Below are positions 1-42,728 of a stretch of 42,728 nt of DNA, one piece after another (the stretch's first letter is position 1; every line of letters begins with the position of its first letter). The translations under genes and the position numbers were made by a program. The stretch covers positions 1 to 42,728 of the forward strand of contig JAUYJH010000121.1 in assembly GCA_030688705.1 (NCBI GenBank), read 5' to 3'. This DNA is from Deltaproteobacteria bacterium. GTDB lineage: Bacteria > UBA10199 > SPLOWO2-01-44-7. The notes under the pieces are model-generated. The model did no database searches. It was not told where the DNA came from and was given only the letters and a program-made list of their open reading frames with translations.

Positions 1-204
1 AAATGGAAACCGGTGATGCGGGCGGTCTCTGCGGCCCAGCCTTTTGGCGGCTCCATCTGGAATTACGCCGTAAAGTCACAATCAGACGAAGCGTTTTTAT
101 ATCAAACCGCCTTTGTTCCCGTACAGGCGCTCCCCAAAGAGGGATTTTTAAAAATCGATGAAGAAACATGGAGGGATTTTGATCCGCAAAATATTCAACA
201 TTAA
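1..204 (+). CDS. 3' end of an upstream gene of unknown function (open from the window edge)
   Basis: Frame 1 is open from nt 1 to TAA at 202-204 (KWKPVMRAVSAAQPF...DPQNIQH). No motif recognised. It lies directly upstream of the Tad-like genes. Confidence 0.3.
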   Translation, partial: KWKPVMRAVSAAQPFGGSIWNYAVKSQSDEAFLYQTAFVPVQALPKEGFLKIDEETWRDFDPQNIQH

Positions 205-442
205 TCGCAAAGGTTCCGCCGCGGTCGAGATGGCGTTTGTCATTCCGTTTGCCGTTGTCATTCTGGCCGGTTTTTATTTTCTTTTTCAATGGGGTCACGG
301 GAAACAAAGAGACCTTGTTATTCGCCAACAAGCCGATGCCATCCGTTTGCATAAACGGCAGATGGCTGTTCCGGTTTTAGAAAGGCCGTGTCAAGTGCAA
401 CACCCTGCCATCAAGGCGCTCTGCGAAGGGAGAGGAAGATGA
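158..442 (+). CDS. TadE-like pseudopilin / Tad assembly protein
   Basis: N-terminus RKGSAAVEMAFVIPFAVVILAGFYFLF matches the TadE/TadG-type motif (GxAAVExA followed by a hydrophobic helix). Its TGA overlaps the cpaB ATG (ATGA at 439-442). The start is uncertain because ATG 158 overlaps the previous ORF. Confidence 0.55.
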   Translation: MKKHGGILIRKIFNINRKGSAAVEMAFVIPFAVVILAGFYFLFQWGHGKQRDLVIRQQADAIRLHKRQMAVPVLERPCQVQHPAIKALCEGRGR

Positions 443-1251
443 AAATAAAACAGCCGGCCTGGATAGCCGCGGCGGCGGGTGTTTTGGCCCTGCTTCTTTC
501 CTTTGGTTATTTTCGTGTCAAAGAGGCACGGCTCAATGCGCTTGAAGATCCGGTGACCGTTGTCGTCGCCAAAAAAGATGTTTTGCAGGCAAGCCGCCTT
601 GATCCATCACAACTGACTCTTATGAAATTCCCACGCCGCTTTGTCCAGCCGGCGGCGGCCCTTTCTCTGGAATCGGTTGCGGGGCAGGTGGCGATGACGC
701 CGATTCTTAAAGGGGAACAGATTGTGATGACCAAACTGCTTCCATTGGGCGAAAAAAGCGGGCTCCAATCCAAAATCCCCTTGGGGATGCGGGCCTTGTC
801 GGTGGAAATGGATGATGTCTCCGGTGTGGCGGGTCTGATCCGCCCCAATAATTTTATTGATCTGTTGGCCACCTTTGAAATGGAAGATTCCACCGAGAAT
901 CTTCAAGTCGGCACCCATACGATCGCCCAAAAAGTTCTGGTTCTGGCCGTCGGCAGAGAAATTCAAAACGGTCTGGACGGAAAAAAACAGAAAGATTCCA
1001 AAAATATGTTCGGCGGCGCTTCCTTTACCGAGTCGCTAACCGGCAACAACAAAAGAACGCTGACTTTGGCGCTGACACCCCAGCAGGCGCAGGAGGTGGA
1101 GTTTGCCAAACAGCAGGGGGTTGTCGCCTTTTCGTTGCGGCCGCAGTGGGAAGAAGAGCCTCTCAATTTGCAGCCGACCACGGCGCTGGATTTAGTTGGG
1201 TTCAAAGGCAGGGCAAAGAGGACGGGGTATCGGGAGTATAGGGGGAAGTAG
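439..1251 (+). CDS. cpaB: Flp pilus assembly protein CpaB/RcpC
   Basis: ATG 439 follows GGGAGAGGAAG. It has an N-terminal TM helix (AWIAAAAGVLALLLSFGYF), then a SAF/RcpC-like region (VTVVVAKKDVLQASRLDPSQL...MTPILKGEQIV). It sits between the tadE-like and secretin genes. Confidence 0.8.
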   Translation: MKIKQPAWIAAAAGVLALLLSFGYFRVKEARLNALEDPVTVVVAKKDVLQASRLDPSQLTLMKFPRRFVQPAAALSLESVAGQVAMTPILKGEQIVMTKLLPLGEKSGLQSKIPLGMRALSVEMDDVSGVAGLIRPNNFIDLLATFEMEDSTENLQVGTHTIAQKVLVLAVGREIQNGLDGKKQKDSKNMFGGASFTESLTGNNKRTLTLALTPQQAQEVEFAKQQGVVAFSLRPQWEEEPLNLQPTTALDLVGFKGRAKRTGYREYRGK

Positions 1252-1345
1252 GACAATGGACAATGGACCAGGGACAATGGACCCACGACAAAAAACAATC
1301 AAAAAGCTTTTAGTCCTTGGTCCTTGGTCCATGGTCCTTGGTCCA
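1251..1345. repeat. Family D heptamer hairpin, copy 1
   Basis: Five tandem heptamers GGACAAT/GGACCAG/GGACCCA (1251-1285) are followed by an A-rich loop, then five inverted heptamers TAGTCCT/TGGTCCT/TGGTCCA (1311-1345). It starts at the last base of the cpaB stop codon. Confidence 0.8.
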
Positions 1346-2779
1346 ATATCATTATTGTTGGCCTCCTTAGCCTTCGCCTCTCCCCTCTCCCCCCAATCCC
1401 TCGCCAAAGGGGAATCATCGGTTATCCAGACCGATTATGAAATCGGCGATGTGGCCATTGCCAATCCCAAAGTGGCCGATTTTATTATTCAGGATGAGAG
1501 AAAATCGCTCTACCTCAACGCCAAGAGCGAAGGGTTCACCACCCTGACTCTTTGGAACAAGGACGGGGAGCTTAAAGATGTCATTCCCGTGACGGTCCAC
1601 AGTGCCAGCTTGAGCGCTATTTTGAGAGAGGCCGAACAATCTTTTGCATCAATCAAATCGATCGATTTTTTGGTGCAAGACGATGTAATCCGCATCGTCG
1701 GCGAGGCCCCTTCTCCTTCTGATTATAAAAGAATCCAATCTTTTGCCGCCAGGTATCCGCAAATTTTGAATGAGGTCATCATGGCCAAGCCGGTTTTGGA
1801 TACCATGACCAGCCGCATTGAAAAAGCGATCGCCATGCCGGGGATCAAAGTCCGCTCGGTCAAGGATCGCGTGGTTTTGGAGGGGGTCGCCTTTAGCCAA
1901 GGGGCCGCAAACAAGGCTTACGAGATTGCCAAACTCTACGATCCCACCGCATTGAATCTTATTGAAATCCGGCAGGGGGACAGAACGCTGGGGAAAGAAG
2001 AGATGGTGCAGATTGATCTCTATTTTATGGAGATTCAAAAATCGGCGCTGCGCACCTTTGGCATCCAATGGGCGCCGGGTTCTTTTCCTGCGGGGGGCGG
2101 AGAAAATCCGTTCGGCGGCGGCGGTGGCGATGCGTCAGGCGGCATCGGTGGGCTGGGACAATCGCTGATCGGTTTTGTGTTGAATCTCGTTCCCAAAATT
2201 CGCTTCATCCGCGAAAAAGGGTTGGGCCGTGTTTTGGAAAACCCGACTATTTTTGTCAAAAGCGGCGACTTGGCCACTTTTTTCAGCGGCGTGCAGGTTC
2301 CCTATTTTGCCCAGCAAAATGTCCAATTCAAAGAGGTGGGGGTCAAGGTGGAGGCCCAGCCGGTTGTTTCCGGAAGCGACGTCGATCTGAAAATGTCGGC
2401 GCAAATTTCCACCCCCTCCGCCCACATCGATGGCGGCATCAATACCCACTCGATCAATACCACCGCGTATATCCCGTCGGGCCAGGCGATGGTGCTCGGG
2501 GGGATTTTAAGCGGCCGGGATGTCAAAACCTATAACCGCGTTCCCAAAGACCTCTCCACCTCATCGGCCCTTTTTACGCTTTTTTTGTCGAAGGATTTTC
2601 AGACCAGCAAAACAGAGCTGGTGGTTTTTGCCCTTCCAAAAATTGTCGCGGCGCAAGCGGATCTCACAAGTCTCAAAGAAGATTGGGCAAAGACGGAAGA
2701 ACAAATGCTCAAAGACCGCTCCATGAAGGAATATCTTGAATACATGAAGAAAAGGAAAAAAATAAATTCTAAACACTAA
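1277..2779 (+). CDS. cpaC: Tad pilus secretin CpaC/RcpA
   Basis: Pilus N-domain-like region (DYEIGDVAIANPKVADFII...LTLWNKDGE) and BON-like segments, then a C-terminal secretin domain (LGRVLENPTIFVKSGDLATFFSGVQVPY, GQAMVLGGIL, ELVVFALPKIV). The ORF is open from 1196. In-frame ATGs at 1256, 1277 and 1331 all lie inside the repeat. 1277 gives the signal-peptide-like N-terminus MDPRQKTIKKLLVLGPWSMVLGPISLLLASLAFA. Confidence 0.85.
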   Translation: MDPRQKTIKKLLVLGPWSMVLGPISLLLASLAFASPLSPQSLAKGESSVIQTDYEIGDVAIANPKVADFIIQDERKSLYLNAKSEGFTTLTLWNKDGELKDVIPVTVHSASLSAILREAEQSFASIKSIDFLVQDDVIRIVGEAPSPSDYKRIQSFAARYPQILNEVIMAKPVLDTMTSRIEKAIAMPGIKVRSVKDRVVLEGVAFSQGAANKAYEIAKLYDPTALNLIEIRQGDRTLGKEEMVQIDLYFMEIQKSALRTFGIQWAPGSFPAGGGENPFGGGGGDASGGIGGLGQSLIGFVLNLVPKIRFIREKGLGRVLENPTIFVKSGDLATFFSGVQVPYFAQQNVQFKEVGVKVEAQPVVSGSDVDLKMSAQISTPSAHIDGGINTHSINTTAYIPSGQAMVLGGILSGRDVKTYNRVPKDLSTSSALFTLFLSKDFQTSKTELVVFALPKIVAAQADLTSLKEDWAKTEEQMLKDRSMKEYLEYMKKRKKINSKH

Positions 2780-3228
2780 ATACTAAACAAATTACAATGA
2801 ATCAAAATAAAAATTCCAAACCCGCTTGTTTCGATCTTGAAAAACGGACACTGCAATTTGCGGAAAATATTATTCAATATACAAAGGTGCTGCCAAAAAC
2901 GCTTTCTAATCTTGAAATTGCAAAACAACTGATCAGATCAGGGGGGTCCGTTGGCGCAAACTACATCGAAGCAAACGAATCGCTGGGCAAAAAGGATTTT
3001 ATGATGAGAATTAAAATTTGCAAAAAAGAATCAAAAGAAAGTCGCTATTGGCTCTGCTTAAGCGAGACTTTTCAGATCAATAAAAAAGAAATGCTGATTC
3101 AAGAGACAAATGAACTGATGAAAATCTTCGGAGCCATTTTAGAAAAATGCAAATAATTCGATTGTTTGGATTTTGGAAATTGAAATTTAGAATTTGTTTA
3201 GAGTTTCGAATTTAGGATTTAGAATTTT
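2764..3228. repeat. Family E AT-rich hairpin element carrying the four-helix-bundle ORF where its inner arm and loop should be
   Basis: The left arm AAATTCTAAACACTAAATACTAAACAAATTACA (2764-2796) is an imperfect inverted repeat of AATTTGTTTAGAGTTTCGAATTTAGGATTTAGAATTTT in the right arm (3157-3228). The right arm is collinear with the right halves of the ORF-less copies at 28303 and 32586. Confidence 0.55.
2797..3156 (+). CDS. Four-helix-bundle protein, 23S rRNA intervening-sequence (IVS) protein family
   Basis: Family-typical sequence: FDLEKRTLQFAENIIQYTKVLPK...EIAKQLIRSGGSVGANYIEANESLGKKDFMMRIKICKKESKESRYWLCL. Confidence 0.9.
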   Translation: MNQNKNSKPACFDLEKRTLQFAENIIQYTKVLPKTLSNLEIAKQLIRSGGSVGANYIEANESLGKKDFMMRIKICKKESKESRYWLCLSETFQINKKEMLIQETNELMKIFGAILEKCK

Positions 3229-3259
3229 GTATTTTTATTTTTAATTTTTCATTTTTATT

Positions 3260-5203
3260 ATGAGTGCGAAAATCATATCCGTAATGGGTGTCAAAGACGG
3301 GGTTGGGGCGTCGGGTTTGGCCAAAGACATCGCCGCGGCCTCCCGCAAAAGGGGGGAGACAGTACTCCTCGTGGATGGTGATGCCGACCATCCCGGTGAT
3401 TTGCGGCTTGTCTGCGGCGATGCCGCCCCGTGGCGCAGCCTCCCTGATCTTTCGCGCCTCTCTTTTGATTCGGACCCTGCGTGGACCCGCGCTTTTTTGA
3501 AAACCGCTTCGGGGTTCAGCGGCCTTGAAATCGCCGCCGCCGGTGAAAATGCCTGGTCGCAGGTGGAGCCGCATCTCCACCGTTTTGATCTGGTGGTCTG
3601 CGATTTGGGCTCCCGGTTTCATTCTCTTGCCGCCTCTTTTTTAAAACAATCGTCCCTTTTTGTTTTGGCGGCCGGCTCCTCGATAACGCACGTGGAGGCC
3701 CTTAAACGCAAAAGCCAAAAACTTTCGATGAGTTTTTTTCCGTTCCAGCGCATCGGCTGGGTGGCCAGAAATTGGGGAAAAGAGGCGTTTTTGAAGACCG
3801 CTGATCTGGAGCAAATCACAAAGATAGCGTGTGTCGGCCAAAAAGGGTCCGATTGCCTTTTGACAATGGACAGGCTCCCCCCCTTGAACGGAGATTTGGC
3901 CCCTTTTCTCCCCGATCGTCTTTTTGGCGAAAAACTTCCCCCTGTTGTGGTGAAGGCGGCGGAAGAACCCGAGGCGCCGCAGACTGTTTCTTTCAGACCG
4001 GAGCTTCTTTCTGCCGTCAAAAAAAGCATGGAGACAAAGGGGCTCAAAGCCGATCAAAACGAGGAGGGATTGCGCGAAAAAGTGAGAATCATTATCCACG
4101 AGGTGCTTCAAGACGCGTCGCTCGATATTCCTTCAGAAACCGACCGCGACGTTTTAACCCGTGAACTTCTTGATGAGCTTTTGGGGCTGGGGCCTCTGGA
4201 AAAACTCCTCTCGCACCCCCATTACAGCGAAATTCTGGTCAACGGCTTGGCGCCGATTTTTGTCGAGGAAAAAGGGCGGCTTCAACCGACCTCTTTTCAA
4301 TTCATCAATCTGGAATCGCTGAACAAGGCGATTGAGAGAATTTTGGCCCCGCTGGGGAGGCGCGTCGATGAGGCCTCTCCGATGGTCGATGCCCGGCTCA
4401 AAGACGGCTCGCGCGTCAACATCATCATTCCGCCTTTGGCCCTGAACGGTCCTGTGGTGAGTATCCGCCGTTTTTCAAAAAATAGTCTCTCCCCCGAAGA
4501 TTGGGTGCGCATGGGGAGCGTCACCGAAGAGATGCTTCAGTTTTTGAAAGAGGGGGTGTTGCGCAAAATGAACATCCTTGTCTCCGGCGGCACCGGTTCG
4601 GGCAAGACGACCCTTTTGAATCTTTTGTCCTCTTTTATTCCCAAAGAAGAGAGGATCATCACCATTGAAGACGCGGCGGAGCTTAAGCTCAACCAGCCCC
4701 ATGTGGTGCGTCTGGAGTCTAGGCCCGCAAACATCGAGGGGAAGGGGATGATCGCCATCCGCGATTTGGTGCGTAACTCCCTAAGAATGCGCCCCGACCG
4801 GATCGTGGTCGGCGAATGCCGCGGGGCAGAGGCGCTCGACATGCTGCAGGCGATGAACACCGGTCACGACGGTTCGCTCACCACCCTGCATGCCAACACG
4901 CCGCGCGATGCCCTTTCTCGTCTTGAAACGCTGGTGATGTTTGCCGGGATGGATCTGCCGTCCAAGGCTATTCGGGAACAGATTGCCTCGGCCATCGACA
5001 TTATCGTGCAGATTGCAAGGGGTGCCGACGGAAGCCGCAAAATTGTTTCCATAGTCAAACTGTCGGGGATGGAAGGGGATGTGTTTACCTTGGAGGAGAT
5101 TTTTGGCGATTGTCATTGCGAGGCCAGCCACGCTTCGCTCGCTGCAGGCTCCGGCCGAAGCAATCTCCCGTGGATTGCTTCGCCCCTTCGGGGCTCGCAA
5201 TGA
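3260..5203 (+). CDS. cpaF: TadZ/CpaE-like ParA-fold domain fused to a TadA/CpaF secretion ATPase
   Basis: The N-terminal ~200 aa have a MinD/ParA fold with the atypical TadZ P-loop (KIISVMGVKDGVGASGLA...VLLVDGDADHPGDL...FDLVVCDLG). The C-terminal part is CpaF: Walker A GGTGSGKTTLLN, Asp box ITIEDAAEL, Walker B DRIVVGECRG, His box GHDGSLTTLHAN. The last 30 codons are encoded by the family A repeat. Confidence 0.85.
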   Translation: MSAKIISVMGVKDGVGASGLAKDIAAASRKRGETVLLVDGDADHPGDLRLVCGDAAPWRSLPDLSRLSFDSDPAWTRAFLKTASGFSGLEIAAAGENAWSQVEPHLHRFDLVVCDLGSRFHSLAASFLKQSSLFVLAAGSSITHVEALKRKSQKLSMSFFPFQRIGWVARNWGKEAFLKTADLEQITKIACVGQKGSDCLLTMDRLPPLNGDLAPFLPDRLFGEKLPPVVVKAAEEPEAPQTVSFRPELLSAVKKSMETKGLKADQNEEGLREKVRIIIHEVLQDASLDIPSETDRDVLTRELLDELLGLGPLEKLLSHPHYSEILVNGLAPIFVEEKGRLQPTSFQFINLESLNKAIERILAPLGRRVDEASPMVDARLKDGSRVNIIIPPLALNGPVVSIRRFSKNSLSPEDWVRMGSVTEEMLQFLKEGVLRKMNILVSGGTGSGKTTLLNLLSSFIPKEERIITIEDAAELKLNQPHVVRLESRPANIEGKGMIAIRDLVRNSLRMRPDRIVVGECRGAEALDMLQAMNTGHDGSLTTLHANTPRDALSRLETLVMFAGMDLPSKAIREQIASAIDIIVQIARGADGSRKIVSIVKLSGMEGDVFTLEEIFGDCHCEASHASLAAGSGRSNLPWIASPLRGSQ

Positions 5204-5204
5204 C
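5112..5204. repeat. Family A palindromic element, complete copy
   Basis: GTCATTGCGAGGCC...CCGAAGCAATCTCCCGTGGATTGCTTCG...GGCTCGCAATGAC. The outer and inner arms are self-complementary. It spans the cpaF-tadB junction. Confidence 0.8.
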
Positions 5205-5754
5205 ACCGCGCCGCAAGAAAAAAATAGAGGCAGGGCTCGCCGACTGTTTCGTGCTCATTGCCAACGCCATGAAAGCGGGGCTTGGCCTGCAACAGGCGCT
5301 GAAACTGGCCGGCGAGGAGGGGCCTTGGCCTTTGAACGAAGAATTTTCTCTCGTTTTAGAGAAGACAAAACTGGGACACACGCTCGATGAGGCCTTAAGC
5401 GACACCGAAAGAAAACTGAACATCCCCGATTTTTCACTCATGGTCCATTCTGTTATTTTACTGCGCGGCATCGGCGGCAATTTGGCAAGCCATCTTGAAA
5501 ATCTCTCCAAAATTTTAAGAGAACGCCAGAAAGTGACGGCCAAAGTGGGGCTTTTGACCGCGCAGGGGATGACGCAGGGGGTGATTTTGGCGGTGATGCC
5601 CTTTGTGCTGGGGCTGGTGCTTCATTTTTTATCGCCCGATTTCATCGCCCCTCTTTTCGCGCATCCGCTGGGTTGGCTCTCGCTGGCGGCGGTCGTGATT
5701 CTCGATTGCGGCGGTTATTTTTGGATGCGCCATATGGCAAAGGTAACTATATGA
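5200..5754 (+). CDS. tadB: TadB-type inner-membrane platform protein (single T2SS-F domain)
   Basis: T2SS-F domain: ADCFVLIANAMKAGLGLQQALKLA...HTLDEALSDTERKLNIPDFSLMVHSVILLRGIGGNLASHLENLSKILRERQKV, followed by C-terminal TM helices. ATG 5200 overlaps the cpaF TGA (ATGA). Confidence 0.75.
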   Translation: MTPRRKKKIEAGLADCFVLIANAMKAGLGLQQALKLAGEEGPWPLNEEFSLVLEKTKLGHTLDEALSDTERKLNIPDFSLMVHSVILLRGIGGNLASHLENLSKILRERQKVTAKVGLLTAQGMTQGVILAVMPFVLGLVLHFLSPDFIAPLFAHPLGWLSLAAVVILDCGGYFWMRHMAKVTI

Positions 5755-6320
5755 AACATTTTCTTATTTTTCTTTTGGTCCTTTGTCCCTGCCTGACCGG
5801 CAGGCAGGCCTGGTCCATAGTCCATGGTCAAGTCTGCCATGTCGCTTATGTCGAAAAACACAACGGCATGGAAAGAAGCCTGACCGCGCGGGTCGGAAAG
5901 GAGATTGTTTTGGGGGAGGTTTTAGGAACTTTTCCGGCCGACCTCAAAGCCCATCCGCCATGGTATTTGACGGGATTCCCCGCTTTTGAAAAGGAGATCC
6001 AAATTGCGCTGGAAGGCCTGCCGCCGCTTCTTTTGCACCGTGAGTTCCATTGTCATTCTGATCCGCCTCTGGCGGAGAAGAATCCCGATTGCCGTGTTTC
6101 CCTCAAACTTTCCGCAAAACAGGAGTCCCTGCCGCTCAATGAAGAAGAGGCGCAGGTCAATGCCCTTCTAAAGCCTTTTGGCGTGGATGAAGTTTTTTTG
6201 GAAGGGACCGGCCGACAGTGGCTTGAATCCGAGGAATTTTTGCTCAAAGGCCATCTTGTGAAAGAGGGAAAAAAAGAACCGCTGGAAATTTCGTGGGCCA
6301 GGGGGAAATTGCCATGGTGA
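5751..6320 (+). CDS. Hypothetical exported protein within the Tad operon
   Basis: ATG 5751 overlaps the tadB stop (ATGA). N-terminal signal-like MKHFLIFLLVLCPCLTGRQAWS. No recognisable domain. Its stop overlaps the tadC start (ATGGTGA at 6314-6320). Confidence 0.5.
   Translation: MKHFLIFLLVLCPCLTGRQAWSIVHGQVCHVAYVEKHNGMERSLTARVGKEIVLGEVLGTFPADLKAHPPWYLTGFPAFEKEIQIALEGLPPLLLHREFHCHSDPPLAEKNPDCRVSLKLSAKQESLPLNEEEAQVNALLKPFGVDEVFLEGTGRQWLESEEFLLKGHLVKEGKKEPLEISWARGKLPW
5775..5830. repeat. Degenerate composite of families D and G
   Basis: TTGGTCCTTTGTCC, then the palindrome CCTGCCTGACCGGCAGGCAGG (5788-5808), then TGGTCCATAGTCCATGGTCA. It lies in the signal-peptide coding region of ORF 5751. Confidence 0.5.
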
Positions 6321-7204
6321 TCCTTATTGCAACCGCCTTTGCCGCGGCCGTTTTTTTCGGGGCCTATTCCCTTGGCCTTGTTTTTGAACGGGAAAAAACA
6401 CGCCTCAAATGGTTTTCAACATTTTCCGGCATTCCAAAAGGGAATTTTCTTTTTACATGGAACGCCCCTTTGATCTCTATCATTGCGAGGAGGCCCATGC
6501 GGCCCGGTGTCATTGCGAGGCCCGCAGGGCCGAAGCAATCTCCCGACAGACTTACAACCCTCCTCAAAGACTCCGGCCTCTATTCCTTTTGCAAAGAAAA
6601 AGAATTTGCCGCTTTTGTTTTTTGTCTTGCGGCAGAAAGTGCCGCGCTTTTCTCTCTTTTTTTTGGATTCTCCTTTTCCCCATTTTTTTGGGGAGCCCTT
6701 TCAGGCGCCGCCTATCCTTTTCTCTGGCTTCTGCAGGCCAAAAAAGAGCGATTTGCAAATATCCGCCGCGATTTGCCGACGGTCATGGATCTTTTGGCGG
6801 TCTCCGTTTCGGCGGGGCTCGACATGATGCAGGCTTTGGAGAGAATTGTCGCCAAACTCCCCAAGCGGGGGCTTGTCGAAGAAATCGATCAGATGCTGCA
6901 CGAGCTAAAACTGGGCAAGACCCGCAAGGAGGTTTTGATTTCCCTTAAAGAGCGGGTTCCGCTTCCGGAAATGAAAACGCTGATCTCTTTTTTGGTGCAG
7001 GCGATCATGCTGGGGACTTCCATGGGCCCGGTGTTGATTGCCGGGGCCGACCAGATGCGCCACCAGCGTTTTTTGGATGCCGAAAAACTGGGGATTCAAG
7101 CCTCCCAAAAAATCCTTTTTCCCCTGATTTTTTGCATTCTGCCGGCGGTTTTTTTGACAATTTTTTCACCGCTAGTGATTCGCTACTACGTTTTGTCATC
7201 CTGA
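6314..7204 (+). CDS. tadC: TadC-type inner-membrane platform protein (T2SS-F domain)
   Basis: N-terminal TM helix, then the T2SS-F domain RRDLPTVMDLLAVSVSAGLDMMQALERIV...LGKTRKEVLISLKERVPLPEMKTLISFLVQAIMLGTSMGPVL, then C-terminal TM helices. The TGA stop lies inside the family B repeat. Confidence 0.8.
   Translation: MVILIATAFAAAVFFGAYSLGLVFEREKTRLKWFSTFSGIPKGNFLFTWNAPLISIIARRPMRPGVIARPAGPKQSPDRLTTLLKDSGLYSFCKEKEFAAFVFCLAAESAALFSLFFGFSFSPFFWGALSGAAYPFLWLLQAKKERFANIRRDLPTVMDLLAVSVSAGLDMMQALERIVAKLPKRGLVEEIDQMLHELKLGKTRKEVLISLKERVPLPEMKTLISFLVQAIMLGTSMGPVLIAGADQMRHQRFLDAEKLGIQASQKILFPLIFCILPAVFLTIFSPLVIRYYVLSS
6479..6545. repeat. Family A partial/tandem copy, in frame inside tadC
   Basis: Two direct CATTGCGAGG half-sites plus CCGAAGCAATCTCCCG. 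It translates as IIARRPMRPGVIARPAGPKQSPDR between TM1 and the T2SS-F domain. Confidence 0.7.
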
Positions 7205-7257
7205 GCGTAGCGAAGGATCCCGGTGGCATCGGGATTCCTCGCTTCGCTCGGAATGAT
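7195..7257. repeat. Family B palindromic element
   Basis: GTCATCCTGAGCGTAGCGAAGGATCCCGGTGGCATCGGGATTCCTCGCTTCGCTCGGAATGAT. It contains the tadC stop (7202-7204) and ATG 7253 of the next ORF. Confidence 0.8.
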
Positions 7258-8026
7258 AAAAAAAATGTTTTACATCGTGCCTTTGTTTTCCAGTTTTTTA
7301 ATCTGGTTTTCTCTTTATCACGTTCGCTTAAATGCATTCCAAATGGAACAAGACCGCGGCCTCATGCTTGCCAAAACAGTGGCCGCCGTCAACCGCGATG
7401 CGCTTCAAAACCGCCTCGACTTTTTGATCCGCCTTGATGAAGTGGCCGGAGCCAAAGGGATAAAAAAGGTTTTTGTTTTGGACGATCAGGAAAAAGTATT
7501 GGCACCCGTTTCTGATTTTGGCCGTCCGTGGAGCATACGTCATTCCGGCCCCCGATTTGTCATTCCCGCGAAAGCGGGGATGACAAACACATCAGAGAGT
7601 TTATCCGTTATTCCCATTCTTGGCCAAAATGAAGAAAAACTGGGGACGGCGGTTGTCTTGTTTGAACCCCAAATTCCCAAATTTTATCTTCTTTGGGCGG
7701 CCTTTTTTGTACCGCTTCTTTTTTCTTCGGGAGTTTTTCTTTGGCGCGTTTTGCCCCGGCGTAAAAATGTTGAAACTCCCAAGGAACAGGAATCTTTTGA
7801 ATGGCTCTCTCTTATGGGAGGGATGATGCAAAAAAAGGTCTATTGTTTTGACGCGTCGGGGTCTCTTTTGGCCTCTTCCAATGGCAATACTTATCGCCAT
7901 ATTCTCGATCTCTTTCCCGATGCAACCGTGGCACAACAGATTTTGGTTTCTCCCTCTCCTAAAGAGGGAATCCATCACATGGAGCTTAAAAATGGTAAAA
8001 GGCATATTATTGTCGCTCTCTCTTAG
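7253..8026 (+). CDS. Hypothetical two-TM membrane protein (sensor-like topology, no output domain)
   Basis: TM1 FYIVPLFSSFLIWFSLY, a ~130-aa external segment, TM2 FYLLWAAFFVPLLFSSGVFLW, then a ~90-aa tail. The ORF is open from GTG 7223. ATG 7253 or 7265 is more likely. It carries a family C repeat in frame (FVIPAKAGMTN). Confidence 0.5.
   Translation: MIKKMFYIVPLFSSFLIWFSLYHVRLNAFQMEQDRGLMLAKTVAAVNRDALQNRLDFLIRLDEVAGAKGIKKVFVLDDQEKVLAPVSDFGRPWSIRHSGPRFVIPAKAGMTNTSESLSVIPILGQNEEKLGTAVVLFEPQIPKFYLLWAAFFVPLLFSSGVFLWRVLPRRKNVETPKEQESFEWLSLMGGMMQKKVYCFDASGSLLASSNGNTYRHILDLFPDATVAQQILVSPSPKEGIHHMELKNGKRHIIVALS
7559..7584. repeat. Family C palindromic element (short copy)
   Basis: GTCATTCCCGCGAAAGCGGGGATGAC, a near-perfect hairpin lying in frame inside ORF 7253-8026. 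Confidence 0.75.
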
Positions 8027-9128
8027 CGCCCTATTTGTCATTGCGAGCGCGAGCGAAGCAATCTCTCGTGAAAGCCGTTTTGCCGCAACAGATTTGGCAG
8101 AGCAGTTTTATAAAATAGCGCATGAAAAGCGGGAGTCGGGGCAATTCAAGGCCGCGATTCAGGCCTTTGAGCAGGCGGCCTTTTTTAATCCCGGCTTGGC
8201 CGAGGCAAAAGTTCAAGAAGAAAAATTACGCAAAGAATTGCAGGCCCAGGCGCAAAACGCCTATCGCGAAGGGTTACAGCATTACCAATTACTCCGTTTT
8301 GAAGAGGCCAAACAAAGCTGGCAAGCGGCGCTCCATGCAATTGTGGATGAAGGGGATCCGTTGAAGATGAAGGTTGAAACGGCATTAGGGTATTCTAAAC
8401 CAATTTTTATAACTCCCTCTCCCCCTGTGGGAGAGGGATGGGGTGAGGGGGATATCCGCACCCTCCTTGAATCCGGCGATCAGGCCCAAGCCATGCTGGC
8501 CTTGAAAGAAACCCTGCAAAAATCTCCCGAAAACGAACGGGCCAAAAAAGTTTATGCCAATCTGGAAACATCGCTTAAAAAAGAGGGAACCGCCGGTCCC
8601 TCAAAAGAAATTGAAGAAAAATTCGCCGAAGCAAAACAGCTTTTGGATATGTCCCAAAACAAATCAACTCTTATAACTTATCATCAACTCAAAAAAGCCC
8701 ACGCCCTCTTTCAAGGCGACGATCTCAAACCACCATTTTTTAAACAGATTGAAGATGGCCTTGAAAAAAGCGCCGCCCAATTGACAAAAGAACTGGAGCC
8801 AAAATTGGCCCGATGGGAAAAAGAATGTTGTCATCCTGAACCCCAAGGGGGTGAAGGATCCCGAATGACAGCCGTCTCTCTCCGCCACGCCATTCAAAAT
8901 TATCCCCCCAACCCAAAAGCCGATGCGCTTTTGCAAAAAGTCTACGAACGCCTCGATGAGAAGGGACGTCCTCTTTTGATGATCGCCCGCACCAAGCAAG
9001 AGATGGAGGGCTGTTCCGTGGCATTGGAAGATTTTGAAGCCGTTAAAAAAGCGGCTGTTTTTTCGGAGGTTCCTGCTTGGGGAGAAGCCCACAAAAATCT
9101 GGAGGCGTGTAAAAAATCAGTTGAATAA
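7992..9128 (+). CDS. Exported helical/TPR-like protein (possible TadD analogue)
   Basis: Signal-like MVKGILLSLSLSALFVIASA, then helical repeats rich in A/E/K/Q/L (GQFKAAIQAFEQAAFFNPGLAEAKV). It is the last gene of the Tad cluster. The ORF is open from 7848, and ATG 7992 gives the signal peptide. It hosts three different repeats in frame. Confidence 0.5.
   Translation: MVKGILLSLSLSALFVIASASEAISRESRFAATDLAEQFYKIAHEKRESGQFKAAIQAFEQAAFFNPGLAEAKVQEEKLRKELQAQAQNAYREGLQHYQLLRFEEAKQSWQAALHAIVDEGDPLKMKVETALGYSKPIFITPSPPVGEGWGEGDIRTLLESGDQAQAMLALKETLQKSPENERAKKVYANLETSLKKEGTAGPSKEIEEKFAEAKQLLDMSQNKSTLITYHQLKKAHALFQGDDLKPPFFKQIEDGLEKSAAQLTKELEPKLARWEKECCHPEPQGGEGSRMTAVSLRHAIQNYPPNPKADALLQKVYERLDEKGRPLLMIARTKQEMEGCSVALEDFEAVKKAAVFSEVPAWGEAHKNLEACKKSVE
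8037..8065. repeat. Family A minimal copy, in frame
   Basis: GTCATTGCGAGCGCGAGCGAAGCAATCTC, translated as VIASASEAIS at the end of the predicted signal peptide. Confidence 0.7.
8414..8451. repeat. Family F G-rich palindromic element, in frame
   Basis: CTCCCTCTCCCCCTGTGGGAGAGGGATGGGGTGAGGGG, translated as PSPPVGEGWGEG. A second copy lies at 14654-14710. Confidence 0.75.
8830..8869. repeat. Family B short copy, in frame
   Basis: GTCATCCTGAACCCCAAGGGGGTGAAGGATCCCGAATGAC, translated as CHPEPQGGEGSRMT. Confidence 0.75.
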
Positions 9129-9149
9129 TTGTAACTTATACGGTACACT

Positions 9150-9476
9150 ATGGAAAGTTGGCCAAGAAAAGTTAAATTATATCGCACTCCGGATGGCAGG
9201 TCTCCTTTTGAGCAGTGGTTTTTTTCTCTAAGAGACGGTCGGACGAGAGCCAAAATCCGTACCTGTTTAGACAGAGTCGAAGCCGGCAATCTTGGAAAGT
9301 ATCGGTCAGTAGGTATGGGTGTTTATGAATTAAAAATTAATTTTGGCCCGGGATACAGAATTTATTTTGGAATGGAACAAGATGACATTATCTTATTATT
9401 GTGCGGAGGTGATAAAAATAAACAATGGAGTGATATCAAGAGGGCACAAGAATATTTAGAAAGTTATCGAGGTTAA
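9150..9476 (+). CDS. Type II toxin, RelE/ParE superfamily (addiction module killer protein type)
   Basis: PDGRSPFEQWFFSL...RAKIRTCLDRVEAGNLGKYRSVGMGVYELKINFGPGYRIYFGMEQDDIILLLCGGDKNKQWSDIKRAQEY is the characteristic sequence of this toxin family. It is 4 nt upstream of the cognate HTH gene. Confidence 0.9.
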   Translation: MESWPRKVKLYRTPDGRSPFEQWFFSLRDGRTRAKIRTCLDRVEAGNLGKYRSVGMGVYELKINFGPGYRIYFGMEQDDIILLLCGGDKNKQWSDIKRAQEYLESYRG

Positions 9477-9480
9477 ATAT

Positions 9481-9783
9481 ATGAAAAAAGAATCTAAAAC
9501 CAAAGATTACCATGAATTTCTTGTTGAATCTTTAAAGGACCCTGAAGAGGCGGCAGAATATCTTAATGTGGCGTTAGAAGAAGGAGATGAAAAAATGATT
9601 CTAAAAGCCCTTCGCAATGTTGCCGAGGCGGCGGGAGGGATGGGCGAAGTGGCTAAAAAAGCTCATTTGAGCCGAATGACTTTATATCGCGCCCTTTCTA
9701 AAAACGGCAATCCCGAATTTTCCAGTTTTTTGGAGATTCTCAAGGCGCTGAAAATCAAACTCATCTTCAAATCCGCGGCGTAA
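9481..9783 (+). CDS. Addiction module antidote protein (HTH, HigA-like)
   Basis: DYHEFLVESLKDPEEAAEYLNVALEEGDEKMILKALRNVAEAAGGMGEVAKKAHLSRMTLYRALSKNGNPEFSSFLEILKALKIKL is the typical antidote sequence paired with the preceding toxin type. Confidence 0.9.
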   Translation: MKKESKTKDYHEFLVESLKDPEEAAEYLNVALEEGDEKMILKALRNVAEAAGGMGEVAKKAHLSRMTLYRALSKNGNPEFSSFLEILKALKIKLIFKSAA

Positions 9784-9787
9784 TCAT

Positions 9788-9816
9788 TTGACTTATGCTT
9801 AGCGCTAAGCTAATAT
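9788..9816 (+). promoter_or_regulatory. Sigma-70-type promoter with a 14-bp palindromic operator in the spacer, predicting a leaderless mRNA
   Basis: TTGACT (9788-9793), a 17-nt spacer, then TAATAT (9811-9816). The spacer contains the perfect palindrome GCTTAGCGCTAAGC (9797-9810). The A of ATG 9823 is the 7th nt after the -10 hexamer, and no SD is present. Confidence 0.5.
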
Positions 9817-9822
9817 AGCCGC

Positions 9823-10071
9823 ATGTCTATCAAGTCTTTTGCCAAAGCACTGGGGCGAAAAGGGGGGTTGGCTCGTGCCAAAAGGCTCTCCGCCGAAAAG
9901 CGAAAATCCATTGCTTCTTCCGGCGGGCGTGCCCGGTCTGAATCTTTTGAGATCGCAAGAAGAATTAAAGAAAACTTCCGGTACGTATCTGCTATCCAAG
10001 CGTTGACGGGCGTTCCAAAGGTCCGTTCTCTGAAAACGGCCCGCAACAAACTGCCTGGAATTTATGGCTGA
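9823..10071 (+). CDS. Small basic protein (putative DNA-binding/antitoxin-like partner of the NTase)
   Basis: 82 aa, Lys/Arg-rich (ALGRKGGLARAKRLSAEKRKSIASSGGRARSE). Its stop overlaps the next start (ATGGCTGA, 10064-10071). Confidence 0.5.
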   Translation: MSIKSFAKALGRKGGLARAKRLSAEKRKSIASSGGRARSESFEIARRIKENFRYVSAIQALTGVPKVRSLKTARNKLPGIYG

Positions 10072-10591
10072 AATAACGGATTTCATTGAAGAGGCGGGAG
10101 AGATTGCCAATGAGCTTGAAGGTCTGGGCATGATGCCGGTTCTTGTCGGCGGCATGGCTTTGGTGATCATGGGGTCCCGGCGGGTGACACGGGATTTTGA
10201 TTTTTTGGTTTCTGCCGAGGCTTTGGATCACAAAGCGCTTCTCGATATTTTTTACAAAAGGGGTTTGGAACTGGCCTCCCGCGTCAATAAACAGGGAAAG
10301 ATTACGGCCACCCTGGATAACAAAAATATTGCGGCTGTTCGATTGCGTCTCGATGCTCCCCGCGGTGTTTATTTTTTCAACAAAAAAACGGGTTTGCGCA
10401 TTGATCTGCTTTTCGATTTCCCATTTCCAGCCAAAGAAATTGCCGCTAATGCCCAGACAAAAAAGGTGCAATCTTATCTCTTTCGCATTGCCTCCAAAAA
10501 AGACCTTCTTCGTCTCAAAGAGAAAGCTTGCAAAGATCGCGGCTTGTCAACCGATGCGCAGGATTTGGAGTTTTTGAAAAAACAGGGATGA
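10064..10591 (+). CDS. Minimal nucleotidyltransferase-fold protein (MNT/AbiEii-like superfamily)
   Basis: NTase signature GGMALVIMGSRRVTRDFDFLV (G-S-x-R-x-T-x-D-x-D), a later Asp in RIDLLFD, and C-terminal IASKKDLLRLKEKACKDRGLSTDAQDLEFL. It is a paralogue of ORF 23850-24308. Confidence 0.6.
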   Translation: MAEITDFIEEAGEIANELEGLGMMPVLVGGMALVIMGSRRVTRDFDFLVSAEALDHKALLDIFYKRGLELASRVNKQGKITATLDNKNIAAVRLRLDAPRGVYFFNKKTGLRIDLLFDFPFPAKEIAANAQTKKVQSYLFRIASKKDLLRLKEKACKDRGLSTDAQDLEFLKKQG

Positions 10592-10624
10592 CCAGAATGG
10601 TGTCCCACCAAAGGCGGGCAAGTG

Positions 10625-13600
10625 CTACTTATTGGTCGGATGAATCCAGTCAGCCATGGCAAAACCGATTTTTCTCCCAAGCCATTCGGTGCCGATATAA
10701 TTTCCAACACCCGAATAATGAATGCCCGCGCCGAGAGCAAAACCACTTCCCACCACAACCGCGGTAGTTGCCGCGGCCGATGAGGCTACGGTAGCTGCCG
10801 CAGCGGTGCCGGCACTTTTGGCAAAAGCCGCCGCGCCCGCCGCCATTACCGCCACCGCCGGTCCAGTCTGCCGGGCTGTTTGTGCGGCCATTTGTAATCC
10901 GATCCGCGCATTTTGCGCCTGTGTTGAAACAACTGATCTGGCCGTACGGACTAAATGGACACTGCCGTCATTGATAACCTGCCAGCCGAGCTTATGAGCC
11001 CCTGCGATAGTGGGCTTCGCCATTCCGGCGTATTTTGCCGTGTGTGCCCCCAATGCCGTGACGGCTGCTTCGGTTCCGGCAAAGCCGCCCAAAGTTCCTA
11101 TCGCTTCACTCGTGGCGCTTCCATGTTTCAGGGCTTTTACACCGGTTGCATCCAAACCTGCTTCGGTCACTTTTTTGGAGACCTCAAAAACAGGCGTTAT
11201 GGCCGCCAAGTGAAGTGGGGTATAGGGGTTGACTAATATAAAACCTCCCAATATGCCCAGCCCAATCCGGTCGTGCTCTTCTTCGGTGAGGAGCCCCACA
11301 TCTTTATGTGCCGCCACGCCGAGCGCCGCAAAGGCCCCCGCCATTTTGGCAAAACCGGGAATATCACTCCAAAATTTTCCAAGAAGATTCGGCGCCCGCA
11401 TGGACAAAGGCAAACCGGCAGGATTTCGGTTCACCATGTCATTCCGGCCCGCCACGTCATTCCGGAGTGCCACGTCATTCCGGCGAAAGCCGGAATCCAG
11501 TATTTTCGCTCCGGTTCTCCGTTCGGAGCCCGCCCTGAGCGAAGTCGAAGGGTTCTCCGTTCTCTGTGTCTCTGTTCTCCGTACCTCTGTTCTCCATTCT
11601 CCGCCCACTCTATGCCGTACATCCGCCCCTCTAACGGCAACTCTTCTCCCCGCCGTCCGTATCCTGCGGCCTTGGACTTTTCCGGCGGGGCCGGATGTTT
11701 TTCCTCCGCCATTTGTCCGTTGGGCTCTTTCTCTTTGACCCTCGGCCAAAGCGGTTTGAATCTCATGCGGATCTGAAAATACCAATTCAGGATTTTTGCC
11801 AAATTCAATAAGTTGTGCTGCAATTCTGGCCCGTTCGGCCTCGATGGAAGGGTGTTCCATGATAAAATCGAGAGCGGCTCCGGCCGATTCTCTTGAAATC
11901 AACAGACCGCCCACTTTTGCCTTTTCTTGTGTCAATGCGGCGATATCCTCTGCGCCAATGTGGGTCTGATCTTTAAATTGCGCCTCTCTGGCAAGCTCAT
12001 CGAGAAGGTTTAATGCTCCGGAATTGGGACTTTGTTCAAGAAACTTTGTTGCTGCGATAATTCTTGCAAACAAATTGTGTTCCGCACCCTGTATTCCATA
12101 TTCTTTGAATAAATCCGGCGCCATCTCTTTTAAAATCTGCGTCAAAGACTCAACACTGAAGTCTCCAATGTTGATAATTTTGCCCATTCGCCTCTCAATA
12201 TCGGGCACCGCTTCCCTGACTTTTTCGATTTCCGAAGTCGTTCCAACTAATACAAAGCCTGGGTTCTCTACTTCCAGCGTGGGGAGGACCATTCGGAAGG
12301 CGTTGGTTGATGTGGAACCGGGGCCGAATCCCGATGTTTCAGCGATTGATAACCAGTTTTGAAGTTCCTGGGCATGATAAATTCCCGGCTTTCCAAGCCA
12401 GGTTTTGTTGAGGGCATCCGCCACCTTTGCCGCCATTCCCTTGAACAAACCCCCTTTAGCGGCCATGCCTGTTGCATCGATATTGCCCGCACTCTTATTT
12501 CCGGCAAATTTTGCCCTTTTAAGTTTGATGCGATCATTCAAGAAGAGCCACTGAATATATTTCGCAATTAAATCTTTTCCGCTTCCGGAACGCCCGGCAA
12601 GAATAATATGGGGATGTTTTGAGTCCATGGCAGCTTGCACTTTTTTGACAATCTCCTCCACCTCGGGAACGACAACGATTCCTGGTTTTTCAACTTTCAG
12701 CTTTTCGGTTACATCTTTAATAAAGTCATCGACATTCATCTCCGTTTTGCCTTCCGTCGATTTTTTATGCAGTTGATACATCATCACGCCCACCCCTGCC
12801 CCAACAATTCCGGCCAGTGTTGCCGGTATTTGGCCCAATAATATTTTCCAGATCATCGTCTTTTGGCCATCTTTTAACCCTTTATCAGTGCGTGCTCCTT
12901 CAAACGCCTTTTGCAGGGCGGCGACAATTTGTTTGGCCCTTTCCGGCGTAAATTTGTCCGATTTTAAAATGGCTTTGGTTAATTTGCCGTCGACATCTTC
13001 AACAGACAATTTGTTGGTTACGGAGAGGTATTTTTTGTTATCCCCGTTTGGATCGATACACCCGTCGCCTTTGGGGATCTCCAACAGAGTCATTAGTTCA
13101 AGGATTTCCTCGTTTGTTAATTCGACGCCAAGCAGTGTGTTGTAAAATGCTCCCTTATTATCCTGACATTGCTTGTCCAAAATTTTGTGGCCCCCCTTTT
13201 TGTAAACCAATAAAGGGGTGCCTCCATCCACGCCCTTTGACGCGAATCGGCACATTTCATAAATAGAATCCGGGCTTTTGGGAACCAAGAGTTTTGTGTC
13301 ATCGTCGACTTCCAAATTATAGCCGTAATTCATGGCCTGAATGCGGCGTATCTCTTCATCGGTTTTCGGATTTCTTAATGTCCCAAGATCACCCGGTTCT
13401 GTTCTCTTCCCGCTCTCTAGTTCTTTTTTCTCCCTTTCCAAACTTTTTTCCACATCCCCCGGTTTGTCGTGCTGTGCCGACAGCCGGTTCTTTTGAGCCT
13501 TTGATGAAAGTGTGTTAAAATCATCGAGATTTTTTTTGATGCGTGTGTCCGTAACGGGGAAGACACGTACGCGATGCAGATCAGCATTTGGATTAAACCA

Positions 13601-13750
13601 ATCTTTGCCCTCTTTGTCTCCTTCAGGAACGCAGATCGGAATTTCATCTAGGGTTTGGTATGTGATGGCGGCGGCGTCGACATCTTCCCCCATGGGAAGA
13701 AATCCGTCTTGAAAACGCGCCCCTAATTTTTTTACGTTGTCATCGCCCAT
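10625..13750 (-). CDS. Large membrane-tethered protein with a degenerate Clp/Hsp100 NBD1-like AAA+ module and an Ala/Gly-rich hydrophobic C-terminus
   Basis: The ORF is open from TTG 13765. ATG 13750 is preceded by GGAG at 9 nt. Using numbering from 13765, the layout is:
- aa 1-300: unknown
- aa 304-331: TM helix
- aa ~362-600: collinear by eye with ClpB NBD1 (ILAGRSGSGKDLIAKYI; GFVLVGTTSEIEK...PDIERRMGKIINIGDFSVESL; GALNLLDELARE), but with Walker A GKD and Walker B IYHAQE
- aa ~700-780: Arg-rich segment encoded by repeats
- aa ~800-1046: Ala/Gly-rich hydrophobic region. Confidence 0.7.
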   Translation of the reverse strand: MGDDNVKKLGARFQDGFLPMGEDVDAAAITYQTLDEIPICVPEGDKEGKDWFNPNADLHRVRVFPVTDTRIKKNLDDFNTLSSKAQKNRLSAQHDKPGDVEKSLEREKKELESGKRTEPGDLGTLRNPKTDEEIRRIQAMNYGYNLEVDDDTKLLVPKSPDSIYEMCRFASKGVDGGTPLLVYKKGGHKILDKQCQDNKGAFYNTLLGVELTNEEILELMTLLEIPKGDGCIDPNGDNKKYLSVTNKLSVEDVDGKLTKAILKSDKFTPERAKQIVAALQKAFEGARTDKGLKDGQKTMIWKILLGQIPATLAGIVGAGVGVMMYQLHKKSTEGKTEMNVDDFIKDVTEKLKVEKPGIVVVPEVEEIVKKVQAAMDSKHPHIILAGRSGSGKDLIAKYIQWLFLNDRIKLKRAKFAGNKSAGNIDATGMAAKGGLFKGMAAKVADALNKTWLGKPGIYHAQELQNWLSIAETSGFGPGSTSTNAFRMVLPTLEVENPGFVLVGTTSEIEKVREAVPDIERRMGKIINIGDFSVESLTQILKEMAPDLFKEYGIQGAEHNLFARIIAATKFLEQSPNSGALNLLDELAREAQFKDQTHIGAEDIAALTQEKAKVGGLLISRESAGAALDFIMEHPSIEAERARIAAQLIEFGKNPELVFSDPHEIQTALAEGQRERAQRTNGGGKTSGPAGKVQGRRIRTAGRRVAVRGADVRHRVGGEWRTEVRRTETQRTENPSTSLRAGSERRTGAKILDSGFRRNDVALRNDVAGRNDMVNRNPAGLPLSMRAPNLLGKFWSDIPGFAKMAGAFAALGVAAHKDVGLLTEEEHDRIGLGILGGFILVNPYTPLHLAAITPVFEVSKKVTEAGLDATGVKALKHGSATSEAIGTLGGFAGTEAAVTALGAHTAKYAGMAKPTIAGAHKLGWQVINDGSVHLVRTARSVVSTQAQNARIGLQMAAQTARQTGPAVAVMAAGAAAFAKSAGTAAAATVASSAAATTAVVVGSGFALGAGIHYSGVGNYIGTEWLGRKIGFAMADWIHPTNK
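11438..11500. repeat. Family C element with a triplicated half-site, in frame in the large gene
   Basis: GTCATTCCGG occurs at 11438, 11456 and 11474, an exact 18-nt period. The last copy completes the hairpin GTCATTCCGGCGAAAGCCGGAATCCAG. It is translated on the minus strand as GFRRNDVALRNDVAGRNDMV. Confidence 0.8.
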
Positions 13751-13768
13751 AAATAAAATCTCCAATTA

Positions 13769-24308: not shown

Positions 24309-24922
24309 AAAAAACGTTTGGTCAAATTGAGGCGGAACTGCGTGCCAAAGCGGCCAAGTCAAAGTATGTGGGCCGCGGTGGTTTGAAGCTGGAGCATGCT
24401 CTCAAAGAATTCCAAATAGATCCAACCGATAAAATTTGCCTTGATGTCGGCGCTTCGACCGGCGGTTTTACCGATTGTCTCCTCCAACATAATGCCAAAA
24501 AAGTTTATGCGGTCGATGTCGGCTACGGACAATTGGCTTGGAAACTCCGTCAAAATAAAAAAATAGTCGTTTTGGAACGCCAGAATATACGCCATATCTC
24601 CAAAAAAGAACTGCCGGAACCGATTGCATTGGCGGTCATCGATGTCTCTTTCATCTCCCTTAAAAACATTTTTCCGGCGTTGGCCCCATTTTTGTCCCCC
24701 GCCGCAAAAATTGTCGCCTTAATCAAGCCCCAATTTGAAGTGGCTAAAAAAGAGGTGGAAGCCGGCGGCCTTGTGACCGATCCGCTGCTCCACAAAAGAG
24801 TTATTGAAGAAATTATCGATGCCGGAGGCAAAGAACATTGGGCATTTAAAGCGACAACCCCCTCACCCATTCTCGGCGCCGATGGCAATCGGGAATTTCT
24901 CATTTTGTTTGAAGGTCATTAA
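24305..24922 (+). CDS. tlyA: TlyA-family rRNA 2'-O-ribose methyltransferase lacking the N-terminal S4 domain
   Basis: YVGRGGLKLEHALKEFQIDPTDKICLDVGASTGGFTDCLLQHNAKKVYAVDVGYGQLAWKLRQNKKIVVLER is the FtsJ/TlyA core. The GTG start overlaps the preceding stop (GTGA). Only ~20 aa precede the core. Confidence 0.8.
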   Translation: MKKTFGQIEAELRAKAAKSKYVGRGGLKLEHALKEFQIDPTDKICLDVGASTGGFTDCLLQHNAKKVYAVDVGYGQLAWKLRQNKKIVVLERQNIRHISKKELPEPIALAVIDVSFISLKNIFPALAPFLSPAAKIVALIKPQFEVAKKEVEAGGLVTDPLLHKRVIEEIIDAGGKEHWAFKATTPSPILGADGNREFLILFEGH

Positions 24923-24947
24923 ATGGTATATTTGCCTATAATCAAAC

Positions 24948-25042
24948 GTCATTCCGGCGGAAGCCGGAATCCAGTCATAATGTGAATTGCTGGATCCCGA
25001 CTGCAGCCTGCCCCGTACTGCGATACGGGGTCGGCGATGACG
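24948..25042. repeat. Family C composite palindromic element
   Basis: GTCATTCCGGCGGAAGCCGGAATCCAG, then CTGGATCC, then the nested hairpin CCCCGTACTGCGATACGGGG, ending with CGGCGATGACG. It occupies most of the tlyA to TPR intergenic region (24923-25058). Confidence 0.75.
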
Positions 25043-25058
25043 TCGATTTTTTTGATTT

Positions 25059-26657
25059 ATGCGATATTTTTTTTCAATTTTCGTTACACTCTTTTTGCTT
25101 TTAGGGGTTTCTTGCGCCCGCCAATCTTCTTCCAAAGTGGAAAGCCTAAAGGATGAAAAAAACCCCTATTATTACTTTGCCCGTTCCAATCTTGAGTCGT
25201 ATGAAGGTATGATCGACGCTTCCATCGCCGATCTCGAAAAAACAGTCAAAAGTTATCCCGACAGCCCCTACCTTCGCACTCTTTTGGCCCAACGCTACGC
25301 ACAAAACAAACAACTGGGAGAGGCCGCCCTGCAGGTGGAAGCCGCGTTAAAGCTGGACCCGAAGAGGGTCGATGCCAAAATTCTTTTGGCGCAAATTCTG
25401 GAATCTCAAGGCGAGATTACCAAAGCAACGGCCCTTTTCAGACAGGTGGTTCGGGAAAAGCCCGAGTGGGAAGAGGGATACTTAAAGCTGGCGCAAAGCC
25501 TTGTTTACGAAAAAAAATTCCACGAGGCGATCCGCGTTTTGGAAAACATGAAGCGGCGTTTTCCCGATTCTTTGTCGGCCGATTACTACAGCGCCACCAT
25601 TTATCAGGCTTATCTGGATCAGCCGGCAAAAGCCCTGGTCTATTTTGAAAATATTCTGAAAGAAGACCCTGAAAATGTGAAGGTGCGCCACCAGACAGCG
25701 CAGATTTATGTCGATCAAAACAGGATGCGCGAAGCGTTGAAGGAACTGCTTCTCATTGAAAAACAGATGCCCGCCGACCTGGGGCTTCAACTGCAAATCG
25801 CCTCGGTTTATCAGGAGTTGGGCGACATGAAGGAGACCATCGCACGGCTTGAAAATATTTTGAAAGCCAACTCCAATGCCGACCGGATTCACTATTATCT
25901 TGGGTTGGTTTTGGAAAAACAGGGAAGAAACGACGAAGCCCTTGCCCATTTTGCCGATGTTCCTCCGGCATCCTCTTTTTTCAAGGACGCAAGACTGCAC
26001 GAGGCCCTGCTTTACCGGGATTTAAAGCAGGAGGAAAATGCCATACGTGTTTTGGAAAAGGCCATCGCCAAAGACCCCAAAATTGCGCAATTCTATCTTC
26101 TTCTTTCGCTGATGGAAGAGGAGAAAAAAAATGACGACAAGGCGTTTGAGATTTTAAAAAAAGGGGTCCGTGCCGTTCCCGGGGACGAACAGCTCTCCTT
26201 CAATCTGGCCACTTTCTATGACCGTCTTGGCAAGAGGGAAGAGGCTCTTAAGCTGATGCGCAAAACGCTGGAGATCAACCCAAAAAACGCTTCCGCCCTG
26301 AATTATATCGGCTATGCGTACGCGGAAGAGGGGAAAAATCTCGATGAGGCGGAAAAGCTGGTTCAAGAGGCGCTTGCCTTGAAGCCCAACGATGGTTTTA
26401 TCGTCGATTCCTTGGGCTGGGTTTATTACCAGAAGGGGGAATATAAAAAATCTCTTGCGACTCTCGAGAGGGCGGCGCGTCTGTTGCCGAAAGAGCCGGT
26501 CATCAACGAACATCTGGGGGATGTCTGGCTGAAATTGGGGAATAAACAAAAGGCCTTAAGCTATTTCAAAAAGTCTTTGGAGTTTGAAAAAGAAAAAGAG
26601 GATGGAAACAGAGAGGATATGGAGCGTGTGGAAGGGAAAATCCGGCAGATACAATAG
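25059..26657 (+). CDS. TPR-repeat lipoprotein
   Basis: Lipobox LLLGVSC, then more than 10 TPR-like units (for example ALNYIGYAYAEEGKNLDEAEKLVQEALALKPNDGFIVDSLGWVYYQKGEYKKS). Confidence 0.8.
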   Translation: MRYFFSIFVTLFLLLGVSCARQSSSKVESLKDEKNPYYYFARSNLESYEGMIDASIADLEKTVKSYPDSPYLRTLLAQRYAQNKQLGEAALQVEAALKLDPKRVDAKILLAQILESQGEITKATALFRQVVREKPEWEEGYLKLAQSLVYEKKFHEAIRVLENMKRRFPDSLSADYYSATIYQAYLDQPAKALVYFENILKEDPENVKVRHQTAQIYVDQNRMREALKELLLIEKQMPADLGLQLQIASVYQELGDMKETIARLENILKANSNADRIHYYLGLVLEKQGRNDEALAHFADVPPASSFFKDARLHEALLYRDLKQEENAIRVLEKAIAKDPKIAQFYLLLSLMEEEKKNDDKAFEILKKGVRAVPGDEQLSFNLATFYDRLGKREEALKLMRKTLEINPKNASALNYIGYAYAEEGKNLDEAEKLVQEALALKPNDGFIVDSLGWVYYQKGEYKKSLATLERAARLLPKEPVINEHLGDVWLKLGNKQKALSYFKKSLEFEKEKEDGNREDMERVEGKIRQIQ

Positions 26658-26750
26658 GACCAAGGACAAAGGACCAAGGACAAAGGACCAAAAGCAAAAG
26701 AATAATTGGTCCATGGTCCATGGTCCATGGTCCATGGTCCTGTTTTTTTT
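26657..26750. repeat. Family D heptamer hairpin, copy 2, followed by T8
   Basis: (GGACCAA/GGACAAA) x5 (26657-26691), a 15-nt loop, TGGTCCA x4 plus TGGTCCT (26707-26741), then G and T8 (26743-26750). It starts at the last base of the TPR gene stop codon and covers the start region of the SBP gene. Confidence 0.85.
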
Positions 26751-28299
26751 GTCCTTTGTCCTTCTTTTATCTTCCTGCACCTTCAAGGTCCCGAAAGATC
26801 CTCACGCCCTTGTCCAGAATCTGCCATCCGATCCGGAAACGCTGAATCCGATTACCTCTTCATCGGCCTACGCCGTCGCGGTTTACGGGTTCATTTACGA
26901 ACAGCTCTTCGAATTGGACAACGAAACGCTCCTGCCAAAACCGGTTTTGGCAAAGCGGTGGGAAATCTCCCCGAACCGGATGCAATATACGTTTTATCTT
27001 CGCGAGGATGTGCGGTGGCAGGATGGCAAACCGCTCACCGCCGATGATGTGATTTATACCTATGAGACCATTCAAAATCCGAAAGTCGATGCCGCTTCCT
27101 TGCGCAACTATTACCGGGATGTTTTGAAGGCCGAAAAACTGGGGCCCCATGCCGTTCGGTTCACCTATCGCAATCCCTACGCCGGCGCCCTTTATACATT
27201 GGGTCTGATGATGGTCCTCCCGAAACATATTTTTGACGACGGGCGCGATTTTAACATCCATCCCGCCAATCGCAAACCTGTGGGGAGCGGCCCTTATGTT
27301 TTTGAGGAATGGAAAACGGGGCAAAGAATTGTGCTCAAACACCATAACAAATATTGGCGCGAGTCTTATCATTTCAAAAAACTGATTTTTAAGATTGTTC
27401 CAAGCGGAGAGACGGCGTTCCAGCTTTTTAAAAAGGGAGACATTGATTTAATAGATATTTCTCCTCTTCAGTGGGCCAGGCAGACGGAGAGCGAGAAATT
27501 TACCCGGAAATTTGTGAAACATCAATATTTCACACCCTTTTCTGCCTATAATTATATCGGTTGGAATGAAAAAAGACCCATCTTTCAGGATAAAAGAGTC
27601 CGTTTGGCGCTGGCCCATCTTGTCGACAGAACGACCATCAATGAAAAATTGCTTTTCGGGCTCTACATGCCGATTACCGGGCCCTATTATCCTTTGGGAG
27701 CCAATTATGACAAGAGTTTGCCGCCTATCGATTATAATTTGGAAAAGGCAAAACAATTGTTGAACGAGGCTGAATGGATTGATCACGACGGCGACGGGAT
27801 TCGCGATAAAAAAGGGGTGCCTCTTCGGTTCACCATGCTTTTTTCAACCGGGGTTCAGTTTTATGAGCAGCTCACCCCCATTTTACAGCAGAATTTTGCG
27901 CGAGCCGGCATTGAACTGGATCTAAGAAGATTAGAGGCGGTGACCCTTTTTAGGCTTTTGGGAGAACATGATTTTGATTGTTATGTGGCCGGGTGGGGTC
28001 GCGGCGCGGGGATTGAAGATCTGTACCAGACATTCCACTCTTCGCAGGCGGCCGGGGGATCCAATTTTGTGAGTTATGCCAATCCGCAAGTCGATCGCCT
28101 TTTGGAAGAGGGGCGGCGTGAATTTGATTCCAAAAAGAGAAGCGTGATTTATCAACAGGTTCATCGTCTTTTGTACGAAGACCAACCATATCTTTTTATG
28201 TTCGCCCGGCCCGAACTTTTGGCGAGAGACAAACGTTTCAAGAATGTTAAGGAATACCCGATTGGGTTGGATATGAGGGAGTGGATGGTGGAAGAATGA
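26713..28299 (+). CDS. ABC transporter substrate-binding lipoprotein, family 5 (Opp/Dpp peptide/nickel type)
   Basis: Lipobox LLLSSC, then LNPITSSSAYAVAVYGFIYEQLFELD...LAKRWEISPNRMQYTFYLREDVRWQDGKPLTADDV, typical of SBP family 5. The start is ATG 26713 or 26734, both inside the repeat. Confidence 0.85.
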   Translation: MVHGPWSMVLFFLSFVLLLSSCTFKVPKDPHALVQNLPSDPETLNPITSSSAYAVAVYGFIYEQLFELDNETLLPKPVLAKRWEISPNRMQYTFYLREDVRWQDGKPLTADDVIYTYETIQNPKVDAASLRNYYRDVLKAEKLGPHAVRFTYRNPYAGALYTLGLMMVLPKHIFDDGRDFNIHPANRKPVGSGPYVFEEWKTGQRIVLKHHNKYWRESYHFKKLIFKIVPSGETAFQLFKKGDIDLIDISPLQWARQTESEKFTRKFVKHQYFTPFSAYNYIGWNEKRPIFQDKRVRLALAHLVDRTTINEKLLFGLYMPITGPYYPLGANYDKSLPPIDYNLEKAKQLLNEAEWIDHDGDGIRDKKGVPLRFTMLFSTGVQFYEQLTPILQQNFARAGIELDLRRLEAVTLFRLLGEHDFDCYVAGWGRGAGIEDLYQTFHSSQAAGGSNFVSYANPQVDRLLEEGRREFDSKKRSVIYQQVHRLLYEDQPYLFMFARPELLARDKRFKNVKEYPIGLDMREWMVEE

Positions 28300-28302
28300 A
28301 TA

Positions 28303-28438
28303 CAAATTCTAAATCCCAAATCCGAAATCCTAAACAAATCCCAAACTTCAAATTCCAATGTTTCAAACAACTGTTTGGAATTTGGAAAATTGGCGTTTGG
28401 GATTTGTTTAGAATTTAGAAATTAGAGTTTAGGATTTT
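28303..28438. repeat. Family E AT-rich long hairpin, ORF-less copy
   Basis: The left arm CAAATTCTAAATCCCAAATCCGAAATCCTAAACAAATCCCAAACTTCAAATTCCAA is imperfectly complementary to the right arm TTGGAATTTGGAAAATTGGCGTTTGGGATTTGTTTAGAATTTAGAAATTAGAGTTTAGGATTTT. It fills the entire gap between the SBP and permease genes. Confidence 0.85.
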
Positions 28439-29443
28439 ATGTTGCTATATATCTTAAAAAGAATCCTGCTGATGGTGCCCACTCTCATTGGCATCATTTT
28501 TATCACTTTTATGGTGATTCGTCTGGCGCCGGGGGATCCCGCGGAAATGAAGCTCCGCAGCGGGGCGGGAGGGATGCTGGCTGATAAATCGGCCGTCTCG
28601 ATTGTGGAAGAGACCCGCAAACTTTACGGCCTGGACAAACCGATCGCGGTGCAATTTGGCATCTGGGTCAAGAGGGTGGCCACGTTCGATTTTGGCGATT
28701 CCTACAAAGACCATCAGCCGGTTTTGGGTAAAATCGCCACGGCCCTTCCGATTACGCTGACCTTGAACATCATCACCATTTTCATCGTTTATCTGGTTTC
28801 GATTCCTTGGGGGATTGTCTCGGCCGTTAAACCGACGGGACTCTTTGATCGTGTCAGTGCGTTGATCTTGTTTGTTTTATACTCTCTCCCCTCGTTTTGG
28901 GTCGCCTTGATGCTGATTATTTTTGTCGCCGGCGGCGATTATCTCAACCTGTTTCCGATCGCCGGATTTATTTCGGATGAAGCCTATCAACTCAATTTTT
29001 TTCAAAAAATGGGAAATGTGGCGTGGCACCTTGTTTTGCCGGTGGTCTGCCTGACCTACGGGAGCTTTTCGTTTCTGGCCCGCTTCAGCCGCGCCACCAT
29101 GCTGGAGGTGATTCATCAAGATTACATCCGCACCGCACGGGCCAAGGGTTTAAGCGAATGGAAGGTCATTGTGAAACACGGGTTTCGCAATGCCTTGATC
29201 CCGCAACTAACTTTATTGGGGACATTATTGCCGGCTTTGCTCGGCGGCTCTGTCATTATCGAGCAGATTTTTGCGATACCCGGCATGGGGCGGCTCGGTT
29301 TTGAGGCGGTGTTAAACCGCGACTATCCTCTGATCATGGGGATTGCCACGATCGACGCCTTTTTGACCCTGATCAGTCTGTTGATCAGCGATCTTTTATA
29401 TGTGGCGGTCGATCCAAGAATTACGTTTGAAGGGAATTTATAA
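28439..29443 (+). CDS. ABC peptide transporter permease (OppB/DppB type)
   Basis: MLLYILKRILLMVPTLIGIIFITFMVIRLAPGDP N-terminus and the EAA-loop region DYIRTARAKGLSEWKVIVKHGFRNALIP. Confidence 0.9.
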   Translation: MLLYILKRILLMVPTLIGIIFITFMVIRLAPGDPAEMKLRSGAGGMLADKSAVSIVEETRKLYGLDKPIAVQFGIWVKRVATFDFGDSYKDHQPVLGKIATALPITLTLNIITIFIVYLVSIPWGIVSAVKPTGLFDRVSALILFVLYSLPSFWVALMLIIFVAGGDYLNLFPIAGFISDEAYQLNFFQKMGNVAWHLVLPVVCLTYGSFSFLARFSRATMLEVIHQDYIRTARAKGLSEWKVIVKHGFRNALIPQLTLLGTLLPALLGGSVIIEQIFAIPGMGRLGFEAVLNRDYPLIMGIATIDAFLTLISLLISDLLYVAVDPRITFEGNL

Positions 29444-29445
29444 GT

Positions 29446-30294
29446 ATGCACGAATCCTATTGGCAACAGGTGTGGCAGCAATACAAACGCTCAAGTCTGG
29501 CCGTGGCCGCTTTGGGCCTTGTGTTGATTCTGGGGTTTGTGGCGTTGGCCGCCCCATGGCTTAGCCCCTATTCCCCCGATGCCTATGATTTAAATCAGAT
29601 TCTTATAGCACCGAGTACGGTCCATTGGCTGGGCACCGATGATCTGGGGCGCGATGTCTTGAGCCGCATGATTTATGGTTCGCGCGTTTCTTTGAGCGTC
29701 GGCTTTGTCGCCGTCGGCATTTATGTTTTGATCGGCATTATTCTGGGTGCCTTGGCGGGGTATTACGGCGGCTGGATCGATGTCCTTATCTCCCGTGCGA
29801 TTGAAGTCATGCTCTGTTTTCCGACTTTTTTCCTGATTTTGGCGGTATTGGCCTTTGTCGGCCCCAGCATCTATAACATCATGATCGTGATCGGTGTCAC
29901 CCAGTGGACCGGTATTGCCCGTTTGGTGCGCGGCGAATTTCTGAAATTCAGAAACCGTGAATTTGTTTTGGGGGCCAGACAGATCGGCGCCGGCGATATC
30001 CGTATTATCTTCAAATATCTTCTGCCCAATTCGATAGCGCCTGTTTTGGTTTCAGCCAGTTTCGGCGTCGCCTCCGCCATTTTGACGGAGAGCGCTTTAT
30101 CCTTTTTGGGTTTTGGGGTGCCGCCGCAAGTTCCCAGTTGGGGGGCCATTCTGTCGCAGGCGCAAAGTTTTATGGATGTGGCTTGGTGGCTCACTTTGGC
30201 CCCCGGCTTGGCCCTGTTTATCACGATTACCGCCTACAATCTGGTGGGTGAGGGTTTAAGAGATGCGATTGATCCGAGATTAAAAAATTTATGA
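29446..30294 (+). CDS. ABC peptide transporter permease (OppC/DppC type)
   Basis: WLGTDDLGRDVLSRMIYGSRVSL and EFVLGARQIGAGDIRIIFKYLLPN. It starts 2 nt after the previous stop. Confidence 0.9.
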   Translation: MHESYWQQVWQQYKRSSLAVAALGLVLILGFVALAAPWLSPYSPDAYDLNQILIAPSTVHWLGTDDLGRDVLSRMIYGSRVSLSVGFVAVGIYVLIGIILGALAGYYGGWIDVLISRAIEVMLCFPTFFLILAVLAFVGPSIYNIMIVIGVTQWTGIARLVRGEFLKFRNREFVLGARQIGAGDIRIIFKYLLPNSIAPVLVSASFGVASAILTESALSFLGFGVPPQVPSWGAILSQAQSFMDVAWWLTLAPGLALFITITAYNLVGEGLRDAIDPRLKNL

Positions 30295-30314
30295 GATGTC
30301 ATCGGCGTGTCGGT

Positions 30315-30411
30315 GTCATTGCGAGGACTGCGAGCGCAACGAAGCAGGACGAAGCAATCTCTCGGTAAGAACGGGAGATTGCCGCGTCGCCTAAAGGCTC
30401 CTCGCAATGAC
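30315..30411. repeat. Family A palindromic element, complete copy
   Basis: GTCATTGCGAGGACTGCGAGCGCAACGAAGCAGGACGAAGCAATCTCTCGG...GGGAGATTGCCGCGTCGCC...CTCCTCGCAATGAC, in the permease to ATPase intergenic region. Confidence 0.8.
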
Positions 30412-30442
30412 TTAGTGATAGTGTGTTAATAGGAAAATAAAT

Positions 30443-32227
30443 ATGAGCCTCCTCGAAGTCAAAAATTTAAAGACCTATTTTCGCACCCCTTTAGGCGCCG
30501 TGAAGGCGGTCGATGATGTCTCTTTTACAATCGAAAAAGGGGAATCGGTCGGATTGGTGGGCGAATCGGGGAGCGGCAAAAGCGTTCTTTCTTTGTCTCT
30601 GCTCCGTCTCGTTCCGCCACCCGGAAAAATCGTCGGCGGTGAAATTCGGTTCAACGGCCAAAATCTTTTGGATTTTTCCAAGGAAGAGATTCGACGCATC
30701 CGCGGAAAAAAGATCGCCATGATTTTTCAGGAGCCGATGACCTCTTTGAATCCCGTTTTCACCATCGGCGACCAGATTGCGGAAGCCATTCTTTTGCACG
30801 ATGGAGGAAGCAAGTCACAAGCCAATTTGCGCGTTTTGGAGCTTTTAAAAATGGTGGGGCTCCCCGCCGCATCGGAACGGATCGGCACTTTTCCCCATCA
30901 ACTCTCCGGAGGCATGCGGCAAAGAGTCATGATTGCCATGGCCCTGGCCTGCAGGCCCGATTTGCTGATTGCCGATGAGCCGACCACCGCGCTCGATGTC
31001 ACCATCCAGGCACAAATTCTTACACTCCTCAAAAATTTACAGCAGGAGCTGGGAATGGCCCTTCTTTTGATCACACACGATTTCGGCGTGGTCGCCGAAG
31101 TCGCCCATAAAGTGATGGTGATGCAAGGCGGTGTGATGGTGGAAAAGGCATCCGTTGGGGATATTTTTAAAAAGCCGCAGCATGGTTATACAAAAAAACT
31201 GCTCGATGCCATTCTTCCCCTTGAAAAAACATCGGTCAGAGAGCCTTTGCCTTTTGCCGATACAAGGGAGTCGATTCTGCAGGCCCAAAATTTGGTGAAA
31301 CATTTTGGAGCGGTTCAGGCGGTGAACGGGGTCTCTTTTTCTGTTTCAAAAGGAGAGACGCTGGGGATTGTGGGGGAATCGGGCTGTGGTAAAACAACGC
31401 TCGGGTTTATGCTGATGCGTCTTTTAAAACCCGATGCCGGTTCCCTGTTTTTCGAAAAAAACGATATTACCTGGGCTTCCTCCCGAAAATTAAAACCGCT
31501 GCGCGCCAGATTGCAAATGGTTTTCCAAGACCCTTATGCTTCGCTCAACCCCCGGATGTATGCGGGCGAAATTATTGAAGAACCTTTGGTGATCCATAAA
31601 AGGGGAGACAGAAGAGAAAGGCGGAAAAGGGTTTTAAAACTTTTGGATATTGTCGGTTTGAGCGAGCGGGATTTCGGCAAATATCCGCACGAATTCAGCG
31701 GCGGCCAGCGCCAGCGGATCGGCATTGCGCGGGCCATTGCCTTGAACCCGGATGTGATCGTCGCCGATGAGCCGGTCTCGGCGTTGGATGTTTCCATTCA
31801 GGGGGACATCCTCAATCTTTTCAAAAATCTGCAGAATGAATTGCATCTGACTTATATTTTTATTTCTCATGATCTGAAAGTAATCTCCCAAGTCAGCGAC
31901 CGGATTGCCGTGATGTACCTTGGAAAAATTGTAGAGACTTTTGCGGCTGAAAAACTCTCCACGGCGAAACACCCCTATACGCAGGCCCTGTTGCTTTCCG
32001 TGCCGCTTCCCGATCCGTTTCACAAAAGGGGCCTGAAACCTTTGCAAGGAGATGTTCCCTCACAGATTCAAATCCCCTCCGGTTGTTCCTTTCACCCCCG
32101 CTGTCCGTACCGTGAAGAGCGTTGTTTTCATGAAGAACCGAAGCTGGAGCCTCATGGCAGCGATCCGCAACACCTTGCCGCATGCCACTTTACGAACAAA
32201 GTTTTGCCGAAGGTTCCTTTGGCGTAA
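30443..32227 (+). CDS. Fused double ABC ATPase (OppD/OppF-like halves in one polypeptide)
   Basis: Two full ABC cassettes. Cassette 1: [28 protein letters not shown]. Cassette 2: [28 protein letters not shown]. The C-terminal oligopeptide-ATPase Cys motif is CSFHPRCPY. Confidence 0.9.
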
Positions 32228-32254
32228 TATTTGTCAAAATGTCCTTCAGGATAT

Positions 32255-32506
32255 GAGTTTGAAAATTCAGCGACATTGGCAAAAGCGCGAGCGAACCGAT
32301 TGAGAAAAGACGCGACATTCAGCAAGCTCGGATGCGACGCTCGCGCGTCGCCTATTAAACGCTGTCGCGGGGTCGACCCAAAAAATTCGCTCCTATGTCG
32401 GCGATTTTGGTTATGGATCCCGGATGTGAAAATCGCCTTACGCAGGCTTTTCTCAATCGGTTCGCTGGCGCTTTTGCCGCATTTGCTTTAACGAATTTTC
32501 AAACTC
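32255..32506. repeat. Long imperfect inverted repeat (about 55-nt arms around a ~137-nt core), either a MITE-like element or a structured RNA
   Basis: The left arm is GAGTTTGAAAATTC...GCAAAAGCGCGAGCGAACCGATTGAGAAAAG (32255-32309). The reverse complement of 32447-32506 is GAGTTTGAAAATTC...GCAAAAGCGCCAGCGAACCGATTGAGAAAAG. Weaker complementarity extends to about 32236 and 32525. Confidence 0.6.
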
Positions 32507-32577
32507 AATCCTTCCGGCCATTTTGATTGCCTCCATTCCTGCTCTCCCTTTGACAGTACGCTTGGGGTAAGGGGTGG

Positions 32578-32718
32578 GCAAAAAAAATCCTAAATTCGAA
32601 TATCTAAATCCTAAACAAATCCTAAATTCCAAATTTTAATATTCAAACAACGGTTTGAAATTTGTAGTTTGGAAAATTAGAAATTGTTTAGAATTTAGGA
32701 TTTCGTGCTTAGAATTTT
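32578..32718 (-). repeat. Family E AT-rich long hairpin, ORF-less copy, followed on the minus strand by T8 (possible terminator of the radical SAM gene)
   Basis: The arms share the core TCCTAAACAAATCC / GAAATTGTTTAGAATTTAGGA with copies 1 and 2. The A8 run at 32580-32587 becomes U8 immediately 3' of the hairpin on the minus strand, 54 nt downstream of the stop at 32772. Confidence 0.6.
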
Positions 32719-32771
32719 GACCATTCAGGTCAGGCGCTAGCCAATGCCAGGCCACACCCCGCGCCACAAGC

Positions 32772-33698
32772 TTAGTTGGAAAACCCCAGTGCTTTTCCCT
32801 GCCAGCTGTCCCTTTTTTCGAGTTCATTTTCCACGGCATTAAAAACTCCCAATTTGTTGACCGACCAATCGGGGGCCAGTGTCAAATCTCTTGGGGCATG
32901 GGCGTTGAGCCTGTGGACCAGCAGATGGGGAGGAGTCTGTTCCAGAAAATCGACGCCCCAATCGACAAAAGTTTCCAAATCGAGAGGTGTATATTCACCC
33001 CTTTGATATTCATTGGCGAGCGTGGTTCCTTTGACGACATGCAGGTTGTGGATTTTGATTCCGTGTATCGGTTGTGTCGCCAGATACCGCGCTGTTTCCA
33101 AAACATCTTTTCTTGTCTCGCCGGGGAGCCCCAAGACCGCGTGGGCGCAGACGGGGATAGGGTATCGGCTCAAAATTTTCATCGCCTCGCTGAATTGCCG
33201 CCGCGTATGCCATCGGTTGATTTTTGCCAAAACCGCGTCGTTGGCGCTTTGCAATCCCAACTCTATCCAGCAGATTTTATTTTTTCCAAATTTAAGGAGG
33301 CTCTCTATCCATGCTTCATCAATGCAATCGGGGCGGGTAGAGAGGGCAAGGCCCACGACATCAGGATGGTCGAGACTCTCTTTAAATTTTTCCAAAAGAA
33401 TTTTTTTGTCGCCGTAGGTGGAGGTAAAACTCTGAAAATAAGAGATAAATTTGGGAGTCCTGTGACGCTTTTTGACATAGGCGATCCCCTCTTTGAGTTG
33501 GGTCGCGATCGATTGTCCCCTTCTATTTTTGGCCAAGGCCAAAGGAGAATAGGCGGCATCGTTGCAAAAACTGCACCCACCCTTTGCCAAGGTTCCATCC
33601 AGATTGGGGCAGGTGGTCGCCGCGGTGAGGCTCACCTTGTAAACCTTGGAGCCGTATTTCTCTTTAAGCCAGCTCGATAAATCTCTGTACCTCTTCAT
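32772..33698 (-). CDS. Radical SAM protein, TIGR01212 (YhcC-like) family
   Basis: CPNLDGTLAKGGCSFCN cluster motif, FISYFQSFTSTY and WIELGLQS...INRWHT, typical of the TIGR01212 family. Confidence 0.85.
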   Translation of the reverse strand: MKRYRDLSSWLKEKYGSKVYKVSLTAATTCPNLDGTLAKGGCSFCNDAAYSPLALAKNRRGQSIATQLKEGIAYVKKRHRTPKFISYFQSFTSTYGDKKILLEKFKESLDHPDVVGLALSTRPDCIDEAWIESLLKFGKNKICWIELGLQSANDAVLAKINRWHTRRQFSEAMKILSRYPIPVCAHAVLGLPGETRKDVLETARYLATQPIHGIKIHNLHVVKGTTLANEYQRGEYTPLDLETFVDWGVDFLEQTPPHLLVHRLNAHAPRDLTLAPDWSVNKLGVFNAVENELEKRDSWQGKALGFSN

Positions 33699-33703
33699 GT
33701 GGA

Positions 33704-33737
33704 GAGATTGCTTCGTCGCTTCGCTCCTCGCAATGAC
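33704..33737. repeat. Family A half element
   Basis: GAGATTGCTTCGTCGCTTCGCTCCTCGCAATGAC lies 6 nt upstream of the radical SAM start codon on the minus strand. Confidence 0.7.
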
Positions 33738-33947
33738 AAATTAAAAGGGTATTTAATGCCCCATCTAAAATCTATCTAATTATCAGAAAAATAAGGCATT
33801 TTATTCTGTTCTAACGGGATGGAAGGGGACTATTTTTATAGATGGGTTTTTTTAAACACGTTTGTACCATCAAAATTCAAAATCTGAATCAATGTAACCA
33901 TTTGTAATTATAAATGATTTAAACAAAATTTCTCAAAATGAGCGGAT

Positions 33948-33963
33948 TGGCACGGACCTTGCT
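33948..33963 (+). promoter_or_regulatory. Sigma-54 (RpoN) promoter, -24/-12 elements
   Basis: TGGCACGGACCTTGCT matches the consensus TGGCACG-N4-TTGCW at every specified position. It lies 38 nt upstream of ATG 34001. GAGGA is positioned as an RBS. An 8-bp inverted repeat GCTTTCTT/AAGAAAGC (33961-33988) follows. Confidence 0.7.
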
Positions 33964-34000
33964 TTCTTAGTGCTTGTAGCAAGAAAGCGAGGAAATTCCG

Positions 34001-35695
34001 ATGGATGCCAATCAAATAAAAAAAGCAGTAATCCTGGTCTTAGGACTTGGGATAGGGATCGGAACAATCGGTTGTGGGTCGGCCACTCCGGGGGTTTCAG
34101 AGGGGAAGTCGGTGGTTGGAACCTCTGATGGCGGAAATAATGAAGGTTCAACCGGCGGTGTCACCGTCACCAACATTTATTCACAACCAAAAGAACTTGG
34201 GGTCGGCGATCTTTTATATGTCGATTTGAACAGCGATTCTTCCTTGAGCTTTTCTGATGTCAGCGCCACTTCTGAATTCCTCTTTGTGCTTGCCAACACC
34301 GCGTCCAGCGCGGGAAATTTTTCGGTGCAAATCAGCGGGGATTTGTCCGAACCGGAATTCGCTCTGGAAGGCTCCGTCTCCAAATCGGTCGATGCGAGTG
34401 CCGGCGTGGATTTGTCGTTAAACGACATCACAGAACAGTTTCACGATGCCTTGCGTGCCCAGGAAAGGGAACTGGAAGTTTTGGAAATTCCGGAAGAGTC
34501 TTTCGGCGTCGGCAAGTCGATGAGCCACGGCGTGAATGCCAGCATTTCAGAAGGGGACGAATCATCCTTCAAGGTGCTGGCCTCTTTAAGCTCTTCTTCC
34601 AGCTCCGTGACCGTCAGTGCGGTGGCGGAATGCGTGGGGAGCAACGTTGTTTTTTACGTGGATAAAAGAGTTTCGACCGACATGCTTTCTGAAGCCGATG
34701 TTGCCTCTCTCTGCGGCCGCTTTGACGCGACCGTGGCCAAAGAGGCGGCCTTGTTTGGAGCACCCTCCGATGTCAACAACGACGGAAAAATTGTGGTTTT
34801 GCTGACCCCGCAGGTCAATAAATTGGGGGCGTTGGGCGGCGGCATTATCACCGGGTTTTTTAACGCGGTCGATTTATATCCCAACAGCGCTTCCAACCCG
34901 GCCAGCAATCATATGGAGATACTCTATATCATGGTGCCGGATCCCTCCGGCCAATACGGTGTTTCGGTTTCCAATTCATTTGCCATGTCGAACCTTTTGC
35001 CGGCCGTTTTGCCCCACGAATTACAACACGCCATCAGTTACAACCAGCATGTCTTTGTCAACAAGGGCAACGCGGAAGAGGCTTGGCTCAATGAAGGGAT
35101 GTCGCATCTGGCGGAAGATCTGATGGGGGAAAATCAGGAGAACCCCTCCCGCTACGCGATCTTTTTGCAGAGCCCCCACTCCTATTCGTTGGTCACCTCC
35201 AAATCACCCGGTCTTGCCGCGAGAGGGGCTGCCTATCTCTTCTTAAGATATCTGTATGAACAGGCGGAGGACCCGAGCGGTTTCATGCGGAAAATGGTTC
35301 AAACCTCTTTCAAGGGGACACAGAATGTGGAAAAGGCCTTTGGCGGCCGTGCCGGAGACTTCGACCAATTCGGGGAATTTTTCCTCCGGTGGAGCATTGC
35401 GTTGGCCATGACCGACCGGGGAATCAGTCAAGACAGACGGTTTACCTATCAACCCCGCGTTCAGAATGCGGAGACCGGAAACTGGGGCGGCGTCTGCTTG
35501 ATCTGCGCCGCGCAGGACAACAGGGGAACCGTCCCCCAAGGGGTCTTGGTAAAGGCCTACAGCGGTTCGCAAAGCGCCACCAACGGGGGTACCGCGGCCC
35601 GTTTTTACACAGTCTCTAAAGTGAAAGAAAAGCTCGATTTCAACAGCACCTACAGCACCGGAGAAGGTTTCGGTGTGTTGATTCGGACTAAATAG
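34001..35695 (+). CDS. Secreted gluzincin-type zinc metalloprotease lipoprotein
   Basis: Lipobox GTIGC, Ser/Gly/Asp-rich N-region, HExxH in LPHELQHAISY, and 22 residues later a thermolysin-like NExxS motif (WLNEGMSHLAEDL). Family assignment (M30-like?) is not certain. Confidence 0.6.
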   Translation: MDANQIKKAVILVLGLGIGIGTIGCGSATPGVSEGKSVVGTSDGGNNEGSTGGVTVTNIYSQPKELGVGDLLYVDLNSDSSLSFSDVSATSEFLFVLANTASSAGNFSVQISGDLSEPEFALEGSVSKSVDASAGVDLSLNDITEQFHDALRAQERELEVLEIPEESFGVGKSMSHGVNASISEGDESSFKVLASLSSSSSSVTVSAVAECVGSNVVFYVDKRVSTDMLSEADVASLCGRFDATVAKEAALFGAPSDVNNDGKIVVLLTPQVNKLGALGGGIITGFFNAVDLYPNSASNPASNHMEILYIMVPDPSGQYGVSVSNSFAMSNLLPAVLPHELQHAISYNQHVFVNKGNAEEAWLNEGMSHLAEDLMGENQENPSRYAIFLQSPHSYSLVTSKSPGLAARGAAYLFLRYLYEQAEDPSGFMRKMVQTSFKGTQNVEKAFGGRAGDFDQFGEFFLRWSIALAMTDRGISQDRRFTYQPRVQNAETGNWGGVCLICAAQDNRGTVPQGVLVKAYSGSQSATNGGTAARFYTVSKVKEKLDFNSTYSTGEGFGVLIRTK

Positions 35696-35722
35696 ACAAT
35701 TCATCCTTCCTCGCTTCCAAGG

Positions 35723-35760
35723 CGCCAAGTCTGAAATTTCAGCTTGGCGTTTTGTTTTTT
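35723..35760 (+). terminator. Rho-independent terminator
   Basis: CGCCAAGTCTGAAATTTCAGCTTGGCG hairpin (7-bp GC-rich base plus inner pairs) followed by TTTTGTTTTTT, 28 nt after the stop at 35695. Confidence 0.75.
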
Positions 35761-35821
35761 AGAGAAAATTTGTTTGACGGATAATATTCGCATGGTAAGG
35801 CTTTTCCAAAAGGAGAGAACC

Positions 35822-37768
35822 ATGACCGACACAAAAATTACCCCGAAACAGTTTGACGAAGCGGCTTGGAACATGGGGCTGTATCTTCGCTGGAACGACA
35901 ACAACAAAAACCAGATTGTGGAAGCCGCTGAAGTCACCCCGTATGCACAAACCCAGGACTTGTTCACAAAAGAAAATGCGCAAAAATTGATTGATATTGT
36001 TTCTCAAGGTGCCAAAGGGACCCATCTGGGTGTTGTAAGAAGCCCCGAATATATCAAGGAACTCGATGCGAAAATAAAAGAGGCCAAGACAAAAGAGGAA
36101 AAACGGGCGGCCTTGAGGGACCGCGACATGGCCTATCGCGGGTGGACCCGTCACGAAATCGATTTCAGCGTATTGCCCGAGGCCGAACAAAAAGCCGCCC
36201 TGATTTTGATCGAGAAGGTTTTGCCCGCCGTGGAAGCGGTCAATTTTTTGCAACTTGACCCCAATAACATCGGTTACCTCAACCAGATTGCCTCCACCGG
36301 CAATTTTGCCGATTATCTCCACGCCTACAATAGCGGCGGGCCGTGGTGCCAAGAGATCAAAGAGGCAGTCTGTACCTCCATGGCATCGGGCGCTCCCGCC
36401 AGAGTTCCCAATGCCGGCATGTGGCCAAAACATTTTACCGAAACCGATTACGACAAGATCGCGGCCGATCTGGAAGCCTCCCAAAAACGTGATGAAACCG
36501 AGGGCAAGATATCGCGCCGCACCAAGGATCTGGCAGATTTGTTGAGCAATTTTGTGGTCAGTCCCGATGGGAAAAACTGGCAGTCGGTCAACGCCGACCC
36601 CCGTTTGAAACCTTATCTGGAAAGAATCAGCATCGGTTTGAGAGAAGCCGCCACGGTGCCGGGCATTGATGCCACCCTCCGGAAATTTTTTGTTACCCGG
36701 GCCGCAGAATTTGAAAAAGCCGATACGGCTTTTCCTTTTTTTGACGGGGATGTCGCTTGGACGGTTGTCAAAGGCGGGCTTGATGTGACGCTTGGCTTTT
36801 ATGAATCCTACAAAAGTCCCTTTGAACATAATGCCATGATGGAGGCCTATGTCGGCCCATTGGACGCCGGCAGCAATGTTTTGGGAGAACGCTTTCAGGG
36901 GCTGGTGCCTGCGATGGAATCGCTTCTGGCCAAAGAGATGCAAGGCTACACCCCGCGCGATTTTTCCAAGGGAATGCCGGCTCTCAAATTTGCCAACCTC
37001 ATTACATCAGGAGACCCCCGCATGGGCTACGTTCCGGCGGCCTATTATTTGCCCAACATCCCACCGCACGGAGACGCTTCCATTTCCAAAAAAGTATTTA
37101 GCATCAATAATCTTCAGGGACGCTTCGACGGGGTCATGAAAGGTTTGGGTGACGTGGTTGTTCACCCCTCGCAGCGCAACATCACTGCGGCCGATGTTAA
37201 TATTTTCGTCGTCGGCCACGAAAACGCCCACGGTGTGGGGGTCGACCGCTCCCTGACAAATGGGCTGAGAGAATTTTCCAGCGCTCTGGAGGAAGCCAAG
37301 GCCGACATGGAGGGAATCGCCTCCTTGCCGATGGCGGTCGCGGAGGGAATTATCACGCAAGACCAGGCTGACCGGGCGTATATCGGTCTGCTTTACTCCT
37401 TTTTAAGGGGCTTGGCCTACGGGATGAATGATGCCCATGGTATCGGTAATATCATCGAATTTGTCGAGCTCTACAAAGCCGGCGCCATTGTCGAAAAAGA
37501 GGGCTTCTACGCGGTCAACCTGCAAGACAACGCGGTGGCCAAGGCATCCAAAAGGGTGGCCCGCCGGATTGAAAAAATCCAGCAGGGGAGCGTAAAAGAT
37601 GGGGCCAAAGCCAAACAGGAAGCGGCAAAATGGTTGGAGGATTCCAAACGCGCTATTCCCCCTTTGATGAAGAACTATATCGCCAAACTGGAGATCATGC
37701 CCAAAGACCAGTTTGTTTGGTATAGTTTTCGGTTTTCCGACAAAGTGGTTGCAGAGCTCTCCAACTAG
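35822..37768 (+). CDS. Zinc metallopeptidase resembling atypical M49 (dipeptidyl-peptidase III-like) enzymes
   Basis: VVGHENAHGVGV (HExxH) and, about 20 residues later, LEEAKADMEG (EExKAD). The pairing recalls the HExx(x)H plus EE(C/A)(R/K)A(E/D) motifs of M49. No signal peptide. ATG 35822 follows AAAGGAGAG. Confidence 0.45.
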   Translation: MTDTKITPKQFDEAAWNMGLYLRWNDNNKNQIVEAAEVTPYAQTQDLFTKENAQKLIDIVSQGAKGTHLGVVRSPEYIKELDAKIKEAKTKEEKRAALRDRDMAYRGWTRHEIDFSVLPEAEQKAALILIEKVLPAVEAVNFLQLDPNNIGYLNQIASTGNFADYLHAYNSGGPWCQEIKEAVCTSMASGAPARVPNAGMWPKHFTETDYDKIAADLEASQKRDETEGKISRRTKDLADLLSNFVVSPDGKNWQSVNADPRLKPYLERISIGLREAATVPGIDATLRKFFVTRAAEFEKADTAFPFFDGDVAWTVVKGGLDVTLGFYESYKSPFEHNAMMEAYVGPLDAGSNVLGERFQGLVPAMESLLAKEMQGYTPRDFSKGMPALKFANLITSGDPRMGYVPAAYYLPNIPPHGDASISKKVFSINNLQGRFDGVMKGLGDVVVHPSQRNITAADVNIFVVGHENAHGVGVDRSLTNGLREFSSALEEAKADMEGIASLPMAVAEGIITQDQADRAYIGLLYSFLRGLAYGMNDAHGIGNIIEFVELYKAGAIVEKEGFYAVNLQDNAVAKASKRVARRIEKIQQGSVKDGAKAKQEAAKWLEDSKRAIPPLMKNYIAKLEIMPKDQFVWYSFRFSDKVVAELSN

Positions 37769-37783
37769 CCCTATGGGGAAGTG

Positions 37784-38839
37784 ATGAAATTACGCATTCC
37801 CCCTTCCAAAAGCATCACGCACCGGGCGCTGTTTTGCGCGGCCATGGCGCAAGGCGAGAGTGTTCTTGTCAATCCGCTCGTTTGTGATGATACGCTGGCG
37901 AGTGTTGGTGTTTTAAGGGCGTTGGGGATTGAAATTCAACTAGGCGAACCATGGCGTGTTCACGGCGGCACCTTCAAAAAACCATTCAGACCTTTAGATT
38001 GCAACGAATCGGGAACGACTTACCGTTTTGTTACGGCATTGACCGATGTTTTGCAGATTCCCTGCGAGATTACCGGAAAACCTTCGCTGTTGCGCAGACC
38101 TCAAAGACCCGATCCTCAAATCAGCTCCCAATATTTGTCGGGGCTTCTTTTGGCAAAGGATTTGTCCATCGCCACCCCGCTTGTTTCCAAATCGTATGTC
38201 GATTTGACATTGAGTGTTCAAAAAGTTTTCGGCGTTACAACCCCAACCGATTCCTACAAACCGGCATCGATCACCATTGAAGCCGACTGGTCTTCTGCCG
38301 CCTTTTTGCTGGCGCTGGGGGTTTTGTGTGATGGAGTGGAACTGGAGGGGTTGAACCCTGATAGTTTGCAAGGGGACAAGGCGATTGTGACGATACTCAA
38401 AGAAATGGGGGGGGACATTTTTTGGCGAGGAGAAAAGCTGGTTGCCAGAAAATCGAAACTGAAGGGATTGCGCTGGGATTTTGATGCAACACCCGATTTA
38501 TATCCGATAGCGGCTGTGTTGTGCCGCTTGGCAGAGGGAAAGAGCGAGTTGACCGGATTAGAACGCCTGCGTTTGAAAGAATCGGACCGACTAGCCGCGA
38601 CGCATAAAATTGTCACCTGGTGCCACCTGCCTGCCGGCAGGCAGGGGCCACCGGGTGACAAAAAGGCTCTTGTTGTTGACTCGAAAGACCATCGCATTAT
38701 CATGGCTGCGGCCGTTTGGGCCAAGGCTAAGGGGCAAACGGTGAAGTTTAAATATCCCGAGGCGGTATCTAAATCGTGGCCGGGATTTTGGGAAACACTT
38801 GATGTCATTCTGAGCTCGGATGGCGAAGAATCCCGGTGA
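37784..38839 (+). CDS. aroA: 3-phosphoshikimate 1-carboxyvinyltransferase (EPSP synthase), unusually short
   Basis: PPSKSITHRAL, ESGTTYRF, LLRRP, ISSQYLSGLLL, TPDLYP, LKESDRL, KDHRIIMA and SKSWPGFW correspond to the conserved AroA motifs. However, it has 351 codons against ~430 typical. There are gaps after RRP and near the C-terminus, and a palindromic repeat sits in frame. Confidence 0.7.
   Translation: MKLRIPPSKSITHRALFCAAMAQGESVLVNPLVCDDTLASVGVLRALGIEIQLGEPWRVHGGTFKKPFRPLDCNESGTTYRFVTALTDVLQIPCEITGKPSLLRRPQRPDPQISSQYLSGLLLAKDLSIATPLVSKSYVDLTLSVQKVFGVTTPTDSYKPASITIEADWSSAAFLLALGVLCDGVELEGLNPDSLQGDKAIVTILKEMGGDIFWRGEKLVARKSKLKGLRWDFDATPDLYPIAAVLCRLAEGKSELTGLERLRLKESDRLAATHKIVTWCHLPAGRQGPPGDKKALVVDSKDHRIIMAAAVWAKAKGQTVKFKYPEAVSKSWPGFWETLDVILSSDGEESR
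38612..38659. repeat. Family G palindrome, in frame inside aroA
   Basis: GTCACCTGGTGCCACCTGCCTGCCGGCAGGCAGGGGCCACCGGGTGAC is a 48-nt near-perfect palindrome, translated as VTWCHLPAGRQGPPGD. Its core is shared with 5788-5808. Confidence 0.75.
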
Positions 38840-38876
38840 TAACGGGATCCTTCACCCCTGCGGGGTTCAGGATGAC
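38804..38876. repeat. Family B palindromic element
   Basis: GTCATTCTGAGCTCGGATGGCGAAGAATCCCGGTGATAACGGGATCCTTCACCCCTGCGGGGTTCAGGATGAC. It encodes the last 11 codons and the stop of aroA, and ends 9 nt before the aroC ATG. Confidence 0.8.
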
Positions 38877-38885
38877 AACGCAATA

Positions 38886-39896
38886 ATGAGCAATATTCTT
38901 GGAAAACAATTTTGCGTTGTCAGCTTTGGTGAAAGCCATGGGCCGGTGATTGGCGTTGTGATCGATGGCTGTCCGGCCGGTTTGAAAATCGATACCGATC
39001 AAATAGCGAATGATTTAGCGCGGCGCCGCCCCGGACAAGCCCTAACCACGCCGCGCAATGAGCCAGACAATTTTGAAATTCTCTCCGGCCTTTTTAACGG
39101 GCACACAACCGGCGCCCCAATTTGCTTTACCATCCGCAATCACGATATCGACTCTTCCAAATATGAAGATCGCCGTTTCACCCCGCGCCCCGGCCATGCC
39201 GATTATACCGCCTTCATAAAATATGGCGGGTTTGAGGACTACCGCGGAGGGGGGCGTTTTTCAGCCCGCGTCACCGCCGGTCTCACAATTGCGGGAAGCC
39301 TTGCCAAACAGCTCCTAGAAAAAATCGGCGCCACGGTTTCCGCAAAAATTTTGGAAATCGGCGGGACCGACAAAAATTGGGATGAAAAAATCGCGCAGGC
39401 GGCGGAATTGGGGGATAGCGTTGGCGGTATCATCGAGGGTGAGGCGCTCCATCTTCCGGTCGGTTTGGGCGAGCCTCTTTTTGATAAACTGGACAGTGAG
39501 CTGGCCAAAATCCTCTTTTCACTTCCCGCCGTCAAGGGGGTCGAATTTGGAAGCGGTTTTGCTGCGGCCAAAAAATTGGGGAGTGAAAATAATGATCCTT
39601 TTGAAATCCAAAACGGAAAAATCGTTACAAAAACAAATCATGCCGGCGGCATCTTGGGGGGCCTTTCCAACGGCATGCCGTTAATTGTCCGCGTGGCTTT
39701 CAAACCGATCGCCTCGATCGCAAAAGAACAAGAGACGATCGATCTTAAGACGGGCAGGCCGGCATTTTTAAAAACCGAAGGCCGTTTTGATCCTTGCCCC
39801 ATTCCGAGGGCCGTGCCATTAGTGGAAGCCGTTATGGCAATCGTCCTTGCCGATTTTGCATTGCGGCAACGCTATTTGCCGAGGGTTTTAAGGTAA
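38886..39896 (+). CDS. aroC: Chorismate synthase
   Basis: FCVVSFGESHGPVIGVVIDGCPAG, LARRRPGQ, YRGGGRFSARVTAG, GDSVGG, HAGGILGG. The ORF is open from 38820 through the repeat. ATG 38886 gives the canonical N-terminus. Confidence 0.9.
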   Translation: MSNILGKQFCVVSFGESHGPVIGVVIDGCPAGLKIDTDQIANDLARRRPGQALTTPRNEPDNFEILSGLFNGHTTGAPICFTIRNHDIDSSKYEDRRFTPRPGHADYTAFIKYGGFEDYRGGGRFSARVTAGLTIAGSLAKQLLEKIGATVSAKILEIGGTDKNWDEKIAQAAELGDSVGGIIEGEALHLPVGLGEPLFDKLDSELAKILFSLPAVKGVEFGSGFAAAKKLGSENNDPFEIQNGKIVTKTNHAGGILGGLSNGMPLIVRVAFKPIASIAKEQETIDLKTGRPAFLKTEGRFDPCPIPRAVPLVEAVMAIVLADFALRQRYLPRVLR

Positions 39897-39897
39897 T

Positions 39898-39951
39898 GTC
39901 ACCCTGAACGGAGTGAAGGGTCCCGGGATCCTTCGTTTCACTCAGGATGAC
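39898..39951. repeat. Family B palindromic element
   Basis: GTCACCCTGAACGGAGTGAAGGGTCCCGGGATCCTTCGTTTCACTCAGGATGAC fills the aroC to permease intergenic region. Confidence 0.8.
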
Positions 39952-39959
39952 AAACAAAA

Positions 39960-41405
39960 ATGAAACTCTTTAGACGCAAAACAATTGATTCCTGCCTTGC
40001 CGATATCGCCAATCCGCTGACACAACTCAAAAAAGTTTTAGGCCCCTGGCAGTTGATCGCATTGGGTATCGGTGCCGTCATCGGCGCCGGTATTTTTGCC
40101 TCGATCGGCACCGCGGCCGCGGGGGACGCGCTCCGGCCCGGGGCTGGGCCGGCCATCACTATTTCGTTTATCCTCACCGCCATCGCCTGCGGTTTTGCGG
40201 CCCTCTGCTACGCCGAGTTCGCGGCGATGGTCCCCATCTCCGGCTCGGCCTACACCTATTCCTATGCCACCATGGGGGAGCTGGTCGCATGGATCATCGG
40301 CTGGGATCTCATTATTGAATACGCGGTCGGCAACATTGCCGTCGCCATTTCCTGGTCCGGTTATTTCACCCAGCTTTTGCACGGTTTGGGCATTTCTCTT
40401 CCGCTCTGGCTCGCCACCGATTTGCGCACAGCGCTCGCCTCGCCCGAAATTCTGGCCGCCGCCCCGCATATCGGCTCTATCCCCATCGTCTGCAATCTCC
40501 CCGCGGCCCTTATTGTTTTGGCCATCACCTGGATTTTGGTCATCGGCATTCGGGAAAGCTCCCTGTTCAATACGATCATGGTTGTGATCAAGCTCTTGAC
40601 GCTGGGGCTTTTTGTGGCGGTCGGATTTTTTTATGTGCAACCTGAAAACTGGCAACCCTTTATGCCCAACGGCTGGGCCGGCGTGCAGGCGGGGGCCGCG
40701 GTTATCTTTTTCGCCTATATCGGTTTCGACGCCGTCTCCACGGTGGCCGAAGAGTGCCGCAACCCCGCTAAAGACATGCCGATCGGCATCATCGGATCGC
40801 TGTTGGCTTGCACCTTTATCTATATTGTCGTCGCCGTGGTCCTCACGGGGATCGTCCCCTCAAACGAGCTTAATGTCTCTGAACCGCTGGCCTTGGCCTT
40901 AACCCGTCTGGGGCTTGTCAAGTCGGCCGGGTTTGTCTCTCTGGGGGCGGTCATTGCCTTAACGGCCGTTTTGCTCGTTTTTCAGATGGGACAGCCGAGA
41001 ATTTTTTTCTCGATGGCGCGAGATGGTTTGCTCCCCCCATGGGGCGCCAAGGTCCATCCGAAATACAGAACACCGCATGTCACCACCATTATTACCGGTG
41101 TTGTCGTCGCCTTTTTTGCCGCTTTCGCAAGCATCGACGAGATGGTCGATTTAACGAATATCGGCACGCTGTTCGCGTTCATTTTGGTTTGCATGGGGAT
41201 TCTTTTTTTGCGCGTCACAGACCCCAACCGCCCAAGGCCTTTCAAAGCCCCGTTTTTTCCGATCGTCCCGCTGGCCGGCATCGCCTCTTGCCTCTATCTG
41301 ATGCTGGGCCTGCCCACCATCACCTGGATACGCTTCGGCATCTGGCTGTTGGTGGGGATGGTGTTGTATTTTGCTTATGGAATACGACATTCAAGGCTTA
41401 GATAA
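39960..41405 (+). CDS. Amino acid permease (APC superfamily)
   Basis: About 12 TM helices. N-terminal LGPWQLIALGIGAVIGAGIFASIG and FAYIGFDAVSTVAEECRNPAKDMP are typical of APC/cationic amino-acid transporter-type permeases. Confidence 0.85.
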   Translation: MKLFRRKTIDSCLADIANPLTQLKKVLGPWQLIALGIGAVIGAGIFASIGTAAAGDALRPGAGPAITISFILTAIACGFAALCYAEFAAMVPISGSAYTYSYATMGELVAWIIGWDLIIEYAVGNIAVAISWSGYFTQLLHGLGISLPLWLATDLRTALASPEILAAAPHIGSIPIVCNLPAALIVLAITWILVIGIRESSLFNTIMVVIKLLTLGLFVAVGFFYVQPENWQPFMPNGWAGVQAGAAVIFFAYIGFDAVSTVAEECRNPAKDMPIGIIGSLLACTFIYIVVAVVLTGIVPSNELNVSEPLALALTRLGLVKSAGFVSLGAVIALTAVLLVFQMGQPRIFFSMARDGLLPPWGAKVHPKYRTPHVTTIITGVVVAFFAAFASIDEMVDLTNIGTLFAFILVCMGILFLRVTDPNRPRPFKAPFFPIVPLAGIASCLYLMLGLPTITWIRFGIWLLVGMVLYFAYGIRHSRLR

Positions 41406-41418
41406 TGAATAGGCACCT

Positions 41419-42728
41419 CTAAAATGATGCGAGCTTTCCCGCGAAATAAAGTGGAACGTTGGCAAGTTGGCGGGTTCCGGAAGATTCCTTTGCAGACAAT
41501 TTGATGGCTTCCTTCGGTGCATATTTGATAATAAATTGTTGCAGGCTTTTGGCCTGGGTCCTGTGTCCAGCCTTCACCTCCACAGGAACAATGTGGCCGT
41601 CCTTGTATATTAAAAATTCGATTTCGGAATTTCGTTCGGTCCATGAGTATAAATCATCCACGCCCGAGGCCAACAATTCCTGTGCGACGAAATTTTCGGC
41701 AAGATATCCCTTTGTTATGCCGTAATCCTGTTCCAAAATGGATTGAATCGGAATATTCAGCATGGAACCAAGAATCCCAATGTCAAAAACAAACAATTTA
41801 AACAGATTGTTTTTACAAAAAGCCCTCAATGGAATTTCGGCCCTGTTGCAAATGGATATTTTGATGACAAGGCCGGCATGTTCAAGCCAGTCGATGGGGC
41901 CTTGCAAATGGGAGAAGCTTTTCTTTCCAGGGATGACATGGTTAAAACGATATCGCCTGGTGGAAGCATCCACTGCGGCGGATAATTGTATCGGAATATT
42001 TTCAAACACCGAAACAATATGAACCGAATTATTTTTGCCGGAATGCTTTGCAAAGTCTTTGTTGAAACTATCGATCAAAATCTTTTGCATTCTTCGGACT
42101 TCACCAAATGCAGCAGGCTTGTTTTCTTTGTTCGCGAGATAGATCAGCACCGCCTGCGGCATGCCTCCGGTTACGTAGTAGTTCAAAAGCTCCTGCCACA
42201 ATTGTTGATGAGCCATCCCAGCGGCCGGACGATCGATGGAAGCATTGTCGTAGGCTTTCACCAGCATTCTGTCTTCACCCGTTTCCAAAAACTCCCGGAA
42301 CCGCATCGGATAGAGATGTAGAAAATCTATTTTTCCGACGGGAAAGGATTCTTCAGACAGCTTTATTCCAAGAAGGGATCCGGCTGAAACAAGGGCCAAT
42401 TCCGGCATTTTTTCGCAGAAATATTTTAACGAGGTCAATGCCTTGGGACATTCCTGAATCTCATCAAAAAAAACGAGGTCCTCCCTGATACTGATCGGGG
42501 TTCTTCGGACATAAGATAGTTCCTCAATGATCCTCTTGGGGTCTAAATTTTTTTCAAATAGAGAATGTATTTCCCTATTTTCTTCAAAGTTGAAGATGTG
42601 ACATTTTTTAAAATGGTTCTTTCCAAATTCAGTGACAATAAAGGTCTTGCCGACTTGCCTGGCCCCTTGGAGGATCAGCGGTTTTCTTTGCCTGTTTTTT
42701 AGCCAACACTCTAATTTTAAAGTAATAT
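41419..42728 (-). CDS. AAA+ ATPase with DUF4143-type C-terminal domain (5' end beyond the window)
   Basis: I translated the minus strand by hand from the window edge. It is open and continuous with the listed ORF: ...KPLILQGARQVGKTFIVTEFG (Walker A) ... LVFFDEIQECP (Walker B) ... SLKYFCEKMPELALVSAGS..., then the DUF4143-like tail. Confidence 0.8.
   Translation of the reverse strand, partial: ITLKLECWLKNRQRKPLILQGARQVGKTFIVTEFGKNHFKKCHIFNFEENREIHSLFEKNLDPKRIIEELSYVRRTPISIREDLVFFDEIQECPKALTSLKYFCEKMPELALVSAGSLLGIKLSEESFPVGKIDFLHLYPMRFREFLETGEDRMLVKAYDNASIDRPAAGMAHQQLWQELLNYYVTGGMPQAVLIYLANKENKPAAFGEVRRMQKILIDSFNKDFAKHSGKNNSVHIVSVFENIPIQLSAAVDASTRRYRFNHVIPGKKSFSHLQGPIDWLEHAGLVIKISICNRAEIPLRAFCKNNLFKLFVFDIGILGSMLNIPIQSILEQDYGITKGYLAENFVAQELLASGVDDLYSWTERNSEIEFLIYKDGHIVPVEVKAGHRTQAKSLQQFIIKYAPKEAIKLSAKESSGTRQLANVPLYFAGKLASF

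Follow-up and report, generated by a model that had tools for sequence, protein, structure and literature searches.

Strand-oriented GTC-tagged hairpin repeats in a deltaproteobacterial genome and their probable partnership with a small GIY-YIG nuclease of the Ssn type

A stretch of 42,728 nucleotides from a Deltaproteobacteria bacterium (GCA_030688705.1 JAUYJH010000121.1:1-42728), hereafter the window, is crowded with short palindromes that an earlier note, made from the sequence alone, had sorted into seven families, A to G; three of these, A, B and C, differ in their interiors and appeared to share their termini. What are these repeats, and with which enzyme do they belong? The window holds about 20 GTC-tagged hairpin units of families A, B and C, besides families D to G, and the 1.88-Mb genome about 550 (545 in our structural tally), the most frequent 12-mers across the assembly being those of the GTC-tagged repeats. 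In the window, GTCATTGCGAGG with up to two mismatches is matched 10 times versus 3.6 expected, at least 10 matches being reached in none of 100 shuffles, GTCATCCTGARC 13 times versus 4.0 expected, and a 25-mer of family C twice versus 0 expected. The whole genome was searched for GTC, a 5-mer, up to 110 nt, the reverse complement of the 5-mer and a C, which returned six main stems (ATTGC 147, ATTCC 118, ATCCT 105, ATTCT 103, ATCCC 40, and ACCCC 35), none of them among the ten commonest of the reversed-genome control. The palindromes are thus present and abundant, as had been claimed, in numbers far above chance. The hand count of 23 copies in the window was partly revised: the three copies of family E and the two of family F stand, family C has units at 7559, 11474, and 24948, and four numbers changed, A from 5 to about 8 units, B from 5 to about 10, D from 3 to 2 clear hairpin loci, and G from 2 to one exact copy (38627-38645).

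All units share one layout: a 5' (T/C)GTC tag precedes an outer stem of 5 bp (AYYSY), whose complementary arms enclose a variable interior, and the second arm is followed by a conserved C and a short tail. In the logos of all three families (145 units of A, 207 of B, and 186 of C), the 5' end retains GTC followed by A(T/C) and the 3' end retains (A/G)TC, and the unpaired GTC directly 5' of the stem, with the C directly 3' of it, orients each unit. The interior of A and B begins with tandem G.A mismatches and continues with a variable inner hairpin, for a total length of 25-60 nt on the 5-bp outer stem; that of C is a GC extension with a GAAA cap, giving a stem of 8 bp. The 5' GTCA[TC] end described earlier is therefore common to A, B, and C genome-wide, whereas the ATGAC-type 3' end is not a property of single units, which finish in ...RATC plus C or T: the ATGAC that was seen belongs to the second, inverted member of a doublet. 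Tail-to-tail inverted doublets hold 394 of the 545 units (72%, 197 pairs) and obey strict pairing rules; head-to-head (3) and tandem (4) arrangements are rare. The GTC and C kept in every logo support the view that A, B, and C form a single superfamily with a common recognition signal, to which families D to G, devoid of the GTC tag, do not belong.

Table 1 Repeat loci of the window, GTC-tagged units first, then families D to G
Coordinates	Strand	Feature	Units	Context
5112..5204		A/A tail-to-tail doublet	5112-5165 (+), 5173-5204 (-)	tadA/tadB junction
6052..6084	+	Lone B unit, stem ATTCT		Within ORF 5499-6320
6479..6540	+	Truncated A head, then complete A unit	Head 6479-6490, unit 6509-6540	
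7195..7257		B doublet	7195-7219 (+, stem ATCCT), degenerate inverted partner 7233-7257 (tag ATC, stem ATTCC)	
7559..7584		Palindromic C-like unit GTCATTCCCGCGAAAGCGGGGATGAC		ORF 7211-8026
8037..8063	+	A unit		In frame, TPR-like ORF 7827-9128; G001 counterpart degenerate
8830..8860	+	B unit (ATCCT)		In frame, ORF 7827-9128
11438..11497	+	C unit behind two truncated heads, 18-nt period	Heads 11438 and 11456, unit 11474-11497	
21182..21236		B heterodoublet, ATCCT (+) / ATTCT (-), 5-nt spacer	21182, 21212	
24948..25041		C doublet	24-nt unit 24948-24971 (+), degenerate long-form partner 24990-25041 (-)	
30315..30411		A/A doublet	30315, 30377	Gap between oppC-like gene and next gene
33706..33737	-	Lone A unit		Divergent intergenic region; missing in G001
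38804..38876		B heterodoublet, ATTCT (+) / ATCCT (-)	38804, 38846	
39898..39951		B doublet, ACCCT (+) / ATCCT (-)	39898, 39927	Directly past aroA stop codon
38615..38660		Family G, 20-nt perfect palindrome CCTGCCTGCCGGCAGGCAGG	Core 38627-38645	Within longer GTCAC...GTGAC palindrome
8413..8450	+	Family F, CTCCCTCTCCCC..GGGAGAGGGA..GGGGTGAGGGG	Other copy 14655-14710	No GTC tag
1251..1344		Family D, inverted tandem-heptamer arrays (GGACNNN x5 ... NNNGTCC x5)	Other locus 26657-26740	No GTC tag
2750..3241		Family E, AT-rich inverted arms		Around 23S-rRNA-IVS-protein gene 2797-3156

Several copies provide coding sequence or gene ends, as testified by comparison with a congener (G001) and with a second genome (G002). 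The doublet at 5112 gives the ATPase ORF its last 30 or so codons and its stop, and the next gene its ATG; it is missing from the orthologous G001 junction, where stop and start overlap, and as single-stranded DNA it is predicted to fold at -30.7 kcal/mol (z -5.1). Stop and start also overlap in G001 at the site of the doublet at 30315 (fold z -6.4), which is about 150 nt shorter there. The B doublet at 7195 lies where ORF 6227-7204 gives way to ORF 7211-8026, and the one at 38804 lies just upstream of the start of aroA homology (38886). As for insertions in frame, the A segment at 6479 belongs to the N-terminal part of a tadC-like ORF, and the C-like unit at 7559 is a clean in-frame insertion of 11 residues with respect to the G001 orthologue. 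The segment at 11438 codes about 20 residues of a variable linker in a 1046-residue protein encoded on the minus strand and is missing in the G002 homologue; the orthologous G001 copy of the B unit at 8830 is degenerate and of the long form. The proposal that repeats shape protein linkers and gene termini is thus true for some copies. A general preservation of frame was not found, as the span is a multiple of three in 12 of 17 deep intragenic doublets versus 54 of 107 intergenic ones, a difference that is not significant. Similarly, the statement that about half of the copies lie inside ORFs is roughly correct in the window (about 6 of 14 loci) and fails genome-wide, where 65% of the units are intergenic and 15% are deep in ORFs versus 66% expected, a strong depletion in gene interiors. 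Palindromic elements of Rickettsia, reportedly described by Ogata and colleagues in Science in 2000 as in-frame insertions of about 100-150 nt into genes, resemble the present repeats in adding short peptides to variable protein regions; the units studied here are shorter (24-60 nt) and most copies are intergenic.

Repeat copies have been gained and lost between congeners. The 46 kb of G001 that are syntenic to the window contain no intact unit, compared with 20 here, family B has 6 copies in this congener versus 177, and copy numbers vary widely among relatives. Copies also occur nested one inside another. Empty orthologous sites, copy-number contrast, and nesting together support the behaviour of these repeats as mobile DNA. 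Filled and empty sites, compared at the 70-80% identity of the nearest genome, gave no readable target-site duplication or exact insertion boundary; in nested copies of family G, a target-site duplication was not found.

The same hairpins could instead be kept mainly for a role at the level of RNA or of the chromosome (operon punctuation, mRNA 3'-end protection, attenuation, or supercoiling sites), the link to the nuclease presented below being incidental or regulatory. The intergenic bias and the fact that co-directional gene pairs flank 79% of the doublets agree with such a role, as does the B heterodoublet at 21182 (fold z -5.3), which lies between two co-directional genes and replaces an unrelated hairpin of G001, and transcription has been argued for many REPs (Di Nocera et al. 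2013, PMC3733652). Against these points, the orientation of heterodoublets relative to transcription is unbiased (18 versus 28 for B, p = 0.18, and 18 versus 18 for C), a T-tract is missing, and copies are found within coding sequence and inside each other. The swing from 6 to 177 copies between congeners is better explained by selfish spread than by a conserved function, and RNA offers no rationale for the strictly conserved unpaired GTC and C, SsnA itself binding no RNA (Chenal et al. 2025, PMC11893778). Altogether, we regard this role as an improbable reason for the repeats.

The earlier note had suggested mobilisation in trans by a RAYT, an IS200/IS605-like Y1 transposase, acting on REP- or REPIN-type repeats. 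REP, BIME, and REPIN elements are short hairpins with a conserved unpaired GTAG tag, recognised as single-stranded DNA; their association with RAYT transposases is said to go back to work by Nunvar in 2010, Bertels and Rainey in 2011, and Ton-Hoang in 2012. The likeness is appreciable: here, too, hairpins carry a conserved unpaired tag, inverted doublets look like REPINs and BIMEs and combine two sub-types, as BIMEs do with their Y and Z REPs, an enzyme gene present in single copy is enclosed by repeats, and recognition would, by analogy, take place on single-stranded DNA. HUH enzymes, too, target hairpins in single-stranded DNA that carry a short, conserved tag on the 5' side, and the genome contains seven Y1_Tnp-family ORFs. 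Yet the tag is GTC rather than GTAG, and the bracketed gene encodes a GIY-YIG nuclease instead of an HUH Y1 transposase. No GTC unit lies closer than 1.2 kb to any of the seven Y1_Tnp ORFs; five of these ORFs, equivalent to four genes because those on contigs C108 and C36 are halves of one gene, carry palindromes of their own (CTACCAGGTAG, GGGGAACGTCCCC, CACGAGGAGCC, GGGGTCCGAC; 12-38 copies each), and those on C12 and C115 have no obvious flanking palindrome. The absence of a transposase from the window was noted correctly, as its contig gives neither a Y1-transposase nor a GIY-YIG match. In addition, no RAYT is bracketed by GTC units in this genome or at the 94 Ssn loci examined, and CGTC-tagged REPs flank no RAYT in any genome surveyed by Di Nocera et al. 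(2013, PMC3733652). A RAYT mobiliser is hence very hard to sustain.

The GTC-headed families probably belong to an already known class that is distinct from the RAYT REPs. It comprises the CGTC/TGTC-tagged REPs, among them Neisseria dRS3 and Rickettsia RPE-4 and RPE-6 (Di Nocera et al. 2013, PMC3733652), renamed NTS or Ssn-related motifs (SRM) by Chenal et al. (2025, PMC11893778). In common with these REPs, the present units have a CGTC/TGTC tag, stems opening with complementary A and T, a conserved 3-bp tail, a single strongly preferred orientation of inverted homo- and heterodimers, copies within genes, and no RAYT flanked by repeats. The published stems of 8-9 bp and loops of 4-5 nt fit family C (8 bp plus GAAA), unlike A and B with their 5-bp outer stem, G.A mismatches, interiors of 8-90 nt, and nested elements. 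The hosts sampled here, many uncultured phyla among them, go beyond the five phyla listed in 2013. As regards NTS (CGTCATTCCCGCGMAVGCGGGAATCYRG), cleavage is governed by the three bases that precede the palindrome, and binding depends most on the C past it (Chenal et al. 2025, PMC11893778); the strand-oriented hairpins described here similarly have GTC upstream and C past the stem, family C is near the NTS consensus, and gene-less copies number in the hundreds. The published SRM pattern, HGTCWYN(0-2)YYVSBRHN(0-5)WNVSBRGN(0-2)RNCYNB, finds 92 sites in the whole genome versus 4 in the control, all with stems of the family C type; it matches 83 of 187 C units, whereas the 358 A and B units lie outside it. 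A further difference is the 15% of copies within ORFs, versus 2% reported for N. meningitidis.

The single-strand nuclease of this class, SsnA, is a GIY-YIG protein of 94 residues and one domain, its catalytic residues being Y6, Y17, and E64, and is encoded in a Neisseria cassette of NTS-ssnA-NTS layout (Chenal et al. 2025, PMC11893778). A comparable ORF of about 95 codons was found on another contig than that of the window (C104:3117-3392); a family A unit precedes it by 6 nt and more units follow it, so that inverted units bracket it. Its product is a single domain matching PF01541 with 61 bits over residues 5-78 of the roughly 95-residue core, and among solved structures the UPF0213 protein 1zg2 comes closest to it, at just E = 2e-4. 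Y9, Y20, and E67 do not vary among 14 homologues, and their spacings of 11 and 47 residues equal those of the catalytic residues of N. meningitidis SsnA. Homologues scoring above 70 bits are present in 13 of 30 relatives, and 13 of the 14 cassette loci examined, that of this genome included, are bracketed by correctly oriented units; genomes G021, G023, and G002 (67% completeness) have many units and no strong Ssn match. A wider set, drawn from more than 20 named lineages, comprised 80 loci; units in the correct orientation flank 66 of these on at least one side and 42 on both. Among the relatives and these wider loci, ssn genes flanked by A, by B, and by C units all occur, and the flanking family tracks the nuclease subclade: on a tree of 98 nucleases it needs 8 changes versus a shuffled mean of 31, none of 200 shuffles being as low. 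The criterion of Ssn homology used by Chenal et al. (2025, PMC11893778) is E < 1e-10 to N. meningitidis SsnA (cd10448); the C104 protein would be related to it through homologues at 50-55% identity, from loci L066 and L131, that have exact NTS sequences as flanks.

Taken together, A, B, and C probably constitute one superfamily of strand-oriented single-stranded DNA hairpin repeats, that of the CGTC-tagged REPs and NTS/SRM, partnered by a small GIY-YIG nuclease of the Ssn type, the enzyme enclosed by a family A pair on C104 being the candidate partner in this genome. By analogy with the tested enzymes of Neisseria, N. elongata, N. wadsworthii, and Wolbachia, it would bind one of the two strands, as single-stranded DNA folded into the hairpin, need the C past the stem for binding and the GTC ahead of it for cleavage, nick a few bases upstream, and presumably cut the family hairpins of this genome. 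Such a requirement for GTC and C would account for the same termini on three families with differing interiors. Gene-less inverted doublets may then be MITE-like derivatives of the ssn cassette, spread by the nuclease through nick-induced repair or copying. This cassette departs from the Neisseria one in its family A flanks (stem ATTGC, tandem G.A mismatches, variable inner hairpin), and three repeat families stand here beside one detected nuclease. The assembly yielded a single ssn gene, of the A type, and none flanked by B or C, which leaves about 210 B and 190 C units without a cognate; these may be orphans, may be cross-recognised by the A-type enzyme, or may have their cognate in the missing part of the 92%-complete assembly.

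Persistence of B and C without a detected cognate nuclease can also be reconciled with another arrangement, in which a domesticated Ssn recognises the repeats in order to restrict or channel single-stranded DNA that enters the cell, as in Neisseria, and the repeats spread by plain recombination or by slippage during replication instead of through the nuclease. To our knowledge, GIY-YIG nucleases form no covalent intermediate and therefore perform no strand transfer alone, in keeping with such a role. The sole experimentally shown role of SsnA, in Neisseria, is to limit transformation, which it lowers about five-fold by cutting transforming single-stranded DNA at NTS (Chenal et al. 2025, PMC11893778). 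Unassisted recombination would, however, hardly produce the precise nested insertions, the lineage-specific bursts, or the constant tail-to-tail geometry, which is that of the cassette, and the occurrence of homologous cassettes at 50-66% identity across many phyla resembles a horizontally moving selfish unit. We consider domestication possible, if on the doubtful side.

Among the separate families, E surrounds a gene whose product matches PF05635 with 56 bits, and gene-less copies of the same arms are located at 28299-28448 and 32580-32728.

Repeat families proved abundant in the window, as the earlier note had described: pattern searches set against dinucleotide-shuffled sequence returned 10 matches to the family A head (3.6 expected), 13 to the family B head (4.0 expected), and two to the family C 25-mer (0 expected). 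Across the whole assembly (1.88 Mb in 181 contigs, 92% complete, 49.7% G+C), in which the window is contig C146, the most frequent 12-mers belong to the A–C repeats and to heptamer arrays. GTCAT alone is not enriched in the genome (3737 observed versus 3679 expected); the sequence that follows it is extremely concentrated, on GTCATTGCGAG (123), GTCATTCTGAG (89), GTCATTCCGGC (80), and GTCATCCTGAG (59). A structural search for GTC, any 5-mer, up to 110 nt, the reverse-complementary 5-mer, and then C yielded six main stems, all of the form AYYSY (ATTGC 147, ATTCC 118, ATCCT 105, ATTCT 103, ATCCC 40, and ACCCC 35), while the reversed genome, used as a control, gave A/T-rich noise only. In total, about 545 non-redundant units are present genome-wide, 20 of them within the window. 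At the gathering threshold, Rfam detected a single tRNA in the window and no family overlapping the repeats.

The units are 25 to 34 nt and up to about 60 nt long, and the logos of the three families read tTGTCATTGCGAg ... cGaaGCAATCtc for A, tTGTCATcCTGAgC ... gcGAAGgATCCCG for B, and cGTCAttCCgGCGaAAGCcGGaaTCCAGt for C. In families A and B, the outer 5-bp stem runs on into tandem G·A mismatches (GA/GAA and GA/GA, respectively) and then a variable inner hairpin, and family C is made up of an 8-bp stem with a GAAA cap. Folded as single-stranded DNA, the units perform better than their shuffled counterparts. The outer-stem halves covary among families (ATTGC/GCAAT, ATCCT/AGGAT, ATTCC/GGAAT, and ACCCC/GGGGT), and the unpaired GTC and C are invariable in A, B, and C; what is conserved is the hairpin and not the sequence. 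Tail-to-tail doublets (GTC...C, spacer, G...GAC) hold 394 of the 545 units, with 197 pairs in this orientation versus 3 head-to-head and 4 tandem. Since the doublets are tail-to-tail, the ATGAC end is an inverted second unit, which explains the GTCAT...ATGAC termini reported earlier. The preferred partners are ATCCT with ATTCT (70), ATTGC with itself (48), ATTCC with ATCCC (27), and ATTCC with ACCCC (23). Units are also found nested inside other units, and heterodoublets display no orientation bias relative to transcription.

The A–C repeats and the predicted nuclease encoded on contig C104 most probably constitute an Ssn/SRM (CGTC-tagged REP) system, an already known class. In Neisseria, SsnA is a 94-aa GIY-YIG protein that binds and cuts the NTS (CGTCATTCCCGCGMAVGCGGGAATCYRG) and SRM hairpins solely as single-stranded DNA and solely in one orientation; cleavage is governed by the three bases before the palindrome, the key binding base is the C after it, and the ssnA gene is typically flanked by repeats (PMC11893778, Chenal et al. 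2025). Family C is almost identical to the Neisseria NTS, and the constant GTC and C of all three families sit exactly at the positions controlling cleavage and binding by SsnA, in agreement with the proposal of a recognition signal shared by A, B, and C. GIY-YIG profile matches in the genome are UvrC and two small ORFs. One of these, on C104, lies immediately after a family A unit; more A units are present just downstream, and the ORF end falls inside one of them. Y9, Y20, and E67 are invariant among its homologues, with the same spacing as Y6, Y17, and E64 of Neisseria SsnA, and NCBIfam gave no specific model for this nuclease. The other small ORF, on C155 (UPF0213/YhbQ-like), was rejected as a partner of families A–C or G, as no repeats adjoin it. 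A tblastn search of the assembly with 14 homologues returned no B- or C-type Ssn fragments; the sole detected nuclease being A-type, about 210 B and 190 C units are left without a detected cognate.

The RAYT-type mobiliser proposed in the earlier note found no support: the genome contains seven Y1_Tnp ORFs, each without a GTC unit within 1.2 kb. Five of the seven, representing four genes, lie between low-copy palindromes of their own, such as CTACCAGGTAG (38 copies) and GGGGAACGTCCCC (15 copies), and two have no obvious flanking palindrome. One Y1_Tnp gene is split across the ends of C108 and C36; directly upstream of its C36 half sits an AT-rich hairpin of family E.

CGTC-tagged REPs, which include dRS3 of Neisseria and RPE-4/6 of Rickettsia, share AT-opening stems, tails, dimers, intragenic copies, and the lack of a dedicated transposase (Di Nocera et al. 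2013, PMC3733652). The SRM pattern published by Chenal et al. has 92 matches in the genome versus 4 in the control. All of the genomic matches are family C; no A or B unit fits (0 of 358). Family A (stem ATTGC) is the commonest bracket of the closest Ssn homologues across phyla, so that surveys based on the published pattern, which misses it, undercount the system.

Nuclease homologues scoring above 70 bits were detected in 13 of 30 relatives. Fourteen cassette loci were examined, among them that of the genome under study; 13 show a unit–gene–inverted unit arrangement, with the units within about 10 to 40 nt. The gene is bracketed by family A in the present genome, its same-genus congener G001, and the relatives G003, G004, G013, and G018, by family B in G005 and G009, and by C-like units in G017, G022, G025, and G030; G015 carries a single upstream unit with another stem, ATTCA, and G010 no flanking unit. 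An alignment scan of 185,579 species genomes yielded 80 loci at 49 to 67% identity, hosted by cyanobacteria, Chloroflexota, Patescibacteria, Bacteroidota, Gamma-, Alpha-, and Deltaproteobacteria, Planctomycetota, WOR-3, Atribacterota, Bacillota, and others. A correctly oriented unit flanks at least one side in 66 and both sides in 42 of these loci, with the stems ATTGC (56), ATTCT (13), ATTCC (13), and ATCCT (7). On a maximum-likelihood tree of 98 nucleases, which is short and weakly resolved and in which related rows share labels, flank family requires 8 changes versus a shuffled mean of 31 (none of 200 shuffles as low). The rows span many phyla, so flank families cluster by nuclease rather than by host. 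Nuclease subclades that each track their own hairpin family offer a panel of candidate single-strand nucleases with differing specificities.

Synteny between the window and the congener G001 extends over about 46 kb, at 66 to 83% DNA identity; the G001 region carries no intact GTC unit, versus 20 in the window. At the tadA/tadB and oppC junctions, stop and start codons overlap in G001, whereas the window has doublets of 93 and 97 nt, with about 100 to 150 nt extra overall. Genome-wide, family A counts 82 copies here versus 56 in G001, and family B 177 versus 6. The earlier idea of mobile repeats stands, but not the proposed class of enzyme: the gene bracketed by the units encodes a predicted GIY-YIG nuclease and not a RAYT. 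It is conceivable, though we hold it rather unlikely, that the ssn cassette and the gene-less inverted doublets form an autonomous/non-autonomous transposon pair driven by the GIY-YIG single-strand nuclease. Such a pair would represent a mobilisation mechanism so far undemonstrated for any element, and would have been active in this lineage since its split from the congener, in view of the family B and syntenic unit counts; in that case the single A-type nuclease would cross-mobilise the B and C units, roughly 400 in number, or these would be fossils of lost nucleases. The genome, which combines three families with one nuclease and has a repeat-poor congener, is a reasonable test case for Ssn-driven spread. 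Exact-protein look-ups in other assemblies of the same species revealed one contig identical across the doublet, and four gave no match. In another public MAG (L142; GCA_034372585.1, JAXMKQ010000215.1), encoding an identical OppC-like protein, the contig ends exactly at the start of the family A doublet, which illustrates how the repeats break short-read metagenome assemblies where they sit. Repeats also lie at the ends of several contigs of the present assembly.

Positions of the features discussed; those without a contig name refer to the window
Feature	Position	Observation
Family D array	1251-1344	Gene junction
Family E arms	2750-3241	Enclose a 119-aa 23S-rRNA-IVS-protein gene (PF05635, 56 bits)
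tadB-like region	4927-5754, 5499-6320	Two overlapping ORFs in different frames
GTC unit in ORF 7211-8026	7559-7584	Adds 11 aa in frame relative to G001
TPR-like ORF	7827-9128	Three in-frame copies, here and in G001
GTC unit	8830	Degenerate orthologue in G001
Toxin-antitoxin-like genes and 1046-aa gene	9771-14783	No counterpart in the syntenic G001 region
Copy in 1046-aa protein	11438-11497	Variable linker; segment absent from the homologue in relative G002
Repeat site	21182	Unrelated hairpin in G001
Family D array	26657-26740	Gene junction
Family E, gene-less	28299-28448	
Family E, gene-less	32580-32728	
Family G palindrome	38615-38660	
Family G, other copies	C149:24854, C114:976, C34:12995	Examples
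GIY-YIG nuclease ORF	C104:3117-3392	Family A unit ends 6 nt before the start codon
RAYT-like Y1_Tnp ORFs	C92:8995-9705; C120; C80; C108/C36; C12; C115	

With crude gene calls (87% coding), 65% of the units are intergenic, versus 13% expected at random, and 15% lie deep inside ORFs, versus 66% expected. The claim that copies reside inside ORFs without breaking the frame holds for the copies in ORF 7211-8026, the TPR-like ORF, and the 1046-aa protein and fails for aroA, whose copies are at the boundary; the copy-bearing genes keep intact, conserved frames and are therefore not pseudogenes. A bias toward frame preservation, assessed from span modulo 3, was not significant (12/17 deep intragenic versus 54/107 intergenic doublets) in what is a weak test, insertion boundaries not being readable. 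The repeats distort annotation: they extend ORFs spuriously, encode C-terminal tails, introduce start and stop codons where genes of an operon meet, and insert linker segments in frame. The tadB-like split is also present in the congener (G001:C3) and, being conserved in both genomes, is not an assembly error. The 1046-aa gene has a 60%-identical homologue in G002 only.

Families D to G have no GTC tag. In family D, five tandem heptamers (GGACNNN / NNNGTCC) make up each inverted array; about 80 arrays per strand are present genome-wide, and GGACCATGGACC is the commonest 12-mer of the genome (135 copies). Family E comprises AT-rich hairpins, and its copy enclosing the IVS-protein gene shares the gene-in-hairpin layout of the Ssn cassette. 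Family F is a G/C-rich double hairpin of about 22 copies. Family G is a 20-nt perfect palindrome (CCTGCCTGCCGGCAGGCAGG) that occurs 35 times genome-wide. It is placed precisely within loops belonging to family B, C, F, and D elements, with no duplication, and also forms the core of a GTCAY...GTGAC palindrome of about 50 nt, present in about nine copies.

Follow-up and report, generated by a model that had tools for sequence, protein, structure and literature searches.

The closest described systems to the element reported here are the intervening sequences (IVSs) of 23S rRNA. In Coxiella burnetii, RNase III excises an IVS that bears S23p together with heptamer repeats (PMC4990558), and the idea that IVSs are mobile elements is credited to Ralph and McClelland (1993, as cited in PMC4990558). 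The ORF-bearing IVSs of Leptospira and Coxiella share with our element a protein of the same family encoded in the loop of an inverted-repeat stem, tandem heptamers beside the start codon and horizontal spread (PMC4990558). In contrast, our element separates two protein-coding genes of an operon and is not in rRNA, its arms are ~62 nt long whereas the Coxiella stem has 28 bp, and its gene is under purifying selection whereas that of Coxiella is reported to be decaying and untranslated (PMC4990558). Short ORF-less 23S IVSs (~100-200 nt) occur in Salmonella, Campylobacter and, as ‘short ISs’, in CPR bacteria (PMC11270868). They have a counterpart in a relative of our genome, since both are gene-less long hairpins in helix 45, but the hairpin described here is also dispersed outside rRNA in ~75 copies. 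RNase III cutting is established for the Coxiella IVS and is proposed below for our element by analogy.

Correia repeats of Neisseria, ERIC repeats of enterobacteria and the RUP and BOX repeats are MITE-like, co-transcribed palindromes, and Correia, ERIC and REP repeats have roles in mRNA stability, processing or coupling. The hairpins that we call family E resemble the Correia, ERIC, RUP and BOX repeats in their size (~100-150 nt), inverted ends, many copies at gene junctions, co-transcription, and filled and empty sites between relatives. Unlike those repeats, family E has arms built of 7-nt units, no target duplication was seen for it, and its full-length partner encodes a four-helix-bundle protein instead of a transposase. 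Arrays of GGGNATC heptamers between aligned ORFs in Xanthomonas and Nostoc are likewise composed of 7-nt units, enriched between co-directional genes and transcribed (PMC4692102). The abstract of that report mentions neither a link to a four-helix-bundle gene nor inverted arrays, and it reads the units, which are G-rich unlike those of family E, as quadruplex-forming (PMC4692102).

A gene-bearing element in the Tad operon

The window analysed here is a stretch of 42,728 nucleotides from a deltaproteobacterial genome. The first-pass annotation had placed a 119-amino-acid ORF of the IVS family between cpaC and an ATPase gene, and this assignment is confirmed by matches above the curated thresholds of both PF05635 (E 4.8e-15; 56.1 bits versus a cut-off of 33.8) and TIGR02436 (72.9 bits versus 24). 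The protein also matches the sequence of PDB entry 2RLD (E 4.5e-12). Its AF2 model (pLDDT 91.8) is a four-helix up-down bundle with helices at residues 14-30, 36-60, 65-88 and 94-118, whereas residues 1-10, which are encoded in the left inner arm of the element, are disordered. The nearest solved fold is 2RLD (TM 0.76-0.83); 2GSC gives TM 0.75-0.79, and each of these entries was matched as five chains (A-E). Comparison with homologues gives dN ~0.2 with pS of 0.8-0.9, at which synonymous sites are saturated, and the protein is under purifying selection.

Avd (PDB 4DWL, 8UB7) has the same fold as the 119-amino-acid protein (TM 0.67-0.69, rmsd 2.3-2.4 Å) at 12% sequence identity. No reverse transcriptase adjoins the ORF, because the flanking genes encode a secretin and an ATPase, and a scan of positions 2700-3300 revealed no repeat pair of the TR/VR type. 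On these two counts, a role like that of Avd in a DGR adjoining the ORF is not supported.

Table 1. Features of the gene-bearing element, its flanking genes and the gene-less hairpins of the window
Feature	Position	Strand	Basis
cpaC/rcpA-type secretin gene	1196..2779	+	Pfam Secretin, T2SS-T3SS_pil_N, BON
Left outer arm, heptamers (AAAAAAT) AAATTC TAAACAC TAAATA	2757..2782		sequence; position-specific conservation
Left core CTAAACAAAT	2783..2792		nearly invariant in 54 full gene-less copies
Left inner arm, ends CCAAAC; CAATG box with ATG (2797) and first ~8 codons	2793..2821	+	collinear with gene-less copies, G004, L072
Four-helix-bundle protein gene (PF05635 / TIGR02436)	2797..3156	+	intact, without Shine-Dalgarno sequence
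Right inner arm, starts GTTTGG	3164..3191		paired in MFE and centroid folds
Right core ATTTGTTTAG	3192..3201		sequence; motif count; conservation in gene-less copies
Right outer arm AGTTTCG AATTTAG GATTTAG AATTT	3202..3227		sequence; position-specific conservation
T-rich heptamer run (TTTTTAT/TTTTAAT/TTTTCAT)	3228..3259		outside element
tadZ-cpaF fusion ATPase gene, directly 3' of element	3260..5203	+	Pfam T2SSE, CbiA; orthologues in five relatives
Gene-less family E hairpin	28299..28442 (region 28295-28447)		nhmmer 136 bits; dG -51 kcal/mol, z -8.8
Gene-less family E hairpin	32582..32722 (region 32575-32723)		nhmmer match; RNA-fold z -6.2/-8.7

The ORF lies between two inverted arms of ~62 nt (2757/2764-2821 and 3164-3227), each of which consists of four TAAATYC-like heptamers, a core and a 29-nt inner segment (Table 1). 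An nhmmer profile built from 16 gene-less copies matches both halves of the element (2763-2858, E 6e-8; 3144-3231, E 1e-11), and the window contains 9 occurrences of the core motif against an expectation of 3.1, with none of 100 shuffles reaching 9. Position-specific conservation across 87 arms places a sharp boundary 26 nt outside the core. The imperfect inverted repeats of the first-pass annotation are present, but the left core reads TAAACAAATTA and has one mismatch to the motif quoted there. They flank the ORF as described, except that its ATG and first ~8 codons are themselves the inner left arm, and the right arm given as 3157-3228 is collinear with the right halves of gene-less copies but ends at 3227. 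The ~7-nt periodicity attributed to the arms is real and position-specific, with the AAA and C positions of the heptamer conserved at 0.9-1.0 and one or two positions free.

The arms extend into coding sequence on the left side. The first unit of the left outer arm is degenerate and overlaps codons of cpaC, and the last 5-7 codons of cpaC (…K K I N S K H) and its TAA stop (2777-2779) lie inside this arm and come from it. The core is nearly invariant: only two of its eight paired columns vary among the 54 full gene-less copies, in 1-5 copies, and it is exact in 39 ORF-bearing elements of other genomes, where exactness is by design of the scan. In the gene-bearing element, MFE and centroid folds alike pair the two arms, so that the right inner arm pairs with the left inner arm and hence with the start-codon region of the gene. 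The element has the orientation of the host operon, and the gene is thus presumably expressed from host transcription.

The junction that the element occupies is free of it in related genomes. In the same-genus genome G001 and in G003 and G004, cpaC and tadZ-cpaF are joined by an overlapping stop/start of the ATGA type, and in G002 there is likewise no insert but cpaC has a longer tail. The cpaC genes of the relatives end in …KKKK*, overlapping the next ATG. This alignment of orthologous Tad operons, which the first-pass annotation had proposed, shows that the gene-bearing element was inserted between cpaC and tadZ-cpaF. Immediately downstream, the run at 3228-3259 is similar both to the right arm of the cassette that G005 has at this junction and to the arms that enclose a family E hairpin at C14:3678. 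Its appearance is that of a right arm from another hairpin family, with AAAAATN units, and it may be a remnant of an older element at this junction.

Gene-less hairpins and their sites

There are 54 full and 21 partial gene-less loci of family E in the genome (~75). The two that had been reported near 28 kb and 32 kb of the window are real (folding z scores in Table 1). The 28-kb hairpin occupies the whole space that separates two ABC operon genes, those for the substrate-binding protein and the permease. At the same site, G001, G002 and G005 have no insert, and G003 and G004 have palindromes of other kinds. The 32-kb hairpin belongs to a younger subgroup with 88-95% identical copies on C166, C86, C176 and C14. 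Copies are otherwise diverged (median pairwise identity 0.73), and most of them are old. No Rfam family is matched at the gathering score, and a promoter and terminator scan of the hairpins returned only weak promoter-like matches (9 of 12 positions) and no terminator-like site.

ORF-bearing and gene-less copies have in common the four outer units, the core, and inner arms ending CCAAAC/GTTTGG, which supports their assignment to one family. The ~75 gene-less hairpins are thus this element lacking its gene body, at gene junctions that relatives leave empty. They are most likely internal-deletion derivatives that multiplied; when they were compared with resident versus foreign ORF-bearing arms, the arms were too short and too alike to discriminate.

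The genomic setting of the hairpins is that of operon junctions. Of 95 flanking ORF ends, 72 are no more than 35 nt away from the hairpin, and 28 of 43 classified hairpins are situated between co-directional genes, where they abut stop and start codons and often leave no Shine-Dalgarno sequence between hairpin and ATG. This arrangement could mean that the hairpins are kept by the host for mRNA stability, processing or translational coupling, as is known for Correia, ERIC and REP repeats, and that the gene is a passenger in one copy; motif positions conserved in old copies fit such a role. We regard this explanation as improbable. These junctions also function in sister genomes, which have no insert there, and in others whose palindromes are unrelated, no family E hairpin was found in the same-genus genome G001, and the gene is the conserved centre of the unit in at least 39 genomes, not a passenger of a single copy.

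In the class as a whole, family E hairpins are patchy, being present in 19 of 93 genomes. Among genomes that have a close homologue of the ORF, 3 of 5 carry them, compared with 15 of 87 among those that lack one (Fisher p 0.05, with kin that are not independent), and three genomes (G046, G044 and G056) are hairpin-rich without a close homologue. The association between gene and hairpin within the class is weak, which speaks against a dependence of the gene-less copies on the gene. A link to 23S rRNA is provided by G025, a relative of the same class, which has a gene-less E-type hairpin in the loop of the 23S helix at LSU model positions 1206-1226. This helix is helix 45, the classical IVS site. 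With an ORF-less copy residing there, the link of the hairpin family to 23S rRNA IVSs is direct. The window element itself, which has the terminal inverted repeats closing a long stem that are typical of an IVS, lies between cpaC and tadZ-cpaF and not in helix 25 or 45 of a 23S rRNA gene. The assembly of its own genome includes no 23S rRNA gene, and relatives were examined in its place.

The genome has six other four-helix-bundle ORFs. The first-pass annotation had reasoned that its proposal would fail if such ORFs lacked the flanking arms, and none of the six has family E arms. However, each has its own inverted arrays of short units, and the E arms travel with the subfamily of this ORF across phyla, as described below. 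For three arm families of the genome (E, D and CCATTTTC), there are both copies next to a four-helix-bundle gene and hairpins without a gene.

Conservation across phyla, arm sequence and mobility

The gene-plus-arms unit recurs with little change in at least a dozen phyla, and the arms are shared by the nearest homologues of the gene (60-74% identity). The four nearest public homologues that were inspected (69-74% amino acid identity by pairwise alignment) have the same arms and ATG box in LPS glycosyltransferase, exosortase and hisB|hisH operon contexts. A cross-phylum scan for two exact cores ~400 nt apart yielded at least 80 loci, at least 39 of them with the gene, but 41 of the 80 listed matches are chance occurrences in AT-rich genomes and raw pattern counts are therefore unusable. 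The ORF-bearing unit is thus carried by at least 39 species genomes with the ATG at an identical position. These represent CPR/Patescibacteria, Omnitrophota, Planctomycetota, Bacteroidota, Chloroflexi, WOR-1, WOR-3, Proteobacteria and Lentisphaerae and include a Methanosarcinales MAG. Non-coding arms are still ~70% alike between ORF-bearing elements. Neighbouring genes mostly share the strand of the element, 33 of 37 on the downstream side (p 1e-6) and 27 of 33 on the upstream side. These comparisons support the ORF-bearing form as the widespread, conserved form, and clearly indicate that the unit moves between lineages as a block, arms included. The family E arms travel with this ORF’s subfamily across phyla.

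This distribution bears on whether the gene landed by chance in a pre-existing hairpin, or whether the arms grew locally by heptamer slippage. Other elements are nested inside E hairpins at C9, C92 and C168, and the possible remnant of another hairpin family on the right flank of the element would fit such nesting. Both explanations are opposed by the identical architecture, including the ATG position, in at least 39 other genomes, by the fixed unit number and sharp ends, and by the empty orthologous sites. On these grounds we treat the two explanations as refuted, and their probability as negligible.

RNAalifold on a MAFFT alignment of 54 copies recovered the 8-bp core alone because the heptamers slip in register, and core-anchored arm comparisons were used in its place. 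In these, no compensatory changes were found in the arms of gene-less or ORF-bearing elements. The complementarity of an arm to its own partner versus that between elements was 0.727 versus 0.749 for gene-less copies and 0.701 versus 0.695 for ORF-bearing ones (permutation p 0.25). There was no sense-strand bias in hairpin stability (16 of 28, p 0.68) and no sense-strand excess of G·U pairs (13 versus 19). The complementarity, stability and G·U results speak against a purely structural RNA stem, and the target of selection seems to be the arm sequences themselves and not single base pairs.

One possible explanation for sequence conservation of this kind is a self-recognising, trans-acting system. 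The protein, which like Avd and its own crystallised relatives probably forms oligomers, would bind the 7-nt motif of its own arms and of gene-less arms, as DNA or RNA, and would either mobilise the hairpins or control processing and translation at ~75 junctions. The conserved AAA and C positions of the heptamer and the absence of pair-level covariation are consistent with this proposal, as are the three arm families with gene-adjacent and gene-less forms, the five-chain matches to 2RLD and 2GSC, and the shared fold of Avd in the DGR ribonucleoprotein. At 6 of 39 loci in other phyla, gene-less copies are found no more than 8 kb from the ORF-bearing one, versus 1 of 41 control loci. Moreover, with increasing protein divergence the units of the two arms change together, to GAAATYC with core CGAAACAAAT at 61% protein identity, ACAAATT at 58%, AAATCCA at 40% and AAAAATC at 37%. 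However, concerted divergence of arms and protein is also expected from common descent alone, and there are hairpin-rich genomes without a close homologue. We therefore put self-recognition forward tentatively, as a minority possibility.

The gene-less hairpins are MITE-like in being short non-coding copies with inverted ends and sharp termini, many per genome, and presence or absence at orthologous sites is seen for the cassette and for gene-less hairpins alike. The partner with the same ends does not encode a transposase, but the 119-amino-acid protein alone, without a known catalytic motif. No mobility enzyme was found for the element, no movement of it was observed, and the protein is no recognisable transposase. 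There is no visible target-site duplication in 48 aligned copies; the available empty sites come only from genomes too diverged to resolve 2-4 nt. The first-pass annotation had suggested an autonomous element with miniature derivatives. Its one-family relationship stands, with the ORF-bearing form being widespread, but autonomy through an enzyme of its own is not supported, given that no transposase and no target duplication were seen and that some genomes are rich in gene-less copies without a close homologue.

Two external routes of mobilisation were also considered and rejected. Seven Y1_Tnp matches, which might have indicated a REP/BIME system with a RAYT as mobiliser, have no E hairpin nearby, apart from a truncated gene on C36 with a hairpin, likewise truncated, directly beside it. 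For a phage vector, both core patterns gave only chance matches in IMG/VR, without hairpin or gene.

Proposed mechanism and significance

Filled and empty sites, sharp ends, homologues with the same arms and the copy in helix 45 lead us to favour, with good but not full confidence, the reading of this locus as an ORF-bearing, IVS-type palindromic cassette with gene-less miniature derivatives, including the RNA processing proposed here. In the operon transcript, the arms would fold into a long imperfect stem that hides the start codon of the gene. By analogy with rRNA IVSs, this stem is a likely substrate of RNase III, which the genome encodes. The polycistronic message would then be severed at the junction, with the RNA of the gene itself set free. 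Each outer-arm heptamer carries TAA, so that there is a stop in all three frames and an upstream host frame ends within ~20 nt. A ribosome that terminates in the outer arm could open the stem, and re-initiation might then occur at the ATG that lacks a Shine-Dalgarno sequence.

A more speculative extension of the cassette reading, to which we assign a low probability, is that the 119-amino-acid protein is an oligomeric nucleic-acid binder of the 7-nt motif of its own arms that drives or licenses the spread and RNA processing of the cassette and its miniatures. If true, such self-recognition would supply the ‘23S IVS protein’ family with the function long sought for it. It would also define a new class of mobile element that lacks a conventional transposase and colonises rRNA helices and operon junctions.

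There are three forms of the element in one lineage, namely the gene cassette in an operon, the ~75 gene-less miniatures and the copy without a gene in helix 45 of the 23S rRNA of a relative. With these side by side and the arms conserved with the gene across phyla, three ideas become testable with defined sequences: that IVSs are mobile elements, that mobility requires the ORF, and that the RNA is more important than the protein. For annotation, it is relevant that in small uncultured genomes such hairpins supply host genes with stop codons, C-terminal tails and start-codon contexts.

The ORF-bearing cassette and its arms

There is a four-helix-bundle gene within a long hairpin at 2764-3228, and this layout, noticed in the first-pass annotation, is confirmed. 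A repeat scan finds inverted arms bracketing 2797-3156, and these arms are paired in both the MFE and the centroid folds of 2755-3240. Within the element the GC content is 0.28-0.39, down from about 0.53.

Features of the ORF-bearing cassette and its surroundings, with locations of the second MITE-like family
Feature	Position	Strand	Remarks
cpaC secretin gene	1196-2779		Secretin, pilus N-domain and BON; upstream of ORF
cpaC TAA stop	2777-2779		cpaC runs on into the outer arm, where it ends
Left arm of ORF-bearing copy	2757/2764-2821		
Four-helix-bundle ORF	2797-3156	+	119 aa; PF05635 E 4.8e-15, above cut-off; TIGR02436 match
ORF ATG	2797		Within CAATG box of left inner arm
ORF stop	3154-3156		7 nt ahead of right inner arm
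Right arm of ORF-bearing copy	3164-3227		
CbiA/ParA-like domain fused to T2SSE ATPase	3260-5203		Downstream of ORF; one 647-aa TadZ/CpaE-like + CpaF-like protein
Second MITE-like family, source genome	C9:5035-5414; C168:11965-12247; C92:22741-22994; C64:8600-8640		
Second MITE-like family, G030	L061 (G030:C40)		

In the structure model, the ORF product is a simple four-helix bundle whose arm-encoded N-terminus is disordered. Its nearest solved folds are 2RLD and 2GSC (matched as chains A-E), followed by that of Avd, the DGR accessory protein. Compared with four homologues, dN is approximately 0.2 and synonymous sites are saturated, which shows purifying selection on the protein. The fusion protein encoded downstream is common to five same-family relatives, with matches starting at residues 1-5.

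The plan of the arms was derived from 87 arms of gene-less copies anchored on the core. Each arm consists of 26 nt of TAAATYC-like heptamers, then the core CTAAACAAAT, then a 29-nt inner segment ending in CAAAC, and a loop of a few nucleotides separates it from its mirror image. The AAA and C positions of the heptamers are conserved at 0.9-1.0, one or two positions in each unit vary freely, and conservation falls sharply 26 nt outside the core. The ORF-bearing copy follows this plan collinearly in both halves. With a TAA recurring in every unit, every 7 nt, the outer arm has a stop codon in all three frames of either strand. The window holds nine matches to the core motif (3.1 expected), a number that is reached in 0 of 100 shuffles.

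Own arms pair no better than foreign ones, wherein own-arm complementarity is 0.727 versus 0.749 for arms from different copies in the gene-less set, and 0.701 versus 0.695 across elements for ORF-bearing copies from 38 genomes (permutation p 0.25). Nor is the transcribed strand favoured in fold stability or G·U content. For these reasons, what selection appears to preserve is the arm sequence itself, in 7-nt phase, and pairing follows as a consequence of the arms being inverted copies of one motif. Such constraint is a better fit to a factor that recognises the arms than to an RNA stem with a purely structural role. The stem can still form (about -43 kcal/mol on average) and, by analogy, may be an RNase III site.

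Gene-less copies and their insertion sites

Two further copies in the window (28299-28442 and 32582-32722), first described as having both arms and a short loop, are indeed compact hairpins with RNA-fold z-scores of -8.8 and -6.2/-8.7. A profile built from 16 seeds identifies 75 loci of this hairpin, family E, in the 1.88-Mb assembly (54 full-length, 21 partial or split), and other MITE-like elements interrupt several of the copies. When flanking genes are called crudely as the longest ORF of at least 100 aa, 72 of 95 ORF ends lie 35 nt or less from the hairpin. Classified by neighbour orientation, 28 hairpins lie between co-directional genes, 10 between convergent and 5 between divergent ones. 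Many downstream start codons are located directly 3' of the last ATTT, with no intervening Shine-Dalgarno sequence.

Median pairwise identity among the copies is 0.73, with a small subgroup at 88-95%. These youngest copies (C146:32575, C166:6782, C176:21719 and C86:2216) also have common flanks (…GACCTGAATGGTC… / …ATTCAGCGGAAAAATCC…), and a larger composite repeat, not the hairpin alone, seems to have been duplicated. A second MITE-like family, bounded by GGGCACCTCTAAAAAC…GTTTTTAGAGGTGCCC and with a GTCATTCTGAGC-type palindrome inside, is nested in several E hairpins; in G030, another genome, it lies inside the four-helix-bundle gene itself with TA on both sides. At C36:153-780, a 5'-truncated Y1-transposase-like gene starts where the right arm of an E hairpin is cut off, one having been truncated by the other.

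The cpaC/ATPase junction has no insert in four related genomes, and the stop and start codons overlap (…AAATGA…) in three of them (G001, of the same genus, G003 and G004; the fourth is G002). What G005 has at this junction is a four-helix-bundle gene related at 37% identity, its arms built of AAAAATC units. Elsewhere in its Tad operon, G004 carries a 50%-identical homologue whose arms are E-like and whose ATG falls in the same box. Judging from these sequence comparisons, the ORF-bearing cassette is an insertion. Between its right arm and the ATPase ATG there are 32 nt of TTTTTNN heptamers (3228-3259), which resemble both the right arm of the G005 cassette and the arms enclosing an E hairpin at C14:3678. 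This resemblance suggests that the E cassette may have inserted into an older hairpin element at this junction or taken its place.

The junction of the 28.3-kb hairpin, in an ABC operon, is empty in G001, G002 and G005, and holds two different palindromic elements in G003 (L070, G003:C19) and G004 (L067, G004:C10). Counting the window copy, three unrelated palindromic elements occupy this site in three genera, and it is empty in three others. Stop/start junctions thus look like shared landing sites. Three sites that are E-filled in G004/G038 correspond in the source genome to a family D hairpin, an empty site and a half hairpin, the last of which may be a shared site. BLAST shows the E hairpin to be abundant in the source genome and G004 and detects none in G001, G002, G003 or G005; across the class, 19 of 93 genomes have it.

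Relatives across phyla and in 23S rRNA

The best public homologues of the ORF (61-72% identity) are closer than any from the same taxonomic family, and are listed under Patescibacteria, Omnitrophota, Nitrospirae, Brocadiia, KSB1, WOR-3 and even Euryarchaeota. Four that were inspected lie co-directionally inside unrelated operons, and they match the cassette in outer units, core, ATG box and right arm. With each species represented by one genome, a search for the two exact cores at a spacing of 383-413 nt yields at least 80 loci. Of the 80 listed, 39 contain the gene as judged by an HMM from 120 homologues; the other 41 are chance matches in AT-rich genomes. Among the loci listed, the architecture is the same in all 37 gene-bearing loci not cut by a contig end, and the neighbour is on the same strand downstream in 33/37 and upstream in 27/33. 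Arms are approximately 70% alike between elements, and therefore they are constrained too. Homologues further off (33-61% identity) all carry inverted arrays built of other units; at 61% the unit is GAAATYC, and the core is altered in both arms to CGAAACAAAT/ATTTGTTTCG. As far as these loci indicate, one arm family is conserved with its gene subfamily across phyla.

Kinship of the cassette with rRNA intervening sequences (IVSs) is supported. G025, a member of the class, has an E-type hairpin (about 160 nt; nhmmer 63 bits) in the terminal loop of the 23S helix at LSU model positions 1206-1226, which is helix 45, the classical IVS site. Two divergent PF05635 genes lie just downstream of this 23S gene (L078, C3:919080-919787), and the genome has 19 PF05635 matches, several in divergent pairs. 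There is no E-type insert in the 23S genes of G004, G038 and G046. That of G004 (L080, G004:C14:49952-53661) carries a group I intron; one of its two inserts (340 and 396 nt) matches RF00028, and both contain small AT-rich heptamer hairpins, AAAAATC-type units included.

The S23p IVS of Coxiella, with a 28-bp stem and tandem heptamers, is excised by RNase III (PMC4990558), and rRNA genes of CPR bacteria contain both 23S_rRNA_IVP ORFs and short ORF-less inserts (PMC11270868). Heptamer arrays between aligned ORFs have been described in a paper whose abstract is silent on a four-helix-bundle gene (PMC4692102). We came across no account, in the literature searched, of a cassette of IVS type that is spread over operon junctions along with gene-less miniatures.

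The ORF as candidate mobility factor

The first-pass annotation likened the copies to an autonomous element and its miniatures. That ORF-bearing and ORF-less copies are one family is supported. As for autonomy, the ORF protein is a candidate mobility factor at most; a recognisable catalytic domain is absent from its domain and fold matches. A proposal from 1993 viewed the IVS as a mobile element and assigned its ORF a role in mobility (PMC4990558).

Hairpins are present in 3/5 class genomes with an ORF homologue of at least 47% identity versus 15/87 without (Fisher p 0.05, with kin not independent), and G046, G044 and G056 are hairpin-rich with no close homologue. At 6/39 loci from other phyla the ORF-bearing copy has gene-less copies no more than 8 kb away, versus 1/41 controls (p 0.054). 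E, D (GGACCAW) and CCATTTTC are three arm families of the source genome that are found next to a four-helix-bundle gene and also as gene-less hairpins. There is no association of its seven Y1-transposase-like genes with E hairpins. No target duplication is seen in 48 aligned copies, where the empty sites come from genomes too diverged to resolve 2-4 nt.

There are seven PF05635 genes in the source genome, four of them directly after tRNA genes. Those at C44:14985-15130 and on C131 follow a complete CCATTTTC/GAAAATGG hairpin and are not inside it, and gene-less hairpins of this type occur at C38:2480-2720 in a cluster of sequences that resemble RNA genes in appearance. The copies at C7:27-712 and C104:308-731 look broken or truncated. 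Family D hairpins (window 1251-1345 and 26657-26750; C102:519-919; C119:14464-15116) are inverted GGACCAW heptamer/octamer arrays, with the same units as the arms of the C65 four-helix-bundle gene (C65:1512-1951). Some of these arrays enter coding sequence, for example at the N-terminus of a GrpE-like ORF and at signal-peptide-like starts.

This window adds three things: arms of one family that stay conserved together with their gene subfamily in different phyla, a large set of miniatures in the same genome at sites seen both filled and empty, and the same hairpin in 23S helix 45 of a genome of the class.
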